This document shows positions 1 through 64,000 of a DNA stretch of 64,000 bases, piece after piece (within the stretch, counting starts at the first letter, position 1; each line of letters begins with the position of its first letter). The notes under the pieces are model-generated. The model ran no database searches, was not told where the DNA came from, and saw only the letters and a program-made list of their open reading frames with translations. Origin of the DNA: Planctomycetota bacterium (GTDB lineage: Bacteria; Planctomycetota; B15-G4; JADJEK01); assembly GCA_044225365.1 (NCBI GenBank), contig JBGAIQ010000009.1, positions 96,462 to 160,461 on the forward strand, in the 5' to 3' direction. The translations under genes were made by a program, and so were the position numbers.

Positions 1-941
1 ACGTACTCGAGCTTCGACTTCGAGGGCGTCGTGACCGTGGCCGTGCGAGCCGGCGTGGAGCGCAGTTCGAAGGCGCCCGCAGCCGTCGTGACGATCGTCG
101 CGCGCGGATCCGGATGTGCGATCGTGATCGGCGCATTGCGCGTCGACGCGATCCCCGCGAGTCGACCGTCGCTTCCGTACGTGAAGTCCATCGCGAAGCT
201 CGCGTCGGACGCCGCGATCCGGACGAGTCGCCCGTTCTCCACCGTGAGGCCATAGCCGAGATCGTCCGTGACCTCGACCCGCGCGCCCGTCGGCAGCGAC
301 TTCCATACCGCGCTCGTATCGGCCCCCTCGATTCGTACGCGACGCATCTCACCGTCGGTCGTCACGACCCCCGTCGAATGCAGCGCCGATCCGAGATTGC
401 GAACGGAGCACGCCTCGAACACCGCCCCCGCCCGAAGATCTTTCAATTCGAACTCGACGACGTGATCCTTGCGGCGAGCACGAGCGAGCGGCGCGCCTTC
501 GCGCGCCCGTTCGATCGTGAGCCACCAATCACCCTCGTTCTCCTCCGCGCGGCCACGGTACACGCCTTCACCGAAAGAGGGCTCGGCGACGAACTCGACG
601 AGGCGCCCATCGTCGGTGAGCAGTCGCGGCGACTCCCCCCATTCGAGGCGTTGACCGAACGAACGCGTCCATCCCGGTCCGAGTCCCTCGGGGTCGGGAG
701 CGTCGGCGGTCGACGTGTCGTTGTAGTAGAGGACGAAGGGAGTGCGCGGAAGCTGCGTGACGAAGATCATGCCCCCCGTCGCGGGTAGGAGGCAGATCCC
801 GGAGTCCTCGATTGGGTAAGCGACGTCGCTGCCGATCGGGAGCCCGACTCCGCGCGAAGCCGAGCCGAGGTGATCGGCGCCGGACGAGGCCGGAACCGTC
901 GAGCACCACAGTGCGAGTATGCAGGTAAGGAGTGACATCAT
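1..941 (-). CDS. Partial CDS (3' end beyond window edge): hypothetical secreted protein / possible lipoprotein immediately downstream of the RHS toxin. Candidate immunity or accessory protein.
   Basis: Manual reverse-complement translation from the ATG at ~941 gives MMSLLTCILALWCSTVPASSGADHLG..., a signal-peptide-like N-terminus, with no stop before position 1. It is absent from the ORF track because it is open at the window edge. It starts 12 nt after the RHS stop. Confidence 0.5.
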   Translation of the reverse strand, partial: MMSLLTCILALWCSTVPASSGADHLGSASRGVGLPIGSDVAYPIEDSGICLLPATGGMIFVTQLPRTPFVLYYNDTSTADAPDPEGLGPGWTRSFGQRLEWGESPRLLTDDGRLVEFVAEPSFGEGVYRGRAEENEGDWWLTIERAREGAPLARARRKDHVVEFELKDLRAGAVFEACSVRNLGSALHSTGVVTTDGEMRRVRIEGADTSAVWKSLPTGARVEVTDDLGYGLTVENGRLVRIAASDASFAMDFTYGSDGRLAGIASTRNAPITIAHPDPRATIVTTAAGAFELRSTPARTATVTTPSKSKLEY

Positions 942-952
942 GGCTCCTCCTC

Positions 953-3900
953 TCAGTGTCCTTGCTTCGTCCGAGTGTGTCGGCACTCGCAAGGGCTCTC
1001 GGCCATGTCGAGGAACCCCGCCAAACGGTCCGCATGTTCCTTGATGTCGTTCATTGCCTTCTGCATCGTCGGATGCTCGATGGATGTCGCAGGAATCGGT
1101 TTACCGTCTCGGCCGGGCGCTGTCGGTCCGGTCAAGGAATAACCATCTCCAATGACGGTGACCCGGGTCAGCTTTGGATCCGATGTATCCGGCACGTCGT
1201 GCGTCGGCTGACTCAGCATTCCATTGTGGACGACATCCGCCCACAGCATGATCGTGACGCTGCCGAACTGGTACTGATTCCAGATCTCGTTGATGATTCG
1301 CTTCCTCTGCAGTTCCCATTTCTCCTTCGCGTCGACATACGCCGCCATCGAATCATGCGTCATGAACGACTTGATTCCAGCGAGCGAGTTGAGCGCGTTT
1401 TGTAGGAAACGCTCCACGAAGGAGTACAAGAGCACGGCGTGGACCATTTCGTGGAAGTAGGCGGACTCCGTGATTCCTTTTCCAACCACTCTCAGCGTCT
1501 TATCAGGAGCCATGACGCTGGAATTCAGGGCTGCGATCTGCACCTTGATGCTGAAATCGGAATCTCCCGAGTGGGAGGTCCTCGCGTGATCCGTCTCGGC
1601 CGGATAGCACGGCGGATCCATCACGGGATTCACGTAGACGTACTTCTCGGAGTAGATGTCCACGCTGTCGAGCTCGGTGACGCCAAAGACCAGGCCTCCC
1701 AGCGCCTCCGAGAAGGCGACGCCAGCCAACTTCGGTCGCTGGATCTCACCGAGCACCCGACCGACCGTGCATAGGCCACTAGGATCGACGAAATCGACCG
1801 GATCGTCGCCGACCCGGCTGTATTCCTTCTGGAGCGAGCTGGCGCGAATCGGATCCGGCTCCACGAACCGGCAATCCTCCGGATCGTACATCCGAGCGCC
1901 GTTCCAGTAGATCCCGTGGTTCGCGTCCCAGCGCATGCCCTGGAACCGGTCGACGTTCCACGTCGCGCCGCTCGTTCCGAGCGAGCCCCCGAAGGGATAG
2001 TACTCGAACCCCGCGGTCGCGAGCGTCGACTCGTCGAGCGTGCGCACCACGCTGCCCGTGATCGGATCGGCGAGCACGACGTGATCGACGCCGGATCGCT
2101 CGGACCAGATCTTCTGATCGATGCCGGTACCGAAATCCTCCTCCTCGAGTACCCAGTTGTTGTAGGAAAGAACGGGCTCGCCGTTGGGATCGAGCGTGAA
2201 GTAACGAATCGTCGAGCCCGTCACGGCACCGAGGATCGAGCCGAACGGATCGCGATAGAACTGGGTGGTGACGGCGCCGGTCGTGAGGGTCGCGATGCGG
2301 CCCCAGGCATCGTAGGTGTAGGTGCGAGTCGAAGCGCCGTTCGATCGCGAGGTCACGCGGCCCGCTGCGTCGTACGCGTACGTCGTCGTTGCGCTACCCT
2401 TCTGTGCCGTGATCAGGCGACTCGCCTGGTCGTAGCCAAAGGTCGTCGTCACGCCGGACTGCGTGGAAGTCGCGATGCGGCCGGCGGCGTCGTAAGTCAG
2501 GCTGGAGGTATACGCATTCGGTCCGGTTCGCTTGCTCGACGCCAGCGCACCGAACGATGTGTAGGTGAACGTCTCGCTGTCGCCCGCCGCGTGATCGATT
2601 TGCGAGACGCGATCTTCGCCATTGTATTTGTAAACGCGGTGCACCAGCGTCGTGCTCGATCGCGCGGCCGAGTAGTCGTTCAGTCGACCGCATCCGTCGA
2701 ATGCGAATCTCTCGTCGACGAGGCCGCGGATCCTTCGAAGCACGATGCGACCGATCGAATCGTACGTAAAGCTCGTCATCGGTTCGGTGATGCTTCCCCG
2801 TACGAGGTCGATCGATGAGATTCGACTCATCGAATCGTAGGAATACGAGAATGCATCGCCGTTCGGAACGACTCGCGCGATGAGGCGCCCTGTCGAATCG
2901 TAGTAATACGAGAACACCTCCCCGAATCCATTGGAGAACGACGTGACCCGCCCCGACGCGTCGTAAGCGTACTGATACCAGGTCGTGCCTTCCTGGATCG
3001 CGGCGAGGCGATCGTGCGCGTCGTACGTGTAACTGCGCGTCGCACCACCGATGCTCGAGCTGGATTGCGTGAGCTTGCCCGAGGCGTCGTAGGCGAAGGA
3101 ATACGTGACACCACCGGGCTCGGTCTGACTCGTGAGTCGACCGTTCGCATCATGCGTGAGGGTGAACGTCTGCGTACCGTGGACGACCGTAGCGAGGTTG
3201 CCGAGCGCGTCGTAGGAATACGACCACGCGAGATCACCGCCGTTCTTCTTGTACGTGAGGCGGCCGAGGGAGTCGTACGCGTACGTCACGGCCGGCGCGC
3301 CGTCGGGGGTCGACGTGAGGGGCTGACCCGCGAGATTGTAGGTATACGAACACCCATACCCCGTCGGATGGACCATGCGCGAAAGTCGGCCGTTCACGTC
3401 GTACGAGTAGGTCGTCGTCAGCACGGTGCTCGTCGACTGGGCAACGGGGTATTTCTTCACGGATACGAGCCGACCGCCCGAATCGTAGGTCTGGTCGATC
3501 CGAATCTCGCTCGAGGTCCCCGGAGCGAGTTTCGATACGGTGAGTCGACCGACGACGTCGTAGGCGAAGGTCGCCACCAGCACGCCGTTCTGCCGGACTT
3601 CCGTGCAGCGCCCCGCCGCATCCCGCGTGTAGGTCGTGGTCACACCGCCGCAGGTCGTGGACACGAGATCCGTGTAGAGGAATTGCGACGTGCTCGGCAT
3701 GGACCCCGAGGCGGCGTGCGACGTCTCGAGCCCTGCGAGGTTGTAGGCGCGTTGCAGTACGACGGCGGGATCGGAGTCGTTCGCGAGGCCATCGCTGTTC
3801 GAATCGATCCAGGGGCCGGTCTCGGTGACGGGGCGGCCCAGCGCATCGCGAGCGACCACGGTCGTCCGACCTCCCGAATCCACCGCGCGCGTGAGTCGGT

Positions 3901-4978
3901 CGGCGGCATCGTAGTCGTAGGTCGCCGTGCCGAGACCGAAGTACGTGTGCGACGTCTCCTGGTTCCGCGCTCCGAACGCGACCGACTCCTGCGGAGTCAT
4001 CGCGCCATCGAAAGTGGTCGCCTGGCGATTCAGCGCGTCGAACTGCGCCGCCTCGAGCACCGACGTCTGGTTCGCGATCATGGTCTGAACGCCGGCGAGC
4101 GAGGCGGCGGGACCATGGCGCGAAACGACGTTGCCCGACGCGTCGTAGCGGTTGCCGATCCACGTGACATTGCTCGACGTCGTGCGGATTCCCTGCGCTT
4201 CGATCCGTCCGGCGGAGTCGTACGACGTGAATTCGCTGCCGAGCGCGGTCGAGACTCCCGGGCGCGTGACTTTGATCACGCGATGCTGCGAATCGTAGTC
4301 GAAGTACGTGACGAGACCGTTGGGATCGGTCTCCGAGATCTTGTCGTGCGTCGCGTTGTAGGACCGGAACGTGATCGCGCCGGCCTCATTGCGGATCTGG
4401 ACCAGGTCGCCGTTCGAGTCGTAAGTGAATTGGCGATATTGACCCGCGGTGATCATCGCCTGAACGTCGGTCTGCGTGAACGCGGGTCCCGCGCTCTGGA
4501 TCACGCGCCCCATCGAATCGAGCGTGTCGAGGGTGATGCCCCCGCGGAAATCGGTCGTCATCGTCCGATTGCCCGCGAGATACGCGAAGGTCCAGGTGTA
4601 CGTCTCGGTGCCATTCGTCGCGGTCCGTGACGCGAGGCGACCCATCGAATCGTAGGTGTACGACTCGGTCAGCGCCCCGCCCTGGCGACTGTGGCTCGTC
4701 ACTCGGTACTGCGCATCCCACGTCCAGTTCTCGATCTGCCCACCGGGATGCGTCGCCTGCTGCAGGAGCGAGTAGCCGCCGGAATACGTGTACGTGTAGT
4801 TGTGCGTCTGAGCGGCGAGTTCCGCCGGATTCGGCACCGGACCGTACACCGGTCCACGGTGCTGGGTCACGTTGCCGAAGGCGTCGTACTGGAAGTCCTC
4901 GTAGAGTGATTGGGCGCTGGCAATTCCCGCCAGCGACATGGCTGCGGCGAAGAGCGAGACGGGGAGACGGAGCGACAT
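953..4978 (-). CDS. RHS / YD-repeat polymorphic toxin with Sec signal peptide, RHS core (DPxGL) and a C-terminal HExxH (zincin-like) toxin domain
   Basis: 1341 aa. N-terminal signal MSLRLPVSLFAAAMSLAGIASAQS. Dozens of YD/YxYDxxGR repeats. RHS repeat-associated core ...RFQGMRWDANHGIYWNGARMYDPEDCRFVEPDPI...DPSGL. C-terminal ~290 aa contain HEMVH. The C-terminal coding region (~960-1820) is markedly lower in GC than the flanks. Confidence 0.9.
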   Translation of the reverse strand: MSLRLPVSLFAAAMSLAGIASAQSLYEDFQYDAFGNVTQHRGPVYGPVPNPAELAAQTHNYTYTYSGGYSLLQQATHPGGQIENWTWDAQYRVTSHSRQGGALTESYTYDSMGRLASRTATNGTETYTWTFAYLAGNRTMTTDFRGGITLDTLDSMGRVIQSAGPAFTQTDVQAMITAGQYRQFTYDSNGDLVQIRNEAGAITFRSYNATHDKISETDPNGLVTYFDYDSQHRVIKVTRPGVSTALGSEFTSYDSAGRIEAQGIRTTSSNVTWIGNRYDASGNVVSRHGPAASLAGVQTMIANQTSVLEAAQFDALNRQATTFDGAMTPQESVAFGARNQETSHTYFGLGTATYDYDAADRLTRAVDSGGRTTVVARDALGRPVTETGPWIDSNSDGLANDSDPAVVLQRAYNLAGLETSHAASGSMPSTSQFLYTDLVSTTCGGVTTTYTRDAAGRCTEVRQNGVLVATFAYDVVGRLTVSKLAPGTSSEIRIDQTYDSGGRLVSVKKYPVAQSTSTVLTTTYSYDVNGRLSRMVHPTGYGCSYTYNLAGQPLTSTPDGAPAVTYAYDSLGRLTYKKNGGDLAWSYSYDALGNLATVVHGTQTFTLTHDANGRLTSQTEPGGVTYSFAYDASGKLTQSSSSIGGATRSYTYDAHDRLAAIQEGTTWYQYAYDASGRVTSFSNGFGEVFSYYYDSTGRLIARVVPNGDAFSYSYDSMSRISSIDLVRGSITEPMTSFTYDSIGRIVLRRIRGLVDERFAFDGCGRLNDYSAARSSTTLVHRVYKYNGEDRVSQIDHAAGDSETFTYTSFGALASSKRTGPNAYTSSLTYDAAGRIATSTQSGVTTTFGYDQASRLITAQKGSATTTYAYDAAGRVTSRSNGASTRTYTYDAWGRIATLTTGAVTTQFYRDPFGSILGAVTGSTIRYFTLDPNGEPVLSYNNWVLEEEDFGTGIDQKIWSERSGVDHVVLADPITGSVVRTLDESTLATAGFEYYPFGGSLGTSGATWNVDRFQGMRWDANHGIYWNGARMYDPEDCRFVEPDPIRASSLQKEYSRVGDDPVDFVDPSGLCTVGRVLGEIQRPKLAGVAFSEALGGLVFGVTELDSVDIYSEKYVYVNPVMDPPCYPAETDHARTSHSGDSDFSIKVQIAALNSSVMAPDKTLRVVGKGITESAYFHEMVHAVLLYSFVERFLQNALNSLAGIKSFMTHDSMAAYVDAKEKWELQRKRIINEIWNQYQFGSVTIMLWADVVHNGMLSQPTHDVPDTSDPKLTRVTVIGDGYSLTGPTAPGRDGKPIPATSIEHPTMQKAMNDIKEHADRLAGFLDMAESPCECRHTRTKQGH

Positions 4979-5096
4979 CGGGAATCCTCGAAGCGGTGGC
5001 GATGGTCGGGACCACCTGGGACGAGCGAGGATGCCGCGGCGACGTCACGCGGGATTCACGACTTTTTTTCCGTCCGTGGACGCCGCGGCGAACCGA

Positions 5097-8000
5097 TCAG
5101 GAGCGAAGAACGCGATCGGCCTCGCGCACGACGGCTGCGTTGAACAGATCGCTGGTCAGGAACGCCTCGCGCCGCTGGGCGTCCTCGATTCCCGTACTGC
5201 GCTCGAGCACGAGGTCGCGTGCCCGCACGAGGAACTCGCGAGCCTCGTCCTCACGATCGATCGCCTTCAGGCAGCGATAGTGGATGAACGACAGCTCGGC
5301 CTGGCGCTTCCTCGCGGCCTGGTGCGTCTCCAGGAACTTCATGCCCTTCTTGCTGACGGCGAGGGCGAACTTGGACTTGCCCTGCGCGAGGTAGGCGACG
5401 GCGAGCGCGGCGTAGGCGTAGGCCTCCTGTCGCGCAAGCTCGTACTTCTGCGCGATCGCCACGCCCGAGGCGGCATACGTCGCGGCGACGGCGGGGTCGC
5501 GCTCCGGATTCTGATTCGCGATGAAGAGGAGGGCGAGGGCGACGTGCGTGTACACCTCGAACGGCGCATCCGAGGTCATCTTGAACAGATCGAGCGCGCG
5601 TTCGAGGCGGGCCCTTGCTTCGGCATGGCGACGCGCTCGCATCGCGAGTTCGCCAGAGACGTACAGCGCGCGAGCCTTCAACGCCTGATCGGAGTTGGCC
5701 TCGGCGATCGTGAGCGCCGCGTCCGCGGACTTCTCGGCGCGTTCGAGGTCGCCGAGCTCGCGATAGGTCCTTGCGAGCTGAAAGAACGCGCGGCCCCGAC
5801 CGCGTTGATCCTCGAGTCGCTCGAAGAGCGCGAGGGCCTGCTTCTGCGTCTCGAGGGCGAGCTCGAGACGATCCGTCGCGAGATAGAGCTGGCCGAAGAT
5901 GAGGAAGCCGTAGGCGCGTCCCAGCTCGTCCCCCGCCGCAGCGGCGAGTTCGTCGGCACGCTTCAATTCGTCGTCATAATCGGTCTGACCGAGCGTCTCG
6001 AGCACGGCGGCCTCGACGCGGAGCGAGCGCGCCTCGAGCGCGAGATCACCCGCACGTCGCGCCGCCTCGCGCGAACGCTCGCAATGCTGCAGCGCCGCGA
6101 ACACGCGGCCGGTGGACGAGTCGTACGCAGCGAGTTCGACCTCGACCTGCGCGATGCGTCGATCGTCGTTGGCCGTGAGCGCTACGCGGGCGGCGGAGCG
6201 CAGCAATTCGCCCTGCCGCGCGCGCTGTCCCAGATGACCGTAGACCGAAGCCGCGCCGAGGAAGAGGGCCACGCGATCCGAGGCGACGATCGTGGCATCG
6301 TCGTCGGAAACCTGCGACAGGTGGTCGAGCGCCTTGTCGGCGAGCCGCTGCGCTCGCTCGTGGAGGTTGCGGTCCTCGCAGAAGTCCACGGCACCGATCA
6401 GATACCTGGCGGCGCGCGAGTGCGCCTCCGCGAAGGAGAAGTGGATGCCGGCTTCGTAGTTCGCGCGCGTCGCGGCGTGCGGGTCGGTGGACGACCGCGC
6501 GTGGATCTGCGCGACCGTCAGGTGATATTCGCGACGCAGGGCGGGATCGATCCCGAGGTACACCCGTTCACGCAGCAAGTGATGATCGAAGCGGTAGGCG
6601 TCGTCGAACGATCGAACGAGGTGATAGCGCTGGGTCAGTCGCGAGAGAACCTCGGAGGCCTTGAGGAGGTCGAGCCCGAGTCCCTCGATGACCGGCTCGG
6701 GTTTGAATCGCGCGCCGAACACCGACGCGAATTCGAGGAAGCGCTTCGCTTCGGCATCGATGTCCTCGAGCCTTCGCGCGAGCAGGTCGAGCACCGATTT
6801 CGGCAACGGCAGGCGCTTCAGCTCGGCGGGCTTGATCGAGCGCAGCTTGCCGCGCCGTTCCAGGTCGTCGATCAGCGCGAACAGGAAGCCGGGATTGCCT
6901 TCGCTCGCTTCGTGGAGGCGCTTGCCGAGAGATTTCAGGAGCGCCGGCGGAACGCCGACGTCCCGCAGCACGGAGCGGACGGCGGTGTCGTCGAGCCGCT
7001 CGAGCGTGACGTGGAGCGCTTCCTTCAGCTCGAACAGCTTCTTGAAGAACGGCGCCGACGGCGGCTCGCCCGGCATCGTCTCGGCGAGTGCGCTCTCGCG
7101 GGCCGTGAGCACGATGGCGATCGGGAACACCGCGAGCGTCGAGGCGAGTGCGAGCAAGGCGCGGAGCGAACCGCGATCGGCCCACTGGATCTCCTCGATC
7201 ACGAGGAAGATCGGCGAGCGCACCGACAGCGTGCGCAGGACCTCCGCGTACAGCGCGGGGACGGCTTCCGGCGGCAGTTGCTTCGCTGCCGAAGAACCGG
7301 CGAGCGCGCTCGCGCCCGGCGCATTCGTCCCGCCGGATGCGACGCCCGCGCCGCCTTCACCGAGAACGAGGGAAGCGAAAGCGTCGGCGAAGACGCGGCG
7401 CTCGGGCAGGTTCTCGCGCAACTTCTCGGCGAGCACGCGCGTGCGATCGGCGCGCGGGACCGCGTCGACGCCGAGGGCCATCAGCAGCGCCTCGTTCAGT
7501 GCGTAGTACGGCGTCGCTGCCGCTTGATCGAGGAAGCGCGAGACGAGGACCTGCGCGCCGAGCGGCTCGATCTCCTCGGACTCGAGTGCGCTATCGATGA
7601 GGCGCGATTTGCCGATCCCGGTCTCGCCGGTGACGACGACGACCCGTCCGCTCCGCGCGACGGCGGCCGTGCGCAATGCGTCGACGAGCGCGCCGCGCGC
7701 GGCGTCCCGTCCGTAGACCCGAGTCGCACGACGCACGCGCAATCGTCGCCGCGAACGCGACAGGTGCGCCTCCATGGCTTCGCCCTCGACGTAGGCCTTC
7801 CACCAGTCCGATTCCTCGCGTTCCTCGAGGATGCGAAGGAGGCGCGATGCCGGCTGGAGACGCCGCGCCGGGTCTTTCTCGAGCGCCTGCGCGACCACCC
7901 GCTCGAAGAAGTACGAAACGTCGGGCGCGAACGCCGAGACGGGACGCGGGACGAGCCTCGTCTGATTCGCCATCGTCGACGGCAGATCGGGACCGTGGAA

Positions 8001-8762
8001 CGGATTGAATCCCGTGAGGCACTCGTAGGCGGTGACGCCGAGCGAGTAGAGGTCGGTCGCCTTGCCGATCGGCCCGCTCGCGATCTGCTCGGGCGACGAA
8101 TACGCGGCGCTGCCGACGAACGTGCCGGGCAGCGAGATCTCCGTCCCCGGCTCCACGAGCCGCGAGAGTCCGAGATCGACGATGTGGAGATGGTCCTCGG
8201 CGTCGAGGAACAGGTTCCCGGGTTTGATGTCCCGGTGCAGGATGTCGTGCTCGTGGAGCGCCGCGAGCGCCGCGACGCCCTGTCGATAGACGTGGAACGC
8301 TCGGCTCTCGCTCATCCTCCCGTCGTCGTCGAGGACCTTCGAGAGCGTGCGCCCTCGCAGATACTCCATGACGATGAAGTGGAGCGTCTCGCCGCCCACC
8401 TTCTCGCTGCCGACGTCGTAGGTCGCGACCACGTTCTCGTGCTTGATCGCGAGGCCGACCCCGGCTTCGCGTTTGAATCGCCGGAGGATGTCCTCGTCGG
8501 CCGCGAGGTGCGGATGCAGGATCTTGAGCGCGACCTCGACGCCCACGCGCAGACCCTTCTTCGCCTTCACCACCTCGGCGAGGAAGACCGTTCCCATGCC
8601 GCCCGCGCCAAGGCGCTTGACGACGCGGTAGTTCTTGATGGTCTTGCCCTCGAGATCGTTCACGCACGTACTTTCGTTGTCAGGATCGAAGCTGGCGATT
8701 ATAGTCCGTGGCAGCGTAGGGCAAGCGTAAGCGATTGCGAGCGCGCTTTTAACGCACAGCAA
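5097..8762 (-). CDS. Ser/Thr protein kinase of STAND type: N-terminal Hanks kinase domain + AAA/P-loop NTPase + C-terminal TPR-like repeats. True start possibly the GTG at ~8663.
   Basis: GAGGMGTVFLAEV (G-loop), VALK, HRDIKPGNLFLD, DLGLS, SPEQ. P-loop VVVTGETGIGKS. Long alpha-helical TPR-like C-terminus. The ORF-track start is a TTG; the first ~33 codons lie in an AT-richer stretch that looks like promoter DNA. Confidence 0.85.
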   Translation of the reverse strand: MLCVKSALAIAYACPTLPRTIIASFDPDNESTCVNDLEGKTIKNYRVVKRLGAGGMGTVFLAEVVKAKKGLRVGVEVALKILHPHLAADEDILRRFKREAGVGLAIKHENVVATYDVGSEKVGGETLHFIVMEYLRGRTLSKVLDDDGRMSESRAFHVYRQGVAALAALHEHDILHRDIKPGNLFLDAEDHLHIVDLGLSRLVEPGTEISLPGTFVGSAAYSSPEQIASGPIGKATDLYSLGVTAYECLTGFNPFHGPDLPSTMANQTRLVPRPVSAFAPDVSYFFERVVAQALEKDPARRLQPASRLLRILEEREESDWWKAYVEGEAMEAHLSRSRRRLRVRRATRVYGRDAARGALVDALRTAAVARSGRVVVVTGETGIGKSRLIDSALESEEIEPLGAQVLVSRFLDQAAATPYYALNEALLMALGVDAVPRADRTRVLAEKLRENLPERRVFADAFASLVLGEGGAGVASGGTNAPGASALAGSSAAKQLPPEAVPALYAEVLRTLSVRSPIFLVIEEIQWADRGSLRALLALASTLAVFPIAIVLTARESALAETMPGEPPSAPFFKKLFELKEALHVTLERLDDTAVRSVLRDVGVPPALLKSLGKRLHEASEGNPGFLFALIDDLERRGKLRSIKPAELKRLPLPKSVLDLLARRLEDIDAEAKRFLEFASVFGARFKPEPVIEGLGLDLLKASEVLSRLTQRYHLVRSFDDAYRFDHHLLRERVYLGIDPALRREYHLTVAQIHARSSTDPHAATRANYEAGIHFSFAEAHSRAARYLIGAVDFCEDRNLHERAQRLADKALDHLSQVSDDDATIVASDRVALFLGAASVYGHLGQRARQGELLRSAARVALTANDDRRIAQVEVELAAYDSSTGRVFAALQHCERSREAARRAGDLALEARSLRVEAAVLETLGQTDYDDELKRADELAAAAGDELGRAYGFLIFGQLYLATDRLELALETQKQALALFERLEDQRGRGRAFFQLARTYRELGDLERAEKSADAALTIAEANSDQALKARALYVSGELAMRARRHAEARARLERALDLFKMTSDAPFEVYTHVALALLFIANQNPERDPAVAATYAASGVAIAQKYELARQEAYAYAALAVAYLAQGKSKFALAVSKKGMKFLETHQAARKRQAELSFIHYRCLKAIDREDEAREFLVRARDLVLERSTGIEDAQRREAFLTSDLFNAAVVREADRVLRS

Positions 8763-8775
8763 ACGGCAAAACCCA
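8664..8775. promoter_or_regulatory. Divergent intergenic/promoter region between the STK gene and cysS
   Basis: ~110 bp with locally lower GC (attatagtccgtggcagcgtagggcaagcgtaagcgattgcg...) between divergently oriented genes. Confidence 0.4.
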
Positions 8776-10203
8776 GTGATCCGCTTCTACAACACACTTT
8801 CGCGTCAGATCGAGGAGTTCGTCCCGCAGGAGAAGGGCAAGGTCCGCATGTACAACTGCGGCCCGACCGTCTACTCCAACCCCCACATCGGGAACTACCG
8901 CGCCTATGCGTTCTGCGATCTCCTGCGCCGCGTGCTCGAGATGGCGGGTTACTCCGTCACCCAGATCATGAACATCACGGACGTCGGGCACCTGCGCGAC
9001 GAGCGCAACGACGCCGGCGACGACCGGATGGAAGCGGCCGCGCGCGCGGAGCGGGTCGATCCGCAAACGATCGCGAAGCGCTACACCGATGAGTTCTTCG
9101 CCGGTCTCGAACTGCTCGGCATTCGCCGAGCGCACGAGCATCCGCGCGCTTCCGACAACGTGAAGCAGATGATCGAGATCATCGAATCGTTGATCGCGAA
9201 GGGCTTCGCCTACGTCGTCGATCACGAGGTCTACTTCGACGTGCCGAAGTTCCACGGCTACGGCAAGCTCTCCGGCAACGTCGGCGAAGAGGTCGAAGCC
9301 GGCGCTGGCGAGCGCGTCGCCGCCTCGGTCCTCGCGAAGAAACACGACAAGCGCGACTTCGCGCTGTGGAAGCACGATCCCGCGCATCTCCAGCAATGGG
9401 ATTCACCGTGGGGCCGCGGATTCCCGGGCTGGCACATCGAATGCTCGGCGATGGCGCGCCGCTATCTCGGCGACACGCTCGACATCCACACCGGCGGCAT
9501 CGACAACATGTTCCCGCACCACGAGTGCGAGATCGCGCAGAGCGAGGCATTCACGGGCAAGCCGTTCGTGCGCTACTGGCTCCACGCGGCGCACCTCGTG
9601 CTCGAAGGCGAGAAGATGTCGAAGTCGCTCGGCAACGTCCTGTTGCCGAGCGACCTCGTGAAGGACGGCGTGCCGGCGCGCGCGATCCGGTTCTACTTGC
9701 AGTCGGTGCACTACCGGCAGCCGATGAACTTCACGCGCGAAGAGTTGAAAGCGAAGTCCGCCGCGCTCGAGCGACTCCTCAACTTCTACGACGACATGCG
9801 GCATCGCGAGAAGAGCGGGAGCGACGCGCCGGTCACGGATTCGTTCCGCGCGCTCGTCGACACGGCCGCCGCACGCTTCCGCGATTGCCTCTACGACGAC
9901 CTCAATTCGTCCGGCGCGCTCGGTGCGATCTTCGAGATGATGAACGCCGTGAACGCGGCGTCGCCCGGAAAGGTCGGCGCCGCCCTCGTCACGAAGTTCC
10001 TGCGCGAGGCCGACTCGATCCTCGGCGTGCTGCCAATGGACACGCTCGATCTCGAATCGGAGATCGAAGCGAAGATCGCGCAGCGCGAAGCGGCGCGGAA
10101 GGCTCGCGATTTCAAGCTCTCCGACTCGATCCGCGACGAACTGCTCGCGCGCGGCATCACGCTGCTCGACACACCGCAAGGCGTGCGTTGGCGCAAATCT
10201 TGA
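8776..10203 (+). CDS. cysS: Cysteine--tRNA ligase
   Basis: 475 aa. [20 protein letters not shown] (HIGH motif). KMSKSLGNV (KMSKS). Class-I aaRS architecture, typical CysS length. Confidence 0.95.
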
Positions 10204-10215
10204 GCGTCGTGCGCC

Positions 10216-11007
10216 TCACGGCGCGCGGCGTCTCAGCTCCGACTCGAACGCGGCGCGGTGACTTCGACTGAGCGTCACCTGTTCGCCCGATGAGAGTTCG
10301 ATGCGAGCATCGCCCGCCGGCATCTTGGTGATCGTGACCACCGCGCCAACGCGGACGAGCGCCGAACGGTGCACGCGGACGAATCCAGAGGCGGCGAGCT
10401 CGCGTTCGGCTTGCGCGAGCGTCCGTCGCTCGAGGAGCGCTTCTCCCTTGCGATGCACCATCACGTAGTTCGAACGAGCCTCGATCCACTCGATCTCTTC
10501 GAGCGGGACGAGCACGATTCGACCGCGTTGCCGCACGATGAAGTTCGTTCGCCTGCGCGTCGCGGTCGCGTCGACGAGACGCTTCAGGTCCTGCTCGCGC
10601 GAGTGCGCTTCGTCACCGCCATCGCCGAACGCCGGTAGGGCACGCTTTGCGCGATCGAGCGCTCGCAGGAGTCGCTCACGATCGAACGGCTTCAGCAGGT
10701 AATCGAGCGCGTGGACGTCGAACGCCTTGAGCGCGTACCGATCGTACGCCGTCACGAAGATCACGACAGGAGGAGTGCCCTCGATTCGCGACAGCACCTC
10801 GAATCCATCGATTCCGGGCATCTGGACGTCCAGCAGTACCAGGTCCGGTCGTCTTTCCTCGATCCACTCCAGTGCCTCGATCCCGTCCTTTGCCTCCCCC
10901 ACGAGCTCGAATTCGGGCAGCGTCGCCAGGTCGTCGACGAGTCCGCGGCGTGCGATCGGCTCGTCCTCCGCGATGAGCACGGTGATGCGACGCCGCGCCG
11001 TCGTCAT
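10216..11007 (-). CDS. LytTR-family two-component response regulator (receiver + LytTR DNA-binding domain)
   Basis: 263 aa from MTTARRRITVLIAEDEPIARRGL...DLVLLDVQMPGIDGFEVL (REC) to a C-terminal LytTR domain (RTNFIVRQRGRIVLVPLEEIEWIEARSNYVMVH). The ORF-track entry 10216..12099 is trimmed to this internal ATG. Confidence 0.85.
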   Translation of the reverse strand: MTTARRRITVLIAEDEPIARRGLVDDLATLPEFELVGEAKDGIEALEWIEERRPDLVLLDVQMPGIDGFEVLSRIEGTPPVVIFVTAYDRYALKAFDVHALDYLLKPFDRERLLRALDRAKRALPAFGDGGDEAHSREQDLKRLVDATATRRRTNFIVRQRGRIVLVPLEEIEWIEARSNYVMVHRKGEALLERRTLAQAERELAASGFVRVHRSALVRVGAVVTITKMPAGDARIELSSGEQVTLSRSHRAAFESELRRRAP

Positions 11008-12083
11008 TCGCTCGTGCCTTCTTCGATTTGGGCGAATGGGATCTTGAGGCGCACGCTCGCGCCGCCCCCCTGCCGACGCTCGAGCGTCAATTCCCCGGCT
11101 GTGCCATAGAGCGCGTCGATCCGCCGCCGCGTATTGCCGATTCCGATGCCTTCGACGAGATCGGCCGCCGCGGGCGGATCCTCGCCGTCGTCGTCCACGC
11201 CGAGAGTCAACCGATCGCCGTCGCGGCGCGCCCGTATCTCGATCCGCCGAGTTCCAGGACAGCGCTCGATGCCGTGGCGGATCGCGTTCTCGACGAGCGG
11301 GAGCAACGCCTGACTCGGAACGCGTGCGCCTCGCACGCCGGCCTCGATGTCGACGTCGATCACGATGCGATCGCCGAACCGGATCTTCTGGATCTCGAGG
11401 TAGGGATCGAGGCGCGCCACTTCGTGCTCGAGCGCGACCTCCTGCGTGTCTCGTTCGTCGAGATGCGATCGCAGGAGGTCGCCGAGGAGCGTCGTCATCC
11501 TCGTCGCGGACGTGGGATCGGTTCGCGCCGCGATGCCGACGGCATGCAATGTGTTGAACAGGAAGTGCGGTTCGAGCTGGCTCTTCAGCGCGGAGAGGCG
11601 GGCCGCGATCAGGTCGGTTCGCATGCGCTCGGCGAGCACGGCTTCGCGACGCTCCCTCCGCCGATGCGCAGCGAGCAAGGCGACGCCGACGATGGCGAGG
11701 GCATGCAGGCTCGTGAACGGGATCGATCGCCCGAGGTGATCGAGCGCCCCTTCGACGAGCGGCGTCTCGTCGAGGCGTTGCGGCGCGACGAAGCCGTACG
11801 CGATGAGCGTCCGCTGCACCCCGAACGAAGCGAGCGTGAAGAGCGTCGCGACCGCGCCGACGAGGAGCGCGACGAGCACGCTCCTCATGGGTTCCGTGAC
11901 CCGCAGGACGCGCGCGGAGACGTGGAACACGAACGGCGTCAGCGGCGCGAAGGGCAACCATTGCGTCGCCGTCGAGGTGGCGATCCCGGGCCAGATCGGT
12001 GCGTCGGGGGTCCAGAACGCATGCTCGTGGAGGAAGAGCAGGGAACCGAATGCGCAGAAGAACGCGAACGAGCCGATCCACAT
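11004..12083 (-). CDS. LytS-type sensor histidine kinase (His_kinase/HATPase_c) with short N-terminal membrane domain
   Basis: 359 aa. N-terminal TM segments MWIGSFAFFCAFGSLLFL...; LEPHFLFNTLHAV (PF06580-type H-box); HATPase motifs LVENAIRHG, GIGIGNTRRR. 4-nt ATGA overlap with the downstream response regulator. Confidence 0.8.
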   Translation of the reverse strand: MWIGSFAFFCAFGSLLFLHEHAFWTPDAPIWPGIATSTATQWLPFAPLTPFVFHVSARVLRVTEPMRSVLVALLVGAVATLFTLASFGVQRTLIAYGFVAPQRLDETPLVEGALDHLGRSIPFTSLHALAIVGVALLAAHRRRERREAVLAERMRTDLIAARLSALKSQLEPHFLFNTLHAVGIAARTDPTSATRMTTLLGDLLRSHLDERDTQEVALEHEVARLDPYLEIQKIRFGDRIVIDVDIEAGVRGARVPSQALLPLVENAIRHGIERCPGTRRIEIRARRDGDRLTLGVDDDGEDPPAAADLVEGIGIGNTRRRIDALYGTAGELTLERRQGGGASVRLKIPFAQIEEGTSE

Positions 12084-12208
12084 GCTCAGCCTCCGCCACG
12101 AAGCCGGATCCTCGGCAGCGGGTTCACCCGGCTCGATCTCACTCACAAGACGCACTCGGCTCGACAATCGACCCCTCACGACTCCTGTGTTCGCATTCGA
12201 TCCGGCGA

Positions 12209-13402
12209 TCAGCGCGCGCCCGTCGGACCCGATTTCGAAGCGCTCCGCACCGAGTTCGCCGGCGACTCCGAGCCCGACGCCGGCGGCCAAGGATACTCCA
12301 TCCCGCGGGCGGTCCTCTCGGCGACGTCCTTTCCGAGATCGCGCTCGACGAGATGGAGCGCCGCGTCGATCCCTGCGGAAACGCCCGCCGCGGTCACCAC
12401 CTTGCCATGGTCGACGTAGCGAACGCCCCTCACCACGTCCACCTTCGGGAAGTCGCGGGCGAGTCCGCCAAGAGCCGAGTGATGCGTCGTCGCCGACTTG
12501 CCGTCGAGCAGGCCGGTCTTCGCGAGCACGAAGGCGCCGGTGCACACGGAGAGGATCTGCGTCGAGGGCGTCGCGGCGGCCGCGAACCACTTCATGAAAG
12601 CCGTGTCTTCGAGGAGTCGTGGCGTATCGCCACCCGGCACGACGATCACGTCGGGAACGGGGCAGTTCTCGATCGTGTACGTCGGGACGATCGTCGCGTC
12701 GATTCCGTTTGGATGCACGGGAGTCGACGTCGAAGCCACGTAGAAGACCTGGTAGCACGGACCCTCGATGCGCCGGATCGCCGCTCCGAAGACTTCGGAC
12801 GGACCCGCGAAGTCGAGCATCTCGACGCCCTCGTGGATCACGATCGCCACCTTCGACGCATGACTCACGATCGAATCCATGGCGCGCTCGAAGCGCGGGT
12901 CGGCGCGCAGCTTCTTCAGGTCGGGATCATGACGGATGAGTCCCTCATTGCCGAGGCCCGCTGCGATCGCGCGCGAGAGACTCTCGAACGCGACGTCCGA
13001 TCGATCGAGCATCGCCTGCGCGCAGGCGATGTCGTACAGACTGAGGACGTGGACTTCGTGTTGCGATGGAGTCGCCGCATTCTCGGTGAGTTTCGCCGCG
13101 CGTTCGTGCGCGGGGAGCGCGTCGGTGAACCGCCCGAGTGAATGCAATGCGAACCCCAGGCGATGCCAGGCGACGGCATCGTCGTCGTGCGACGCGACGA
13201 GTCGCTGATAGGCCTCGGCAGCGGCCACCCAGTCGCCGGCATCGAAGGCCTGCGACGCTCGTTGCGCGAGATTCTCGTCCGCGGGTTTCGCCGCCTCACC
13301 GACGCCCGTCGGCGCGCTCCCTTGCGCATGGGCAGTACCGACGGCAAGCATGAGAATCGCGGGAATCAGCGCAAATCGGGTCCGTTCGAAATCCATGACC
13401 AT
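12209..13402 (-). CDS. Secreted TPR-repeat + DJ-1/PfpI (class I glutamine amidotransferase-like) fusion protein
   Basis: 397 aa. Signal MVMDFERTRFALIPAILMLAVGTAHAQ. TPR-like helical region. DJ-1/PfpI core with the nucleophile elbow ...ILSVCTGAFVLAKTGLLDGKSATTHH. The ORF-track entry 12209..14020 is trimmed. Confidence 0.75.
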   Translation of the reverse strand: MVMDFERTRFALIPAILMLAVGTAHAQGSAPTGVGEAAKPADENLAQRASQAFDAGDWVAAAEAYQRLVASHDDDAVAWHRLGFALHSLGRFTDALPAHERAAKLTENAATPSQHEVHVLSLYDIACAQAMLDRSDVAFESLSRAIAAGLGNEGLIRHDPDLKKLRADPRFERAMDSIVSHASKVAIVIHEGVEMLDFAGPSEVFGAAIRRIEGPCYQVFYVASTSTPVHPNGIDATIVPTYTIENCPVPDVIVVPGGDTPRLLEDTAFMKWFAAAATPSTQILSVCTGAFVLAKTGLLDGKSATTHHSALGGLARDFPKVDVVRGVRYVDHGKVVTAAGVSAGIDAALHLVERDLGKDVAERTARGMEYPWPPASGSESPANSVRSASKSGPTGAR

Positions 13403-13696
13403 CCTCTCGTATTCGAGCTCGCTTCGTCTTTGGGCGGCAGGGCGCGCTCGGCCAGCTCGATGACCGGCGCGCCTTGAATGGAACCGAGGCCAACGCCGGA
13501 TGCGTCCCTGCTGGGACCAACCGTTCTCTCCTTGTCGCGAGGGACGGCCGACGGGTCGATCTCGGGCGATTTCTCCCAAGTGCGCAGAATTTGGCGGAGC
13601 GACGGCGCCCGACTCCACCGTTTTGCCCACTGCTCGCGCCGATTCGTGCGGCACCTCGTTCGCTCTTCGAGCGAGCGAGCTTTCCGGAGGTGTTCC

Positions 13697-14509
13697 ATGC
13701 GTGTGATCGACATCATGACGAAGAACTGCGTCACCATCGAGCCGATGGCGTCGCTGAAGCAGGCGATGGACGAGATGGAACGGCACGACGTGCGACATCT
13801 CGTCGTCGTCGACGCGGATGGACGGCTCGAGGGCATCGTCTCCGATCGCGATCTGCTCGCGGCGACGGGATGGGTCGATGATCCGACCGATTCCCGGCGT
13901 GTCATGGATGTGATGCATCGCGACGTGAAGACGACGAATCGCCAGGCGGAGGTCGTCGCGATCGCGACCGAGATGATCGTCGATGCGATCGGCTGCTTCC
14001 CGGTCGTCGAGGACGACCACGTCGTCGGCATCGTCACGGAGACCGATCTCGTCGGGGCGTTCCTGAAAGCGCTGGAGCAGGGCATCCTCCCCCGCGACGC
14101 GGATCCGTTGATCGCGACGAAGATGACGCGCGATCCGCTCTGCATCTCACCCTCGGATACCTTGCTGGAAGCGCGACTCATCCTGCGAGCGCGCAAGATC
14201 CGCCATCTCCCAGTGATCGACGGGGATCGCGTGCTCGGCGTGCTGTCCGACCGCGATACGCGGCGCGTCGAAGGACGCCATCAACTTCGCGAGCCGGTGC
14301 TCGCGGAAGCGATCAAGCGTCACGTCGTCATCATCGCTCCCGATCAACGCCTCTCGACCGCCGCCGTGCTGATGTTGGATCGCAAGATCAGCTGCCTGCC
14401 CGTGGTCACGCCGGACACGAACAAGCTCGTCGGCATCCTGACCCTCGCCGATCTGCTCGACCATTGCGCCGCGACGCTCTGGCAACCGACGAGATTCGTG
14501 ACGGCGTAA
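13697..14509 (+). CDS. Standalone CBS-domain protein (two CBS pairs)
   Basis: 270 aa from MRVIDIMTKNCVTIEPMASLKQAMDEMERHDVRHLVVVD. Four CBS-like repeats (GIVSDRDLL, GIVTETDLV, GVLSDRDTRR, GILTLADLL). No fused catalytic domain. Confidence 0.8.
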   Translation: MRVIDIMTKNCVTIEPMASLKQAMDEMERHDVRHLVVVDADGRLEGIVSDRDLLAATGWVDDPTDSRRVMDVMHRDVKTTNRQAEVVAIATEMIVDAIGCFPVVEDDHVVGIVTETDLVGAFLKALEQGILPRDADPLIATKMTRDPLCISPSDTLLEARLILRARKIRHLPVIDGDRVLGVLSDRDTRRVEGRHQLREPVLAEAIKRHVVIIAPDQRLSTAAVLMLDRKISCLPVVTPDTNKLVGILTLADLLDHCAATLWQPTRFVTA

Positions 14510-14511
14510 AC

Positions 14512-14536
14512 GCGCGGCCGCGCACCCGGTTTTTTT
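14512..14536 (+). terminator. Rho-independent terminator of the CBS gene
   Basis: Self-complementary gcgcggccgcgc, 3 nt after the TAA stop, followed by acccgg and a T7 tract. Confidence 0.55.
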
Positions 14537-14596
14537 GAACGCAACGGCGGGCGTAGGGGCGCACGGATTGTGCGCGCGAGTCTCACCCCGCCGACC

Positions 14597-14965
14597 CTAG
14601 AACGGCCGGTGGCGCGATTCGACGGCGTAGAGCTTCGAGTAGGCCTCGAGGAGTTGCCGCGAGCGCTCGTACGATTCCGATTCGTCGGCGGCGTCCGCCT
14701 CGGGCTTCAGCTTCGCGTCGTTGCGGAAGATCTCGAGCAAGGCCTCGTAACGCTCATGAGCGGCGAGCATCGAGCTGATGTTCGTGGCCTGATCGTGGCG
14801 GGCGACGTCGTCGAGGACGTTGATCGCTTCCTCGGCGGCGATATCGAGCGCCTCTTCCAGGCGATTCCAGCGCTTGTGACCTTCGGTCTGCGTATCGATC
14901 CGCTTCCGAGTCTCCTCGACTCGCGCAGCCACTTCGGAAGCGATCGCCTTCGGGTCGAACATCAC
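14597..14965 (-). CDS. Hypothetical helical protein downstream of rbfA (sits where truB would be expected)
   Basis: 122 aa (MMFDPKAIASEVAARVEETRKRIDTQTEGHKRWNRLEEALDIAAEEAINVLDD...). 4-nt overlap with the rbfA stop. No recognisable domain. Confidence 0.5.
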   Translation of the reverse strand: MMFDPKAIASEVAARVEETRKRIDTQTEGHKRWNRLEEALDIAAEEAINVLDDVARHDQATNISSMLAAHERYEALLEIFRNDAKLKPEADAADESESYERSRQLLEAYSKLYAVESRHRPF

Positions 14966-15411
14966 TCGTCCTCGTCCGGCTCCGATTCGTGCGGGGCCGC
15001 TTTATCCTCGGTCGGCTCGGGCGTCGCCTCGGGAGCTTCGGACTCGGGCAACTCTCCGCGGGCGCGGCGCTCCGCGTCGAGGTCCTTCAGGAGGTGGTCG
15101 ACGCGCATCGAGCCATCGATCGAATCGTCGTACTGGAAGATCAGGTGCGGAACGGTGCGGGTGCGCAGGACCTTTCCGAGCGTGTGCTGGATGAACCCGC
15201 GGGCTTCGTCGAGAGCGTGCTTCGTCTTGCTCTTGTCGCCCTCGCTGCCGAGCACGGAGTAGAAGACCTCGCAGCGCGACAGATCGCGCGCGAGCTTCAC
15301 GCGCGTGATCGTCGTGAACGCGATGCGCGGATCCTGCAATTCGAAGAGCACGATCTGCGCGACGCGCTCGCGGATCCGCTCTGCCAGTTTCGAGTCAGCG
15401 TTCCAGCCCAC
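14962..15411 (-). CDS. rbfA: Ribosome-binding factor A
   Basis: 149 aa. RIRERVAQIVLFELQDPRIAFTTITRVKLARDLSRCEVFYSVLG is the classic RbfA KH-like core. Position after infB/DUF503. Acidic C-terminal tail. Confidence 0.9.
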   Translation of the reverse strand: MGWNADSKLAERIRERVAQIVLFELQDPRIAFTTITRVKLARDLSRCEVFYSVLGSEGDKSKTKHALDEARGFIQHTLGKVLRTRTVPHLIFQYDDSIDGSMRVDHLLKDLDAERRARGELPESEAPEATPEPTEDKAAPHESEPDEDE

Positions 15412-15420
15412 GTCGCGCCT

Positions 15421-15711
15421 TCATTCGATCGATTGAATGTTCCAGTCGAGCAGCTCCGCCTCGGGATGTACCCGAAGCTGCTGCAGGATCGCGTCGAGTT
15501 CGCCGCGAACGTATCCGCTGTCGGAGCCGACCGCCGCGAACCCCAGGACGATCGACTGCCAGAGATCCTGGTCGTCGACCTCCGCCACCGACACGTTGAA
15601 GCGCGCGCGGATGCGGTCCTTGATGCTCCGCAGCACCTTGCGCTTCTCCTTCAAGGAGTGCGAGGACCGCAGCCGCATTCTCACTTCGAGAACGGAGGCT
15701 TCGAGCGCCAC
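15421..15711 (-). CDS. DUF503 (YlxP-like) protein, typical infB-rbfA intervening gene
   Basis: 96 aa (MALEASVLEVRMRLRSSHSLKEKRKVLRSIKDRIRARFNVSVAEVDDQDLWQSIVLGFAAVG). Conserved operon position. Confidence 0.8.
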   Translation of the reverse strand: MALEASVLEVRMRLRSSHSLKEKRKVLRSIKDRIRARFNVSVAEVDDQDLWQSIVLGFAAVGSDSGYVRGELDAILQQLRVHPEAELLDWNIQSIE

Positions 15712-15723
15712 GAGTACCTTCGA

Positions 15724-18700
15724 TCAGCTCGCACCCGCCGAGAAGTCGAGCGTGCGCTTCTCTTCTGCGACCTCGAAGGCCTCGACGATGTCGCCGACCT
15801 TGATGTCGTCGTAGCCATCGACCTTGAGACCGCACTCGAGGCCTTCCTTGACCTCGCGCACGTCGTCCTTGAATCGCTTGAGCGAGGCGAGTTTGCCGGT
15901 GTGGACGATGCGACCATCGCGCGTGAGGCGAATCTTCGCGTTGCGCTTGACGATGCCGTCCTTGACGATACAGCCAGCGATCGTGCCGACCTTCGAGACC
16001 TTGAAGATCTCGCGGATCTCGACGTGACCGATGACCGCCTCCTTCTGGATCGGCGACAGCTTGCCTTCCATCGCGGCCTTCACGTCGTCCACCAGCTGGT
16101 AGATGATCTCGTAGGTCCGGATATCGACGCCGCGCTGATCGGCGAGGGATCGCGCCTTGTCGTCGGCGACCACGTTGAAGCCGATGATCGTCGCTTCGGA
16201 AGCGATCGCGAGCAGCACGTCGTCCTCGGTGATGCCACCGAGCGCGTCGCGGATGATCTTGATCTTCACTTCCTTCTTCGACAGCGACTCGAGCTCCTTC
16301 TTCACGACTTCGAGCGAGCCCTTCACGTCGCAGCGGACGATGAGGAGCACTTCCTCGGCCTTGCCGGCTTCGAGGTTCGCGAACAGGTTCTCGAGCGTGA
16401 TGTTGTTGCGCGACGGACCCGTGACGCGGTCCTTGTTCTTCGAATGCAATCGCTCCTCGGCGACCTCGCGAGCCTGCTTCAAGCTCTCGAGAACGAAGAA
16501 CGGCGCCGAAGCGTCCGGCGGGTCGTTGAGGCCGAGCACGTTGACCGGAGTGGATGGCGCCGCTTCGGTGATGCTCGTGCCGTCGTCCGCGATGAGCTTT
16601 CGGATGCGACCGTAGCTCGTGCCCGAGAGCATCACGTCGCCGACGCGGAACGTGCCCTCCTGCACCAGCACCGTCGCGATCGCGCCGAGCTGATCGTCCT
16701 TGCGCGCCTCGATCACGGTGCCGCGCGCCTCGCGCGTCGGGTCGGCCTTGAGGTCCATGACCTCGGCCTGCAACGTGATCTTCTCGAGCAATTCGTCGAT
16801 CCCGCGGCCGGTCGTCGCCGAGGTCTTCGCGACCTGGACGTCGCCGCCCCATGCCTCGACGAGCACGCCCGCGGTGGCGAGTTGCTGCATGACACGGTCG
16901 GCGTTCGCTTCGCCGCGGTCGATCTTGTTGAGTGCCACCACGATCGGGCACTTCGCGGCCTTCGCGTGCTGGATCGCCTCCTCGGTCTGCGGCATGACGC
17001 CGTCGTCGGCGGCGACGACGAGCACGACGATATCGGTCACGTTCGCGCCGCGGGCGCGCATCTCCGTGAACGCCTTGTGACCCGGCGTGTCGAGGAGCGT
17101 GATCTTGTGGCCGGTCGGCGACGTCACGCTGTACGCGCGCATCGACTGCGTGATGCCGCCGGCCTCACCCGCTGCGACGTTCGAGTTGCGAATGCGGTCG
17201 AGCAGCGAGGTCTTGCCATGGTCGACGTGGCCGAGGAACGCGACGACGGGCGGGCGCGGTTGCAGCCGACCGGTTTCCTCGCGGGCCGCGAGCTTCTTGT
17301 CCATCGCATCGACCTTGGCCATCAGCGTCTGTTCGAGGTTCTGCTTCGCGACGATGTTCACTTCGCGATTGCGAGCCGCCGCGACTTCGAGCACGGCCAT
17401 TTCGTTCAACGCGCTGTTCACACCGGCTTCGTGACCGCCGCCGAGAAGGATGCGCAAGATCTCGGAAACCTTTGCGCCGAGCAACGACGAGAGATCGCGC
17501 ACACTGATCGGAACCGCGACTTCGAGCGGACCGGTGGGGACCGGCGGAGCCTGGGGCTTCTTCGCTTTGCGCGGACCGACGCGGCGCGGCGGTCGCCGCA
17601 GACTGTTCGCCGCCTGCCGCAGGCGGATGCTCTGCAGCAGCGGATCGTCCTCGTCGTCCGGATTCCATGCCGCGGAGTCGGAACGTCCGCGGATCCCGCG
17701 TTTCTTCGCGTTCTCCGCTTCGGTGATCGGATCGAGGATCGGACCCCGTCCGGGACCGCGCGCCGCGGCAGCGCCCGCATCGGGGCTCGCGCCCGGCGCG
17801 TTCGTCGTCGTCGGACCCGGAGCGGTCCGCATCTGCCGCTGCCGCTCGAGTTCCTCGCGAGGCAGCTCGATACGACCGAGGATCTTCGCGCCACCCGCCG
17901 GGCGAGAAGGACGCTTGATCGGACTCTGCGGCGCCGCGCCCGTGGCGGCGGTGCCCGCTCCACCCTGCCCGCCCGGCGCGCCGTGCTGGCTGGAAGGATC
18001 GTTCGTGCGAGGCGGCGGCGGAGCCACCGGCCCACCGCGAACGGTGCGCCCGCCCGGGAGATTCGCGCCCGACATCGAACCGAGGGATCCGATCGGTCCG
18101 CGAGCTGCGATCGAAGGCCGCGCCGGCGGCGCGGAGTGACTGGGAGACGGCGGCGCCGTCGAAGGCGATGGCGTACGCGGCGGCGCGGGCGGCACGGGCG
18201 CAGCGGGCGTCACCGCGGCCGCGGCCGGCCGCACGGGCTCGGATGGATGACTCTCCTTCGGCTTCGCCGCGGGCACGTGCGCGGGCGCTACCGCGGGCTT
18301 CTCCGCTTCGGGGGCCACGCTCGCGGGAGCCGCCGGCGGCTCGACGCGCGCGACCGGAGGGGCGGCGCTCTGGGGTGCGGGCGACGGAGGAGCCGTCGGA
18401 GCCGCAGCGACCGGTGCCACGGGCTCGGGGGCACTCACGCTCGAGCTCTCGCTCTCGCTCGAACCTTCGAAGCCACTCTCACCGGGCACGGACTCGTAGG
18501 AGTCGCCATCGCCCTCGGTCGCTTCGCCTTCGTTCTCGGAGGTGCGCACGCGCATGCGGCGCTTGCGCGGCTCCGCCTTCGCGGCGTCGGCAGGAGCGAC
18601 TTCCACGGCCGCGACCGGCGGCGGCGTCGAATCGCCGTGTTCTTCGCGGTAGGCCGCCTTGAGCAGAGCGATCTCGCCGACCGTCAAGGTCGCCGAGTGA

Positions 18701-18837
18701 TTGCGCGCCTTGAGGCCGAGCTCCTTCGCGAGAGCGAGCAGGAGCTTGCTCTCGGCGCCGATTTCCTTGGCCAATTCGTGAAGTCTCATCGTGTGATCAC
18801 CGCGTACGTCGCGACCTCGGAGGTCGGCGACGCTCAC
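15724..18837 (-). CDS. infB: Translation initiation factor IF-2
   Basis: 1037 aa. Long low-complexity P/A-rich N-terminus. G domain [22 protein letters not shown]-terminal beta-barrel domains. 4-nt overlap with the nusA stop. Confidence 0.95.
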
Positions 18838-20090
18838 GCGCCTCCTGTCGAGGCGTCGCCAGCGCTTGCGTTCGCGTCCGGTTTGGCCGGGGATTCCGCG
18901 GACGCCGAACCGCTCGTCGCGGAATCGGGCGCCTCGGACTTCGATTCCTTGTCCTCACCGCGCGCGGCGGAGAGTTCAGCGCGGAGCCGGCGTTCGAACT
19001 CGTCGGCGCCGACGGGGCTCGCGGGGGTCGTCGAGGACGACGACTCCGGCGAAGCGTTGCCCGGCGCGACGCCGCCGGTGAGCAGCGCTTCGCGCGCCTT
19101 CTCGACCTCGGCATCGGCCGCACTGCCACGCGGCTCGTCGTACGCAGCCTGCGTCGGGCTCTTGATCTTGATGTCGTAGCCGGTGAGACGCGAGGCGAGT
19201 CGCACGTTCTGGCCCTTGCGACCGATCGCGAGCGAGAGCTGGTCGTCGTTCACGAGCACGTGAGCGATCTGGTTGGCGTCGTCGAGCTCGATCGAGTTGA
19301 TCGTCGCTGGCTTGAGCGCCTGCTGGATGAACTCTTCGGTGTCGTCGCTCCAACGGATGATGTCGATCTTCTCGCCGTTCAACTCGTCGGTGATCGCCTT
19401 GATGCGACTGCCGCGAATGCCGACGCAGGCGCCGATGCAGTCGACGCGCGAATCGATCGAATTGACCGCGATCTTGGTGCGGAAGCCCGGCTCGCGTGCC
19501 ACCGCTCGGATCTCGATCACGCGATCGGAGATCTCCGGCACTTCGAGCTCGAAGAGCTTGAGGACGAGCTCCGGTGCCGCGCGCGAGAGCATGATCTTGA
19601 CCTTCGGGCCGACCTTCTTGACGTCGTACACGATGGCCTTGATGCGGTCGCCCGGGTTGTAGTTCTCGGTGCGCACCTTCTCGTGCTTCGGGACGATGCC
19701 CTCGGCACGACCCAGGTTGACGATGATGTTGCCGAGCTCGATGCGCTGTACCGCACCGGACACGATCGTGTTGACCTTGTGCTCGTAGTCGCCGTAGATG
19801 ACGTCGCGTTCGGCGTCGCGGATTCGCTGGATGATGACCTGCTTCGCCGTCTGCGCGGCGATGCGGCCAAGCTCGGTCATGTTGATGCCTTCGGCTTCGA
19901 ACTCGCCGTCCCAGACATCGACCTTGCCGGATTCACGATCGATCTCGACGGCAAGGCCTTCGCGCTCGCCGTAGCGCTTCTTGACGGCGGTCAGCAACGC
20001 GCTCTCGATCGCTTCGAACAGGATCTCTTTGTCGATATCCTTGTCGCGATGGATGGCGTCGACCAGTCGAATGAGCTCTTCGCCGTTCAT
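18834..20090 (-). CDS. nusA: Transcription termination/antitermination factor NusA
   Basis: 418 aa from MNGEELIRLVDAIHRDKDIDKEILFEAIESALLTAVKKRYG. S1 and two KH domains. Extended acidic/low-complexity C-terminus. The ORF-track start at 20351 is trimmed to this internal ATG. Confidence 0.9.
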   Translation of the reverse strand: MNGEELIRLVDAIHRDKDIDKEILFEAIESALLTAVKKRYGEREGLAVEIDRESGKVDVWDGEFEAEGINMTELGRIAAQTAKQVIIQRIRDAERDVIYGDYEHKVNTIVSGAVQRIELGNIIVNLGRAEGIVPKHEKVRTENYNPGDRIKAIVYDVKKVGPKVKIMLSRAAPELVLKLFELEVPEISDRVIEIRAVAREPGFRTKIAVNSIDSRVDCIGACVGIRGSRIKAITDELNGEKIDIIRWSDDTEEFIQQALKPATINSIELDDANQIAHVLVNDDQLSLAIGRKGQNVRLASRLTGYDIKIKSPTQAAYDEPRGSAADAEVEKAREALLTGGVAPGNASPESSSSTTPASPVGADEFERRLRAELSAARGEDKESKSEAPDSATSGSASAESPAKPDANASAGDASTGGA

Positions 20091-20310
20091 GGCCTCGGTA
20101 CCGTCCGATCCGTTCGAATCGGCGGCGCTGTCCTTTGGATCAGGTGATGAAAATCCGTCGCTCGCGTCTTCGGATCGCGAAACGACCGTTCGGTGAATGA
20201 CCGAGCGAGCGCACCCTCGGGCTTTCGCCTCGAAGGCCGCTACCCCGCGATTCACCGACCTGCACCCCCGACTCCGGACCACCAGAAACACGACGTACGA
20301 GGCGACCTCC

Positions 20311-20339
20311 AAAAAAAGAAAGTGGGCAGAGCCCACTTT
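20311..20339 (-). terminator. Terminator-like hairpin + U7 tract on the minus strand within the nusA 5' leader (possible attenuator or upstream sRNA/gene terminator)
   Basis: On the minus strand: AAAGUGGGC-UCU-GCCCACUUU (9-bp perfect stem, 3-nt loop), then CUUUUUUU. It lies ~220 nt upstream of the nusA start. No rimP gene precedes it. Confidence 0.45.
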
Positions 20340-20523
20340 GCGGGGGTACACCTCGTGGTGCAGGCGGCGCTATCGTAAGCCGAGTCGTGAGGCCTTTCAA
20401 TTGCTTTCGCCCTACCGCCCACGCGGCCCGGTAAATAACCGTGAGACCGGGCTGCGTCGAATCGACCGCGATCCAGACTCCCCAAATGCCCAGTCGAAAG
20501 ACCTCTCGAGGCCAAGAACGTAC

Positions 20524-22506
20524 ATGACTGCCCGTTCCAAGCTGTTTCTCGGCCGCGTGGCGCTCGCGGTGTTCGGCCTCGGCACGCTGGGCCCGAGCCC
20601 ACGGGCAGCCGCTCGACAGCACGAAACAGAAACGCCCGTTCCCCCGCCAGCCCAGAAGCCGACGACCCCGGGCCAGGAAAATCCTCGCCGCGCATCCCGA
20701 GACGCGACGATCGAAAGCTTGATCTTCGGACCGAGCGGACTCGTGTCCGATGGCCCCCCCGGTGCCGCGGCCGTCGCGCTCGAAGAGGCTCTCACGGCGA
20801 GCGCACACCGCCTGCGGGCGATCACCGAAGCCTGCCCCCGCCCGCTCGGGGCGATCGGTCTCGACTTCGCGAGGGCTGCAGCGACCCGTCTCGACCCCAC
20901 TGCGCGACGCATCGCGACGGAACTTGCGGCGCGGGTGACTCCCTCCGACGCCGAGGACTGGCTGCTCGCGGGAGTCTCTCCCTGGCCTCCCGACGCGGGC
21001 GCCGCGACTCCCGTTCCGAGTCTGCCGCTCCCCGTGACGGACGTCCTCGACGCACTCGGTCGCGTCGGCAGCGAACACTCGAGCCACGCGATCGCCCGCT
21101 TCCTCGCCGCGAAGGACCCGCAGGTCGCGTACGCGGCGAAGAGCGCCGCCCTGCGCATCACGCCGCGCCTGCTCGCCCTCGGAAAGTCCGAGGAGGCCGC
21201 GCTCGCGCTGCGCGCCTTCGTCACCGGCGATCCGCGCGATCTCGTCCTGCGCGAGAATCTCGCCGTCGTGCTCGGCGTCTACCTCGAGCAGCCCGACGAG
21301 GGCCGCGCCGTCCTCGCGGCGTACCCCGAGACGGACGCGAGCCGCGGCCCGCTTTCGCACGACTTCGCCGAACTCGAAGTCGCACGCGCGATGATCGATT
21401 TCTTCGAAGGAGCGTCGGAGGGTGAACGCCACGCACTCGAACGACTGACGAGCGCCCGCGCGCGCGTGCTCGCCGCTCCGCCAGCGGTGGAAGCCGCGGC
21501 CGAGACTTTCGTGCGCGTCGAACTGTGTCGCGCGATCGTCCTGCTCGCGCAAGCGCAGCCCGATGTCGAAGCCGCCGCAAGAGCGATCGCGCTCGCCGTG
21601 GAGCACGCACCGCACGAGAACTCGCGCTACCGCTGCGACGACGCGCTCCATGGGCCGGCAGGACCGCGTGCCTGGCTCGAACGATTGCGGCGAATCGGTC
21701 GCCCCGAGATCCGTCGCGCGTTCTATCACGCGATGGCGAAGGCCGCGCACGCCGCGGATCCCGCCGCTTCTCCCGACGCCGAGATCCCGGCGCGCAGTTG
21801 GTCCGCGCTCTTCGCCGCGTCCGCCGCTCTCGACGACGGCGATCTCGACAGCGCGATCGAGAACGCGAGCGAACTCATCACGCGGATGCAGGGCTCGTCG
21901 GCGTGGTACGACCGCACGATGCTCGGAGAGGCCGAGTACGTGAAGGGAATGGCAACGCTCTTCCGGGGCGATGCGAAGGCAGCGTCCACGCTGCTCGAAT
22001 CCGCCTTCGCGCGGATCGAGGAGCTCGCGCGCGAGGAGGTCGACTCGTGGGCGCAGGACCGCATCGAACGCAACGCGCTCGTCGAAGCGGGCGCGGCGCC
22101 GATGCGCACGTCGCTCGCCTCGACCGAGGCGAGGATGGCACGCAGCGTCGTCGAAGCGGCGCTCGCGGCGAAGGATCGCAAGACGGCCCTGCGCTACGCC
22201 GCCGCCGCGGTCGCGGCCGATCCTTTCGATGACGCGTCGGTCGCACTCGAACTCGCCCTCGCCACGCCTGCCGAATCGAACCCGCGCGGCACGCGGGAGC
22301 GCGGCATGCGCGCCCTTTCGACCTTGCCCCGGTCGTCGGGGACGCTGCTCGATCTCGCTCGGCTCGCTGTCGCGCTGGGGGATGCGAGAGACGCTCAGAC
22401 GCTCTTCGAGCGACACGTCGAATGGAATGCCCTCACGCCTGCGCGCAAGGCGATCGAAGAGGGCCGCCGCGCCCGCGACCCTCTGCTCGCCACGATCGGG
22501 CGCTGA
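20524..22506 (+). CDS. Secreted Ala/Arg-rich helical-repeat hypothetical protein
   Basis: ~660 aa from [30 protein letters not shown] (signal peptide). Highly alpha-helical A/L/E/R-rich body resembling HEAT/TPR-like solenoids. No catalytic motif recognised. Confidence 0.55.
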
Positions 22507-22582
22507 GCTGCGGAAAACGCGACGAGTGGCGCGGGCGAACCGTCGCGGGATAGAATGCGCGGTCGTTCCCAGGAGCCGAGAC

Positions 22583-22789
22583 GTGAAGATTCGAATCGTC
22601 CTCAACGGACGCGTAAGAGAGATCGACGACACGACGACGATCGCGCAGCTCCTGCTCACCCTCGAGCAGAAGCCCGCGCTGCTCGCGGTCGAGCGCAATC
22701 AGCGCATCGTGCCGAAGGCGCTCCATGCGACGACCTGCCTCGCCGATGGCGACCAGATCGAGATCGTCACGTTCGTGGGCGGAGGCTGA
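22583..22789 (+). CDS. thiS: Sulfur-carrier protein ThiS
   Basis: 68 aa, GTG start: [68 protein letters not shown]. Ubiquitin-like fold ending in GG. Stop is 1 nt before the thiG ATG. Confidence 0.8.
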
Positions 22790-22790
22790 G

Positions 22791-23606
22791 ATGACGACGC
22801 AGGACGCAGCGACCGAATTCGCGATCGAACCGCTCGTGGTCGGTCCGTACACGATGAAGTCTCGACTCATCGTCGGCACCGGGAAGTACCGAGATTTCGA
22901 ACAGATGGAGCAGGCGATCGAGGCGTCGGGCGCCGATTGCGTGACCGTGGCGCTGCGCCGCGTCGACCTCTCCCAGAAGGAGACGATCCTCGATCATCTC
23001 GATCGGAAGAAGATCGTCCTCTTGCCGAACACCGCGGGCTGCTACACGGTCGAGGACGCGCTGCGCATCTCCCGCCTCGCGCGCGAGATGCTCGACACCA
23101 CGCTCGTGAAACTCGAAGTGATCGCAGACCCGGTGACGCTCCTGCCCGATCCCATCGCGACGCTCGAAGCCACCGCGGTGCTCGTGAAGGAAGGCTTCAC
23201 GGTGATGGCGTACACCAGCGACGATCCCGTGCTCGCGCGGCGGCTCGAGGCCGCGGGCGCGGCCGCCGTGATGCCGCTCGGATCCGCGATCGGTTCGGGG
23301 ATGGGCATTCTCAATCGCCACAACATTCGCCTGATCCGCGACACTTTGAAGTGCCCGGTGATCGTCGATGCCGGAGTGGGCACGGCGTCGGACGTGACGG
23401 TCGCGTTCGAACTCGGCGTCGCCGGTGTGCTGTTGAACACCGCGATCGCGCACGCGCAGGATCCCGTCCGCATGGCGCGGGCGATGCGGCTCGCGACCGA
23501 AGCCGGCATCCAGGCCTTCCGCGCAGGACGCATGCCGGCGAAGGCGTACGCGAGTCCGTCGTCGCCGACCGAGGGTCTCATCACGGGCGGGAGCAAGACG
23601 GCGTGA
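22791..23606 (+). CDS. thiG: Thiazole synthase ThiG
   Basis: 271 aa from [60 protein letters not shown]. Conserved ThiG TIM-barrel motifs ([19 protein letters not shown]). Confidence 0.9.
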
Positions 23607-24457
23607 CGGGCGTGGAAGACGAACTCGATTCCGGGGCCGCGGCGGATCTCGACGCGAAGGAAGCGCGACTGCGTAGAGCGGTGCGGGAGCTCGAAGGCGG
23701 CGTCGTCGTCGCGTTCTCTGGCGGCGTCGATTCGGCGCTCCTGCTCCTCGTCTGCGCGGACGAGCTGAAGGGCCGGGTGCTCGCGGTCACCGCCGAGTCG
23801 CCGTCGTTCCCGCAGCAGGATCGCCGCGACGCCGCACTCGTCGCGAAGCAGCTCGAGGTCGCTCACGTCAGCGTCTCGACGCACGAGATGAACGATCCGC
23901 AGTACGTCCAGAACGACGCCTCGCGCTGCTACTTCTGCAAGCACTCGTTGTTCGAGACCCTAGAGCCGATCGCGCGCTCCTCCGGCCTTCGCCATCTCGC
24001 GTTCGGCGCCAACCTCGACGACGAAGGCGATTATCGACCGGGCCATCGCGCCGCGGCGGAGTTCGCCGTCAAGGCGCCGCTGCTCGATGCGGGATTGCGA
24101 AAGGCCGACGTCCGCGCGCTCGCGAAGAAGCTCGGACTCTCGATCTGGAACAAGCCCGGCTCGGCGTGCCTCGCCTCGCGGATCCCCTACGGAACGGCGA
24201 TCGATCCCGCCGTCCTGGCGCGCGTCGACGCCGCGGAGAATGCGCTGCGGGAGCTCGGATTCCCGCAACTGCGCGTGCGGCATCATGGCGACGTCGCGCG
24301 TCTCGAGCTCGATCCAAGCGACATCGCGCGTGCGGCGGAATCGCGCGAGGCGATCCACGCGGTGTTGCGCGCACAGGGCTGGCGCTATGCGACGCTCGAT
24401 CTGCTCGGCTATCGCACGGGCAGTCTCAACGAAGCGCTGCCGCGACGCGAGACCTGA
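23603..24457 (+). CDS. PP-loop superfamily ATPase, LarE/TIGR00268-like sulfur transferase (CxxC + C type)
   Basis: 284 aa. GTG start overlaps the thiG stop (GTGA). PP-loop [14 protein letters not shown]. Cysteines RCYFCKH (CxxC) and [12 protein letters not shown]. The ORF-track entry 22937..24457 is trimmed. Confidence 0.8.
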
Positions 24458-24463
24458 ACGATC

Positions 24464-24479
24464 GGCGACCCGCGTCGCC
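24464..24479. terminator. GC-rich hairpin in the 24-nt gap between convergent genes (possible bidirectional terminator, no U-tract)
   Basis: ggcgac-ccgc-gtcgcc perfect 6-bp stem. Confidence 0.3.
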
Positions 24480-24481
24480 CA

Positions 24482-25765
24482 TCAGCCGCGGGTGCGGCGC
24501 AGGACGTCCGCGAGCGAGCGTGCCGAACGATAGCCGACGAGCTTCTCGACGATGCTTCCGTCCTTGTCGATGAAGACCATCGTCGGCACGATGGCCGCGT
24601 TGTGCCGCGCGGCGAGCGCGCGTTCGAGCGCCGGATTCAGTCGCACGCAGACGAAACGAGACCGCAAGAGCTCCGACACTTCGGCGTCCTGCAGAGTTCG
24701 CTGATCGAGATCACGCGCGATCTTCGACCAATCGGCGGTATAGAGCACGCAGAGCGTCTTCTTGTCCCTCTTCGCGAGCTCCTCGCCCTTGCCGATGTCG
24801 GTGAGCCATTCCACCGGCTTGTCGGTGCGGGGGCGCGGTGGCTCGAGCTGGAGCGGGTCGGAGTCGAGCAAGGCCTGCTGCGCGGAATCGACGCTCTCCT
24901 CGCCGACGTCGACCCGCCGCGCCTCCGGCATGAGACTCGTGATTCGATACGGAATGCCGCCGAACTGGATCGGAACGGTGCATGGAACGAGTTCGAGGCC
25001 CTGCGGGAGTGGCGCGCCTGGCGCGAGTTCGATCAGTGCCCAGCGTGCCGAGCCGACGGCGTACATCGCCGTACCGCTGTCGTCATAGAGCACGACCCGC
25101 GCGTCCTTGCCGAGCAGCTTCGCGGTTCCTTCGCGCCAGTTCGCATCGATCACGAAGAGCTTCGTCATCTCCGACGGATCGTTGGAGCGCGGGAGCCAGG
25201 AATAGAACGTGAATCGGCACGCGTCCTCGATCCGGTCCGAACCGCCGGACGTCTCAACCCTCGCGCCGAAGTAGACGGTGACGGGGACCGCGGTGAATTC
25301 GACGTAGTCGGTCTCGCGCTGCGGATCCTTCACGACGACACCCTTCACGGGCTCTTGTTCATCGCTCCCGGAGAAGGATTGATCGCGATCGCGATCGATC
25401 CACAGCAGGTCGTAGCGATGCGTCGAGGGATTCGATTGGTCGAGGATGATCGTCTGGCGCCCACCGCGGCCGAAGCGCACGATTCCGTAGAGCGGCGTGT
25501 CGCACCGGAGCTGCGGGAGTTGCTTGATCTCGAGCATCGGTTTCTGAGCGAGCGCGATGGCGGTCGGCGAGCGCGAGACGAACGGACGCTCAGCCGGGTT
25601 CCCGGCCACGAGTTCGAGGGGGAACGACGTCTTCTTGACGAGGTTTCCGGCCGTGATGCCAACCTGGTTCGGATCGTCCTGCTGCGGGTCGGGTTGTTGG
25701 GCGAACGCGCGGCTGAAGCACAGCGCGCCGAAGGCCACGGCGAAGGCGAACGGGAAACGAAGCAT
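24482..25765 (-). CDS. Secreted protein with C-terminal thioredoxin-fold domain lacking the CxxC active site
   Basis: ~427 aa from MLRFPFAFAVAFGALCFSRAFAQQ (signal). The C-terminus (KKTLCVLYTADWSKIARDL...IVPTMVFIDKDGSIVEKLVGY) is Trx-like, but the usual W-C-x-x-C reads W-S-K-I-A. Confidence 0.6.
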   Translation of the reverse strand: MLRFPFAFAVAFGALCFSRAFAQQPDPQQDDPNQVGITAGNLVKKTSFPLELVAGNPAERPFVSRSPTAIALAQKPMLEIKQLPQLRCDTPLYGIVRFGRGGRQTIILDQSNPSTHRYDLLWIDRDRDQSFSGSDEQEPVKGVVVKDPQRETDYVEFTAVPVTVYFGARVETSGGSDRIEDACRFTFYSWLPRSNDPSEMTKLFVIDANWREGTAKLLGKDARVVLYDDSGTAMYAVGSARWALIELAPGAPLPQGLELVPCTVPIQFGGIPYRITSLMPEARRVDVGEESVDSAQQALLDSDPLQLEPPRPRTDKPVEWLTDIGKGEELAKRDKKTLCVLYTADWSKIARDLDQRTLQDAEVSELLRSRFVCVRLNPALERALAARHNAAIVPTMVFIDKDGSIVEKLVGYRSARSLADVLRRTRG

Positions 25766-25829
25766 TCTCGAACTCTCTCTTCGAAGGAAGATCAGATTCT
25801 TCGGCGATCGACGGGCTCGCGCAAGAGCC

Positions 25830-27032
25830 CTACTTCTGGAAGATCGGCAAGTACTGCTGCGGCATGAGGAGGATGAGGCACGCGGACGCCGTGGAATAGA
25901 CTCGACCGTAGTCGCTCTCACCGATCGAGCCCTTCGGATCCTGGCTCTCCGCGAACTCGTCGACGATCGCCGTCTGCCACGCGCGGAACAGACTGGGATC
26001 ACGGTACAGGTAGTAGGCCTCTGCCGCATAGAGCCGCGCGTAGAAGGGATGAGTATCGCCGAGAGTGCGCAGGCTGGGATTCAGAACCGGATCCTTGATC
26101 TGCATGTACTCGATGCCGCGGTCGATCACGTCGCTGGCATAGTCGCCCGTGGCGTTGAGGGTCGCGATGGCGGCAGCCGTGAGTCCGTAACTCACCTGCT
26201 CCTTCATCATCTTGCTGTAGCAGAAGGCCCCGCTCGGCCGCTGGAGCTCCCTCACGTACTTCACGGCGTCGTCGATGCATTGCTTGTTGACGTAGATTCC
26301 GACGTCGCGTGCCGCTCGCAGGGCCTGGATCATCGTGATGGTGACCGACCCCTCGTGCTCGGCGTCTCCGGGCTCGTAATACCAGCCGCCATCCTTCGTC
26401 TGCGACCATTCGATGAGCTGGACGGCGTCGACGAGGATCCGGCGCAGCTCGGCCATCTCGCCGCGCACGCGCTTCACCGAGCCGTCCCCGTAGGCATCGT
26501 CGATGCGGTAGGTGCCATAGGCCTCGGCGAGGGCGAGGGTCGCGTACCCGTGGCCGTGCATCTTCGACGTCCCGTCACCGGGGAACGAGAAGTAGATGTG
26601 GTTGACGTCGATGTCCTCGGCCTTGTCCTCACCCAGAATCCGATGCGCGGTGAACGTCGTGGCGTTGCCGCACTTCATGAGGAACTGGATCGCCTTCTGC
26701 ACGTTCTCGCGATACGGCCCGCGGCCGAGCGTCGAGCCACCCGCCATGAACGCGAGCGCACTGAGGGCGGTCACGGCGACGGGAGCCGACGTCACTCCGG
26801 TATCGGACTTCGCCTTGTTGAACTGACCATCCTCGGCCTGTTGCTTCGCGAGCCACTCGAGCCCGCGCTGGCCGATCTCGAACGCGCGATCCTCGACCTC
26901 GCGCGTGGCGTGCTGGGAATTCCCGTCCGATCCGAAACCGGCGCCGCTCGGGCGGCACATCGCCTTCGCCGCGACGAGGATTGCCGCGACAGCGAGGACA
27001 GTGCTTACCGGGATGGCGCGGGCCGGGATCAT
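25830..27032 (-). CDS. Secreted QW-motif prenyltransferase/squalene-cyclase-fold repeat protein (paralog 1)
   Basis: 400 aa. Signal MIPARAIPVSTVLAVAAILVAAKA. Repeats such as LEWLAKQQAEDGQF and LIEWSQTKDGGWYYEP (QxxDGGW). C-terminal ...QQYLPIFQK. Homologous along its length to 32941..34149. Confidence 0.7.
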   Translation of the reverse strand: MIPARAIPVSTVLAVAAILVAAKAMCRPSGAGFGSDGNSQHATREVEDRAFEIGQRGLEWLAKQQAEDGQFNKAKSDTGVTSAPVAVTALSALAFMAGGSTLGRGPYRENVQKAIQFLMKCGNATTFTAHRILGEDKAEDIDVNHIYFSFPGDGTSKMHGHGYATLALAEAYGTYRIDDAYGDGSVKRVRGEMAELRRILVDAVQLIEWSQTKDGGWYYEPGDAEHEGSVTITMIQALRAARDVGIYVNKQCIDDAVKYVRELQRPSGAFCYSKMMKEQVSYGLTAAAIATLNATGDYASDVIDRGIEYMQIKDPVLNPSLRTLGDTHPFYARLYAAEAYYLYRDPSLFRAWQTAIVDEFAESQDPKGSIGESDYGRVYSTASACLILLMPQQYLPIFQK

Positions 27033-27742
27033 CAGGGCTGCTTGCTCTTGTTCCGCGTCCGGTAGTACTGCAACAGGAGCTCTCGATAGCGGTCCGGGAA
27101 CTCGTTCTGCGAGAGCTTCTGGAACATCTCCTGGACCTTCGGCGGCAGGACGCCCCAGCGGCCGGCGACGTTCTCGCGCTGGTACTTCTCCTTCTCCGAC
27201 GGCGGATCGACGCCATCCGCCTTCTGCTGATCCGGCTTGCTCTTGTCCGGCCCACCATCCTTCGGCTGGCCCGATTTCTCCTCGGGCTTCTGCTTGCCCT
27301 CGCCCTTGTCCTTCTCGCCTTGCTGCTTCAGCTTGTCGACCTCGGGATCCTTGCCCCGCTCGTCCTGCTGTTTCTGCTGGGGAGAGTTCTTGGGATCGGG
27401 CTCGCCCGACCCCTTGCCGCCGCTGTTGGACTGCCGCTTCGCCATGCGGACGAGTTCCTCGATGTCCGTCACGGCCTGCGACTGCTTGGATTGGATGTCC
27501 TTCAGCAGCTTGTCGAGATCGGCTTTCACCTGCTCGATCCTCGCGGCGGCATCCTTGGGCGCATCCTTCGCAGCCTGCAACAGCAGCTCGTCGATCTCGC
27601 CCATCTCCTTACGGATCTTGGCTTGGAGCTCCTTCGCCTTGATCTCGTCGGCTTGTCCCCCGTCCTGCGCGACCGCGCGCTGCGCGCTCACGCCCGTGAG
27701 GATCGCCGCGACGCAGAGGAATCGCTGGATGCGCGTGTTCAT
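27032..27742 (-). CDS. Secreted low-complexity K/E/Q/D-rich protein
   Basis: 236 aa. Signal MNTRIQRFLCVAAILTGVSAQRAVAQ. Extremely charged body (KGSGEPDPKNSPQQKQQDERGKDPEVDKLKQQGEKDKGEGKQKPEEKSGQPKDGG...). Start overlaps the upstream stop; its own stop overlaps the downstream start. Confidence 0.55.
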   Translation of the reverse strand: MNTRIQRFLCVAAILTGVSAQRAVAQDGGQADEIKAKELQAKIRKEMGEIDELLLQAAKDAPKDAAARIEQVKADLDKLLKDIQSKQSQAVTDIEELVRMAKRQSNSGGKGSGEPDPKNSPQQKQQDERGKDPEVDKLKQQGEKDKGEGKQKPEEKSGQPKDGGPDKSKPDQQKADGVDPPSEKEKYQRENVAGRWGVLPPKVQEMFQKLSQNEFPDRYRELLLQYYRTRNKSKQP

Positions 27743-30525
27743 TTGCCACCCGGGCCCTTCTCGTCCTTCACTTCGACCGGCGGCCCCTGCGAGTCGTCGA
27801 TCATGCCGCGGAAGAGTTTCGTGATCTCGGAGTGCTGTAGTCCGAGGCGGGTCAGGCGGTCACGCGAAATCGCGTCGAGACCACCCTCCGCATTGGCGCC
27901 CTGGAGCCGCATGAAGACGTCGAGACGCTTCATCATGCTCTCCTCCATTCGCTTCAACATGAGCAACTCGGCGACGGGCGGGATCAAGGGCTGCTTCTGT
28001 TGCTGCTGCGGCGAATTCCCGTTCTGGCCGTCCGGCGGCTGGCCCTCCTCGCCCTCCTTCGGCTTGAGCTTCGCCTGCTTGCGGCGCTCGACTTCTTCAT
28101 CGAGGGTCGCGAGAAGCGTGTCGTAGCGATCGAGGATGTCGCGCGCGATCGACTGCGTGAAGTCGTCGGTGCGGTAGGGAGCGGTCCCGAGCAGTTCGGT
28201 CACTCGATCGAAATCGCCGTCGTTCTGCTCGAGCGCGAACGTGAAGACCGTCGCTCCATCCTCGCGCAGCTTCGACACGACCTCCTGATTCTGCACCTTC
28301 AGTTCTCGCGACTTCTGCGCGAGCTTCTTCGACGTATTCTGTCCGACTCGCGACAGCTTGCCCTTGCTCTGGCGCTCGAGTTCGAGCTCCTCGGTCTTGG
28401 CTACGACCTCACCCTGGCCCGTACGAAGGAGGGTCAACTGCTCCTTCACCTTGAAGAGCAACTCCTCCTGGCGAAGGTTCTGGTACTTGTCCTTCTCCTG
28501 CTTCAGTTCCTGCTCGGCCTTCTTCAAGAACTTCTCGGCTTCTTCCTGGCGCGGGGTTGCTTCCTCGCCCTGCTCCTTCTTGAGGCTCGATGCCGCCTGA
28601 TCCATCTTCGATGCGGCGGCGGAGAGCGACTGCTCGCGTTCGGGCTTCTTCTCGTCGCGGATACGATCCATCAGCTCTTTCAGCTTCTTCTCGAGCTCCC
28701 GCTGACGGCTCTCGAGGTCGTCGTACTTCTGCTGCTGATCCGCGGCCGAAGGGGAGTCCTTCGCGGACTGCTCGGCTTCCGACTGCTGCTGGTCGAGCTC
28801 CTGCGAGGCCTTCTCGAGTTGTTCACCCGCCTCGCTCTGGCTCTTCGCTGCTTTCTCCTGCTGGCCGCTGCGCATCGATTGCGCCGCCTGCTGCATCGAC
28901 TGCGCCGCCGACTCCACGGCCTTCGAGGCTCCCGACGGCGAATCCTTCTTCATGGCCGCGTCGAGGCGGGAGAGCGTCTTCGCGAGAGCCTCGGCCTGCT
29001 GGCTCGCGTACTCCTGCTTCGCGGCGAGGGAGTCGCTCCGTTCCTGCGCAGCCTTCTCGGCACCGTCGATCGCGTTGCGCGCCTCCTTCATCTTCTCGAG
29101 CGCATCGCGTTGCGCCGCGGCCGCGCCTTCGAGGTCGGGCTTCTCCATCTCGGAACCGGCTTCGTTCGCCGCTTGCGCGCTCTGCTCGAGCGCCGCCGCC
29201 GCGTCGCTCGCTCGCTTCTGCGCCGCTTGGTTTCGTTCGGCGGCCTGCGGATCGCCCGCACTCTTCGAATCGCGTGAGTCCTGCGTCGGCAACTTCTCCA
29301 CCCGGGAAGCAGCTTCTGCGAGCTTCTTCGCTTCGTCACCGAGTTCGCGTTGCTGGTCGGCCGCCTTCGCGTCGGTCGCCGACTTCGAGAGCGCCTTGTC
29401 GAGCTGCGCCTTCGCGGCATCGACGTTCTCGTTCTCGGCGTTCGCGAGCTGCGCCGCCGTGGACGCGTCGCCGTTCTTCTCGGCGTCGCGCGCCGCCTTC
29501 ATCCGCTCCGAAGCACTCGCGAGTGCTTTGGCGAGGGCTTCGCGGGCGGTTGCGATCTCGGCGGCGTTCGCCGGATCCTTCGCGCCGTTCTCGCCGTTCT
29601 TTGCGTCGGCCGCGGTCGCCTCCTGTGACAACGCGTCCTTCGCCGCCGCGAGTTGTTCGGCAACCTTCTTCATCGCGTCGGCGTCGCCCGCGGCCTTCGA
29701 GTCGTCAGATGCGTCGGCCTTGGACTTCGGGGAGCCGTCGGCGGAGGCTGCCTCGGCCTTCTTGGCAAGGTCCTTCGCGAGAGCCTTCTGGGCTTCGATC
29801 GCGGCCTGTGCAGCGAGGAATCCGGGAGCCGCCCGCTCGAGCGAGTTCTCGGTCGCTGCGAGCGCGGCATTCTGCTTCGCGATCAGGTTCTCCAACTGGT
29901 GCTTCAGAGCGGCGAGTGCCGAGTCCTTCGACTGCGACTCGCTCGTGTTCTCCTTCGCCAGCTTCTGTTCGTTCTCCTTCAGGTCCTTCAACTGACTCTT
30001 CGCCTGCTCGGCGAGAGCCTTCGGATTCGTCGCCAGAACGGTCGTCTCGTTCGTCAGCTTCTGCTGCTCGCTCCGCACCTGCGCAATGTCGCGGACCGCT
30101 TGTTCGAGCTTCTTGGCTTCGGCGTCGAGCGAATCGAAGTCCGTTCGATCGAGGAGGATCGCGTACACGGACTCGAGATCCTTGAGCAGGTCCTCCTGCT
30201 CCTTCACCGAGGCGAACTCCTGGCGGTCGAGACTCGACCCGATCTTCTCGATCGTTCGGGTCAGCTCGCGCTTCTTGATCTCGGCGATCGCATTGTCGAG
30301 CAGGTCGGCGCTGTGCTGCTTTCCCTCCGCCCGCAGCCGCTTCGACAGCGACTCCATGTTCTTCTTCGTCGACTCGATGCGGCTCTTGAGGTTCTGCTGC
30401 TCCTGCGAGATGCGTTTGACGTCGGTCGCGGCGTCGGTCTCATCGCTCGCCCACGAGCGTGCGAACGGCAGTGCACAGAGCGACAGCGAGAGGAGACACG
30501 GAGCGAAGTGGAATCGGCTTCTCAT
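27739..30525 (-). CDS. Secreted giant coiled-coil protein (A/K/E/Q/S-rich, ~928 aa)
   Basis: From MRSRFHFAPCLLSLSLCALPFARSWASDE (signal). Almost entirely heptad-like charged helical sequence. The ORF-track start at 30669 is trimmed to this internal ATG. Confidence 0.6.
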   Translation of the reverse strand: MRSRFHFAPCLLSLSLCALPFARSWASDETDAATDVKRISQEQQNLKSRIESTKKNMESLSKRLRAEGKQHSADLLDNAIAEIKKRELTRTIEKIGSSLDRQEFASVKEQEDLLKDLESVYAILLDRTDFDSLDAEAKKLEQAVRDIAQVRSEQQKLTNETTVLATNPKALAEQAKSQLKDLKENEQKLAKENTSESQSKDSALAALKHQLENLIAKQNAALAATENSLERAAPGFLAAQAAIEAQKALAKDLAKKAEAASADGSPKSKADASDDSKAAGDADAMKKVAEQLAAAKDALSQEATAADAKNGENGAKDPANAAEIATAREALAKALASASERMKAARDAEKNGDASTAAQLANAENENVDAAKAQLDKALSKSATDAKAADQQRELGDEAKKLAEAASRVEKLPTQDSRDSKSAGDPQAAERNQAAQKRASDAAAALEQSAQAANEAGSEMEKPDLEGAAAAQRDALEKMKEARNAIDGAEKAAQERSDSLAAKQEYASQQAEALAKTLSRLDAAMKKDSPSGASKAVESAAQSMQQAAQSMRSGQQEKAAKSQSEAGEQLEKASQELDQQQSEAEQSAKDSPSAADQQQKYDDLESRQRELEKKLKELMDRIRDEKKPEREQSLSAAASKMDQAASSLKKEQGEEATPRQEEAEKFLKKAEQELKQEKDKYQNLRQEELLFKVKEQLTLLRTGQGEVVAKTEELELERQSKGKLSRVGQNTSKKLAQKSRELKVQNQEVVSKLREDGATVFTFALEQNDGDFDRVTELLGTAPYRTDDFTQSIARDILDRYDTLLATLDEEVERRKQAKLKPKEGEEGQPPDGQNGNSPQQQQKQPLIPPVAELLMLKRMEESMMKRLDVFMRLQGANAEGGLDAISRDRLTRLGLQHSEITKLFRGMIDDSQGPPVEVKDEKGPGGK

Positions 30526-30569
30526 GGTGTGCCTTACGACCGATTGCGCGCGGCGGGGTTCCATCGTTG

Positions 30570-32906
30570 TCATTCTCTCTTCAGCGACTGCTTGGTGCGC
30601 TGATTGAGCGACCGTTGATCCTCGACCAGATTGCGAAACGTCGCAACGATCTCTTGAAAACTCTCCCACTCATCGAGGCGGGCGATCAAGGCGTCGAGCC
30701 GTTCGAGCGCCCGTTTCTCCTCCTCGAGGGCTTGCCGCAAGGCCAAGGGCCGCTGCGCAGGATCGACGGCGAGCCGTGCATCGGACAGCGCTTTCGCGGC
30801 CGCCGGCGAATGCAGCTCGGCGACGTCGATCACGCAATGGATCATCTCGAAGATGCGACCGAGGATCTCGAGTCGACCGTACGCACTCGCGGCGTTCGCT
30901 TCGACGAGCGGTCGCCACAGCTTCGGATCGAACCCGTCCAATTGGGAGCTGCCGCGCTTCTTCTCGAGCATCACCGCGATCAATCCTTCGACGCCCGAAC
31001 TCGTGTCGAGCCGATTGAAGAGGTACTCCTCGAAGATCTCCGCGAACTCTCGGCACTGCTTCAGCGACCGTGCGGTCACCTGGTTCTGGCCCACCTCGAG
31101 CGTGGCGACGTCATCGGCCGTCGCGCCGGTCACCCCTTCGGCCTGGTCGAACTCCTTCAGGATCACTTCGAGTCGCTCGATCTTCTCCTGCTGGAGAGCG
31201 CGCAAGGAGCCGACCTCCTCCTTGGTGCGAGTCTGACGCTCCGCCAGGAGTCGCTGTTTCTCGCCGGGCGCGACGATGTCGACGCGCCGCTCCTCGATCG
31301 CCGTCTCGTTGCCGCCGGTCGAGGGCTTGCCGTCCTTGCCAAGGACGATGCCGTCGAAATTGTCCTTGGCCGCGACGCGATAGACGAGCGACTCCCCCGC
31401 CGCCATCGCGCGCGGCCCGCCTTCGTGCTCGAACACCTTCTGCTTGAGGTCGAGGTGCTCGTAGACGAGGACGCGACGCGATTCGTCCGGACCCTTGCCG
31501 ATCGGGAAGTCGATCTTCAGCGGGGTCGCACCGCCAAACGGCTTCATCTCGATCGCGAGGCTCGTGAGTCCGTAATCGTCGTCGGCGGCGATCCGCAACG
31601 GAACGATGCCGTTCGGTGTCACGTCGACGTCGGCGCGGCCGGGCTCGAGGACTCGCACGGTCGGACCGCGATCCTTGACGGCGAGGACCGAGTAGGTCGG
31701 GGGTTCGAGATTCTTGAACCCGATGTCCGAGACCAGCTCGATGGAATAGGCGCACGACTGCGTGATGTCGAACGACGCTCGCAGCTTCCGCGAATTCGAA
31801 TCGGCGACGAGTAGAAGCGGCAGTGCCGCGATCCCGCTGTCGAAGACGAGGCGACCGGCGGCCACCGCATCGGCGGTCTGGACGTCGATCGTGACGTGTG
31901 TCCCGACGAGTCCTTCCACGTCGCCTCGTGGTTCGACCCGCGGTCCGAGACCGGTGTAGGCCGGGAACTGGAGCTGCGACGTGACGCTCGCGACCGCGGG
32001 CGGCGTGAAGATCTCGACTTCGACTTCGCGGCCGCCGCCATCATCGTCGCCGCCGACCGGTCGGAACGTGAAGGGCGCGCGCACCGATCGGAACCGGCCC
32101 GCCCACTCACCATTGCCCGTCGACGACAGGGCGATCTTCGAATCCCCGCTCTCGCGCGACTCGGTCCGGACCTCGACGAGCTCGGGGTTCTCGCCGTTCG
32201 CCGTCACTGCGACCGGCAGACTCGCGCCACGAGCGATGCGGACGCGAATCGGGCGCTTCTCGTTCGAGGAGTCCTTCGCGTCGTATTCCACGACGTAGTG
32301 CGTGCCGTGCTCGGGGAACTTCACCGCGAGCATCGTGCGTTGCGGCCATCGTGCGCTCCCGCCGAGTAGGCGGCGGAAGAAGACGTCGGCGAGCGACGAC
32401 TGCGTCGCCACGAACGTGATGACGCCGAGGACGAGCACGGCCGCCGCCGCGCCGAGGCGCTGCAGGTGCCGATACTCGAAGATCGTCGAAAGGGGCAGGG
32501 TGGCCCGGATCGCCGAAGTCTCGCGCCGCAAGTCGGCGACGAGCTCGGGCGACACGTTGCGCTGCGGATCGATCGCCTCGCCCTCGAGTTCGAGGACCGC
32601 GAGCAGACGGCCGTCGAACTGCGGGAAGCGCCGCTCGATCGCACACGCGACATCGCGCTCGGTCGGCCGCTTCTTCAGGGGGTAGACGATGCCGCGATAT
32701 ACCTGCACGGCGAGGCCGGCGACGACGACGAGCAGCAGCACGATGCGAACCGGCGCGGGCAGGGCGAGCGACCGATCGAGGACGTAGAGGGCGGCGAGCC
32801 CGCAGCATACGAAGGCGACGACGCGCGCGATTCCATACAGCAGCGCGAGCTTGAGCCAGCGGCCCGCGAGACGCGAGAATTCGGCGCGCAGTTCGTTCAG
32901 GTCCAT
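30570..32906 (-). CDS. Membrane protein (two N-terminal TM helices + ~650-aa extracytoplasmic region), possibly DUF4175-like distal component of MoxR/vWA operons
   Basis: 778 aa. MDLNELRAEFSRLAGRWLKLALLYGIARVVAFVCCGLAALYVLDRSLALPAPVRIVLLLVVVAGLAVQVY (2 TM). beta-rich middle, coiled-coil C-terminus. Family assignment not verifiable here. Confidence 0.55.
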   Translation of the reverse strand: MDLNELRAEFSRLAGRWLKLALLYGIARVVAFVCCGLAALYVLDRSLALPAPVRIVLLLVVVAGLAVQVYRGIVYPLKKRPTERDVACAIERRFPQFDGRLLAVLELEGEAIDPQRNVSPELVADLRRETSAIRATLPLSTIFEYRHLQRLGAAAAVLVLGVITFVATQSSLADVFFRRLLGGSARWPQRTMLAVKFPEHGTHYVVEYDAKDSSNEKRPIRVRIARGASLPVAVTANGENPELVEVRTESRESGDSKIALSSTGNGEWAGRFRSVRAPFTFRPVGGDDDGGGREVEVEIFTPPAVASVTSQLQFPAYTGLGPRVEPRGDVEGLVGTHVTIDVQTADAVAAGRLVFDSGIAALPLLLVADSNSRKLRASFDITQSCAYSIELVSDIGFKNLEPPTYSVLAVKDRGPTVRVLEPGRADVDVTPNGIVPLRIAADDDYGLTSLAIEMKPFGGATPLKIDFPIGKGPDESRRVLVYEHLDLKQKVFEHEGGPRAMAAGESLVYRVAAKDNFDGIVLGKDGKPSTGGNETAIEERRVDIVAPGEKQRLLAERQTRTKEEVGSLRALQQEKIERLEVILKEFDQAEGVTGATADDVATLEVGQNQVTARSLKQCREFAEIFEEYLFNRLDTSSGVEGLIAVMLEKKRGSSQLDGFDPKLWRPLVEANAASAYGRLEILGRIFEMIHCVIDVAELHSPAAAKALSDARLAVDPAQRPLALRQALEEEKRALERLDALIARLDEWESFQEIVATFRNLVEDQRSLNQRTKQSLKRE

Positions 32907-32940
32907 CGGTTGATCGGGTCCGTCTCGTGGTCCATCGGGC

Positions 32941-34149
32941 TCAGCGCTGCAGGATCGGCAAGTACCGGTAAGGGACCTGCAGGATGATCGACGCTACGGC
33001 GGTCGAGAAGGCGTCGCCGGGACCCTCCTTGTTGCGCCAGAAACCGTCGCGCGTCTGCACGTTCAACAGGTCCGCCTTGATGCTTTTATAGTACCGACTC
33101 CACCACGGGTCGCCCGCGACAAAGAACGCCTGCACCGCGTAGTAGTGGCCGTACCAGAAGAAGAAGTGTTCGTAGCGACTCCGCATCTGGTCGTACTCGC
33201 GCTCGAGGAGATCGAGCGACTCGCGAAGGGTTTCGTTCGAGTACACGCCTGCGTTGTAGAGCGATGCGATCCCCGCCGCCGTGAGCGCGAACGAACTGCG
33301 CGTGTTGTCCTGCTTCTGATACTTGAACGAGCCGCGCTTCAAGAAGTAGTAGTCGTTCGAGTCGCCGTATCCCGCGTAGGGGTCGTCCTCCGGCTGATAG
33401 GAGTCGATGACGTACTTCACGGCGTTGTCGATCGTGGTCTTCGGGACCTTGATCCCGATGTTGCGAGCCGAGCGCAGCGCCATGATCTGGCAGACCGTGA
33501 TCGACATGTCGGACTCGATCGCGAACGGCTCGTAGCGCCACGAACCGTAGCTGTTCTGCGATTCGACGATGAGGTCGACGGCGCGCTGCAGTTTCTCGCG
33601 CAGGTCGTTGCGATGCGTCATCCCGACGACTTCGGACAGGAAGAGCGTCGCGAACGCGTGGCTGTACATGCGCGTTCCGTCGCGCGAGATGTAACCGTGC
33701 TCGTCGACCGAGGTGAGGATGAAGTCGATCGCCTTCGTCAGCGTCTCGCCGTAGCGGCCGCGACCCGGCAGATTGCCGCCCGCGAGGTACGCCATGCCCG
33801 CGAGCGCCGTCACCCCGACGTGATGGACCTTCTCGTGCTCGACCATGTAACTCTGATTCAGCTTGAAGCCGACATCCCCGGTCCACGAGCCGTCGGCGTT
33901 CTGCTGCTTCTGGAGCCAGCGCAGCGCCTTGTCGACCGCGGTCGCCACCGCGGGATCGGGATCATCGGCACCCACGTTCGAATCGTCGCTCGCAGTGACG
34001 GGGACGGGTGCGATGGGCGACACCCCGAACGACACGAGCGGCGCGAGGAGGACGAAGCCCACGCCGAGTCCGAGCGACCGAAACATTCTCATGGATTCGA
34101 TTCCTTCAAGCGTTCGCGCGGGGTCCATCGACTTTCCTTTGCCGCTCAC
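32941..34149 (-). CDS. Secreted QW-motif prenyltransferase/squalene-cyclase-fold repeat protein (paralog 2)
   Basis: 402 aa. LRWLQKQQNADGSWTGD, VESQNSYGSWRYEP. C-terminal ...VPYRYLPILQR. Clear homology to 25830..27032. 4-nt overlap with the upstream gene. Confidence 0.7.
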   Translation of the reverse strand: MSGKGKSMDPARTLEGIESMRMFRSLGLGVGFVLLAPLVSFGVSPIAPVPVTASDDSNVGADDPDPAVATAVDKALRWLQKQQNADGSWTGDVGFKLNQSYMVEHEKVHHVGVTALAGMAYLAGGNLPGRGRYGETLTKAIDFILTSVDEHGYISRDGTRMYSHAFATLFLSEVVGMTHRNDLREKLQRAVDLIVESQNSYGSWRYEPFAIESDMSITVCQIMALRSARNIGIKVPKTTIDNAVKYVIDSYQPEDDPYAGYGDSNDYYFLKRGSFKYQKQDNTRSSFALTAAGIASLYNAGVYSNETLRESLDLLEREYDQMRSRYEHFFFWYGHYYAVQAFFVAGDPWWSRYYKSIKADLLNVQTRDGFWRNKEGPGDAFSTAVASIILQVPYRYLPILQR

Positions 34150-37100
34150 TTCGAAGTCTCGTAGACGGCGAGAGCCGTTCCGGACAGGACCGCGAAGTGG
34201 CGCGGGGTTGCAACGCTCTGCACCGGCGCGCGTTCCGAGGTCAGCGGGATCTCGACCGCGGCGAACGTGCCGGCATCGGGCGCGAACGTGAATAGGTACG
34301 TGCGCCGGGGATTGCCCGACGCACGCCGGATCTCCGCGAGACCGTAGACGTCACCGGTTCGGGTGAGCGACGCGCGGAACGTCGGACTCCCGGGGGGCAG
34401 GGCCGTCATGTCGACCGTTCGTTCGATCGCTTTCTTGTCGAGGTCGATCACGACGAGGCGATCCCGCTTCGCCGCTCCCGACCCCGTGCCCGCGCCGACG
34501 AGCACGAAGCGGCGCTTGGACGTGCCGCTTCCCGTGTCGAAGGCTCGCAGGTTCTCGAGGCCCATGACACACTGTTCGACCGTTCCCGTCCGCGGCTCAA
34601 GTCGGCTGACCGAAACGATCCCGCGCGGGGATCGCGTGTAGGTCGGCGAGGTTCCCTTGGGCAACAGGAATCCGTTCGTGGTCGGAACGAGCCACTCGAA
34701 CGACATCGGGAACGGCACTTCCTTCACGTAGGCGAGCGGCCGACCGTCCTCGAGGTCGAACGACGCGAGCGACTTCGTCTCGGCGTTCTCGCGACCGAGC
34801 GTCAACACGACGCCGAACTCCTCGTAAGCGCGCGCTTCGAACCGCTTGTTCATCGCGAGGTTCGAGATCGCGAAACGCTTCACGCCCGTGAGCGCATCGA
34901 GCGACACGACCGTCGGCTGCTCGCTCGCGCCGATCGCCAGCACGGCATCGCGGACGGCTTGGATTTCGAGGCACTCGAAATCGAGCGGCGTCGACCACAG
35001 CACCATGCCGGTCGCGGTCTCGACGGCGACGATCATCGAAGCGCCTTGCGTCGGTGGCGTGAGCAGCGCGAAGATCAGGCTGCCCGCGGAATCGACCGCC
35101 CCCACCGAGGCCCCGGAACTCCCGGCGAGGCTCGTATCGAAGCGGGTGATACCGCTCTTCTTGTCGATCCCGAACAGCCGATCCCGCTGCCGAAAGACGA
35201 TGCGATCTCCGATCGAGAACGCTCGCAGCGGGTCGAGGTCCGACGCATAGGCCGGCACGCGAACGTGCCAGATCTCCGACAACGTCGCGAGGTCGATGCG
35301 ACGCAAGACGGCGTCGGGCGCTCCGAGTTGCTCCTCCTCGTACACCAGGATCGCATCCTCGGAGTCGAATTCGACGGGGACGAGCACGCTGCGCGTCACC
35401 TGGAGTTCGAGCGTCTTCGCCGCAGGATCGGGGAGTCGCTCGAGGCGCGCCCTCTCCGCGACCGCGGCCGGCTCGGCCCCGAGGGCTTCGAGATCACGGG
35501 TTGCGACGCTGCGCACGTCCGAGGCCGGCTCGACGACGCTCGCGGCCGCCGAACCCGTCGCGACGATGCGCTTCAGCATGAGGCGAGCGAGCGCGGAATC
35601 GCCAGCGAGCGCGGCGCCGCGCGCAGCGAGGAGGAGAGCGTTCTGCCGATCGCCGTCGTCGTTCGCGGAAGTGAGCAGCGGCGCGACGACGCGGAACACC
35701 TCGGAGTACTCCTTGCGTTCGAGGCGGATCATCGCGAGGTCGAGACGCGCCCGCGGCGCCGCGGCGGCGTTCGGGAATCGCATCACGATCTCGAGGAGGG
35801 CCGCCGCATTGCGCGACGCGCTCGCCGCGCTGCGGGCGTCGCTCGCGGCGGCGTCGAATTCGGCGTAGATCGATCGGCCGTACTTTGCGATGGCATCCGC
35901 GATGAGTCGCTCGGCGTGCTTGCCCGCAGTTCCACCCGGGAAAGGGGTGTCGCGATACAGATCGATGATCCGCTGCCAACTCGAAACCGCCGCCTTGGCG
36001 TCGCGGCGGCCGAGCGCATACACGGCGCGCCGATCGAGGGTGTAGAGACCCGCGGGGATCGGAGTGCCGTAGGCGTTCGCCGCGAAGGCGTACTGCGCAT
36101 TCGGACAGCGCTCGTCGATCCAGTCGAGGACCGCCGGGATCCGCGAAGGATCCGCAGCCTCGAGCGAGTGGATCAACTGTTCGCAGGCGCGGAGGAAGTC
36201 GGCGTCGTCGAGGGAATGCTCCGCCTCCGCGAATCGGTGCTGCGCGGCCACCGCTGCGAGCCCGGACTTGTCGGCGCGTTCTGCGAGTTGATGATGCGCC
36301 ACCGCGAGTCGCTCGTGTGCGCGACGAACCAGGCTCGCATCGGTCGCGGGGGACGAGATCGATGGATCGGCCAGTACGCCCTCGAACTCCGTGATCGCAC
36401 GCTCGACGTTACCGCGCAGTGCCAGCAACTCTCCGAGATCGACGTGATCGGCGAGCGTGCCCTTGCCGCTGCCGATCCGCGTCTCGACGCGCTGGATCAG
36501 GTTCTCGAGATCGTAGAACACCGTCATCTGGCTCGCGGAGACGACGATCTGGAAGTCGCGATGCACCAGGAGATTCCCGGGCAATCCCGCCGAGTCCGAG
36601 AAACCCCAGTCGAGCGTGCGATCGCGCAGATCCATTCCCGCCTTGGTCCGCTGGTACCGCAATTCGAGCAGGCCTTCGGCGAGCGGTTGGAAGAGGACAC
36701 CGTCGCCGAGGCAGCCGCGGCCCGCGTACGACCGCGCCTGGCGGAAGCGATAGGCCCCGAGGAGTCGACCGTTGCGAAGATCGTGGAAACCGATCCCGCT
36801 CGGCCCGGAGAAGATCACGGCCCCCTGATCCACACCGAGCACGGTGCAGTAGTCGAAGGGATGGTTCTTGTCCTGATTGCACTCGACCGACCAGAGGATC
36901 TTGCCCGTCGACGCCTCGTACGCGTAGGCCGAATCCGAGTCGAGCGGAGTGACGATGCAGACTCCCTCGCGCACGATGGCCGGATCGTTGATCCAGAACC
37001 GCGGCCGCTCGAAGGTGCGTCGATAGTGACGCGTCGCCTTGATGGGAATCGCTTCGTACTGCGCGAGCCAGCGAGGATTGCCGGTGAGACCGTCGAGGCA

Positions 37101-38780
37101 GCCGGAGAGCCCGAGATTCGTCGACAGGAAGATCGAGCCGTCCTTCTCCGCGACCATCTGGGTCGTGAATTCCTTGAACGGCTTGTTGAACATCGTCAGC
37201 TCCTGCTGACCGATGACGAGCGGCGTCTTCCACAGGAGCGAGCCGTCCTGCAGCGAGAGGCACATCGCGTAGACGTTGATCGCGCCCTCGAGCAGCGAAC
37301 CCGTCACGTAGATCCGATCCCCCACCGCGACGGGCGCCGAGAGGATCGAGACACGATTGATGAAATCGTGGAGCGGGCGATCATCGCGCCGCATGCGCCA
37401 CAGCAGCCTGCCGTTCTCGACGTCGACCGCGTAGAGCCCGCGCCGCGGAACGGTCTGGGTGATGCGCGTCTGATCGAACTCCACGTCCCGGCCGTGGGGC
37501 GCGGGTTCGAGGAGGGCGCCGAGAACCACGTGATCGGAGATCGTCGCGACGAGCGGCAAGGAGCGGGCCAGGGTCCCGAAATCGTTGTCCATTCCGGGCA
37601 TCGGGCTGTCCCAGAGCAGACTGTTGAAGTCGTAGAGCTGGGGCGCGACGGAGCCCGAGAGCGGCCCGATGTACTTCCACTTCGGCGTGGCCGAGTAGAA
37701 CGACCAGGCGCGGATCGAGAGACCATCGCAGAGGACGATGACATCGGAGGCGACGACCGGATGGAACGGACTCGATTCCCGGATCTCGCGAACCCGACGC
37801 CACGGATTCTCGTCACCACTGAAGGAGTCCGTCGTCCAGCGCGACGCGAACGTCAGCGCCTCGGGATCGAACTGGACGAGTCCATCGTGGGCGCCATTGC
37901 CGCCGACCACCGGCCACGCGGCGTCCCTCGGGGGCATCATCGAGCCGAACTCCGGCAGGATCCCACGGGCTTTCGCCGGCGAGCCGGAGACCGTGACGGA
38001 GGGATCGCCGAATCGCTCGATCCAGCGCGACGCCGGCGAGTCCGAACGGCCGAACGCCGCCGACGCGGCCGCGAGGAATGCATCCCCGGATGCCTTCTCC
38101 GCTGTGCTCGATACGGATTCGAATGCCAGCTTGCGGCCGTAGAAACGCTCGGATGCTTCGAAATCACCGCGCTCGAGGGCGAGGCGACCGAGACGATCGA
38201 GCGCGCGTTGCCCTTCGGGAGTGAGTTCCCAGAAGCGCACGAACTCGATCAGCTTCGAAGGATCCTGGGTCTCGGCGATCGCCCGCCAGAGCGACTCGGA
38301 TCGCAGGCGAGCGAACTCGGTGTAGGCGGCGCGACCCTCGGCCGGGAACGACGCGATGAGGTACTTTGCGTACTCCGCGGCCCCGACGTAGCGCGGCGGG
38401 TCGTTCGCCACTTGGTAGACGTGTGTCGGGTAGAGAGTGATCAACTCCTGGAGCGAGTCACACGCGACGCGGTATTCGCCGCGCCGCATCGCATCGCGCG
38501 CCGACTCGAACAGCACGCGGACCCGCGCCGTCGTCTGCACCGCGAACGTCGCGACGGCGCTGTGATCCGGGTCGTACTTGAAGTTCGGGTCCTGGATCGA
38601 CTCCCATCCGCCGAACGGCAAGAACGGTTCGTCCTGGGCCCGCAGGACCGAAGTCGTCAGGAGGCCAACGACGACCGCGGCCACCGCCGCGCCGGAGGCA
38701 GTGGAGATGCGAGCGGCCGGAACGGCGGCCGTTGCTCGCGGCGCGCCCTCGTCCGTGCGGTGTTTCGAAGCGAGCTTCAC
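34146..38780 (-). CDS. Giant (1544 aa) secreted PQQ-like beta-propeller repeat + TPR-like protein
   Basis: Signal ...AAVAAVVVGLLTTSVLRAQ. Multiple PQQ/BamB-like propeller blades (GRLLWRMRRDDRPLHDF..., DGSLLWKTPL, GKILWSVE, GMVLWSTPLD). Helical TPR-like stretches between propellers. Confidence 0.7.
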   Translation of the reverse strand: MKLASKHRTDEGAPRATAAVPAARISTASGAAVAAVVVGLLTTSVLRAQDEPFLPFGGWESIQDPNFKYDPDHSAVATFAVQTTARVRVLFESARDAMRRGEYRVACDSLQELITLYPTHVYQVANDPPRYVGAAEYAKYLIASFPAEGRAAYTEFARLRSESLWRAIAETQDPSKLIEFVRFWELTPEGQRALDRLGRLALERGDFEASERFYGRKLAFESVSSTAEKASGDAFLAAASAAFGRSDSPASRWIERFGDPSVTVSGSPAKARGILPEFGSMMPPRDAAWPVVGGNGAHDGLVQFDPEALTFASRWTTDSFSGDENPWRRVREIRESSPFHPVVASDVIVLCDGLSIRAWSFYSATPKWKYIGPLSGSVAPQLYDFNSLLWDSPMPGMDNDFGTLARSLPLVATISDHVVLGALLEPAPHGRDVEFDQTRITQTVPRRGLYAVDVENGRLLWRMRRDDRPLHDFINRVSILSAPVAVGDRIYVTGSLLEGAINVYAMCLSLQDGSLLWKTPLVIGQQELTMFNKPFKEFTTQMVAEKDGSIFLSTNLGLSGCLDGLTGNPRWLAQYEAIPIKATRHYRRTFERPRFWINDPAIVREGVCIVTPLDSDSAYAYEASTGKILWSVECNQDKNHPFDYCTVLGVDQGAVIFSGPSGIGFHDLRNGRLLGAYRFRQARSYAGRGCLGDGVLFQPLAEGLLELRYQRTKAGMDLRDRTLDWGFSDSAGLPGNLLVHRDFQIVVSASQMTVFYDLENLIQRVETRIGSGKGTLADHVDLGELLALRGNVERAITEFEGVLADPSISSPATDASLVRRAHERLAVAHHQLAERADKSGLAAVAAQHRFAEAEHSLDDADFLRACEQLIHSLEAADPSRIPAVLDWIDERCPNAQYAFAANAYGTPIPAGLYTLDRRAVYALGRRDAKAAVSSWQRIIDLYRDTPFPGGTAGKHAERLIADAIAKYGRSIYAEFDAAASDARSAASASRNAAALLEIVMRFPNAAAAPRARLDLAMIRLERKEYSEVFRVVAPLLTSANDDGDRQNALLLAARGAALAGDSALARLMLKRIVATGSAAASVVEPASDVRSVATRDLEALGAEPAAVAERARLERLPDPAAKTLELQVTRSVLVPVEFDSEDAILVYEEEQLGAPDAVLRRIDLATLSEIWHVRVPAYASDLDPLRAFSIGDRIVFRQRDRLFGIDKKSGITRFDTSLAGSSGASVGAVDSAGSLIFALLTPPTQGASMIVAVETATGMVLWSTPLDFECLEIQAVRDAVLAIGASEQPTVVSLDALTGVKRFAISNLAMNKRFEARAYEEFGVVLTLGRENAETKSLASFDLEDGRPLAYVKEVPFPMSFEWLVPTTNGFLLPKGTSPTYTRSPRGIVSVSRLEPRTGTVEQCVMGLENLRAFDTGSGTSKRRFVLVGAGTGSGAAKRDRLVVIDLDKKAIERTVDMTALPPGSPTFRASLTRTGDVYGLAEIRRASGNPRRTYLFTFAPDAGTFAAVEIPLTSERAPVQSVATPRHFAVLSGTALAVYETSK

Positions 38781-38951
38781 GTCGATTACCCCGCTAACGC
38801 GGAGACGATCGGGCGCAGCCTCCCCTCGGAACCGGCAAGGTTGCGAGGCGTCGCGGCAATCGTCTCCGTAAGTCCAATCAATGTATCGTCTTCTTTGCCC
38901 GGATGATCCAGTGTTCGGAGTTCGTGAGCGGCCGGGTCCGAGTCGTCGCCG

Positions 38952-40896
38952 TCAGTGCGGGTGGGAGACCTGGGAATCGTCGCTCGGACCGCGCGCCAGC
39001 TTCTCGAGCCGCAGGCGATAGGTACGAAGGATCTGCTCGCGTGACAGCAGCCCAATCAATTTCCAGCGATCGCCATCGGGAACCACGATCGGTACCTCGT
39101 CGCACTCCTCCTCGGAGAGCTTCTGGAGGGCCGTGAGCAGCGGGTCGTCCGGGCGGACGATCGGGTAGGCATCGCTCATCATCTCCGAGACCAGGACGAG
39201 TCGGTGGACGCTGGTGTCGAGCAAGAGGTCGCGAACGTCCTCGATCGTGACGATGCCGAGCACGAATCCGGCTTCGTCGAGCACCGGAAAGCACTGCTGC
39301 CGCGTCCGTCGCAGCATCTGGACCATGTCGGCGATCGTCTGACCCGGCTTCAGTGTCGCAACCTTCGAATGTTGAGCCGTGGCGTTCTCGACGGTGAGTG
39401 GCGCGAGCACGTCGACGCTGTACGAACCGAGGTGTGCCGGCGACTCGAAGCGCGATCCAACCTGGGCCGTGTAGACCGACGCGCGACCGGTGAACACGTA
39501 GGCGAGCGCGCAGACCAGCACGAGCGGCAGGAGCAGTCCGTACGAGCCGGTGATCTCGCACACCATGACGAGTCCCGCGATCGGCACCTTGGTGATACCG
39601 GCGAACACACCGCTCATGCCGACCAGGACGTAGGCCCCCGGATCGGTGACGACGTCGGGGAACAGGAGATGCGCGAGCTGTCCGTAGCCCGCACCCACCA
39701 TCGCGCCGATGTAGAACGCAGGGCCGAACACGCCTTCACCCCCGCGCGTCGCGAAGGTGATGCCCGTCGCGAGCGATTTGGCGAGCGCGAGTCCGAGCAG
39801 GAAGAGCACGCCGCGCATTCCGGGGCCCGCGAGGCTGCCATCGATCGCTTGCTGCACCCAGCCGTAGCCGGTGCCCCACACCTCTGGAACCGCGAGAACG
39901 AGCACGCCGAGGAGGAGCCCGCCGATCGCCGGCCGAGCGAACGACGGCAGCGTGAAGCGCGCGAAGATCTTGTCGAAGACGCCCACGCGCAGCGTTTTCA
40001 GCGCCATGACGTAGACGATGCCGGCGAGCGCGCAAACGAGTCCGAAGACAGCGTAGATCGGCAGCTCGAGCGGCGACATCAGTTTGAACGCCGTCGCATG
40101 GAAGACCGGTGTCCAGCCGTAGACACAACCGAAGGTCGCGTACGCCGAGAGCGACCCGATGATCGCGGGTACGAACGCCGTGTACTCGAACTCCGGATTG
40201 CGATACGGCGACTCGATGGCGAAGATCGCGCCCGAGAGCGGTGCGCGGAAGATCGCCGCGAACCCGGCCGCCGCGCCGACGAGTAGCGAGATCCGCCGAT
40301 CCGCAGAGCGCAGCTTGAACGTATCGGCGATCTTCGAACCGATCGCCGCTCCGAGTCCGACCGCCGGCCCTTCGCGACCGACCGACCCACCGGAGCCGAT
40401 GACGACGAGCGAACTGAGCGCTCGCAGGACTGGATCCTTCAATCCGAATTTCCCGCGTCGCTGATGGAACGCATCGAGCACGCCGTCGGTTCCGCCGCGG
40501 GTGGGATCGGGCCGTGCGATCGTGAAGAGCAGGCCCGCGAGGAGTCCACCGAGGCCGGGCACCAGGACGAGCATCCAGCGAATCGGTTCCGCGACCGCGC
40601 TGCCCGTGGGCTCGGGCGGATCGCCGCCGGGCACCGGCGGATGGAACGACGCGAGGCGATGCGTGAAGAACGCGACCGCGAGCCGCAGCGCCTCGAAGAA
40701 CACGATCGACACCGCGCCCGCGAGGACACCGATCAGCACCGCGAGGAAGAACCACTTCGCCGCGTGGCGGATGTCGGGCAGCGACGTGAACGAGGCCGGA
40801 CGCGACGCGTCCCGGCCGACAGGATGGAACGGCGCGATACGAGTCGTCGCGCTCGCCGCCGGATCGGGCCGTTTCAGATCAGATTGAATCTCTTGC
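38952..40896 (-). CDS. ClC-family chloride channel/transporter with C-terminal CBS pair
   Basis: GSGGSVGREGP and GAIFAIESPY (ClC selectivity-filter motifs). ~10 TM segments. C-terminal CBS domains (VLDEAGFVLGIVTIEDV, VVPDGDRWKLIGLLSREQIL). Start uncertain: candidate GTG ~40896 overlaps the upstream gene; the ORF-track start at 41192 is spurious. Confidence 0.8.
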
Positions 40897-43333
40897 GTAG
40901 GATCCACTCGGCGGAGAGAAGGGCGAGGAACAGGAGCAACGTGCTCCAAGACGACCACAGTTCGCGGCGCCGTGGCTCGCCGGTCAAGCGCTCGCGCACG
41001 TCGCCTTCGATCGTCGCGAGTGCGTCCTTGATCTCGTGGACCCCAAAGTAGCGTCCGCGAGTCGCCGCTGCGACCTGTTCGAGTGCATCTCGCGCAAGTA
41101 CCGGATTCTCCCACTCGCGCTTCGGCACTTCGACGGTGAACGACTTCGGCGACAGATGTCCCGCGTCGCGACCGGCGGCATCCTCGAGCCATGCCTGGTA
41201 CGAACCCGGGAGCGCAAGTCGGATCGTACCCTGGAAACGACCCTCGGCGGGATCGACGTTCGTGAGTTCGAGTTGCGTGACCACACCTCGCGGATCGGCC
41301 AGGTGCGCGACGTACTTCGCGTCCGTGAGCGGACCGAAGTCGACGTTGCGGATGCGCGCGTTCAATCGGATCGGCTCATGGATGTCGTAGACCGACTTGT
41401 CGGTCGTGAGCTCGAAGCGCTTGTTGGTGCGGCGCAACTTGTTGAGCGCCACATAGCGAACGACGGCTCGCCAGAACCGTTCCGGATACCGGTTCCCGTA
41501 GTACTTGCGCCACAGCCACGTCGAGTCGAACCCGACGAACATCGTGCGCCCCGCCGGATAGAACGACGAAGCGAGCAGGACGTGCTTGCCGAAGGAGTTG
41601 CCGTTCTCCGGATGCCGGAGCATGACCTCGGCGCCGCCCTTCGCCTTGCGCGCCGCGAAGTACCACTCCTGCGGGGGAAGGCCGACAGCCGGGTCCTCCC
41701 ACAACTTGCGGTTCATCGCGAGATCCTTCTCGAGCCGCACCGGCTCCGGCGGATCGAGCGGGTTCTCGAGCATCGGGCGAAACGGCTTCTTCGCCGAATC
41801 GAGGCGCGCCCGCTGGTCCTCGGCGTCGTTACCGACGACGACCGGAAGGAGATCCTCGAGCGGCGTTCCGATGTAGGAGACGGGATCGTCGAGTTCGCCC
41901 GCGAGGAAAACCAAGCCGCCGCCGAGTTCGACGAACTGGCGGAGGTTCTTCAAGGCGTCGTCCGCCGCCTGCGTCGACGTCGGCACGATGAGGTACGGGT
42001 TCACGTCGCCCAGGATCACCACGTCGTACGTGAGCAGCGCTTCCTTGGTCGGGGGGAACGCCGTGAGCGCGGGGACGTTGTCGGACGACTCCTGGATGAA
42101 GTCCTTGTCCGCGTCGAGCAACAGGCACTGCACCTTGAAGTTCTTCGAGCGCAGCAGGATGTTCATCAGGAAACGGTATTCCCAGCGAGCGTAGCCCTCG
42201 ACGTAGAGGACCTTCACCTGCTCGGGATCGACGCGGAGATGGTGGTTGCGGACGTTGTCGTCCTGGAACTGCTCGCCCTGGAGCGGCGCCACCTGGATCT
42301 CGAGATCGAACTCCCCTTCGCGTTCCGGGCGCCAGTAGAGGGTCTCGAGTTGCTCGCGCCCGCTCTGCTGCGCGAGCGTGATCTCCTTGCTCGACAGGAC
42401 TTCGCCGCTCTCGCGCGACTTCAGCACGAGGCTCGTCGTGCGGCCTTCGTAGCCCTTGCTCGAGATCGTGACGTCGAACGCGACGTCGTCGTTCACGAGC
42501 GCGACGTCGGGTGCGCGCACGGCCTGGATCGCGATGTTGCGCGGTTCGTTCGGGTCGCCCACGCCGATGCAGTGGACTCGCACGCCGTCGAGCGACGCCT
42601 GACTCGCGGCTTGCGCGAGATCGAGCCCAGCGTTCGATCGTCCGTCGGAGATGACGATCATCTCTTGCACGCGATCGCCACGATTCTCGATGTCGGTCAA
42701 CGCATCGGCGATCGCCGACCCGAGCCGCGTGGAGTTGGACGATGCCGACCAATCGTCGAGCGAATCGAGGCTGCGCAATTCGTCGCCGAACGCCATGAGC
42801 CGCACGTCGTTCTTGACCTTCAAGGCGTCGAGCAGCGTGGACTGATTCTTCAGGATCGCCTTCACCAGATCGACACGCGGCGTCGTCGCGAGCGCGTCCT
42901 TCGAAGGCAGCTTGGCGAGGTCGGTGAGGGCGTCCGCGGCGTCCTTGTCGTTGTACGAGTCGGCCCGTGTCATCGATGCGCTCGCGTCGAACAGGATCGG
43001 CAAGACCGATTTCTCGATCTCGACCTGCTGCGTCTCGAGCACCGGACGGAATAGAACGACGAACAGAACCGCGAACGCGAGCGCGCGCAGACCGGCGAGC
43101 AGACCGCGCTGGCGCGCAGTCAGTGGCGCGCGTTCCTTTCGGTAGGCGTACACCGAGGCCGCGATCACTCCCGGGACGATCAACAGCGCGATGATCCAGC
43201 CGGCGGGCGCCTCGAGGAACTTGAAGGTCGTGATGTCGTGCGAAACGTTCGGCAACACGGAGTTCGGTGCGTTGGAAGACGTACCCTGCGGAATCGCAGC
43301 GAGCCAGAGTGCGACCAGGCGATCCTGAATCAC
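40874..43333 (-). CDS. BatB-like membrane protein: N-terminal double-TM + vWA domain + long C-terminal region
   Basis: ~819 aa from a GTG overlapping the upstream stop (GTGA). TM FKFLEAPAGWIIALLIVPGVIAASVYAY / LAGLRALAFAVLFVVLF. vWA MIDAS motif ILFDASASM. C-terminal TM near the end. Confidence 0.7.
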   Translation of the reverse strand: MIQDRLVALWLAAIPQGTSSNAPNSVLPNVSHDITTFKFLEAPAGWIIALLIVPGVIAASVYAYRKERAPLTARQRGLLAGLRALAFAVLFVVLFRPVLETQQVEIEKSVLPILFDASASMTRADSYNDKDAADALTDLAKLPSKDALATTPRVDLVKAILKNQSTLLDALKVKNDVRLMAFGDELRSLDSLDDWSASSNSTRLGSAIADALTDIENRGDRVQEMIVISDGRSNAGLDLAQAASQASLDGVRVHCIGVGDPNEPRNIAIQAVRAPDVALVNDDVAFDVTISSKGYEGRTTSLVLKSRESGEVLSSKEITLAQQSGREQLETLYWRPEREGEFDLEIQVAPLQGEQFQDDNVRNHHLRVDPEQVKVLYVEGYARWEYRFLMNILLRSKNFKVQCLLLDADKDFIQESSDNVPALTAFPPTKEALLTYDVVILGDVNPYLIVPTSTQAADDALKNLRQFVELGGGLVFLAGELDDPVSYIGTPLEDLLPVVVGNDAEDQRARLDSAKKPFRPMLENPLDPPEPVRLEKDLAMNRKLWEDPAVGLPPQEWYFAARKAKGGAEVMLRHPENGNSFGKHVLLASSFYPAGRTMFVGFDSTWLWRKYYGNRYPERFWRAVVRYVALNKLRRTNKRFELTTDKSVYDIHEPIRLNARIRNVDFGPLTDAKYVAHLADPRGVVTQLELTNVDPAEGRFQGTIRLALPGSYQAWLEDAAGRDAGHLSPKSFTVEVPKREWENPVLARDALEQVAAATRGRYFGVHEIKDALATIEGDVRERLTGEPRRRELWSSWSTLLLFLALLSAEWILRKRFNLI

Positions 43334-45648
43334 GGGCGGCCTCCGAGCGAGCGACGACCGAACCAGGCGGCGAGCGCCATCTCCGCGGCGAGCAGAGCGA
43401 TGATCACGTAGAGCATCGGCTTCCACAGCTCACCCTCGTGCGACGCGACCGATTCCTGCTTCTTCACTTCGATGCGATCGAGGATCGTCAGCGGGACGTT
43501 CGGGTAGATCGAAGCGAGAGACTTCGCATCGATGCGTTCGGGGTCGCTCTCGACGGGATCGAGATTCACGGCGTACGGAATGGTCTTCTTCTCGCCCGCG
43601 CTCGATGCAGCCGCGAGCGGGAACTCGAGGTCGAGGGAGTAGATGCCGGGCTCGTACGTCCGACTGAAGACGGGCAGGACGAATCGGCCGTGTTCCTTCT
43701 CGTCGAAGTTGGCCTCGAGCGCCACGCGCTCGTTGTTCGGTAGGACGATCGCGATCGACGAGGGGATCGCGCGCTCGGTGCGGCGCAAGCGATCGGAGAT
43801 GCCGATGTTGAATTGATCGAGGTCCGGCATCGTGAGGAACGCCGCGATCTCGTGGATCAGCGAAAGGTATCCCATCACGTTGTCGCCGTCGGCGAAGGAC
43901 GCCCAGCTCGAATCGATGCTCGTGCCGAAGAGGACGACGCGACCGTGCCCCGCGGGCTTCTCGAGGATGAGCGGGCTCGGCGATGCCGCGTCATCGTCGA
44001 GCGAGAGGACCGTGGCCGTCGCCGCATCCTTGTTCCCGACCACCACGCGAACGTAGCGCATCACGGGGATGCGGAGCTCCGAAGTGAGTCGCGGATCGCG
44101 GAACAGTTCGAGCAAAGGGTGCGAGAGGTCCTCGACTCGCGGGAGCACCGCGCGCGACTTGTCGGCAGCGGCGTCCCCTCGGAATTCGACGAGGCGGGCG
44201 GGCAATAGACCGGTCCCGTCCTCCCGATACAGGCGTTCGTTCCAGGCCCGCAGATCGAGATCGTCGCCGGCGAAGATCAGGAGGCCGGCACCATTGCGCA
44301 CCGTATCCTCGAGTTCGCGCGCGATCTTCTCGTCGATCCTTCCGACGTCCGCGAGCACGATCATGTCGTAGTCGGAGAGCGTCTCGGCCCCGAGATTGAA
44401 TCGCCGATCGTCCATCGTCTTCACGAGGTACGGCGAGAGGCTCGGCTGGTCGTCGACGCCCGGATTCAGCATCGCGGCGAACTCGGAGGTCGATCGCAGG
44501 TCGTCGCCCTTGTCGTACTGGCCGTCGACGACGAGGACGTTCACGCGATCGCGAACCGGGAACGCGAGGAAGCGGCGGTCGTCCCCGGGAATCTCGTCCT
44601 CAGCGATCTCGAACTCGACGCTCGCGAACCCCTCGTCCTTCATGCTCGCCGCGAACTCGACGCTCGCCGTTCCGTGCGCGGGGACGTCGAACGCCACGGT
44701 CCGCGCCTGCTCGCGCCGTCCATTCAGGACGAACGACCCTCGCACGCCGTGCTCCGCCGTCGCGCCCTGGTTCTTCACCGTCGCGGTGAACGAGACGACG
44801 TTGTCCTTCACCACGTTCTTCGGCGAGGAAACGAGATCCTCCACCGTCAAGTTGTGGGACGGCTCGGAGTCGCCGACGTCGACGATGACGAACGAGGCAT
44901 CTCGCGACGTCGCGCGACGAAGCGCTGCGGCGGGCAGCGCTTCGTTTCGACCCTCGTGCGTCGGCGGTGACGCCGGTTCCTTGCCCTTGCCGAGGTCAGC
45001 GGTGCTCGGATCGTCGGGATCGAAAGTCAGTCGCTGGAGATCGCTGAAGAGGAAGACCTCGTGATGCGAAGTCGCGGGAGCGAGCACGAGTTCGTCGACC
45101 AGTTCGACTCCGCGAACGAGATCGCAACCGCGCCACTCCGGCTTCAACCGCGAGATCGCGTCGCGCACGAGATCGAGGCGGGTGGACTCCTGGACGAGGA
45201 TCTGCGGAGCCGCGGAGAGCGAGACGAGGGTGACGCGATCGCCACGCTCGGCGGACAATTGATCGATGAGCTGCCGCGCCTGCTCCTTCGCGCGATCGAG
45301 CGCGCTGTCGCCGCCCCGGGTCGTCCGCGTCATCGAGTACGAAGTGTCGATCATCACGACGAGATTGCGCTGCGAATTCGTGAGCATCGACAGCGGATTC
45401 GACAGCGGCACGAACGGCCGCGCGAGCGCGAGCGCGAGCAGCACGATCAACGCGCAGCGCACGAGCAGGAGCAGGAGTGACTCGAGCGTGAGGCGACGAC
45501 GCGTCTTGCGATAGGCCTCGAGCAGGAACTCCTGCGCCGCCCACTTCACGGGCGTGAATCGCCGCCGATTCAGCAGATGGATGATCAGCGGCACCGCGAA
45601 GAGGAGCGCTCCGGCGGCGAGCGCTGGGCTCGCGAAGGAGAAGTTCAT
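43330..45648 (-). CDS. BatA-like protein: aerotolerance-regulator N-terminal double-TM domain + vWA domain
   Basis: 772 aa. MNFSFASPALAAGALLFAVPLIIHLLNRRRF...LLLLLVRCALIVLLALALARP (BatA_N signature). vWA LVVMIDTSYSMTR. C-terminal TM. Confidence 0.8.
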   Translation of the reverse strand: MNFSFASPALAAGALLFAVPLIIHLLNRRRFTPVKWAAQEFLLEAYRKTRRRLTLESLLLLLVRCALIVLLALALARPFVPLSNPLSMLTNSQRNLVVMIDTSYSMTRTTRGGDSALDRAKEQARQLIDQLSAERGDRVTLVSLSAAPQILVQESTRLDLVRDAISRLKPEWRGCDLVRGVELVDELVLAPATSHHEVFLFSDLQRLTFDPDDPSTADLGKGKEPASPPTHEGRNEALPAAALRRATSRDASFVIVDVGDSEPSHNLTVEDLVSSPKNVVKDNVVSFTATVKNQGATAEHGVRGSFVLNGRREQARTVAFDVPAHGTASVEFAASMKDEGFASVEFEIAEDEIPGDDRRFLAFPVRDRVNVLVVDGQYDKGDDLRSTSEFAAMLNPGVDDQPSLSPYLVKTMDDRRFNLGAETLSDYDMIVLADVGRIDEKIARELEDTVRNGAGLLIFAGDDLDLRAWNERLYREDGTGLLPARLVEFRGDAAADKSRAVLPRVEDLSHPLLELFRDPRLTSELRIPVMRYVRVVVGNKDAATATVLSLDDDAASPSPLILEKPAGHGRVVLFGTSIDSSWASFADGDNVMGYLSLIHEIAAFLTMPDLDQFNIGISDRLRRTERAIPSSIAIVLPNNERVALEANFDEKEHGRFVLPVFSRTYEPGIYSLDLEFPLAAASSAGEKKTIPYAVNLDPVESDPERIDAKSLASIYPNVPLTILDRIEVKKQESVASHEGELWKPMLYVIIALLAAEMALAAWFGRRSLGGRP

Positions 45649-46562
45649 CGCCGCGAACCTCGCCGTTCGCGCAGCGCGAGGTACGAAGTGAGTGCGACGT
45701 CGAGCGGCGTGTCGGTGAGGAGCACGCGGAAGTCGACTCCGTTGTTGAGACAGCCCTTCTTCAACTTGGCCTGATGCGCGTTGAAGACCTCAAGGTACGC
45801 GGCGCGCAGGGCCTGAGGATCGGCGATCAGGTCGCCCATCCCCTCGAGGCCCTCGAACTTCATCATGCGGTCGAACGCGAAGTCGACTTCGTCACGATCG
45901 AGCACCTGGAAGACCATGACGTCTTGCCGCTTGGTCTTGAGGGCGCGGATCCCCGCGAGCACTTTCTCGGGCGGCGCGAAGAAGTCCGAGATGACGGCGA
46001 CGATCGATCGCGGCGGGAGTCGCGTAGCGAGTTCACGCAGTGCGAGCCCAGGGTCGGTCTTCTTCACGAGCTTCACGCGCTCGATCGCGTCCGTGATCTT
46101 GAGCAGGTGCGAGGGCCGCGTCGCCGCGGGAACCCATTTGTCGACGTCCTCGCTCGTGAGCGCGAGCGCGGCGGCATCGCGGTGATCGAGGACGAGGAAC
46201 GACAAGGTCGCCGCGACGAATGCGCCGTAACGGAACTTGCTGACCCGATCGACGCCCGCGTAGCTCATGGACTCCGAGCAGTCGAGGACGATCGACAGCG
46301 TGAGGTTCGTCTCTTCCTCGTAGCGCTTGATGTAGTAGCGATCGGATCGTCCGAAGATCCGCCAGTCGAGATGGCGCAGGTCGTCGCCGGGCACGTATTC
46401 GCGATGCTCCGCGAACTCGACGGAGGCCCCGCGATGCGGGCTCTTGTGCATCCCGGCCATGAATCCTTCGACGGCCTGGCGCGCCTTCAGTTCGAGGCGC
46501 CCCAGCTTGTCGAGGACCTTAGGATCCAACCACTGGCGGTAGTCGTGTGTCGCTGAGGACAT
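45645..46562 (-). CDS. DUF58 (vWA-like) protein, MoxR partner
   Basis: 305 aa. LDPKVLDKLGRLELKARQAVEGFMAGMHKSPHRGASVEFAEHREYVPGDDLRHLDWR is the canonical DUF58 N-terminus. Confidence 0.85.
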   Translation of the reverse strand: MSSATHDYRQWLDPKVLDKLGRLELKARQAVEGFMAGMHKSPHRGASVEFAEHREYVPGDDLRHLDWRIFGRSDRYYIKRYEEETNLTLSIVLDCSESMSYAGVDRVSKFRYGAFVAATLSFLVLDHRDAAALALTSEDVDKWVPAATRPSHLLKITDAIERVKLVKKTDPGLALRELATRLPPRSIVAVISDFFAPPEKVLAGIRALKTKRQDVMVFQVLDRDEVDFAFDRMMKFEGLEGMGDLIADPQALRAAYLEVFNAHQAKLKKGCLNNGVDFRVLLTDTPLDVALTSYLALRERRGSRR

Positions 46563-47562
46563 CGGATTCAGCGCGCGGAACGCTTTCGAGGATGCGCTTC
46601 ACGAGGTCGTCGGACGTGATGCCCTCCGCCTCAGCGCTGAAATTGGGAAGGATGCGATGGCGCAGCACGGGCTGCGCGACGGACCGAACATCGTCGCCGA
46701 GGACGTTCGCATGTCCCTTGAGGAGGGCGCGCGCCTTGGCAGCGAGGACGAGGAATTGCGATGCGCGCGGACCAGCGCCCCATGCCACCGACTCCCGGAT
46801 GAAGCCGGGCGAATCGGGTTGGGTCGGGCGCGAGACGCGCGCGAGGCTCATGGCGTAGCGGATCATCGAGTCGTGGATCGGGACCCGTCGCACGAGTTGC
46901 TGCAGCTTCAGGATCTCCTCGGCGGAGAGAACGGGGAGCGGCTCGGCGGATTCGCGCGCCGTCGTCCGACGAACGATCTCGAGTTCCTCGACATCGCTCG
47001 GATAGTCGATCCGGATGTTGAACATGAAGCGATCGAGCTGCGCTTCGGGCAGGGGATAGGTGCCTTCCTGTTCGATGGGGTTCTGCGTCGCGAGGACGAA
47101 GAACGGCTGACCGAGCGAGTGCTTCTTGCCCGCCACGGTGACCTGGTACTCCTGCATCGCCTCGAGCAACGCCGCCTGGGTCTTCGGGGGCGTACGGTTG
47201 ATCTCGTCGGCGAGGATCACGTTGGCGAACAGAGGCCCGGGGATGAATCGCATCTCGCGCTCGCCTGTGCTCTTGTTCTCCTGGATGACCTCCGTGCCCG
47301 TGATGTCCGACGGCATGAGGTCCGGCGTGAACTGAACGCGGTTGAAGGAGAGAGACAGGGTCCGCGCGAGGGTCGAGATGAGCAACGTCTTCGCGAGACC
47401 GGGGACTCCCGTCAGGATGCAGTGGCCGCGCGCGAAGAGCGCGATCAGGAGCTGATCGACGACTTCGTCCTGCCCGACGATGACCTTCTGGATCTCGGTC
47501 TTCAGGCTCGTGTACGCCGCGCGGATCTGCTCCACCGCGGCGAGGTCTTGCGACTCGGTCAT
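46519..47562 (-). CDS. MoxR-family AAA+ ATPase
   Basis: ~347 aa from MTESQDLAAVEQIRAAYTSLKTEIQKVIVGQDEVVDQLLIALFARGHCILTGVPGLAKT (Walker A). ILADEINRTPPKTQAALLEAMQE (Walker B / sensor). The ORF-track start at 47622 is trimmed. Confidence 0.9.
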   Translation of the reverse strand: MTESQDLAAVEQIRAAYTSLKTEIQKVIVGQDEVVDQLLIALFARGHCILTGVPGLAKTLLISTLARTLSLSFNRVQFTPDLMPSDITGTEVIQENKSTGEREMRFIPGPLFANVILADEINRTPPKTQAALLEAMQEYQVTVAGKKHSLGQPFFVLATQNPIEQEGTYPLPEAQLDRFMFNIRIDYPSDVEELEIVRRTTARESAEPLPVLSAEEILKLQQLVRRVPIHDSMIRYAMSLARVSRPTQPDSPGFIRESVAWGAGPRASQFLVLAAKARALLKGHANVLGDDVRSVAQPVLRHRILPNFSAEAEGITSDDLVKRILESVPRAESDVLSDTRLPPVVGS

Positions 47563-47677
47563 TGCGAAACTCCAGGTACGGCCGTGATTCCGCGGGACGT
47601 GAGGCCCCGCAGATCCAACCATCTAGGATACGATCGGCAAACGAGAGGCGAGAGACGAAATCGTTCGTGAGATCTCG

Positions 47678-49830
47678 TCACCGGCGCTGAACGACCGCGG
47701 TGAACTCCGGTGACGCGGACAGGATCGTCCCGCCGCTCGCCGTCAGATTTCCGAAGTACGAAGAATCCTGGTTCTCGTACGCCGTCGGCGGCGGCGCGAC
47801 GGCGCCGATCCACTTCAGCTCCGCACCGAGATCGAGCACCAGTAGCCGCCGATTCGTCGGCACGAACATGAGGTCACCCACGAATGCGACCTTGCCGAAG
47901 CGCTGCTCCTGCAGATCGAGAGGCGGAGTGATCCACGAACTCTTGTCGTTGCCATCGAGATCCGTGGCTTCGAAGAATACGCTGTCGACGTTCGCGCCGC
48001 TGACGTGCGCCGATTCGAAGATCAAACGGCCGTGCTCCTCGTCGAATCCGAGTAGCGTCGTACGCTCGCTCTTGAACAGCGGATCGTTCAGGAGGACGTC
48101 GCCGCGCTGCGACGGCGAGCGAGCGAGGACATAGAGGTATCGCGAGTCGGAGGGCGTGACGACGATTCGATCGCCGGTCACGATCGGGGGCGCCGTTGTC
48201 CACCCGCCCGTGATGTAGATCTGTTCGGGGGTGTACTTCCCCCGGTCCGTCGGCGTGATCCGATGGTACTTCACGATCCAGTCGATCGCGCCCGTTTGCG
48301 CGTCGACGGCCGCGAAGACTCCCACGTTGGTCTGAACGTAGGCAAGACCGTCGGCGACGACGACCGGCGAAGGTCGCGAGCGCCGTGCTTCGGTCGGCTG
48401 ATTGCGCATCTCGTACTCGGAGACGTCGGCCGCCGAGGCGATGAATCGGCTGTACACGAGCGCGCCACTCTTCCGATCGAATGCGAACAGGGCGCACTCG
48501 GAAGCGGTCGTGAGACGCGTCGCGGTGTAGAGGACGAGATCCCCCGCGATGGCGGGTGGAGTCTCGAACGCATAGCCCTCGAGCGCGTCATCGCGCTGTT
48601 CGGGTCCGGCATAGCGCCATGCGAGTTTGGGTGGAAGCGATGCGTCGCGGCCGATCGTGACGGCGCACGCGGCGCTGCGCGTACCGGCCGCCCCGACGGT
48701 CACGGCGAAATAGAGACGCTCGCCATCGAACACTCCGCCGACGCTCCGTGCCGTACGATCGATGGCCTCGGTCGTGGTCGAGAGGACCTTGGAGTACGGG
48801 AACTCCGCAGCGATCGGATCCCGCGGGTTGCCCGGCTGCGAAGCGTTGTGCTTGCCGCCCGCGAGGACGTGACGATGGAGATAGAGGCCACATCGCCCGA
48901 GAACAGCGAGACTGTCGCCGATGGGAATCACGGTCGTCGCCGGAATGGCTTCGAATTCGACGTCCGACAGCAGGTTCGTGCTGTTCCGGTTGAACGCCCT
49001 CTGCTCGGAGAGTTCCTTGACCGACTGACGCCCGACCTGGAAGGACTCGAACTTGCCGAGGTCGGCGCCGCTGGAGTCGGGCTCTTCGAATTCCGCATCG
49101 AACGATCGAACAAACTCGGAGAGCGGCATCGACTTGCCGGCGACCGTCACGGGTTCCGCCGCGAGCGAGTTCGCCCGCTCACGAATCGCGTCGAATTCCG
49201 AACGATCCCGCCGCGCCGCGGCCATGGCGAGGGCGCGTGCGAGATCGATCGTGCGCAATGCCGTGGAGTCGATCGCCTGTAGCTCGAGCAGCGCGTCGAA
49301 CGCGCGGTGACCGTTGTCGAAGTCGCCCTGTTCGACGGCGAGCGCGAGACTCTCGCGCAGCGCCGCTACCGCCGTGGCCGCGAGCGGAAAGCGGAGGCCG
49401 ACGTCGAGGAGTCGACGCGGCGAGTGCGAAGGGCGGGTCTGGGCGAGAGCGGCCGCGGCGGCGGATCCGAAGAGCTCTGTGTATCGCGCGCGCGCTTCGG
49501 GACCGAGGGCCAGGAGGCGCCGGCGCGCCGCGCCGGACGCCGAGAGCCAGGTCCGCGCGCCGAATTCGACGACGCCGTCCGAACTCTCGATCATCCGTTG
49601 ATAGCGCTGGACCGCTTCCGCCCAGTCCTTGCGCTTTGCCGCATCGTCGGCACCGAACAAATCGGCCTTCGCATTGTTGCTGACGACGACGAACGCGCCG
49701 TTCGTGAAGTTCTCGTCCTCACGCGGCATCACCTGCGCGCGAGCCAACGTGGCGAACACGACGAGGGCCGCGACGCAAGCGGTCGTCTTGCTTCGGAGAG
49801 AGGACGAGAACGCGCAGCGACGAGCGATCA
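47678..49830 (-). CDS. Secreted PQQ-like beta-propeller repeat protein (~715 aa); start uncertain
   Basis: Signal-like ...LRSKTTACVAALVVFATLARAQ, then TPR-like helices and propeller blades (GDLVLYTATR, GALVYSRFIAS, GAIDWIVKYH). The ORF-track start at 49945 would overlap the FtsB-like gene by ~118 nt; the real start is probably a non-ATG codon near 49.83 kb. Confidence 0.6.
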
Positions 49831-50109
49831 GTCGTCGCGTGACGCTTCGTCGATACCGACCTTGCCTTGTGTCCACCGGGCCTGCACCACTCGCGACAGC
49901 GTCGTCGGGTCGCGGGTCTCGAGAGCTTGCTTCTGGAGTCCCCATCGCTCGGCTTCGTCGCGCAGCTTCACGAGCTCCTGTTCGGAGTGCTTCTCCGCGT
50001 CGAGGAGCGCGCGCCGTCGGAACTCCGCGGGAATCGTTCGCCCGAAGTAGACGGCGACCATCAACCCGAGAAGGAGGAACAGGGCACCATTGCGTTGAAC
50101 TGCGATCAT
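49828..50109 (-). CDS. FtsB/DivIC-like septum-formation initiator candidate (single TM + coiled coil) downstream of eno
   Basis: 93 aa. MIAVQRNGALFLLLGLMVAVYFGRTIPAEFRRRALLDAEKHSEQELVKLRDEAERWGLQKQALE.... An eno-ftsB linkage is common in bacteria. Confidence 0.45.
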   Translation of the reverse strand: MIAVQRNGALFLLLGLMVAVYFGRTIPAEFRRRALLDAEKHSEQELVKLRDEAERWGLQKQALETRDPTTLSRVVQARWTQGKVGIDEASRDD

Positions 50110-50194
50110 CAAGCGGGACACGAAAGACCCTCCACCGTTGCCGCGCGGATTCTCGCGGTCACGGGGAGACAAGTCAAAGCGAACACCAACTTCT

Positions 50195-52166
<1,972 letters not shown>

Positions 52167-52167
<1 letters not shown>

Positions 52168-52754
52168 TACGACAGCGCGGGCCGCGAGAGGATCCCGGCC
52201 TCGATCTCGGCGACGAGCGCCGACGAACGCAAGCGCGTCACGATCGCGTAGGCGAATTCGAACGCCGTTCCCGGCGCCTGGCTGGTCAGGACATCGCCGT
52301 CGCAGACGACGCGTTCGCCCGCGTCGACCGCAACGCCAGCCGCCCTCAATTCATCCCGCACCGCGGGATGGCTCGTCACCCGGCGTCCGTGAAGGAGACC
52401 GGCGCGGAGGAGGACGATCGGCGCGGCGCAGATGGCGGCGACGAGCTTGCCGGCCGCCGCATGGTTGCGCAGCAGAGCGAGCACACGCTCGTCCTCGCGC
52501 ATCGCCTTCGCACCCGGAGCGCCGCCCGGCACCACGACGGCGTCGAAGAGCGGCGTGGCGTCCACTGTGCGGGCCAGGAGTTCGTCGAGCGTGATGTCGG
52601 GAACGAGGACGACGCCGCGCGAAGCGCGAACCGCGCCGGGATGGAGCCCTGCCACTGTGACGTCGATCGTCGCGCGACGCAATACGTCGATCACGGTGAC
52701 GGCTTCGATCTCCTCGGAGCCGTCTGCGATCAGAACGAGGGCGCGCGGATTCAC
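52167..52754 (-). CDS. DJ-1/PfpI family protein (YajL/ThiJ-like)
   Basis: 195 aa. MNPRALVLIADGSEEIEAVTVIDVLRRA...AAICAAPIVLL (nucleophile-elbow Cys). Second DJ-1-family gene in the window. Confidence 0.85.
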
Positions 52755-52767
52755 GCGAAGGACGCGA

Positions 52768-54633
52768 TCAGAACGGCAGCGTGAGCTCGAGCATCAGCGC
52801 CGTTCGATTCTCCGGCGCCAATCCGCGCGCGCCGCCCAGGGCGTTCGCCGCGTTCGACCGTGTCGCACCCTCGCCGCTGCGCACCATCTTCTCGAGCGCA
52901 CGGAGCGTATCCGGGTTGCCCGCGTTCTTCGCGAGGATGCCCCGCAGGGCGTACGCCGCGGCGACGTGCGCCTCGGGGGACGCCGCCGCATCGCGCAAGA
53001 GCGCGAGCGCCGGGGCTTCGCCGTCGGCATGCCCGAGCTTGGAGAGCGCCACCATGGCCGGAACGCGGACCACGTCGTCGCGCTCGATCGCGGCGATCAA
53101 TGCGCGGCCCGCGGGCGCCAACGCGCCGCCGTCCATCGCCGCGAGAGCGAGCGCCGCCCGCCGCGAGAATTGCTCGGCCTCCATGCGTTCATCGTTGAGC
53201 GCGGCCTTCTCGAAGGCGGCGTCGTAGGCAGGCTTCAGGATCGCCCCGGACTTGATCGGTGCGGGCACGATCGCCGCGACCTTGTCGCCGAACAGGCTCT
53301 GCATGCGATCGCGATCGGCTTCGTCGACGACGAGGATGACGGGCAACGTCGCGGTGCGGACGTCGCGCTTCAGACTCGCGATGATCTGGTCGGCCTTCAC
53401 GTCGGAGACCGTCGAGCGAATCACGACGGCGTCCTTGATCGGCGGCTCCTTCGCGCGGACGAGCCCCATCGCGCCGGTCTCGGCCGTGATGGCGACGACG
53501 CGAAGCGACTGCGTCGCCGCGACGATCGAGTTGCGCTCAGCGGCATCGGGATCGATCACGAGCACCTGGCGCGTCGCGCTCTCGGACACCGCGTCACCGA
53601 GCGTCGCGACGATCTGCGGCGTCGGCTGGCCGGCGAGAGACAGGGCCGCGAGATAGCGCAGTCGCTTGTCGCCGCTGTTCTGCGCGAGGTCACTCGCACC
53701 ATTCACGTTCTCGGCCTTCGGCGCTTCGACTGCGGGAACATCGATCTGCGCGCCACCGAGGCGGAGCAGATCCTCGAGACGCGGCAGCGCCTTGTCCCAG
53801 CCGGCCGGGCCGACGACATCGCCGCCGCCCCGAATCACCTTGTTCAGCGCTTCGTAGGCCTGCGTCAGCGTCGCCTGCGCGGCGAGATTGGCCGGATCGA
53901 GTCGGAGGGCCCACTCGGCGTACATCTTGGCGTTCGCGGCGTTCGCCAGATTCGGCGTCGCCTCGCGATCCATCACCCGATGACCATTCCAGAAGTAGAC
54001 GTGGACCTTGCCATCGGCGCCCGCCGGCTGAGCGCGGCCACCCGCAAGGCACTCGTTGGCGGCGGTGAGCAGAGCCCCCGCGGCGGAACCCCCGGCTCCG
54101 GGCGCCATCGCGGCGAGCGCCTTGCTGGCCTCGGAGCGGGCGATCGGGTCGGAGTCGTGCTGCGCGATCGCGCCGAGCGCGGCCGCGGCTTCGACCGCGT
54201 TGACCTGCCCGAGCGTGATCACGAGGTTGCGCCGCACCATCGCGTCCTTCGATTGCAGCCCAGCGATCATCGCCGCGACCGAGTCGCTGCCGAGTCGCTT
54301 GAGGGCCATCACCGCTTGAGCGCGGGCGTCGTTGTCGGCGTTCGAACCGATCCAGCGCAGGAGCGCAGCGACGCCGCGTCCTCCATACTGCTTGCCCAAG
54401 GTCTCGAGGGCCGCGCGACGCGCGTTCCATTGACCCGTCGCAGCGTCTTCCGCGAGTTTCGCGAGGTCGCCGTCGATCGGGGCATCCGTCCAGGAAATCG
54501 CCGCGACCGGCGCGGCGTCGCCGCCCTTCTTGTCCGCAGCATCCGCGGCAGCATCCTGCGCGAAGGCATTCGCCCCGGCGAGAAGTGCGACGGCGATCAG
54601 GGACGACAAAGCCTTGCGGGTGATCGGAACCAT
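52768..54633 (-). CDS. Exported HEAT (PBS-lyase-like) repeat protein with an embedded receiver-like (REC-fold) module
   Basis: ~621 aa from MVPITRKALSSLIAVALLAGANAFAQ (signal-like). HEAT-like repeats (DAMVRRNLVITLGQV, DDVVRVPAMVALSKLG). Central VLVIDPDAAERNSIVAATQSLRVVAITAE...DAVVIRSTVSD...ILVVDEADRDR...AAIVPAPIKSG resembles a CheY-like fold. Confidence 0.55.
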   Translation of the reverse strand: MVPITRKALSSLIAVALLAGANAFAQDAAADAADKKGGDAAPVAAISWTDAPIDGDLAKLAEDAATGQWNARRAALETLGKQYGGRGVAALLRWIGSNADNDARAQAVMALKRLGSDSVAAMIAGLQSKDAMVRRNLVITLGQVNAVEAAAALGAIAQHDSDPIARSEASKALAAMAPGAGGSAAGALLTAANECLAGGRAQPAGADGKVHVYFWNGHRVMDREATPNLANAANAKMYAEWALRLDPANLAAQATLTQAYEALNKVIRGGGDVVGPAGWDKALPRLEDLLRLGGAQIDVPAVEAPKAENVNGASDLAQNSGDKRLRYLAALSLAGQPTPQIVATLGDAVSESATRQVLVIDPDAAERNSIVAATQSLRVVAITAETGAMGLVRAKEPPIKDAVVIRSTVSDVKADQIIASLKRDVRTATLPVILVVDEADRDRMQSLFGDKVAAIVPAPIKSGAILKPAYDAAFEKAALNDERMEAEQFSRRAALALAAMDGGALAPAGRALIAAIERDDVVRVPAMVALSKLGHADGEAPALALLRDAAASPEAHVAAAYALRGILAKNAGNPDTLRALEKMVRSGEGATRSNAANALGGARGLAPENRTALMLELTLPF

Positions 54634-54932
54634 CCTGCGGACCTCCCAGACTGCGAAGTTCTGGACTGGCGTGGACCTCGCACGCGCGTTCGCAGCGAAC
54701 CCGGCACTTCCCGGATCCATCCGCCACGACTGCGCACGATGCGCGACATCGAATTCCGCACTCCAAATCACGATACGTGTTTCGGCGAATGCGGAAAGCG
54801 CGCGATTAGAGCGGTGACCTTGGAAACGATCAAGCGAAACCTCCTCGTGTCCGCCGTTTGGCGTGCGAGGCGACGCGCGCGTCGTCGTTTACCGTCCGGA
54901 TCGGCAGCGGCAACGAGGTGAACTCGGATTCT

Positions 54933-54990
54933 GGACCGCCGGGCTCTACCCGACATCGTATGGGAAATGCCGGGCAGAGCCCGGCGGTCC
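54933..54990. repeat. Long palindromic REP-like element (complete copy)
   Basis: ggaccgccgggctct ... agagcccggcggtcc is a perfect 15-bp inverted repeat. The 28-nt spacer is itself an imperfect palindrome (acccgacatcg.../...aatgccgggc), giving a ~58-nt hairpin. It lies in the gap between the HEAT/REC gene start and the sodC stop. A partial copy is at 60282. Confidence 0.5.
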
Positions 54991-55015
54991 AATTGCCCGG
55001 CGGCCCGACTTCCCC

Positions 55016-55573
55016 TCACTTCGCAGGATTCGCGATTCCGATCACGCCGGCCGCGATGCGTGCACCGGCGTTACCCGTCGGCTGCGTCTTGAAGTCGTCG
55101 GCGTCGGCGTGGACGATCATGCCGCGGCCGTAGATCGAGTTCGGGCCGGTGAGGCGAAGTTGCTTGTCGACGCGCGAGTACTTCGCCGTGCCATCGGCGC
55201 CCGCCTCGAGATTGCCGAGATCACCGGCGTGGCGCACGGCATCCTCGGGCGCGCCGTGATTCTGGGCGCCGGGATTGAAGTGGCCGCCGGTGCACTTGCC
55301 GTCGGCGCAATCGAGGTCGCCCCATTCGTGGACGTGGAACCCGTGCTTGCCGGGCTTCAGACCATGGATCTCGGCTTCGATGAGAACGCCAGCCTCGCCG
55401 GGTTGCTCGGTGAAGTGGATCGTTCCCGTGACTTCGCTCCCAGAGCGCGGCGACAACACGCAGATCGCGCGGGCAGCCGGCTTGCTGTCCTTCGTATCGG
55501 TTTGCGTCATCGCGATACCTGCAGCGAGGGCGAAACCGGCGACGAGACCGAAGAGCATCGACTTCGAATGCAT
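55016..55573 (-). CDS. sodC: Periplasmic Cu/Zn superoxide dismutase
   Basis: ~185 aa from MHSKSMLFGLVAGFALAAGIAMTQ (signal). GFHVHEWGDLDCADGKCTGGHFNP, HAGDLGN, GRGMIVHADADD are SodC metal-binding motifs. Confidence 0.9.
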   Translation of the reverse strand: MHSKSMLFGLVAGFALAAGIAMTQTDTKDSKPAARAICVLSPRSGSEVTGTIHFTEQPGEAGVLIEAEIHGLKPGKHGFHVHEWGDLDCADGKCTGGHFNPGAQNHGAPEDAVRHAGDLGNLEAGADGTAKYSRVDKQLRLTGPNSIYGRGMIVHADADDFKTQPTGNAGARIAAGVIGIANPAK

Positions 55574-55775
55574 GATCCTGATTCCTCTGTAGAGCGCGGC
55601 GAGCGCCGCGAATCGCGGAGCGTGCCCAAAAGTGTAGGAAGATCGCGGACGAATCGCGCTACAAGATGTCGCTCGGTCGCCCAATCGCTTCGATCGCGAA
55701 ACCGAGCCTCATCGCGGCGCGACGACTCGTCACGATAGCGCGGAAATCCAACCCTGACTCCACGGGAGATCCTCG

Positions 55776-57161
55776 ATGGCACCGGTCCTCCAGTTCCTCG
55801 GCGCCGCCGGTTGCGTGACGGGATCGAAGTACCTGCTGTACGCGAATGGTCAGGAGGTGCTCGTCGACGCCGGGCTCTTCCAGGGCGAGCGCGAGTTGCG
55901 CGAGCGCAACTGGGACCGCATGCCGCTCGATCCGAAGAAGATCGATGCGATCGTCCTCACCCATGGTCACATCGACCACGTGGGGTACCTGCCGCGCCTC
56001 GTGAAGTTCGGCTACCGGGGGCCCGTGATCTGCACCGAAGCGACGCGCGCGCTGCTCCAGATCCTGCTCCCCGACTCGGCGCGGATCCAGGAGGAAGAGG
56101 CCGAGTACGCCAACAAGAAAGGTTACTCGCGCCACAAGCCCGCACTGCCGCTGTACACCGAGGACGATGCGAACCGCGCGCTCGGCCTCGTTCGCACGAT
56201 GGACTATGGGAAGTCGTTCGAGGCAGCGCCTGGGATCACGGCGATCTTCCATCCCGCTGGACACATCGTCGGCTCAGCCTTCGTCGAGATGCGTGCAGAA
56301 GAGCGCACGATCCTCTTCTCCGGCGACATCGGCGGCTACGACTCCGAGTTCATGAAGCCACCCGCGCCGCTCCCCGCGGCGTTCGACTACTTGTTGGTCG
56401 AATCGACGTACGGCGGGCGCATCGAGGAGGAGCCGCCGATTGGCGATCAACTGGAGAAGCTCCTCGGTCCCGTCCTCCGCGCGGGCGGAGTCGTCGTGAT
56501 CCCTGCATTCGCCGTCGGCCGTACCACGATCGTGCTCTACCACCTGCGCAAACTGATGGAATGCGGCAAGCTTCCGAACGTGAAGGTCTTCGTCGACAGC
56601 CCGATGGCGACCGATGCCGTCGAGATCTACCAGAAGTTCTCGTCCGAGCTCAATCTGCGCCCCGAAGAGCTCCGCGACGACGACCGCTGCGCGATCCGCA
56701 CCCAGCAGGTGCGTCTCGTCCGCGATCGGGAGGGCTCGAAACTCATCAACAAGGAGCCCGGTCCCGCGATCATCGTCTCGGCGAACGGCATGGCGTCCGC
56801 CGGCCGCGTGCTCCATCATCTGCGGCATCGTCTTCCCGATCCGAAGAACCTCGTCCTCCTGGTCGGGTATCAGGCCGAAGGAACGCGTGGACGTCAGCTC
56901 GCGCAGGGCGCGAAGGAAGTGAAGTTGCTCGGCGACTACATTCCCGTTCGCGCGAAAGTCGCGTCGATCCGTGGGCTCTCCGCGCATGGCGACTGCGGCG
57001 AGATCGTGCGGTGGCTGAAGACGGCGCAGAGCCGTCCGCGGATGACGTTCCTCGTCCACGGCGAAACCGACGCCCTGAGAGCGATGGGCAAGAGCCTCGG
57101 GGACGAACTCGGCTGGGCGAGCCACGCCCCGCAATATCTAGAGAAGGTTCCCCTGGATTGA
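55776..57161 (+). CDS. MBL-fold metallo-hydrolase of the beta-CASP family (RNA-metabolising, YSH1/RNase J-like)
   Basis: 461 aa. HGHIDHVGYLP (HxHxDH). beta-CASP region. C-terminal RNA-specificity motif SAHGDCGEIVRWL. Confidence 0.85.
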   Translation: MAPVLQFLGAAGCVTGSKYLLYANGQEVLVDAGLFQGERELRERNWDRMPLDPKKIDAIVLTHGHIDHVGYLPRLVKFGYRGPVICTEATRALLQILLPDSARIQEEEAEYANKKGYSRHKPALPLYTEDDANRALGLVRTMDYGKSFEAAPGITAIFHPAGHIVGSAFVEMRAEERTILFSGDIGGYDSEFMKPPAPLPAAFDYLLVESTYGGRIEEEPPIGDQLEKLLGPVLRAGGVVVIPAFAVGRTTIVLYHLRKLMECGKLPNVKVFVDSPMATDAVEIYQKFSSELNLRPEELRDDDRCAIRTQQVRLVRDREGSKLINKEPGPAIIVSANGMASAGRVLHHLRHRLPDPKNLVLLVGYQAEGTRGRQLAQGAKEVKLLGDYIPVRAKVASIRGLSAHGDCGEIVRWLKTAQSRPRMTFLVHGETDALRAMGKSLGDELGWASHAPQYLEKVPLD

Positions 57162-57180
57162 TCGCGCGCGTCGAAAACGA

Positions 57181-57217
57181 AACCGGCCGGTCCGCGCTTC
57201 TTGCGAACCGGCCGGTT
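57181..57217. terminator. Intergenic hairpin between convergent genes (beta-CASP hydrolase / PQQ dehydrogenase)
   Basis: aaccggccggt-(15 nt)-accggccggtt, an 11-bp stem 20 nt after the stop. No clear U-tract. Confidence 0.35.
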
Positions 57218-57243
57218 CCTCGTCTCACGTCACAGCTCTTCGA

Positions 57244-58809
57244 TCAGGGCTGCAGATCGACGCGGATGCCGTTGGACAATCCGACTCCGCCGGACGCGCC
57301 GGGATCGTCGATCGCCCACTGGCTGTAGAACGACACCGGGCCGCCGCCGCCCGCGACGGCGGGGATGTTGATCTCACCGTTCGCGTCGGTGAAGAGCGGA
57401 ACCGTGAGCACGATCGGGAAGCCGACCGTCAGCGTGCCGCCGAAGAACGGCGTCGCGCCCTGAGTGAACGAGAGGAAGAGCAGCGTCGGACGGCTCGGGG
57501 GACCATAGAGGAGCTGGTAGTCCGCCGTCTGACCCGTGCCCATCTGACCGCATGCGAACCAGTACGGCGTGCGACCGTTGCCGCCCACCTTGCCGCCGCC
57601 GAGATCCGCCATCGCCGTGACGGTCGGAACGATCTTGTAGAGTTCGCCACCCGTCTGATCGACGATCAGGATCTCGCCGCAGGCGTCGCGCCCGAAGCTC
57701 ACCGGATTGTTGATCGCGAGTGCGCCAGCGGGATCGAGTTCCGCCGTGCGATCGGTGAGGTTGCTCACCGCGCCGCCGACGATCTTGAATGACTGGATCT
57801 TGCCCGTGCAGTAGTCCGCGAAGAAGTACGTTCCGGCGAGATCCGGGATCGCGCAGCCGCGGTACACGACGCCGCCCGTGATCGAGCACGCGCCGCCGGT
57901 GTGCGAGTAGGTCAGGACAGGATACGTGAAGCTGGGGTCATTGCACAGGGGCGCCGACTGACAGGCCGCGAGGCCCGTGCAGTTGTTGCCTTCCATCACG
58001 CGCCAGCCGAAGTTGCGACCGCCCGTCGTACCCGACGCGACCCAGTCGACTTCCTCGATCAGGTTCTGGCCGACGTCCGCGATGAAGAGATCACCCGTCG
58101 CCGGATCGAAGTCCCAGCGCCACGGATTGCGCAGGCCGTAGTTGTAGATCAGCGGGTTGAAGGCCGTGTTGCCGACGAACGGATTCGTCGCTGGCGCCGA
58201 GGCTGGAACCGTGCTGACGTCGAGTCGCAGCATCTTGCCGAGCAGCGACATCTTGTTCTGCGCATTGCACGGCGGATCGTTGCCCGAACCGCCGTCGCCC
58301 TGACCCGAGTACAGGTAGCCATCGGGTCCGAACTGGAGGAGGCCACCGTTGTGGTTGGTGTTCGTCGGGTGCGGGATCGTCAGCATCGTCGTCGCGGAAC
58401 TGGCGTCCGCGACGTCGTTGACCATCGGATCGCCATTCACGTGATACCGGCGGATGTTGATCGTTCCGCCGGTGGCCGTGAAGTAGACGTAGAAGAGACC
58501 ACTCACTTCGTAGTTCGGGTCGAACGCCATCGAGAGCAGACCCTGCTCATTGCCACCTGCCATGCCCGACACGGTGACGAACGGCGCCGCGAGGAGCACG
58601 CCATCCTTAAGGATCTCGATGCGGCCCGTGTGCTGTTCGATCACGAAGATGCGATGCTTGTCACCTGGGGGCGAGCCCGCCCACACCGGCGCGGTGAATC
58701 CGCCTTGCAGCAGCACCGTCTTGAGAGGGGTCTGGGAGTGAAGGGTCGTGGCCATGAGCGCGCTGAGCGCGATGGCCGCGGTCAACGGACCGCGTTTCTG
58801 AGACAGCAT
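57244..58809 (-). CDS. Secreted PQQ-dependent soluble sugar (glucose/sorbosone) dehydrogenase family beta-propeller
   Basis: 521 aa. Signal MLSQKRGPLTAAIALSALMATTLHSQ. GLLSMAFDPNY, HNGGLLQFGPDGYLYSGQGDGG (GSDH family motif). Confidence 0.8.
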   Translation of the reverse strand: MLSQKRGPLTAAIALSALMATTLHSQTPLKTVLLQGGFTAPVWAGSPPGDKHRIFVIEQHTGRIEILKDGVLLAAPFVTVSGMAGGNEQGLLSMAFDPNYEVSGLFYVYFTATGGTINIRRYHVNGDPMVNDVADASSATTMLTIPHPTNTNHNGGLLQFGPDGYLYSGQGDGGSGNDPPCNAQNKMSLLGKMLRLDVSTVPASAPATNPFVGNTAFNPLIYNYGLRNPWRWDFDPATGDLFIADVGQNLIEEVDWVASGTTGGRNFGWRVMEGNNCTGLAACQSAPLCNDPSFTYPVLTYSHTGGACSITGGVVYRGCAIPDLAGTYFFADYCTGKIQSFKIVGGAVSNLTDRTAELDPAGALAINNPVSFGRDACGEILIVDQTGGELYKIVPTVTAMADLGGGKVGGNGRTPYWFACGQMGTGQTADYQLLYGPPSRPTLLFLSFTQGATPFFGGTLTVGFPIVLTVPLFTDANGEINIPAVAGGGGPVSFYSQWAIDDPGASGGVGLSNGIRVDLQP

Positions 58810-58981
58810 TCTTCTGTGCTCCTGGGATTCTGGTGGGGCTTCCGGGAATCGAGTTTCGTGGCTTGGCGTGAACCGTGAACGACTCGGGGCAGGTTCGCGC
58901 TGGAGAGAGGCTTGACTCGACCGGAGAGTCTACGTCGCCGCAGCTCTTCGGTCAACGTGACGTGGTACGCGCGCAGCTCGC

Positions 58982-60271
58982 GTGGGAAACGCAAGAATTC
59001 CGCATGACGGCGCGGCTCCAACCGCCGATGGCCAACCGCCGATCGCTCCTTATGATGCTCTCCCCCTAACGGAGCCCCGCGTGGACGATCTGCTGCGCTA
59101 TCGCGCCGAATTCCCCATCCTCGAGAAGTGCACCCATTTGATCTCGCATTCGCTCGGCGCGATGCCACGCGGCGTGTTCGATCGCATGCGCGACTACGCC
59201 GAGCTGTGGAACACCCGCGGGATCCGCGCCTGGGAAGAAGGCTGGTGGGACATGCCGCTCGCGGTCGGCGACCTGCTCGCGCCGATCCTCGGCCTCGGAT
59301 CCGACAAGGGTTCGATCGTGATGCATCAGAACGTCTCGGTCGCGATGTCCCTCATCCTCTCGTGCTTCGACATCGGCAAGCCACGGAACAAGATCGTCTA
59401 CTCCGACATGAATTTCCCGTCCGTGATGTACGTGAACGAAGCGCACAAGCGCCTCGGCGCGGAGATCCAGATGGTGAAGTCGGACGACGGCATCGGCGTC
59501 GACCTCGAGAAGCTGCTCGCCGCGATCGACGAACGCACATTGCTCGTGCCGATCTCCCACGTGCTGTTCCGTTCGGCGTTCATCCAGGACGCCGCAGCGA
59601 TCACGAAGCGCGCCCACGAAGTCGGCGCGATGGTCGTGCTCGACTGTTATCAATCGGCCGGCTGCGTCCCGATCGAGCTGAAGAAATGGAACGTCGACTT
59701 CGCCGTCGGCGGCAGCGTGAAGTGGCTCTGCGGCGGGCCGGGCGCGGGCTACCTCTACGTCCGCGAGGATCTGCGCGCGAAGCTCGAGCCGAAGATGACG
59801 GGCTGGGCCGCGCACGAGTCGCCGTTCGCGTTCGAGATCGGGCCGATCCACTACGCCTCGAGCATGCGCAGGTTCCTCCATGGCTCCCCCGCCATCCCGG
59901 CGCTCTACGCCGCGAAGACCGGCTACGAGATCGTCGGCAAGATCGGGATCGAGAAGATCCGTGCCAACTCGATGCGCCAGACCGCGCGCATGATCGCCAA
60001 GGCCGAAGACCTCGGGTTCACGGTGAAGTCCCCGAAGGATCCCGCACGCCGCGGCGGCGCGATCGTCGTCGACGTCCCGCACGGCAAGGCCGTCTGCCGC
60101 GAACTGAATCGCCGCGAGATCCTTTGTGACTACCGTCCGGGCGCTGGGATCCGCATGTCCGCGCACTTCTACAACACCGACGAAGAGATCGACCGCGCGA
60201 TCGCGGAGTGCCGCGCCATCCTCGAGTCGAAGGCTTACGAGAAGTTCCTGGACGCGAAAACCACCTATTGA
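58982..60271 (+). CDS. kynU: Kynureninase (PLP-dependent, aminotransferase class V fold)
   Basis: 429 aa. HLISHSLGAMP, FAVGGSVKWLCGGPGAGYLYV (cf. KynU ...YKYLNGGPGS...), GAGIRMSAHFYNTDEEI. Start uncertain by ~20-30 codons. Confidence 0.75.
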   Translation: MGNARIPHDGAAPTADGQPPIAPYDALPLTEPRVDDLLRYRAEFPILEKCTHLISHSLGAMPRGVFDRMRDYAELWNTRGIRAWEEGWWDMPLAVGDLLAPILGLGSDKGSIVMHQNVSVAMSLILSCFDIGKPRNKIVYSDMNFPSVMYVNEAHKRLGAEIQMVKSDDGIGVDLEKLLAAIDERTLLVPISHVLFRSAFIQDAAAITKRAHEVGAMVVLDCYQSAGCVPIELKKWNVDFAVGGSVKWLCGGPGAGYLYVREDLRAKLEPKMTGWAAHESPFAFEIGPIHYASSMRRFLHGSPAIPALYAAKTGYEIVGKIGIEKIRANSMRQTARMIAKAEDLGFTVKSPKDPARRGGAIVVDVPHGKAVCRELNRREILCDYRPGAGIRMSAHFYNTDEEIDRAIAECRAILESKAYEKFLDAKTTY

Positions 60272-60281
60272 CCGCTCTGTC

Positions 60282-60336
60282 GGACCGCCGGGCTCTGCCC
60301 GGCATCTCGTGAAGGAACGGCGGGCGGATGCCGGCG
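60282..60336. repeat. Partial copy of the palindromic REP-like element, just upstream of Rpn-like copy 1
   Basis: ggaccgccgggctctgcccggcatc matches the left arm of the 54933 element (23/25), with only a degenerate right arm (ggatgccggcg). Confidence 0.35.
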
Positions 60337-60401
60337 TTTCGATCGAGGCAGATCTTCCGTCACCACCTCGCGCGAAACGCGTCTCGACCATGGAGAGAAC
60401 C

Positions 60402-61309
60402 ATGGCGAGCGACGCGACGACCGACCACGATTTCGACGGCTTCTGGAAGGAACTCCTCGATGAGTTCCTGCCGGAGTTCCTCGCGTTCTTCGTGCCGGAT
60501 CTGCTTGGCGTGATCGACCTCTCACAGCCGATCGTCTCGCTCGAGAAGGAACTCCATGAACTGTTCCCCGAGGACCGCTCGGGCCGTGGGTTCGTCGACA
60601 AGCTGTTCAAGGTTGGATTACGCGATGGCGGGTCCGCCCGACTCCTCCTGCACATCGATGCACAAGGCGATCCCGAGGCGAGTTTCCCCGAGCGCATGTT
60701 TCGCTATCGCTATCGCCTGATCGACAAGTACCACCTGCCGATCTACTCCATCGCCGTCCTCGCCGATCGTGATCCGAACTGTTCCGGTTTCGGACGATCA
60801 AGCTGCTCGACTTCGCGGACCGCGTCGCCGAGCTCGAACGCAGCGAGAATCCCGTCGCGCTCTTGGCTCTCGCTCACCTGCGAACGCAGGCGACCCGCCC
60901 CGACCGTCGGCGGTTAGAATGGAAGAAGACGCTCCTTCGACTCGTGGTCGAGCGCGGCTTCCCGCGCCAGCGCATGATCCGAATGCTGCGGCTCGTCGAC
61001 TGGCTGATGACCCTGCCGCCCGACTTGAAACTGGAGTTCCGAAACGCCGTGAAAGAGATCGCCGAGGAGAAGACGATGCCGATCCTGATGGACATTGAGA
61101 TCGAGGCCATGGCCAGGGGTGCTCTGGGCGCGAAGCGGCACGACATCCGGCAGGTCCTTCGTGCACGGTTCGGCGAGTTGCCGCAGCGGATCGATCTCGC
61201 GCTCGAGGCGTGTGTCGAAGTCTCCGTGCTCGATCGCCTCGTCGTCGCCGCGGCCCTCGCGAAGGATCTCGCGGACTTCGAGCGCCAACTCGCGATCAGT
61301 TCGATGTGA
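60402..61309 (+). pseudogene. Rpn/YhgA-like PD-(D/E)XK nuclease / putative transposase with DUF4351-like C-terminus, copy 1 (internal ~47-nt deletion causes a frameshift)
   Basis: MASDATTDHDFDGFWKELLDEFLPEFLAFFVPDLLGVIDL...FVDKLFKVGLRDGGSARLLLHIDAQGD...YHLPIYSIAVLADRDPN then a frame break (ORF track 60126..60917 and 60863..61309). The intact C-terminal part is VLRARFGELPQRIDLALEACVEVSVLDRLVVAAALAKDLADFERQL. Confidence 0.7.
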
Positions 61310-61664
61310 GGCTTCGCCCGAAATTGCAATCAGGGTGACCTGGATGAGAGTCCACGATTGCCCCCGTTGGGAATACGGGCTTGAAGATTGCGCCGATCAC
61401 CCGCGATCCGCGATCCATGAGGCGGCTTCGTGATGGGACACGGGCGGCCGGCGCGCACGCTCGCGGAAACGTCGCCTCCCGAATTCTCGATCCACCTCCA
61501 CGATCGACGCCACACGCCTGCAATTGCGGCAATCGACCGTAGGTGCACGATCATCGGTGATCGGCGCGGTGTGCGGCTTGCACCCTCCGACACGCGCCCT
61601 TTCATTTCTCGATGCCTCTCCTTCACCGCTGCGCCTTTTCTGCGTCACGTCCCTGGAGAAAACC

Positions 61665-62640
61665 ATGGCGAGCGACGCGACGACCGACCACGACTTCGAC
61701 GGCTTCTGGAAGGAACTGCTCGATGAGTTCCTGCCGGAGTTCCTCGCGTTCTTCGTGCCGGATCTGCTCGAACTCATCGATCTCTCGCAGCCAATCGAGT
61801 CGCTCGACAAAGAGCTTCATGAGTTGTTCCCCGAGGACCGCTCGGGCCGTGGGTTCGTGGACAAGCTCTTCAAGGTTGGACTACGCGATGGAGGGTCCGC
61901 ACGACTCCTTCTGCACATCGACGCGCAAGGCGATCCCGAGGCGAGTTTTCCCGAGCGCATGTTTCGCTATCGCTATCGCCTGATCGACAAGTACCACCTG
62001 CCGATCTACTCCATCGCCGTCCTCGCCGATCGCGATCCGAACTGGCGTCCCGATCGTTTCGAGCTGCGCTTCCACGACGATCTCGTTCTCTTCCGGTTTC
62101 GGACGATCAAGCTGCTCGACTTCGCGGACCGCGTCGCCGAGCTCGAACGCAGCGAGAATCCCGTCGCGCTCTTGGCTCTCGCTCACCTGCGAACGCAGGC
62201 GACCCGCCCCGACCGTCGGCGGTTAGAATGGAAGACGGCCTGTTCGTCTCGCAGGGTCGAGCGCGGCTTCCCGCGGCAACGCACGATCCGAATGCTGCGG
62301 CCTGCCGACTGGCTGATGACCCGCCGCCTGACCTGAAACTGGAGTTCCGAAACGCCGGGAAGAGCTCGCTGAGGAGAAGACGATGCCGACCCCGCGACAC
62401 GAGATCGAGGCCATGCCGCAAGGGCGAGGCCAAGGGCAATTGCTTGGCGAGGCCAGGGGTGCTTTGGGCGCGAAGCGGCACGACGATCCGGCAGGTCCTT
62501 CAGGCACGGTTCGGTGAGCGCCGTAGTGATCGATCTCGGTACCGGACTCGTGTGTCGAATCTCGGTGCTCGATCGCCTCGTCGTCGCCGCAGCCCTCGCG
62601 AAGGATCTCGCGGACTTCTGGAGCGCCAACTGTTGATCAC
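61665..62640 (+). pseudogene. Rpn/YhgA-like PD-(D/E)XK nuclease / putative transposase, copy 2 (intact N-terminal/middle, degraded C-terminal third)
   Basis: Identical domain order through ...DRDPNWRPDRFELRFHDDLVLFRFRTIKLLDFADRVAELERSENPVALLALAHLRTQATRPDRRRLEWK, then frameshifts and indels. Fragments of the C-terminal domain recur in other frames up to ~62640. Confidence 0.7.
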
Positions 62641-63049
62641 CTCGATGTGAGGCTTCGCCCATTACGATGTGGCGAGCGCGCGCGCTCTTTGCTTCCAGCT
62701 TCCTGTTTCTACTTTCCATCACCCACGCTTCGATAGACTTCCGCGTCTTCATCGACGGGGTCGAACCGATGCCGGACTCGAATCGCGCAGAGACATTGTT
62801 CCTCGGTTGGCTGAACTGCGTCGACGCCAGTATTGCATGGACATCGAACATGTCGCCGCGCGAATCCCGGAATGCGCCGAAGAACTGCGCCGACTGCACG
62901 CCAACTGGGTTCTCAACAAGGTCCTCGAGCAGCGGCTCGGCGTGCGCAACATCTCGTCGTTCTCCGATAGGTTGCGCGAAGTTCGGCTCCGGCGCCGACC
63001 CGGGCGTTGCGGCTCGACGACGACGCCACGACGACGGAAAGCGCGCTCC

Positions 63050-64000
63050 GCTTCGAGCGACGACTCCAGCTCGCCGAACTCCGCTCGCGCGGCCCCTCGT
63101 CTGGGCGCTACCGCCCTCGAGGGCGAAATCGCGCAAGGCGGCATGGGCATCCGTGACGCACGTGTTCGACAAGGACCTGCGCCACAACCTCGCCGATGAA
63201 GGTGATGCTCCACGAACACGAGGCGAAGCAGGGCAGGCTCTCGCTTCCTCGAAGAAGCGCAGGTCACGGCCAGCTCGATGCCCGGCATCGTTCCGGTGCA
63301 CGAACTCGGCATCGACGAGCACGGCAAGGTCGTCTTCACGATGAAACTGGTGAAGGGGAAGAACTCGCCGACGTGTTCGAGATGACGGTGACCGGTGAAG
63401 AAGGTTGAACGTCACCGGCGCGCTGGATGTGCTCCAGCGGGTCGCAGGCGATGGCCTCGCACGAGAAAAAGGTGATCCACCGCGACATCAAGCCCGCGAA
63501 CATCATGGTCGGCCGGCACGGCGAGTGTACGTCATGGATTGGAAACCGTCGCGAGTCCTCGAAGAAGGACTTGAAGGACGTGCGCCTACGGACCGCGCAA
63601 TCGATCGTCGACACCGAGCGCCGCGAGAAAGGCCGGCGATGCGCCGGACTCGCCGCTGCTCACGTGGACGGCGACGCGGTCGGCACGCCGTCCTACATGC
63701 CGCTCGAGCAGGCCGAAGGCGATCTCGATTCGATCGGGCCGCAGTCGGACGTGTATGCGGTCGTGCGATGCTCTACCACCTGCTCGCGGGCATTCCGCCC
63801 TACGTCGAGCCGGGGACGTCGCCGAGCGGCGCGGATCCTCGATCGAGTGAAGCGAGCGCCGCCCGCCGCGATCCGCTCGCTGGCGAAGTCCGCGCCCATC
63901 GAGCTGATCATGATCTGCAGGAAGGCAATGGGCAGGAAAGCCGGAGAGCCTACGCCTCGATGGTCGATCTCGGCGACGACCTGCGTGCCTACCTCGAGCG
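63050..64000 (+). pseudogene. Multiply frameshifted Ser/Thr protein kinase gene remnant (continues beyond window end)
   Basis: Kinase subdomains appear in three frames. Frame a (~63113): LEGEIAQGGMG (G-loop). Frame b (~63200-63400): FLEEAQVTASLDHPGIVPVHELGIDEHGKVVFTMKLVKG.ELADVFEM. Frame c (~63460+): KVIHRDIKPANIMVGRHGE, GTPSYMPLEQAEGDLDSIGPQSDVYA, LYHLLAGIPPY, DDLRAYLE. Confidence 0.7.

Follow-up and report, generated by a model that had tools for sequence, protein, structure and literature searches.

Within the window, the 64-kb stretch of planctomycete DNA analyzed here, thiS, thiG and larE form a single overlapping operon on the forward strand (22583-24457; Table 1). The thiS stop codon and the thiG start codon are separated by a single base (22790), and the stop codon of thiG shares four nucleotides with the GTG start codon of larE, implying that translation of larE is probably coupled to that of thiG. 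The original prediction of three tightly coupled genes, ending in a PP-loop ATPase of 284 residues, was correct in its coordinates, but the expression 'translationally fused' has to be dropped, as the genes overlap or abut and no protein fusion is formed.

Table 1. Features of the thiS-thiG-larE locus and its flanks, in window coordinates
Feature	Position	Strand	Details
Upstream codirectional gene, large TPR-like protein	20197..22506	+	True start uncertain
thiS	22583..22789	+	GTG start at 22583, TGA at 22787-22789, 68 aa; AGGAG 8 nt upstream
ThiS C-terminal Gly-Gly	22781..22786	+	Translation ends in IVTFVGGG
thiG	22791..23606	+	ATG at 22791, TGA at 23604-23606, 271 aa; GGAGG 7 nt upstream
ThiG Lys107	23109..23111	+	In conserved VKLEV motif; position read from sequence
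larE	23603..24457	+	GTG start at 23603-23605; 284-aa PP-loop ORF
thiG stop (TGA)/larE start (GTG) overlap	23603..23606	+	GTGA, read from sequence
LarE PP-loop SGGVDS, aa 39-44	23717..23734	+	ATP-binding/adenylation site; role from PMC9283937
LarE CYFC, C109 and C112	23927..23938	+	First two ligands of predicted [4Fe-4S] cluster
LarE C189, then S192 and R193	24167..24181	+	C189 (24167-24169), predicted third cluster ligand
LarE RVR, R224 and R226	24272..24280	+	Aligned with 'vRvRfh' of L. plantarum LarE, Arg212/Arg214
Convergent downstream gene, thioredoxin-like C-terminal domain	24482..26029	-	PF13098 and PF13899 at C-terminus

A gap of 76 nt separates thiS from the upstream gene for a TPR-like protein. 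The window copy of this gene has no Pfam match; a homologous gene of 645-702 codons with faint TPR matches and 28-32% identity lies in the same place in all relatives of the clade described below, and a TPR gene occupies that position also in the more distant locus L099. The TPR-like gene is a conserved neighbor of the operon. On the other side the operon is bounded by a convergent gene 24 nt past the larE stop. This thioredoxin-like gene is found in most clade members but is missing in L011 and L096, where a prenyltransferase-like gene directly follows larE.

Pfam scans of the approximately 40 ORFs in the window identified no thiF, thiO, thiH, thiE, thiC or thiD, in accord with the original prediction for the first four of these genes. 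Likewise, the window was found to contain neither a further lar gene (larB or larC) nor a ThiF-family E1 among these ORFs, and no cysteine desulfurase, E1-rhodanese or JAB peptidase was found within its 64 kb. A TPP riboswitch was detected neither in the whole window at the gathering score nor in the region upstream of thiS (22300-22800) at E<=1. A promoter and terminator scan of positions 20000-24800 returned nothing on the forward strand near the operon, a result that is uninformative for a planctomycete.

Assignment of the three gene products

ThiS was recognized by PF02597 (4.5e-17) and by the equivalog model TIGR01683 (74.6 bits; cut-off 37.45), and its VGGG terminus recurs in all ThiS copies of the clade. 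In carriers of the ThiS/MoaD/TtuB type, the GG terminus is the site of thiocarboxylation (PMC1779556). ThiG matches PF05690 along profile positions 3-247 of 247 (2.9e-104, 348 bits) and is 72-87% identical to the thiazole synthases of its relatives. Lys107 in its VKLEV motif is probably the Schiff-base lysine of the thiazole synthase, as known for B. subtilis ThiG. Judged by these matches and motifs, ThiS is a canonical sulfur carrier and ThiG a canonical thiazole synthase.

The PP-loop protein scored 312.1 bits with the LarE model TIGR00268 (cut-off 150), covering profile positions 2-259 of 259. It matched L. plantarum LarE (5udq) at 9e-50 over residues 14-281, or 8e-80 in a profile search, and M. 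maripaludis LarE (8cnz) at 1e-42. An AF2 model with a pLDDT of 94.1 and a pTM of 0.90 was used to search the PDB with Foldseek, and the top 50 matches were all chains of L. plantarum LarE (E-values 1e-26 to 1e-22, TM 0.72-0.91). The protein had originally been described as a LarE/TtuA-like insertase, and only the first half of this label could be retained. The score for TtuA/NcsA in PF01171 (ATP_bind_3) was 22.1 bits, below the cut-off of 27, and the match to TtuA in the PDB reached 1e-7, versus 8e-80 for LarE, and was confined to N-terminal profile positions 18-137. The zinc-finger cysteine motifs that flank TtuA/NcsA are missing as well, the window protein having four cysteines in total. Other PP-loop families were rejected in the same way, namely QueC (TIGR00364, 22.6 against a cut-off of 150.3), MnmA (25.3 against 284) and TilS (TilS_N, 21.4 against 93.6), and ThiI gave no match at all in the family profile searches. 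A grouping with enzymes of the NadE/GuaA kind that lack the cysteines was looked for and not seen, as the NAD synthetase model TIGR00552 yielded 31.5 against a cut-off of 63.65. Note that the matches to QueC, NadE, MnmA and TilS below their cut-offs were all confined to the N-terminal PP-loop region.

As evidenced by an alignment of 76 homologs, the functional residues of the family are in place, including the three sequence features named in the original prediction, SGGVDS, CYFC and a third cysteine. S39, G40, G41, D43 and S44 of the PP-loop are invariant, and so are C109 and C112, which align with the RCYNCKK segment of M. maripaludis LarE 8cnz. The cysteines of the corresponding CxxC-C motif are the cluster ligands in T. 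maritima LarE (PMC9283937). C189 falls one residue past the column of L. plantarum Cys176, and the third cysteine of the T. maritima enzyme shows the same shift by one residue (PMC9283937). C189, S192 and R193 are again invariant in the homologs; S192 occupies the column of L. plantarum Ser180, one of the residues that bind the phosphate of P2CMN, and R224 and R226, equally invariant among the 76 sequences, correspond to arginines with a role at the substrate phosphate (both roles from PMC9283937). The window LarE contains four cysteines in all, and the only one outside the triad, C51, is not conserved. Nowhere does its pocket depart from the LarE consensus, its TIGR00268 score equals that of LarEs linked to larB (about 310-328 bits), and it has diverged no further than LarEs that adjoin larB or larC. 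From sequence and structural model, the third gene product is a canonical LarE of the CxxC...C subgroup with a predicted [4Fe-4S] cluster. Enzymes of this family insert sulfur into the nickel-pincer cofactor, converting P2CMN to P2TMN at the expense of ATP.

Conservation of the operon and LarE neighborhoods elsewhere

The arrangement thiS-thiG-larE is kept in 10 relatives, with identities of 56-75% for LarE and 48-61% for NusA. The thiG/larE junction was read at sequence level for eight clade members (the present locus, L003, L004, L008, L009, L011, L013 and L096), and every one of them shows an overlap of either 4 nt (GTGA) or 8 nt (GTGnnTGA); for L097 an overlap of 4 nt follows from the gene calls. 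The overlapping unit is retained in one clade of Planctomycetota, in which the surroundings are syntenic as well, with infB, nusA, the TPR gene, thiS-thiG-larE and the prenyltransferase-like gene. An eleventh lineage, L099, is more distant (NusA 38%, LarE 48%) and has a looser version, thiS-thiG-X-MFS-larE, whose genes share a strand and are spaced by at most 23 nt. The linkage is hence not unique to this genome, as had been considered possible. Sister Planctomycetota L098 and L100 have thiS-thiG without larE, followed by a convergent desaturase gene in L098 and an Rce1-like gene in L100. As neither has thiF at that position, a displacement of thiF by larE in place was rejected. The 463-residue protein P0239 was rejected as a candidate ThiG-LarE fusion after inspection by eye, as its 200 C-terminal residues show neither a PP-loop nor a CxxC motif. 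In neighbor-joining trees of 93-95 LarE sequences the clade is monophyletic, and its nearest LarE from outside, L015, lies beside larB. Toward the base, where identities are about 50%, the branching is star-like, and the trees are uninformative as to a common origin of larE in L099 and in the clade.

Outside the clade we surveyed 85 LarE loci, 5 from genome contigs and 80 from metagenomes, and neither thiS nor thiG was present at any of them. The thiSG-larE linkage is restricted to one lineage and, as originally predicted, non-standard. A search for small GG-ended ThiS-like ORFs near the other LarEs also found none, although this test was crude and blind to carriers with C-terminal extensions. 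Genes for NifS were found at 7 of the 85 loci, in four cases with a 4-nt overlap at the larE stop, and one locus (L058) has NifU besides NifS. CysK was present at 6 loci, three with homocysteine sulfur-incorporation (HcyBio) genes, and an E1 of the MoeB type at another count of 6/85, located 9-26 nt upstream of larE where both ends could be read (L048, L052). LarE elsewhere is thus found beside larB/larC, NifS-NifU, CysK-HcyBio or a MoeB-type E1, and the neighbors can therefore be read as sulfur suppliers. The LarEs adjacent to NifS, CysK or MoeB are interspersed in the tree with those linked to larB or larC, which suggests one and the same enzyme accompanied by different donor genes. At about 70 of the 85 loci no larB or larC lies within 5 kb, and other lineage-specific neighbors are plainly unrelated, among them a PilZ response regulator, a glucoamylase and an FGGY kinase.

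A literature search returned no report of LarE adjoining ThiS or ThiG, the one match treating LarE just as an analogy and as a neighbor of Thi4, and no report linking LarE with Planctomycetes. Isosphaera pallida is itself a planctomycete. An active LarA has been described from this organism (PMC11796402).

ThiS as a candidate sulfur donor for LarE

LarEs of the cluster type are the majority, and what is known of their sulfur source in the cell comes from an in vitro reaction in which E. coli IscS loads the LarE cluster with sulfur, for which the authors drew the parallel to TtuA and TtuB (PMC9283937). The cluster of TtuA is reported to desulfurize TtuB (PMC7138817). By gene order and by such precedent, the conserved operon hints at ThiS supplying the sulfur for LarE. 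In the reading that we tentatively put forward, at a little short of even chances, ThiS-thiocarboxylate would feed both ThiG and LarE, much as TtuB feeds TtuA. The operon would then constitute a shared sulfur-relay module: an E1 from outside this locus would adenylate and thiocarboxylate ThiS, and ThiS-COSH would serve ThiG for the construction of the thiazole as its one client and LarE as the other, where it would deliver sulfur to the open iron of the three-cysteine [4Fe-4S] cluster to yield a [4Fe-5S] species. The sulfide on the cluster could subsequently attack the adenylated carboxylate of P2CMN, twice per cofactor. Such a scheme would parallel both the transfer from TtuB-COSH to TtuA and the use of the PdtH and QbsE thiocarboxylates in making pyridine and quinoline thiocarboxylic acids, and the MoeB-larE pairs of another lineage may represent a second face of the same carrier route. 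The stronger statement, that ThiS is a dual-client carrier in these Planctomycetota and ThiS-COSH the physiological donor for both ThiG and the [4Fe-4S] LarE, we consider possible but somewhat more doubtful.

The reading of ThiS as donor draws on the co-occurrence of a GG-ended carrier gene and larE in one directon here, in the 10 relatives and in L099, on the persistence of the thiG/larE overlap even where LarE identity has fallen to 56% and that of NusA to 48%, on the survival of the order thiS-thiG-X-MFS-larE over a far greater distance, and on the sulfur-supply genes NifS, NifU, CysK and MoeB-type E1 that stand beside larE elsewhere. Nevertheless, it is almost equally probable that the genes are just co-expressed and that no sulfur passes directly from ThiS to LarE. 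Here LarE would be an ordinary enzyme of the NPN cofactor pathway that receives sulfur from the persulfide of a cysteine desulfurase or from free sulfide and has no contact with ThiS; larE would have been appended to an old thiS-thiG pair in the ancestor of the clade and kept either by synteny or by the common regulation of two cofactor pathways that consume sulfur. A cysteine desulfurase, IscS, is the sole donor demonstrated for a [4Fe-4S] LarE (PMC9283937), the commonest sulfur-related context in other lineages is the larE-nifS pair, and the linkage to thiSG is limited to one lineage (0/85 other loci) and missing in the sister lineages L098 and L100. In the clade the whole neighborhood is syntenic, including the unrelated nusA and infB and the prenyltransferase-like gene, so that larE may be retained by inertia, and the plainly unrelated genes beside larE in other lineages favor co-expression as well. 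Further points weigh against ThiS as the donor: all cases may trace back to one ancestral event, which reduces the independent observations to one or two, the crude ORF search saw a GG-ended ThiS-like ORF near no other LarE locus, overlaps of 4 nt are commonplace between operon neighbors in compact, GC-rich genomes, and the argument is one of gene order and analogy throughout. LarE is also not known to possess the additional zinc-finger domains that TtuA has, and we count this against ThiS as the donor. Mere co-expression, however, has to account for the unlikely coincidence of larE ending up next to a sulfur-carrier gene, of which a genome has very few, for the maintenance of the overlap of larE with thiG over deep divergence, for a linkage that persists in L099 despite two inserted genes, and for NifS, CysK or MoeB having been placed beside larE independently in other lineages.

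The original prediction had envisaged a variant thiazole route or a thiolation of tRNA, and both are disfavored by the retention of all substrate-binding residues of LarE, by a divergence no greater than that of LarEs linked to larB or larC, and by the sister lineages, which have no thiF at this position. If LarE nevertheless served thiamin rather than the nickel cofactor, it would make ThiS-COSH and replace ThiF and/or the step of ThiI/IscS, either by converting the carboxylate of the C-terminal glycine of ThiS via an acyl-AMP to the thiocarboxylate or by handing cluster-bound sulfide to ThiS-AMP. The net reaction of LarE is indeed what ThiS needs (PMC9283937; PMC1779556), thiF/moeB and a cysteine desulfurase are missing from the window, and larE is translationally coupled to thiG. 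We still regard such a role as highly improbable, as the P2CMN phosphate binders S192, R224 and R226 and the entire pocket consensus are unchanged, the TIGR00268 score is that of larB-linked LarEs, the closest LarE outside the clade (L015) adjoins larB, and the sister lineages have no thiF at this position that larE could have displaced; thi genes are often scattered, so that little can be concluded from a single window that lacks thiF. It is likewise unlikely, if less so, that the enzyme acts on a different pyridine nucleotide or carboxylate, such as an adenine-dinucleotide form of the pincer or an unknown thio-acid, with the link to thiSG reflecting that other pathway. Genome mining anchored on LarE has led to such a pincer variant in an NPAD-dependent ornithine cyclodeaminase, as mentioned in PMC13524815, and the lack of both larB and larC within 5 kb at most of the surveyed loci counts in favor of this reading as well. 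The window LarE, however, conforms to the LarE consensus throughout, and thiS and thiG are the only conserved candidate partners beside larE.

Regarding ThiS as the donor, the conserved and coupled operon provides a concrete candidate, ThiS-COSH, that is cheap to test, and the repeated placement of larE beside nifS-nifU, cysK-HcyBio or moeB forms a pattern that can guide the reconstitution of the NPN cofactor in heterologous hosts. If the proposal holds, the logic of TtuA and TtuB, in which a carrier thiocarboxylate passes sulfur to an open cluster iron and on to an adenylated substrate, would extend from tRNA to a small-molecule cofactor, ThiS would serve two clients, and synthesis of the nickel-pincer cofactor would join the pathways of thiamin, molybdopterin and thio-siderophores as the fourth to draw on a ubiquitin-like carrier. 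The in vivo sulfur source of the cluster-type LarEs would then be answered. If it does not hold, a correctly annotated larE merely rides on the thiSG transcript.

Comparison with known systems

With canonical thiamin thiazole operons the locus shares the orthodox adjacency of thiS and thiG that is found in most bacteria. It differs in having none of thiF/H/O/E/C/D in 64 kb and no TPP riboswitch, and its third gene is larE rather than a gene for thiamin.

Among LarE proteins, the closest likeness is to those of T. maritima and M. maripaludis (8CNZ), with which the window protein shares TIGR00268 membership, the SGGxDS motif, the CxxC...C triad and the Ser/Arg/Arg phosphate site. In distinction to these, larE of the window overlaps thiG downstream of thiS. 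T. maritima larE lies far from the cysteine desulfurase genes of its genome (PMC9283937). The sacrificial LarE of L. plantarum (5UDQ) is a full-length homolog with the same sites for ATP and the substrate phosphate, but it has Trp/Tyr/Ala in place of the CxxC motif and sacrifices the sulfur of Cys176, whereas the window LarE has an alanine in the column of Cys176 and three cysteines of the cluster type instead.

For the proposed use of a carrier thiocarboxylate, the biosynthesis of PDTC and thioquinolobactin offers one precedent, as the respective operons encode a ThiS/MoaD-like carrier, PdtH or QbsE, together with a carboxylate-AMP ligase, and their net chemistry equals the one proposed here, on a similar molecule: the carboxylate of an aromatic N-heterocycle is adenylated and converted to a pyridine or quinoline thiocarboxylic acid with sulfur from the carrier thiocarboxylate (PMC1779556). 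The adenylating enzyme in these pathways is, however, an acyl-AMP ligase and not a PP-loop protein with a [4Fe-4S] cluster, and the operons carry an E1-rhodanese and a JAB peptidase of their own, neither of which is present in the 64-kb window. The other precedent, and the one on which our donor model is built, is TtuA-TtuB of Thermus thermophilus, in which a three-cysteine [4Fe-4S] PP-loop enzyme likewise has a GG-ended carrier encoded alongside. TtuA belongs to another PP-loop family and acts on tRNA, and while TtuB is a dedicated carrier, the one encoded here is a bona fide ThiS next to ThiG.

Products of the thiS-thiG-larE operon

Re-reading of the window sequence (65.8% G+C) reproduced exactly the coordinates and junctions of the original prediction (see table); a convergent gene follows 24 nt beyond the larE stop. 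No TPP riboswitch was found ahead of thiS-thiG, either in 22300-22800 or in the whole window, and no Rfam family reached threshold anywhere in the 64 kb. Each of the three genes adds a member to a well-known family. ThiS matched PF02597 at 4.5e-17 and the TIGR01683 equivalog at 74.6 bits (cut-off 37.45), and ThiG matched PF05690 end to end with 348 bits. In Pfam the larE product yielded weak N-terminal matches alone (NAD_synthase, QueC, Asn_synthase, tRNA_Me_trans; PF01171 under cut-off), and against the NCBIfam model TIGR00268, 'sulfur transferase LarE', it scored 312.1 bits (cut-off 150) with the entire model covered. Residues 14-281 aligned with L. plantarum LarE in a PDB search (9e-50), with M. 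maripaludis LarE (8cnz) weaker, and a 76-sequence profile reached 8e-80 and 1e-42, respectively. For an AlphaFold2 model from the same alignment (pLDDT 94.1, pTM 0.90), the best 50 Foldseek matches in the PDB were all LarE chains. As evidenced by profile scores, PDB alignments and Foldseek, the product is LarE. It had been described as LarE/TtuA-like, and the second half of that label falls away, the profile matching TtuA at only 1e-7 and within the PP-loop part. Scores for NadE, QueC, MnmA and TilS were all far under the family cut-offs.

The window LarE holds four cysteines, of which C109, C112 and C189 are invariant across 76 homologues and C51 is not. In pairwise alignment, Cys176 of L. 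plantarum LarE lies opposite Ala188, the window cysteine following one residue later. An identical shift has been reported on comparing the sacrificial L. plantarum enzyme with T. maritima LarE, in which a [4Fe-4S] cluster required for activity is bound by the three cysteines of a CxxC-C motif (PMC9283937). The PDB chain of M. maripaludis LarE likewise has cysteines at the positions aligning with C109, C112 and C189.

Coordinates of the operon, of compared loci and of the Bat/MoxR string
Feature	Location	Strand	Remarks
thiS	window 22583-22789	+	GTG start; AGGAG 8 nt upstream; 68 aa ending ...VGGG; TGA 22787-22789
thiG	window 22791-23606	+	ATG one base past thiS stop; 271 aa; TGA 23604-23606
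larE	window 23603-24457	+	GTG overlapping thiG stop (GTGA); 284 aa
VWA/GATase1-like protein	window 40874-43429	-	
BatA-VWA	window 43330-45789	-	
DUF58	window 45645-46598	-	
MoxR AAA ATPase	window 46519-47622	-	
CLC chloride channel with CBS domains	window 38952-41375		adjoins Bat/MoxR string
292-aa ORF	L099 5819-6697		in thiS-thiG-...-larE string; conserved-looking; no Pfam/NCBIfam family above threshold
MFS transporter	L099 6697-7881		in the same string
644-aa ORF	L099 8743-10677		in the same string; conserved-looking; no Pfam/NCBIfam family above threshold
MoeB-type E1 + larE	L052 4103-5801; L048 2601-4432		E1 adenylyltransferase without rhodanese domain

Elsewhere in the window, a Bat/MoxR-type 'aerotolerance' string occupies 40874-47622 (-), and a 1363-aa RHS-repeat/YD-shell protein lies beside a 1229-aa Ser/Thr kinase-AAA-TPR (STAND-like) protein (953-5044 and 5097-8786, -). 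Genes with housekeeping or oxidative-stress roles lying near the operon encode enolase, a DJ-1/PfpI protein, a periplasmic Cu/Zn superoxide dismutase and a kynureninase-like class-V aminotransferase (50195-51784, 52167-52793, 55016-55708 and 58961-60271); the last is the sole class-V PLP enzyme of the window and has a further match to the kynureninase C-terminal domain (PF22580). The infB product has an extended Pro/Ala-rich N-terminal region. A 1396-aa open frame (14989-19179, +) antisense to infB (15724-18837, -) and many further long shadow ORFs in this GC-rich DNA are frame artefacts, not genes.

Conservation and limits of the linkage

The linkage is not unique to one genome: thiS-thiG-larE occurs on eight further contigs (L003, L004, L008, L009, L011, L013, L096, L097), several labelled as Planctomycetota MAGs, with LarE 56-75% identical to that of the window, and likewise on two near-identical Logan contigs (L001, L002). 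The junction sequence was read in eight members, and in each the larE start codon GTG overlaps the thiG stop, either by 4 nt (GTGA) or by 8 nt (GTGnnTGA); gene calls give 4 nt in L097. The thiS-thiG spacer ranges from 1 to about 105 nt. Sequence divergence within the group is large, with identities of 48-61% for NusA, 42-52% for ThiS, 72-77% for ThiG and 56-68% for LarE. Upstream lie infB and nusA on the opposite strand, then a 645-770-aa TPR-like gene, and downstream convergent thioredoxin-like and prenyltransferase-like genes. As the entire neighbourhood is syntenic, conserved gene order alone is no proof of selection on the position of larE; absence of the thioredoxin-like gene from L011 and L096, with thiS-thiG-larE intact, is one variation that helps. 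Also kept 3' of larE across the clade is a block (window 25830-27032, 27739-32993 and 32941-34350, -) in which two prenyltransferase/squalene-hopene-cyclase-like alpha/alpha-toroid proteins flank two DUF4175-like proteins, the latter very large, of low complexity and rich in Ala, Glu and Lys.

Searched from the ThiG side, identity drops from at least 71% inside the clade to at most 68% outside, where three relatives were compared. L098 has rbfA-infB-nusA facing thiS-thiG, then a convergent desaturase gene and no larE; in L100, TPR-thiS-thiG precedes an Rce1-like gene. In L099 (ThiG 66%, NusA 38%) the order is TPR-thiS-thiG, 292-aa gene, MFS transporter and LarE, all on a single strand and separated by 23, -1, 16 and 5 nt; this LarE carries CYFC and ACLSSR and is 48% identical, with a TIGR00268 score of 318 bits. 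From these gene orders, thiS-thiG beside nusA is the older unit; larE was a later addition in some members of the phylum, where its association with thiS-thiG has outlasted deep divergence and a two-gene insertion. All thiSG-larE cases may nevertheless go back to one or two ancestral events. From the LarE side, 85 out-of-clade loci were compared (44-56% LarE identity), 80 of them obtained by a metagenome scan and 5 through species genomes and other look-ups. None showed thiS or thiG beside larE in the flanks examined, which in 55 loci extend 1 kb or more upstream of larE. No thiF occupies the larE position in the sister lineages examined, which counts against in-place replacement of ThiF. The original interpretation is supported in part: the LarE-family PP-loop protein with cluster-type cysteines stands, and a variant thiazole route or a role in tRNA thiolation lacks support.

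Five close ThiG relatives of 326-341 aa (P0143, P0150, P0154, P0164, P0188) are called as ThiS-ThiG fusions (PF02597 + PF05690), the ThiS ...VGGG being joined to ThiG directly through a short linker. In this form the carrier C-terminus would be blocked unless cleaved; the fusions could be real or gene-calling read-through. Another homologue, P0239 (463 aa, 66% identical to window ThiG), has a C-terminal extension of ~200 aa without family assignment.

Neighbours of larE outside the clade

For the out-of-clade loci we further clustered and named ORFs lying up to 3.5 kb from larE. LarB (NF033503) was found in 10 and LarC (PF01969) in 9. NifS (TIGR03402, above cut-off) was near larE in 7, its start overlapping the larE stop by 4 nt in four of them (L047, L058, L090, L092), with NifU following in L058. 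CysK was present in 6, half of these with the homocysteine sulfur-incorporation pair HcyBio and NIL-ferredoxin; in one (L073), MnmA and a ThiI-like PP-loop gene also flank larE. Several low- to mid-GC lineages have a sulfur-assimilation cluster around larE (L058 1466-7425; L090 2030-6958; L073 757-6647; L047; L092), its members being cysK, HcyBio (PF01837), NIL-ferredoxin, a hexapeptide (CysE-like) acetyltransferase, larE, nifS and nifU, with no larB or larC within 5 kb. In one high-GC lineage, a MoeB-subfamily E1 (NF004281, above cut-off) precedes larE in 6 loci (L033, L043, L048, L052, L065, L067), at 9-26 nt in L048 and L052, for which both gene ends were available; no GG-ended carrier ORF was found nearby, and a glucodextranase-like gene and an FGGY kinase flank the E1. 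MobA-like transferases occurred in 6 loci, and some lineages carry neighbours of their own that are clearly unrelated (PilZ response regulator, glucoamylase, FGGY kinase).

LarEs of all surveyed neighbour classes score 310-328 bits against TIGR00268, and in a neighbour-joining tree the larB/larC-linked proteins are interspersed with NifS-, CysK- and MoeB-linked ones. By these measures they look like one orthologous enzyme with varying neighbours, whose gene tends to adjoin a sulfur supplier. The thiSG-linked LarEs are monophyletic and group with the larB-linked LarE of L015 in this tree, whose deep branches are unreliable.

A candidate sulfur donor for LarE

In [4Fe-4S] LarE each P2CMN carboxylate is adenylated and the non-core sulfide donated from a [4Fe-5S] state; this sulfide was loaded by IscS in vitro (PMC9283937). 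We tentatively favour, at somewhat below even probability, a scheme in which ThiS-COSH would load the open iron of the clade LarE as sulfur donor; ThiS would then have two clients, ThiG and LarE, and a common operon would hold all three in step. The family assignments, the conserved operon structure and the cluster-type motif are shown by the data; we infer this wiring of a cluster-type LarE to a ThiS carrier from gene order only. Its main rival, quite possible and given appreciable though lesser weight, makes larE a mere passenger of the thiSG transcript, with LarE drawing its sulfur from a desulfurase. That LarE acts on a different small-molecule substrate appears unlikely, and the LarE sequence bears no sign of an altered substrate. 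It is chemically attractive that LarE itself makes ThiS-COSH, but we consider this highly improbable because the substrate pocket is unchanged and sister lineages show no thiF-to-larE swap.

In the literature searched, the thiS-thiG-larE unit is undescribed: the sole full-text match for LarE with ThiS and ThiG is a Thi4 paper in which LarE serves as an analogy and appears among the neighbours of Thi4, and no paper links LarE and Planctomycetes. A survey of ThiS/MoaD neighbourhoods from 2006 is silent on PP-loop partners (PMC1779556). The locus offers a good, testable lead to the donor that supplies [4Fe-4S] LarE with sulfur in vivo, short of a demonstrated new mechanism. Note that the LarE mechanism has been likened by its authors to TtuA/TtuB (PMC9283937), and a TtuA study describes desulfurization of TtuB-COSH by the TtuA cluster (PMC7138817). 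In the PDTC and quinolobactin clusters, the carboxylate of a pyridine or quinoline becomes a thiocarboxylic acid through the joint action of a carboxylate-AMP ligase, an E1-rhodanese and a carrier resembling ThiS/MoaD (PdtH) (PMC1779556), a net chemistry equal to that of LarE.

Follow-up and report, generated by a model that had tools for sequence, protein, structure and literature searches.

Gene content of the cluster

The window, the whole 64,000-nucleotide stretch that was analysed, carries a cluster of 13 genes, all co-directional on the minus strand and with overlapping stop and start codons at many junctions. An earlier note had listed twelve of these genes, and their strand and coordinates were verified, with matching domain content in Pfam and NCBIfam. 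Its placement of the cluster start at the MoxR gene did not hold, as the cluster begins one gene earlier with U755 (47678–49945), which encodes a 755-aa protein with an N-terminal hydrophobic anchor or signal, TPRs and a PQQ-like β-propeller (weak PQQ_2 match). A small upstream ORF (49828–50172) overlaps U755, so that its true start may lie downstream of 49945. Adjacent genes overlap by 44, 4, 4, 34, 4, 4 and 1 nt or are separated by gaps of 171, 34, about 44 and 64 nt; read from the sequence, the stop/start overlaps suggest possible translational coupling. The surroundings are of housekeeping character, running from eno to nusA, between which the single-copy cluster is vertically conserved (enolase upstream in 22 loci, nusA downstream in 7).

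The core had been described as a Bat/MoxR-type system, and Pfam and NCBIfam agree, identifying MoxR, DUF58, BatA_N with vWA and a second vWA protein. The MoxR-type AAA+ ATPase (46519–47562; AAA_3 3e-63, AAA_lid_2 1.4e-18; alternative ATG at 47622) contains the Walker A motif GVPGLAKT and the Walker B motif VILADE, and the DUF58 protein (45645–46562; DUF58 5.4e-39, VWA_2 6e-6), of vWA-like fold, carries a DxSxS motif (DCSES, residue 94). Both are predicted to be cytoplasmic, with no transmembrane (TM) segments found in a hydropathy scan. Their genes overlap by 44 nt, and an identical 44-nt overlap occurs in the related locus L002. The BatA-like membrane protein (43330–45648; BatA 4e-15, TIGR02226 7e-19, VWA_2 1.6e-12) comprises, in order, an N-terminal double-TM hairpin, a vWA domain with MIDAS, a CARDB-like β-sandwich (weak match), a DUF7408/GATase1-like domain and a C-terminal TM helix, with TM segments at 8–26, 58–76 and 741–759 in the hydropathy scan and the MIDAS DxSxS kept in 12 orthologs. 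VWA2, the second double-TM vWA protein (40874–43333; VWA 7e-8, GATase1_like 4e-7), has a GTG start at 43333, giving a 4-nt overlap with the BatA stop, and combines vWA with MIDAS, GATase1_like/DUF7408, a C-terminal hydrophobic tail and a weakly matched MG2-like β-sandwich; its DASAS/DDSAS motif is kept in 14 orthologs, and metagenomes yielded at least 440 relatives. Alongside MoxR and its vWA-like partner DUF58, the cluster encodes three inner-membrane proteins predicted to lie mostly in the periplasm, namely the BatA-like protein, VWA2 and the DUF4175 N-part described below. For the BatA-type protein BB0173 of Borrelia, an inner-membrane location with a periplasmic vWA domain has been shown experimentally (PMC5700661).

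VWA2 is followed by a ClC chloride channel/antiporter with a C-terminal CBS pair (38952–40907; Voltage_CLC 2.5e-87, CBS 1.7e-19) and a 171-nt spacer (38781–38951). The size of the spacer agrees with the AT-richer gap of about 170 nt noted earlier, but the AT enrichment is marginal (GC 0.626 versus 0.65–0.68 in the flanks). The internal promoter proposed there finds no sequence support, since no sigma-70-like or terminator-like site in the spacer exceeded the shuffled expectation; the spacer gave no Rfam match. Beyond it lies the gene for the giant, a 1544-aa periplasmic scaffold-type protein (34146–38780; PQQ_2 4.5e-18). Behind an anchor or signal, comparison of its family profile with PDB sequences places TPRs at 73–220, a PQQ-like propeller at 435–672, helical/TPR repeats at 749–1074 and a BamB-like propeller at 1130–1386. 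The N-terminal half of the giant has a shorter paralog in U755 (BLASTP, U755 residues 99–229 with 94–227 and 440–643 with 458–657).

Two (α/α)6 toroid proteins, QW1 (32941–34149; SQHop_cyclase_C 9e-11) and QW2 (25830–27032; SQHop_cyclase_C 4e-8), share 31% identity (BLASTP 1.8e-42). QW1, a single-domain protein that is secreted or anchored, contains three QW motifs and an invariant ESDMSITVCQ and lacks the DxDD motif. Its AlphaFold2 model (pLDDT 86) found its best Foldseek matches in SHC 1sqc, 8paj/8pak, AprG and MstE, with target-normalised TM-scores of 0.62–0.65 for the single-domain matches and 0.34 for the two-domain 1sqc. There are 4764 QW1 homologs at E<=1e-5, and those from long contigs are located in this same cluster. 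QW2 conserves an HEGS[IV]T motif, and in related loci, too, its gene closes the block on the 3′ side. The final gene encodes a secreted protein (24482–25765; Thioredoxin_2 and Thioredoxin_7, about 1e-6) whose C-terminal thioredoxin fold is preceded by an N-terminal region of ~300 aa; WSKI stands in place of WCxxC, and CxxC is present in none of 8 orthologs.

The DUF4175-like proteins

Between the toroid genes lie three genes whose products, a 778-aa protein, a coiled-coil protein of ~930 aa and a K/E/Q-rich protein, jointly make up the equivalent of a single DUF4175-family protein, divided over three genes. The first (DUF4175 N-part, 30570–32906) had been described as double-TM; the hydropathy scan and an AlphaFold2 model (pLDDT 87) instead give three TM helices. 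Its order is a TM hairpin, a conserved cytoplasmic helical domain of ~80 aa, the third TM helix, about four Ig/MG-like β-sandwiches and a C-terminal helical bundle. The DUF4175 profile aligns over positions 192–325 at 26.2 bits (cutoff 27.3) and is matched by 6 of 20 family members (best 4.8e-12). The family profile, which finds 17,377 cluster representatives with DUF4175-named proteins among them, matches NCBI/UniRef-named DUF4175 proteins at 9e-96 and 3e-93.

The coiled-coil protein (DUF4175 C-part, 27739–30525; alternative starts 30573 and 30669) matches DUF4175 profile positions 646–795 at 31.4 bits, above the cutoff of 27.3, and consists of a signal peptide followed by an A/E/K/Q-rich helical, coiled-coil-type stretch of ~900 aa. 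Weak matches to the family HMM of the C-part fall in the C-terminal halves of P0033 and P0036, two long DUF4175-like proteins, and the C-part gene lies 3′ of the N-part gene in all related loci. The secreted K/E/Q-rich protein (27032–27742, 236 aa) was assigned by its composition (K 13.6%, Q 11.4%, E 8.9%, D 8.5%) and by a conserved C-terminal motif, RWGxLPP...FPxRYRxLLxxYY, that matches the extreme C-terminus of full-length DUF4175-like proteins. In the comparison with the C-termini of P0033, P0036 and P0040, its C-terminal HMM aligned to residues 1090–1115 of 1121 in P0033 (E 0.005) and 1212–1234 of 1234 in P0036 (E 0.8).

MoxR-DUF58-BatA operons of other phyla usually end with DUF4175, and distant DUF4175-like homologs in unrelated contexts again adjoin MoxR-DUF58-BatA. 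The expansion of a Bat-type operon claimed earlier stands in part: the core does continue into a conserved extracytoplasmic block, but about half of this consists of DUF4175 pieces, which already occur in the MoxR-DUF58-BatA operons of other phyla.

Conservation of gene order

The cluster is genuine and is conserved in many Planctomycetota. Relatives were collected as 79 metagenomic loci anchored on VWA2 and as genome loci anchored on the DUF4175 N-part. Of 28 genome loci, all but one are labelled Planctomycetota or unclassified bacterium. Whether the genes are independently placed in relatives had been posed as a check, and the outcome supports one unit, with the same gene order recurring in >100 related loci, including some in which the 778-aa protein is as little as about 29% identical. 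MoxR-DUF58-BatA is present in 40 of the 42 VWA2-anchored loci with enough upstream flank, and in 20/31 loci with enough flank the gene immediately upstream of MoxR is U755/giant-like. Downstream, where flank sufficed, the giant follows VWA2 in 36 of 48 loci (33 directly, 3 after an insert), and QW1 and the DUF4175 N-part come next in 26/30 VWA2-anchored loci. VWA2 also lies upstream of the giant in 15 of 20 giant-containing genome loci. Departures from this order include L001, where the giant-to-QW2 block stands behind type II secretion-like genes and not the Bat core, L102, where the block is inverted, and about six distant VWA2 loci with nothing recognisable downstream. The eno-to-nusA region is wholly syntenic in the lineage, so that conservation of order could partly reflect an inherited neighbourhood and not selection for co-function.

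The ClC and thioredoxin-fold genes, earlier counted as parts of the cluster, proved to be clade-specific insertions. ClC occurs in only 5 non-self loci (L002, L003, L011, L012 and L014) and in 0/79 VWA2-anchored metagenomic loci, and the thioredoxin-fold gene was found in just 8 loci of the close clade; as both are confined to close relatives of the window, we regard them as accessory. The slot between VWA2 and the giant has been remodelled repeatedly; it can be empty, hold ClC or hold one or two C25 peptidases, with L006 and L039 as examples of loci that carry Peptidase_C25 there.

Related systems and proposed function

MoxR(MRP)-DUF58-BatA-DUF4175 operons of other Gram-negative phyla, exemplified by L036 (Gemmatimonadota) and the metagenomic L037 and L007, and also represented by the RL3499–RL3502 operon of Rhizobium leguminosarum, share with the cluster the order MoxR, DUF58, double-TM BatA_N/vWA protein, a GATase1_like membrane protein nearby and DUF4175. 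In both, DUF4175 has TM helices at its N-terminus and continues into a long helical tail of low complexity that ends in P-x-x-Y-x-x-L-x-x-x-Y-[YF]. The cluster differs in that DUF4175 occupies three genes and has a toroid gene on either side, with the giant lying between the vWA genes and the first toroid gene and its paralog U755 ahead of MoxR. A further difference is that a scan of the 13 cluster proteins turned up neither DUF4159 nor Peptidase_MA_2/TPR. The BatI (aerotolerance) operon of Bacteroides fragilis and its spirochaete, Francisella and Riemerella homologs likewise run from MoxR and DUF58 to BatA/BatB-type MIDAS vWA membrane proteins and have a TPR-containing component, which here occurs inside the propeller giants only. 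The vWA proteins here reach 770–820 aa with β-sandwich and GATase1-like modules, versus about 330 aa in BatI-type operons, no BatD-type or SH3 (BatE) domains were detected in the cluster, and DUF4175 and QW proteins, both present here, are missing from the batA–E set.

We favour, as a moderately probable reading, that the region is a Planctomycetota (Phycisphaerae-type), vertically inherited version of the widespread MoxR(MRP)-DUF58-BatA/vWA-DUF4175 envelope system, in which MoxR-DUF58 would remodel a periplasmic scaffold. The cluster is a notable variant of this widespread, poorly understood system, to which it adds phylum-specific periplasmic proteins, and no new kind of system. MoxR and DUF58 probably form a cytoplasmic chaperone pair that remodels an inner-membrane-anchored scaffold. 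The pair would spend ATP on the cytoplasmic side, with two targets there, the Arg-rich loops of the vWA proteins and the helical domain that the DUF4175 N-part exposes to the cytoplasm, and would in this way assemble or remodel a periplasmic multiprotein scaffold. The cluster supplies six signal-bearing soluble or anchored partners (DUF4175 C-part, K/E/Q-rich protein, QW1, QW2, U755 and the giant). Within the scaffold, MIDAS sites might hold acidic segments of partners, organisation of the complex would fall to the TPR/propeller giants, and a glycan or lipid of the envelope may be the ligand that the toroid proteins bind or alter; ClC and the Cys-less thioredoxin-fold protein would be lineage-specific add-ons outside the core. 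The earlier suggestion that the module works as an assembly line for a large complex, in the periplasm or on the outer surface, is conjectural. The physiological role of the cluster may be envelope integrity and stress tolerance, as in homologous operons of other bacteria: effects on envelope integrity and cell morphology are named for the Rhizobium operon in the title of Vanderlinde 2011, and stress sensitivity is reported for Riemerella and Francisella (PMC11834572). A bat deletion in Leptospira biflexa gave no phenotype (PMC3557215), so this role is not universal.

It is rather unlikely that independent units (a Bat-type MoxR operon, ClC, the giant-to-QW2 block and the thioredoxin-fold gene) were juxtaposed by stable eno–nusA inheritance without shared function. 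Such a history would fit the broad synteny seen in many relatives, with enolase on one side of the cluster and nusA on the other, the separated and inverted blocks of L001 and L102, the gain and loss of ClC and the thioredoxin-fold gene and the 171-nt gap before the giant. Against it, DUF4175-type proteins adjoin MoxR-DUF58-BatA in unrelated phyla where the remaining neighbours differ, which ties at minimum the DUF4175 pieces to the core, from which they are separated by the giant and QW1; moreover, order is kept despite the remodelling of the VWA2–giant slot, and several junctions overlap by 1–4 nt. The original MoxR matures methanol dehydrogenase, and a periplasmic enzymatic pathway could be imagined in which the giant is a PQQ-type dehydrogenase matured by MoxR and the QW proteins are terpenoid cyclases or glycan-modifying enzymes, in line with the PQQ_2 matches, the proximity of QW1 to squalene-hopene cyclases and other (α/α)6 enzymes and the invariant acidic motifs ESD (QW1) and HE (QW2). 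We consider this very unlikely: with the PQQ dehydrogenase model the giant reaches 24.6 bits where the cutoff is 480, and it resembles non-catalytic BamB propellers, the single-domain QW proteins lack DxDD, score 28 bits against a hopene cyclase cutoff of 431 and carry export signals, unlike cytoplasm-facing cyclases, and cofactor, redox and substrate-supply genes are absent from the cluster.

Most improbable is a MoxR-vWA-β-propeller "ternary" biological-conflict system (Kaur, Burroughs, Iyer and Aravind 2020, eLife) with U755 and the giant as third component and the downstream genes as accessory effectors. Pfam bpMoxR does match the ATPase (2e-11, 43.8 bits), and section 22 of PMC7159879 describes ternary systems in Planctomycetes, without conventional effectors, whose third component, a membrane segment with TPR and β-propeller, resembles U755 and the giant. 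The MoxR and vWA core and the lack of a conventional effector domain are likewise shared. However, AAA_3 scores 212 bits versus 44 for bpMoxR, the P-loop is GVPGLAKT and not GXXXTAKS, the vWA proteins have no fused propeller, and DUF58 and BatA_N mark the classical MRP/Bat type. PADLOC returned no match for the cluster, and the locus, single-copy, housekeeping-like and with no sign of diversification, is unlike variable defence islands.

The giant also invites comparison with the membrane-coat-like proteins of the PVC group, which exceed 1000 aa, carry a β-propeller followed by α-helical repeats and include one localised to the paryphoplasm (periplasm) (Santarella-Mellwig et al. 2010, PMC2799638). 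Residues ~330–1120 of the giant follow this domain order, whereas its N-terminal TPRs and second, C-terminal BamB-like propeller are additional.

Layout of the cluster and its MoxR-DUF58-vWA core

The thirteen genes of the cluster lie head-to-tail on the minus strand, from position 49945 down to 24482, in a window with a G+C content of 63–70%, and Pfam and NCBIfam domain scans of their products bore out nearly all of the gene labels proposed in the earlier note. MoxR overlaps DUF58 by 44 nt; 4-nt overlaps join DUF58 to the BatA-like gene and the latter to the gene for the second double-TM vWA protein (VWA2, 40874–43333), which in turn overlaps the ClC channel gene (38952–40907) by 34 nt. Further downstream, the gene for the giant, a 1544-aa TPR/propeller protein (34146–38780), overlaps that of the first toroid protein (QW1, 32941–34149) by 4 nt, the coiled-coil gene (27739–30525) overlaps the gene for the K/E/Q-rich protein (27032–27742) by 4 nt, and the latter overlaps the second toroid gene (QW2, 25830–27032) by 1 nt. 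The remaining junctions are gaps of 171, 34, about 44 and 64 nt. The gap before the giant had been described as AT-richer and as a possible seat of an internal promoter. It does measure 171 nt, but its GC fraction (0.626) differs only slightly from that of its flanks (0.65–0.68), and the promoter finds no support, since a scan of 24000–43900 yielded promoter- and terminator-like matches in numbers equal to shuffled expectation and none within the gap. Neither an Rfam nor a tRNA match turned up anywhere in the window.

MoxR, whose gene heads a MoxR/Bat-type core, matches AAA_3 (3e-63, 212 bits) and AAA_lid_2 and retains intact Walker A (GVPGLAKT) and Walker B (VILADE) motifs; the DUF58 gene (5.4e-39) lies directly 3′ of it, and neither product has a hydrophobic segment. 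The BatA-like protein, a double-TM region followed by a vWA domain, matches PF07584 (BatA_N, 4e-15), TIGR02226 (7e-19) and VWA_2 (1.6e-12), and VWA2 combines a double-TM vWA arrangement with a GATase1_like module. The MIDAS motif DxSxS is conserved in both of these families and in DUF58, and the C-terminal regions of the two membrane proteins match CARDB, DUF7408, GATase1_like and MG2. Because both begin with a TM hairpin whose connecting loop is Arg-rich and have a hydrophobic helix at the C-terminus, the positive-inside rule would place their vWA, beta-sandwich and GATase1-like parts on the periplasmic side, which matches the topology determined experimentally for Borrelia BB0173 (PMC5700661).

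As had been claimed, this composition differs from the described batA-E set. A second vWA protein is encoded, but scans of the 13 proteins matched neither BatD nor an SH3 family; whereas the batA-E set comprises BatB, the TPR protein BatC, BatD and the SH3 protein BatE, TPR in the cluster is confined to the giant and to U755, a 755-aa TPR/propeller paralog encoded upstream of MoxR (47678–49945). The ClC product consists of a Voltage_CLC membrane domain (2.5e-87) and two CBS domains (1.7e-19). All non-core proteins begin with a hydrophobic or signal-like segment. Encoded together are a cytoplasmic AAA+/vWA-like pair, three inner-membrane proteins with large domains predicted to be periplasmic, and six exported partners.

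Architecture of the envelope partners

U755 and the giant share an N-terminal hydrophobic segment, TPR and PQQ-like propellers, U755 being a shorter paralog of the first half of the giant. Drawn from profile matches alone, the architecture of the giant comprises TPR (residues 73–220), a PQQ-like propeller (435–672), helical repeats (749–1074) and a BamB-like propeller (1130–1386). The succession of propeller and helical repeats recalls PVC membrane-coat-like proteins (PMC2799638), a likeness of predicted domain order. The giant does not reach family level as a PQQ dehydrogenase (TIGR03075, 24.6 against a cutoff of 480) or as a BamB equivalog (TIGR03300, 29.8 against 285), and the propeller likeness is at fold level only.

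For the 778-aa protein (30570–32906), the AlphaFold2 model (pLDDT 87) predicts a TM hairpin (residues 3–78), a helical segment with many invariant residues (83–136) that should be cytoplasmic, a third TM helix (146–168), about four beta-sandwich domains (190–545) and a helical bundle (547–776); its neighbours in the PDB are generic tandem Ig/MG arrays. This protein matches positions 192–325 of the Pfam DUF4175 profile (PF13779) with 26.2 bits, just under the cutoff of 27.3, and the coiled-coil protein matches positions 646–795 with 31.4 bits, above it. DUF4175 is also matched by 6 of 20 orthologs of the 778-aa protein (best 4.8e-12), and the family profile retrieves a 1183-aa ‘DUF4175 family protein’ of Candidatus Brocadiia (9e-96) and a ‘DUF4175 domain-containing protein’ of Candidatus Schekmanbacteria (3e-93). 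By BLASTP, the 778-aa protein aligns with the N-terminal halves of long homologs (1099–1234 aa), and the coiled-coil family HMM weakly matches the C-terminal halves of two long DUF4175-like proteins, P0033 and P0036.

The third piece may be the K/E/Q protein, a 236-aa product rich in K/Q/E/D (the long coiled-coil protein being rich in A/E/K/Q). Its C-terminal motif FPDRYRELLLQYYR has counterparts at the very end of the long proteins (VPARYQRLVDQYYRAL, VPQAYRDLVSEYFKSL and PAGYEEMTGAYFRSL), and an HMM of this tail recovers its orthologs first, then residues 1090–1115 of 1121 in P0033 (E 0.005) and 1212–1234 of 1234 in P0036 (E 0.8), a putative correspondence that is statistically weak and positionally exact. 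A typical DUF4175 protein is a single polypeptide of about 800–1200 aa in which N-terminal TM helices precede a long C-terminal region of low complexity, whereas the equivalent regions in the window are spread over three consecutive genes. The genes for the long homologs in loci L007, L036 and L037 all directly follow MoxR-DUF58-BatA, which makes DUF4175 a regular member of this operon type; all three loci carry DUF4159 upstream of MoxR, with TPR/Peptidase_MA_2 genes nearby in L036 and L037 and a GATase1_like gene in L036 and L007. The expansion of the Bat-type operon described in the earlier note would therefore be, in part, DUF4175 carried as three genes in the planctomycetal cluster. No similarity to the QW proteins was found in the simpler clusters, where a 317-aa gene (L036) and a 348-aa gene (L007) were compared. 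In L007, the MoxR of the distant DUF4175-type cluster (912–19441) carries an FHA-like (Yop-YscD_cpl) domain at its N-terminus; besides the upstream DUF4159, a Prok-E2_B/ThiF and Prok-JAB pair of the ubiquitin-like conjugation type lies a few genes downstream.

QW1 and QW2 are SQHop_cyclase-type proteins, 31% identical to each other. QW1 matches SQHop_cyclase_C (9e-11), and its AlphaFold2 model (pLDDT 86) is a single (alpha/alpha)6 toroid of ~330 residues, for which Foldseek ranks 1sqc at the top, the nearest structures being squalene-hopene cyclase, single-domain myxobacterial SHC-like proteins, AprG and MstE. The terpene-cyclase fold proposed earlier is thus upheld, but the hallmarks of class II terpene cyclases (squalene-hopene and oxidosqualene cyclases) are missing: there is one domain rather than two, DxDD is absent from the folded region of QW1, where the equivalent conserved motif is ESDMS, and the score against the hopene cyclase model TIGR01507 is 28 bits against a cutoff of 431. 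The invariant motifs are instead ESDMSITVCQ in QW1 and HEGS[IV]T in QW2, and genes annotated as ‘terpene cyclase/mutase family’ in this cluster context are unlikely to encode cyclases. A reading of the QW proteins as thioester (TED) domains which, with the MG2/CARDB-like domains, would make up a split alpha-2-macroglobulin was rejected: the CxEQ motif is absent, and most of the structural neighbours are toroids from cyclases, epimerases and hydrolases, the sole complement chains standing at ranks 47 and 50. The last gene of the cluster (24482–25765) encodes a protein with a C-terminal thioredoxin fold (match ~1e-6) and WSKI in place of WCxxC; consistent with the reported replacement of CxxC, the position of the active site in thioredoxin-like oxidoreductases (Thioredoxin_7/DsbD-gamma type) reads W-S/N/A-x-x-x, without CxxC, in all eight orthologs.

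Gene order among relatives and competing explanations

Word-indexed protein searches returned 9 matches for the giant and 31 for the 778-aa protein, an apparent rarity attributable to the low sensitivity of such searches. When the profile of the 778-aa family was searched exhaustively, 17,377 cluster representatives were recovered (3,972 at E≤1e-30), and for QW1 the homologs at E≤1e-5 number 4,764. Scanning genomes for the 778-aa family gave 28 loci, nearly all labelled as Planctomycetota MAGs, several of them Phycisphaeraceae/Phycisphaerales; two are labelled only ‘bacterium’ and one is binned as Pseudohongiellaceae. In two relatives whose giant is ~50% identical, the order DUF58-BatA-VWA2-ClC-giant-QW1-~770-~950-~230-QW2-Trx is fully kept, and by tblastn the order BatA-VWA2-giant-QW1-778-coiled-coil-KEQ-QW2 persists even where the 778-aa protein is only about 29% identical. 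Of 20 giant-bearing loci, 15 have VWA2 upstream of the giant, and two of the other five are truncated by the locus edge; two QW1 homologs chosen from long contigs are both surrounded by the same cluster.

The reverse test was anchored on VWA2 and scored family HMMs against six-frame ORFs in 79 metagenomic loci of at least 440 relatives. MoxR-DUF58-BatA was present in 40 of the 42 loci with enough upstream flank, and in 20 of the 31 with at least 7.5 kb upstream the gene immediately before MoxR is U755- or giant-like. Where at least 3 kb was available downstream (48 loci), the giant directly follows VWA2 in 33 and follows after an insert in three more; in the others the next gene is the 778-aa gene (four) or QW1 (one), the block is inverted (one) or nothing is recognisable (six). 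QW1 and the 778-aa protein are both present in 26/30 loci with at least 8.5 kb downstream. The order therefore held in both the 778-aa- and the VWA2-anchored sets, in keeping with the earlier claim that the genes form one unit.

ClC was found in only five non-self loci (L002, L003, L011, L012 and L014) and in none of the 79 VWA2 loci, and so is not a core part of the cluster; the thioredoxin-fold gene occurs in eight loci, all close relatives. Elsewhere the ClC slot holds one or two Peptidase_C25 genes, as in L006, where VWA2 is followed by a C25 peptidase and then the giant block, which suggests that the position between VWA2 and the giant is a swappable accessory one. The peptidases in this slot (L006 1367–3496 and L039 783–5084, also L050 and L099) are gingipain-like, with propeptide domains. 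L005 retains giant-QW1-769-(fragmented coiled-coil)-QW2-Trx behind a VWA2 remnant.

An alternative in which these genes are independent units that merely adjoin one another draws on the wider neighbourhood. Enolase precedes the cluster in 22 loci, and in seven loci nusA follows it on the same strand, both as in the window; since these genes flank the cluster in relatives, the whole neighbourhood is stably inherited in the lineage, and conservation of order alone is therefore no proof of co-function. L102, where the block is inverted, and L001 also speak for independence, L001 being the only related locus in which the giant block stands behind type II secretion-like genes instead of the Bat core; there, GGDEF, STAS, T2SSE/MshEN, T2SSF, pseudopilin-like and GAF histidine kinase genes (1–9763) precede the giant-to-QW2 block on the same strand. 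However, the order is kept even though the slot between VWA2 and the giant is remodelled, and beyond the conservation of order within the lineage, the link of DUF4175 to the MoxR core recurs across phyla. We consider independent units unlikely.

Two functional readings fare less well. The TPR/propeller architecture of U755 and the giant resembles the third component (membrane segment, TPR and beta-propeller) of the MoxR-vWA-beta-propeller ternary conflict system (PMC7159879), and MoxR weakly matches bpMoxR, with 43.8 bits against 212 for AAA_3. The defining vWA-propeller fusion is nevertheless absent, neither vWA protein matching a propeller family, and the P-loop reads GVPGLAKT rather than the variant GXXXTAKS often seen in the bpMoxR type (PMC7159879). 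In addition, PADLOC found no match among eight cluster proteins, and the eno-nusA arrangement speaks against a mobile defence island and favours vertical inheritance of a housekeeping kind, so that a conflict system is highly improbable. An enzymatic PQQ or terpenoid pathway, to which the propellers and cyclase-like toroids might point, is very doubtful given that neither family-level scores nor catalytic motifs are attained.

Possible role and flanking genes

The cluster is a variant of an established operon type whose mechanism is unsolved, and it is common in the phylum rather than exotic. A literature search found no description of this planctomycetal architecture, and the source annotations of its genes read ‘hypothetical’, ‘terpene cyclase/mutase family’ and ‘DUF4175 family’. 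Few bacterial gene clusters that lack a known mechanism are, to our knowledge, as widespread as MoxR-DUF58-BatA operons, and the phenotypes reported for these extend from aerotolerance through envelope defects to none at all. The planctomycetal version keeps the core and adds candidate partners as separate genes, namely two propeller/TPR giants, two toroids and the DUF4175 pieces, which together offer a testable parts list for these systems, and the three-gene form indicates domain boundaries within DUF4175.

In the mechanism we consider most likely, MoxR-DUF58 would engage the membrane proteins at their short cytoplasmic loops and cytoplasmic domain, by which a periplasmic scaffold would be assembled or remodelled. 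MIDAS sites may bind acidic partner segments within the scaffold, the TPR/propeller giants may serve as its organisers, and the toroid proteins may bind or modify an envelope ligand, the overall role being envelope maintenance or stress tolerance. That role is inferred by analogy with homologous operons: envelope and morphology defects are reported for Rhizobium (Vanderlinde 2011), and stress phenotypes for Riemerella and Francisella (PMC11834572), whereas deletion of the homologous genes in Leptospira gave no phenotype (PMC3557215). A bolder and improbable extension, which builds on the coat-like domain order of the giant, is a phylum-specific, MoxR-powered periplasmic super-complex: coat-like propeller/solenoid giants and paired toroids would combine with a split DUF4175 fibre into a structural component of the unusual planctomycetal envelope, one that might, for example, shape or span the enlarged periplasm. 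If true, it would be the first mechanistic handle on Bat/MoxR-DUF58-DUF4175 function in any bacterium.

Several flanking genes merit description. Between enolase and U755, an ORF of ~97–114 aa (49828–50172, minus strand) encodes one TM helix followed by a coiled-coil-like segment; a Pfam search gave no match, and we take its position and shape to be typical of FtsB/DivIC downstream of eno. Since it overlaps the annotated start of U755, the true start of the latter is probably later than 49945. Upstream on the same strand follow enolase (50195–51781), a DJ-1/PfpI protein (52167–52754), a 667-aa HEAT-repeat protein (52768–54771) and a Cu/Zn superoxide dismutase (55016–55684), which places two oxidative-stress-type genes near a ‘Bat/aerotolerance’-type operon; the check in relatives covered enolase linkage only, which is conserved in 22 loci. 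On the other side, between nusA and a PP-loop ATPase gene, overlapping long ORFs of 769 aa (plus strand) and 852 aa (minus strand) occupy 20140–22698, with no significant Pfam match on either strand. The PP-loop gene (22937–24457, plus strand), with NAD_synthase/Asn_synthase/ATP_bind_3-type matches and a LarE-like C-terminal half, is convergent with the thioredoxin-fold gene and stops 24 nt short of the cluster; in the close relatives L001 and L005 this convergent gene likewise occurs, with ThiG and ThiS after it. Further upstream of the cluster, a beta-CASP/RMMBL metallo-beta-lactamase-fold RNase gene (55776–57161) and a glucose/sorbosone dehydrogenase-type (GSDH) beta-propeller gene (57244–58809) appear unrelated to it.

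Follow-up and report, generated by a model that had tools for sequence, protein, structure and literature searches.

The Bat (Bacteroides aerotolerance) operons and the CmdA-D operon of Rhizobium leguminosarum (RL3499-RL3502) represent a conserved operon type tied to the envelope and to stress, and these operons affect aerotolerance, morphology and envelope integrity through a mechanism that is unresolved (PMC5700661). In the present study, an operon of related content was analysed in a Planctomycetota bacterium, within a window of 64,000 nucleotides (the whole stretch of DNA examined; contig JBGAIQ010000009.1, positions 96,462 to 160,461). The window operon and the described Bat/Cmd loci share a MoxR AAA_3 ATPase, a DUF58 protein, a BatA double-transmembrane/vWA protein, a GATase1-like protein and a DUF4175-type protein, and the last of these, a transmembrane/low-complexity protein, is a feature of the alphaproteobacterial Cmd version that is matched here. 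The window operon also encodes two paralogous proteins with a squalene-cyclase-like fold, herein termed torA and torB.

Organization of the operon

All genes of the operon lie on the minus strand, in the order MoxR, DUF58, BatA/vWA, vWA/GATase1-like, TPR/PQQ giant, torB, membrane protein, coiled-coil protein, small protein and torA. The MoxR-type AAA+ ATPase (46519..47622; AAA_3 E 3e-63, AAA_lid_2 E 1.5e-18) and the DUF58 protein (45645..46562; Pfam DUF58 E 5e-39) are joined by a BatA-type protein (43330..45648) with an N-terminal double-transmembrane part, a vWA domain (VWA_2) and CARDB, which scored 56.3 bits to BatA and 67.9 bits to TIGR02226, against a cut-off of 23.05 bits for the latter. 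Next is an 850-aa ORF of uncertain start (40874..43426) with vWA (VWA, E 7e-8) and GATase1-like (GATase1_like, E 4e-7) domains and an MG2-like match under the Pfam cut-off (E 1e-4), followed by a 1544-aa protein (34146..38780) with a PQQ-like beta-propeller (PQQ_2, E 4.5e-18) and weak TPR matches.

The distal part begins with torB (32941..34149, 402 aa), whose GTG start overlaps the stop of the 1544-aa gene as GTGA, and ends with torA (25830..27032, 400 aa). Exactly three genes were found between the two paralogs, as the earlier note had stated. First, a 778-aa membrane protein (30570..32906) has three N-terminal hydrophobic segments (residues 25-43, 49-67 and 151-169), and its large domain is probably periplasmic, judging from these segments. 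Second, a predicted-secreted protein rich in A, E, K, L and Q, presumably a coiled coil, is encoded at 27739..30573; the ORF measures 976 aa from a GTG at 30669, 944 aa from the ATG at 30573 that overlaps the upstream stop, and 928 aa from the next ATG. Third, a small predicted-secreted K/Q/E-rich protein of 236 aa (27032..27742) matched no Pfam family, and its C-terminal motif WG.LP...YR..(L/I)..YYR is conserved both in the clade of the window and in Phycisphaerae-type operons. The coiled-coil gene overlaps its neighbours at both ends as ATGA, and the stop of the small gene overlaps the torA start as TGATG. The five-gene block from torB to torA is the distal end of a translationally coupled, conserved MoxR-DUF58-BatA-vWA...DUF4175 operon, a context that the earlier note had missed.

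The membrane protein and the coiled-coil protein together appear to represent a split DUF4175-type protein, the former its N-terminal and the latter its C-terminal part, since complementary parts of the 825-position model were matched, with modest scores. The coiled-coil protein reached 31.4 bits over model positions 646-795, above the Pfam cut-off of 27.3 bits, with 14/25 of its orthologues matching, and the membrane protein reached 26.2 bits over positions 192-325, just under the cut-off, with matches in 5/25 orthologues (best E 5.8e-9). No DUF4175 match was obtained in the Phycisphaerae homologues.

Among 80 GTDB loci, the order DUF58-BatA-vWA/GATase-PQQ-torB-membrane-coiled coil-(small)-torA on one strand was observed at every locus with enough flank, including that of the cultured Saltatorellus ferox, and it was also observed in the more distant loci L001, L083 and L084. 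The last position of torA, the TPR/PQQ gene upstream of torB and the 850-aa gene are all syntenic in related loci. Phycisphaerae possess a one-toroid operon (L131, L153, L197, L205 and L206) of the order MoxR-DUF58-BatA-781 aa-(1070 to 1453 aa)-small-toroid, and the TPR/PQQ giant was not found in operons of this type. By gene order, the toroid genes are constant members of a Bat/Cmd-type MoxR operon of Planctomycetota, a large and widely conserved envelope cluster. None of the 10 operon proteins matched a PADLOC anti-phage model, MoxR-vWA conflict systems included, at E <= 1e-3. Stand-alone toroids with the same C-terminal tail (group D) occur in unrelated gene contexts, and the toroid family is therefore not tied exclusively to the MoxR operon.

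The toroid proteins

The two proteins align over about 373 columns up to the last residue, with 31% identity in BLASTP (E 1e-42), and their profiles align end to end with a probability of 100 and 34% identity, which bears out the earlier description of two paralogs of about 400 aa. The NCBI gene call for torB is shorter (395 aa, start at 34128), and protein P0001 is identical to it over 395 aa. Both proteins matched Pfam SQHop_cyclase_C above the gathering cut-off of 26.1 bits (torA 33.1 bits, torB 41.8 bits). The QW-type repeats described earlier were recovered, with three repeats that retain Trp in torB (QQNADGSW, QNSYGSW and QTRDGFW) and one such repeat (QTKDGGW) plus three degenerate ones in torA. 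Mean identity within groups is 43% for torA, 56% for torB and 67% for the Phycisphaerae group (group C), and torA is, by these alignments, the faster-evolving of the two paralogs. The family, so far uncharacterised, is large, with about 6,400 clusters when grouped at 50% identity. A hydrophobic N-terminal segment is present in about 90% of its members, followed in several by long Pro/Ala/Ser-rich linkers, and torA and torB probably carry export signals, as had been proposed.

The expected toroid fold held up in structure prediction. Each AlphaFold2 model forms a single alpha/alpha toroid (pLDDT 86.5 for torB and 91.5 for torA), with a clade-specific beta-hairpin insert at residues 90-109 of torB, and the models thus place both proteins as single-domain members of the squalene-cyclase/prenyltransferase superfamily. 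The best PDB neighbours in Foldseek were the small class II cyclase-like toroids 8pak/8paj, squalene-hopene cyclase (SHC), AprG, MstE, GH76 and the C5 thioester domain (TED), at TM 0.5-0.66, with E 1e-7 to SHC and 8pak. Family-wide invariant positions (torB numbering) are His164, Asp/Glu214, Ser216, Tyr333, Tyr337 and Gln340. In the secondary structure of the model, these residues fall at the N-terminal ends of every other helix of the barrel.

The toroid domain was also found in larger proteins. P0439, P0433 and P0515, which are multidomain envelope proteins of PVC type, combine PD40 repeats with two toroid domains ending in '..LEVYYRYLP[LM]Y', and in the fusions P0445, P0489 and P0399 the domain is C-terminal in two ECF sigma factors and one Ser/Thr kinase, where the toroid part is presumed to be extracytoplasmic. 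These relatives score 150-354 bits to the A+B+C toroid profile.

Proposed role and alternative readings

Herein, we propose that torA and torB belong to a Bat/Cmd-type envelope machine, as periplasmic subunits with a binding or adaptor role and no cyclase activity. This is the leading reading, to which we would give about an even chance. First, the two proteins would retain the squalene-cyclase fold and its QW 'staples' but not the chemistry. Second, they would be constant components of the periplasmic module encoded at the distal end of the MoxR-DUF58-BatA/vWA operon, alongside a protein anchored in the membrane, a long helical protein that is secreted (these two being the putative split DUF4175-type pair) and the small secreted protein with its conserved C-terminus. 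Third, the toroid heads may bind a ligand, or a stretch of a partner protein, at His164, Asp/Glu214, Tyr333, Tyr337 and Gln340. The lipid or isoprenoid ligand suggested in the earlier note is one possibility. The toroids would act on a periplasmic scaffold whose assembly or remodelling, as gene order suggests, may depend on MoxR and DUF58 in the cytoplasm and on the vWA proteins of the membrane. If Bat/Cmd operons elsewhere are a guide, the result could be envelope integrity or stress tolerance.

Alternatively, the toroids might be periplasmic enzymes, glycan hydrolases or lyases or lipid-modifying proteins, that use a non-canonical His-Asp/Glu-Tyr centre and whose substrate would be peptidoglycan, exopolysaccharide or an envelope lipid; we consider this reading rather unlikely. 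Envelope operons do encode enzymes with an alpha/alpha-toroid fold, BcsZ and AlgL among them. The strong conservation of the Phycisphaerae group and the invariant His, acidic and Tyr residues at modelled helix N-termini would also suit an enzyme, and glycan-active toroids are present among the Foldseek neighbours (GH76, BT_3782, CPF_2247, AGE-family epimerases and AprG with bound GlcNAc), while weak Pec_lyase or Glyco_hydro_88 matches occur in some members. However, the structural similarity to enzymes is accompanied by just 9-18% identity at the TM values given above, and no second conserved acid was found, whereas glycoside hydrolases of the toroid fold typically use an acidic pair. Ser216 lies at the N-terminal end of a helix, where it may serve as a structural cap, and the Pfam scan of the operon products detected no substrate-synthesis genes. 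Moreover, the recurrence of the domain in sigma-factor and kinase fusions favours a binding role over an enzyme.

A bolder extension of the binding or adaptor reading, which must be regarded as quite doubtful, is that the toroid would be an extracytoplasmic domain for sensing or ligand binding, unrecognised so far yet widespread among Planctomycetota and related bacteria. In this operon, a MoxR-powered apparatus would carry one to three copies as sensing heads on a very long, periplasm-spanning coiled coil and would monitor or remodel the cell wall or outer membrane, and in other proteins the domain would feed into ECF sigma factors and Ser/Thr kinases. If so, the duplicated toroids and the TPR/PQQ giant could relate to envelope plasticity in the shape-shifting Saltatorellus clade.

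The C-terminal tails reported earlier are present on both paralogs, as YLPIFQK in torA (25833..25853, minus strand) and YLPILQR in torB (32944..32964, minus strand). LP occupies positions -6/-5 from the C-terminus in 240/240 homologues, 120/120 of the torA type among them, and all 120/120 torB homologues end in [YFL]LPI[FLV][QEH][RK]. It could be argued that this heptapeptide is more than an element of the fold and serves as a docking site for a partner, such as the 1544-aa protein through its TPR region or a protease that processes C-termini, because the motif is strictly terminal in nearly all single-domain members, the final residue is almost always Arg or Lys, and the gene of the TPR-containing protein is directly upstream of torB and translationally coupled to it. 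This appears improbable. The monomer models give a pLDDT of 93 for the last 10 residues of torA and of 90 for residues 391-400 of torB, suggesting that the tail packs within its own domain, and toroids of Phycisphaerae and those that stand alone, both of which are without a TPR/PQQ neighbour, conserve the motif just as well. In a few members, 2-18 extra residues follow the motif, and in the multidomain relatives its homologue, '..LEVYYRYLP[LM]Y', matches the final positions of the profile model and lies 780-1551 residues before the C-terminus.

Despite the name 'terpene cyclase/mutase family protein' used in the source databases, it is very improbable that torA and torB are true terpene cyclases or prenyltransferases, or thioester-forming traps like TED. 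This reading draws on the SQHop_cyclase_C scores, on cyclases as the top Foldseek matches, on TED-type Foldseek matches (C5 TED, A2ML1 and TEP1), on weak sequence matches to prenyltransferase beta subunits in the PDB and on Pfam matches below cut-off (Prenyltrans, 25.7 bits, just under; TED_complement, E 0.004). The catalytic signatures were counted in 120 sequences each of the torB, torA and Phycisphaerae types. DxDD (D.DD) was found in 2/120, 5/120 and 1/120, respectively, no Asp-rich motif was found at any predicted helix N-terminus of torA or torB when their sequences were compared with the model helix list, and of eight local alignments to SHC, seven coincide with QW motifs and the remaining one scores below zero. 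The rarity of DxDD and the confinement of SHC similarity to the QW motifs make terpene cyclization unlikely, in agreement with the earlier note. The NCBIfam cyclase models TIGR01787, TIGR01507 and TIGR03463 gave 22-41 bits against cut-offs of 323-851, the proteins are single-domain and not beta-gamma proteins, and both carry predicted N-terminal export signals. The suggestion of a TED-like thioester scaffold did not survive, with CGEQ (C[GAS]EQ) in 0/120, 2/120 and 0/120 of the torB, torA and Phycisphaerae types; Cys220 is invariant in torB and is Thr, Cys or Ala in torA-type proteins. A Zn-dependent prenyltransferase beta subunit was also considered and rejected: the D-x-C motif of the D-x-C...His site occurs in 5/120, 21/120 and 0/120, respectively, and the Pfam scan of the operon products detected neither a PPTA-repeat protein (alpha subunit) nor isoprenoid genes. 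The database label is a misnomer.

Finally, the idea that the invariant, terminal tail is a sorting or anchoring signal of these predicted-exported proteins is largely refuted and scarcely tenable, because the motif is confined to toroids (132/133 ORFs ending in it within 1.42 Mb of loci, and 119/122 in a metagenome-wide pattern scan in which the other three were short ORFs of 9-18 aa), is modelled with the high pLDDT noted above and has an internal homologue in multidomain relatives. Known C-terminal sorting signals (LPXTG, PEP-CTERM, GlyGly-CTERM and the T9SS CTD) occur on diverse cargo and comprise a motif with a hydrophobic helix and basic residues after it, or a folded CTD, whereas torA and torB have neither a hydrophobic helix nor a basic stretch after the motif and stop two residues past LPIF. 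The YLPIFQ[RK] tail is a conserved structural end of the toroid domain.

Comparison with known systems

The class II terpene cyclases (SHC, 1sqc/2sqc; 8pak, 8paj and MstE, 6sbb) share with torA and torB the alpha/alpha-toroid fold, the QW motifs and the SQHop_cyclase_C match, and they provide the best Foldseek matches; however, torA and torB are without DxDD, resemble the cyclases only at the QW repeats (TM 0.5-0.64), have a predicted N-terminal export signal and belong to a MoxR/vWA envelope operon and not to an isoprenoid pathway. The TED of A2M and complement, including periplasmic bacterial A2M, has the same fold and an extracytoplasmic location, as predicted for torA and torB, but these are free-standing and not placed among MG/CUB domains, are without CGEQ and matched TED_complement below cut-off. 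Prenyltransferase beta subunits (FTase, GGTase) are likewise single alpha/alpha barrels of similar size with a weak Prenyltrans match, although in the proteins described here the Asp-x-Cys...His zinc site is not conserved, no alpha-subunit gene is nearby and export is predicted. The multidomain and fusion relatives belong to the same toroid domain family and share the domain-final YLP motif, but they are fused to signalling or TolB-like modules, lie outside the MoxR operon and continue beyond the motif.

The Bat/Cmd operons differ from the Planctomycetota operon in another way. A toroid protein is outside their described domain content, the Bacteroides and Rhizobium loci being compared by description. 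In the operon described here, two proteins appear to share what is elsewhere a single DUF4175-type protein, the gene of a TPR/PQQ giant has been inserted, and toroid genes, from one to three of them, have become fixed members.

Results

The two putatively exported alpha/alpha-toroid proteins torA (25830-27032, minus strand) and torB (32941-34149, minus strand) are paralogs, sharing 31% identity (E 1e-42) in an alignment that reaches the last residue, and profiles of the two, made with 62 and 65 homologues, align end to end with a probability of 100. The Pfam gathering threshold of SQHop_cyclase_C was exceeded by both proteins; three full QW motifs were observed in torB, and one full and three degenerate motifs in torA. 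AlphaFold2 models generated with homologue alignments were all-helical toroids (pLDDT 86.5 for torB and 91.5 for torA), each with one beta-hairpin insert whose position differs between the two. The top Foldseek matches in the PDB were small class II cyclase-like toroids (8pak/8paj), SHC, AprG, drimenyl-diphosphate synthase and MstE, followed by GH76, AGE-type epimerases and complement/A2M thioester domains (TEDs), with TM-scores of just 0.5-0.66 at 9-18% identity. Taken together, the models and matches make the predicted toroid fold class secure, and a close solved relative is absent among the PDB matches. Both the paralogy and the squalene-cyclase/prenyltransferase fold proposed in the earlier note were thus upheld.

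At torB residues 90-109, torB-type proteins carry an insert that is 13 residues longer and forms a beta-hairpin in the model, with Gly94, Lys96, Leu97, Tyr101 and His110 as invariant residues. This insert is missing from torA, and the corresponding segment is shorter in the Phycisphaerae toroid. The lineage in which it is seen also has the TPR/PQQ giant, whose gene lies immediately upstream.

Neither protein type carries the catalytic signatures of its fold relatives. Among 120 sequences each of the torB-, torA- and Phycisphaerae-type groups, DxDD was observed in 2, 5 and 1, respectively. Seven of eight local HMM alignments to SHC fell on QW motifs, themselves structural staples, and the eighth scored below zero, while curated NCBIfam cyclase models gave 22-41 bits against cut-offs of 323-851 bits. 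Cyclases were rejected on these results, consistent with the doubt already expressed about terpene cyclisation. Prenyltransferase beta subunits were rejected on the Asp-x-Cys motif (5, 21 and 0 of 120), and the suggestion of a TED-like thioester scaffold fell with CGEQ, found in 0-2 of 120 sequences per group. Besides QW-type residues, His164, Asp/Glu214-x-Ser216, Tyr333, Tyr337 and Gln340 (torB numbering) are conserved in all groups. By predicted secondary structure, these map to the N-terminal ends of alternate barrel helices, where the functional residues of toroid enzymes and binders are usually found.

An N-terminal hydrophobic signal-like segment is present in ~90% of the toroid family members. 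Lipoprotein anchoring was rejected on the few lipobox-like sites, and Tat export as a general feature on RR-type motifs in just ~5-12% of members of the three groups. Twin-arginine-like starts were observed in some subgroups (L131 1795-2898, minus strand, ..YPRREFLAQS..; L179 2271-3392, ..NRRDWL..; L127 9260-10330, ..SRRGAIGML..), pointing tentatively to Tat-mediated export after folding there. Charge distribution and the hydrophobic segments suggest a periplasmic location for the toroids, for the large domain of the 778-aa membrane protein, and for both the helical and the small protein encoded between torB and torA.

The C-terminal tail (YLPIFQK in torA, YLPILQR in torB) is the conserved structural end of the toroid domain. 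LP at -6/-5 and a Q-[RK] ending were observed in 240/240 torA- and torB-type and 116/120 Phycisphaerae-type homologues. Across 1.42 Mb of related loci, 133 ORFs have this ending: 132 encode toroids, and the remaining one is 28 aa long; in a metagenome-wide scan with a degenerate DNA pattern (YLPIFQR codons plus stop), which yielded 120 loci, 119 of 122 such ORFs belong to the toroid family, the other three being 9-18 aa. The last ten residues of the torA and torB models have pLDDT values of 90-93, which fits a packed element and not a free tail. Moreover, each toroid domain of the multidomain relatives ends in '..LEVYYRYLP[LM]Y', a motif that falls on the last positions of the family profile in the alignment, and 780-1551 more residues follow the first-domain motif; a few single-domain members also have 2-18 extra residues past it. 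This family-specificity, the high pLDDT and the internal homologue identify the tail as a domain end, so the sorting or anchoring signal suggested in the earlier note was not borne out. The tail might additionally act as a docking peptide.

The window has a G+C content of ~65%, and its 24.5-47.6 kb segment is a single tightly packed minus-strand gene run, with genes assigned using Pfam and NCBIfam. The run encodes a MoxR AAA_3 ATPase (46519-47622), a DUF58 protein (45645-46562), a protein with a BatA N-terminal double-TM domain, vWA and CARDB (43330-45648), a vWA/GATase1-like protein with a weak MG2 match (40874-43426), a ClC channel with two CBS domains (38952-41192), a 1544-aa TPR and PQQ-propeller protein (34146-38780), torB, the 778-aa membrane protein (30570-32906), an A/E/K/L/Q-rich, presumably coiled-coil protein (27739-30573, or to 30669), a 236-aa K/Q/E-rich secreted protein (27032-27742), torA and a thioredoxin-like protein (24482-25765). 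The coiled-coil protein would be 944 aa from the ATG at 30573, instead of 976 or 928 aa. The true start of the ClC gene is uncertain because the longest ORF runs into the gene upstream. Overlapping stop and start codons at four junctions, namely GTGA at PQQ/torB (34146-34149), ATGA at membrane/coiled coil (30570-30573), ATGA at coiled coil/small protein (27739-27742) and TGATG at small protein/torA (27032), suggest translational coupling. No operon protein matched the PADLOC defence models, and Pfam, even at E 10, gave no family for the small secreted protein or the C-terminal end of the coiled-coil protein.

Several side features were also observed. Plus-strand AT skew falls to -0.42 in the interval 28001-30000, where the minus-strand coiled-coil gene encodes a sequence rich in A, E, K and Q. 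Directly upstream of MoxR, a same-strand ORF of 755 aa (47678-49945, minus) gives a weak PQQ_2/beta-propeller match and may be the first operon gene. The 427-aa secreted protein starting 64 nt after torA has its thioredoxin-like domain at the C-terminus, and a periplasmic redox protein ending a Bat-type operon is reminiscent of the old aerotolerance phenotype.

A torB orthologue was found in at least 557 genomes (scanning one genome per GTDB species), nearly all of them MAGs of Planctomycetota; the cultured Saltatorellus ferox Poly30, with the full two-toroid operon (locus L049), is also among them. When the window operon proteins were compared by tblastn with 80 retrieved loci, the order (MoxR)-DUF58-BatA-vWA/GATase-PQQ-torB-membrane-coiled coil-(small)-torA and its strand were kept wherever the contig was long enough; toroid membership of the operon is thus strict. 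More distant torA relatives (38-40% identity) share this arrangement, with torA as the last gene before a strand change. Among the loci compared, the ClC and thioredoxin-like genes are confined to the closest relatives (L007-L010): the ClC gene occurs in the window and all four, and is missing from all other loci, and the thioredoxin-like gene after torA has a tblastn match in just three (L007, L008 and L010). Three toroid genes, two tandem torB-like and torA, were observed in four loci (L050, L056, L057 and L067, ~8.8-12.3 kb in each). The C-terminal part of Pfam DUF4175 is matched by 14/25 coiled-coil-protein orthologues and its N-terminal part by 5/25 membrane-protein orthologues; with these complementary matches, the two proteins together resemble a DUF4175-type protein split in two. 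AdvA, the 'DUF4175' protein of A. baumannii, was discarded as a comparison, its match being partial, N-terminal only and uninformative.

The metagenome scan also yielded tail-bearing toroids scoring equally against the torA and torB profiles. Their loci, named Phycisphaerae in the source records, have one toroid, in the order MoxR-DUF58-BatA-(~780 aa)-(1070-1453 aa TM and helical protein)-(small secreted protein)-toroid. The C-terminus of the small secreted protein, WG.LP..R..F......P..YR.WI..YYRRLN, is strongly conserved in Saltatorellus-like and Phycisphaerae-type operons, the protein being encoded upstream of the terminal toroid in the window and at L131 3007-3597, L153 10586-11422 and L197 7195-8100; no fusion of the two was found among toroid family members. 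In a neighbour-joining tree with midpoint rooting, each group was monophyletic, with torB beside the Phycisphaerae group (43% identity) and torA, ~34% identical to both, outside. As torA is the faster-evolving paralog and a long-branch artefact is possible, the duplication order is unsettled. A fourth group consists of stand-alone toroids in unrelated neighbourhoods.

A profile of the torA-, torB- and Phycisphaerae-type groups matched 6,421 clusters (50% identity) at E <= 1e-30 and 25,212 at E <= 1e-3. Among the best matches were two ECF sigma factor fusions (Sigma70_r2/r4 - TM - toroid), with a degenerate terminal motif, and a Ser/Thr kinase with a beta-helix, two toroids in its C-terminal part and a CarboxypepD_reg domain (these fusions being P0445, P0489 and P0399). 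Large two-toroid proteins also ranked among these matches. The multidomain relatives P0439, P0433, P0515, P0490 and P0482 (1370-1903 aa) are a separate uncharacterised family, in which a hydrophobic segment and a long linker of low complexity lie between the two toroid domains; a Pfam scan covering P0439 alone of the five revealed PD40 (TolB-like) repeats as well.

Discussion

In the present study, the most economical role for the toroids is the binding of a ligand or partner, to which we give an even chance, since the toroid domain recurs as the C-terminal and presumably outer part of sigma factors and a kinase. These same fusions suggest that the domain is also a sensor in other proteins. 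The main rival, in which the toroids are enzymes acting on an envelope polymer, is less likely; residues conserved at barrel-helix ends would suit an enzyme as well as a binder. We propose that a cytoplasmic MoxR ATPase/DUF58 pair and membrane vWA proteins would assemble or remodel the periplasmic module, a step based on gene order and the general behaviour of MoxR-vWA pairs. The function of toroids and operon that we infer here holds nothing mechanistically startling yet.

The ~6,400 clusters publicly named 'terpene cyclase/mutase' or 'prenyltransferase' probably bear misleading names, and for putatively exported proteins without catalytic motifs such names would inflate counts of Planctomycetota terpenoid enzymes. 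The toroid family is large and probably misannotated, its operon setting is clear-cut, and Saltatorellus ferox Poly30 is available as a cultured host. A toroid fixed at the periplasmic end of a Planctomycetota Bat/Cmd-type system would offer a structured and soluble component for which a ligand or partner can be sought.

torA and torB descend from the squalene-cyclase/prenyltransferase toroid superfamily and work like it, but they fail the defining catalytic tests of cyclases, prenyltransferase beta subunits and TEDs. The operon itself belongs to the Bat/Cmd MoxR class (MoxR-DUF58-BatA), for which phenotypes in aerotolerance, morphology and envelope integrity have been described with no mechanism reported, a question without resolution since 1999 (PMC5700661). 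The literature searched yielded nothing about these toroids and no description of fixed toroids, a split DUF4175 protein or a TPR/PQQ insertion in such operons, and the Saltatorellota preprint makes no reference to any operon gene. Compared with the Bat/Cmd descriptions, the window operon adds fixed toroid subunits, what looks like a split DUF4175 protein, and the TPR/PQQ insertion.
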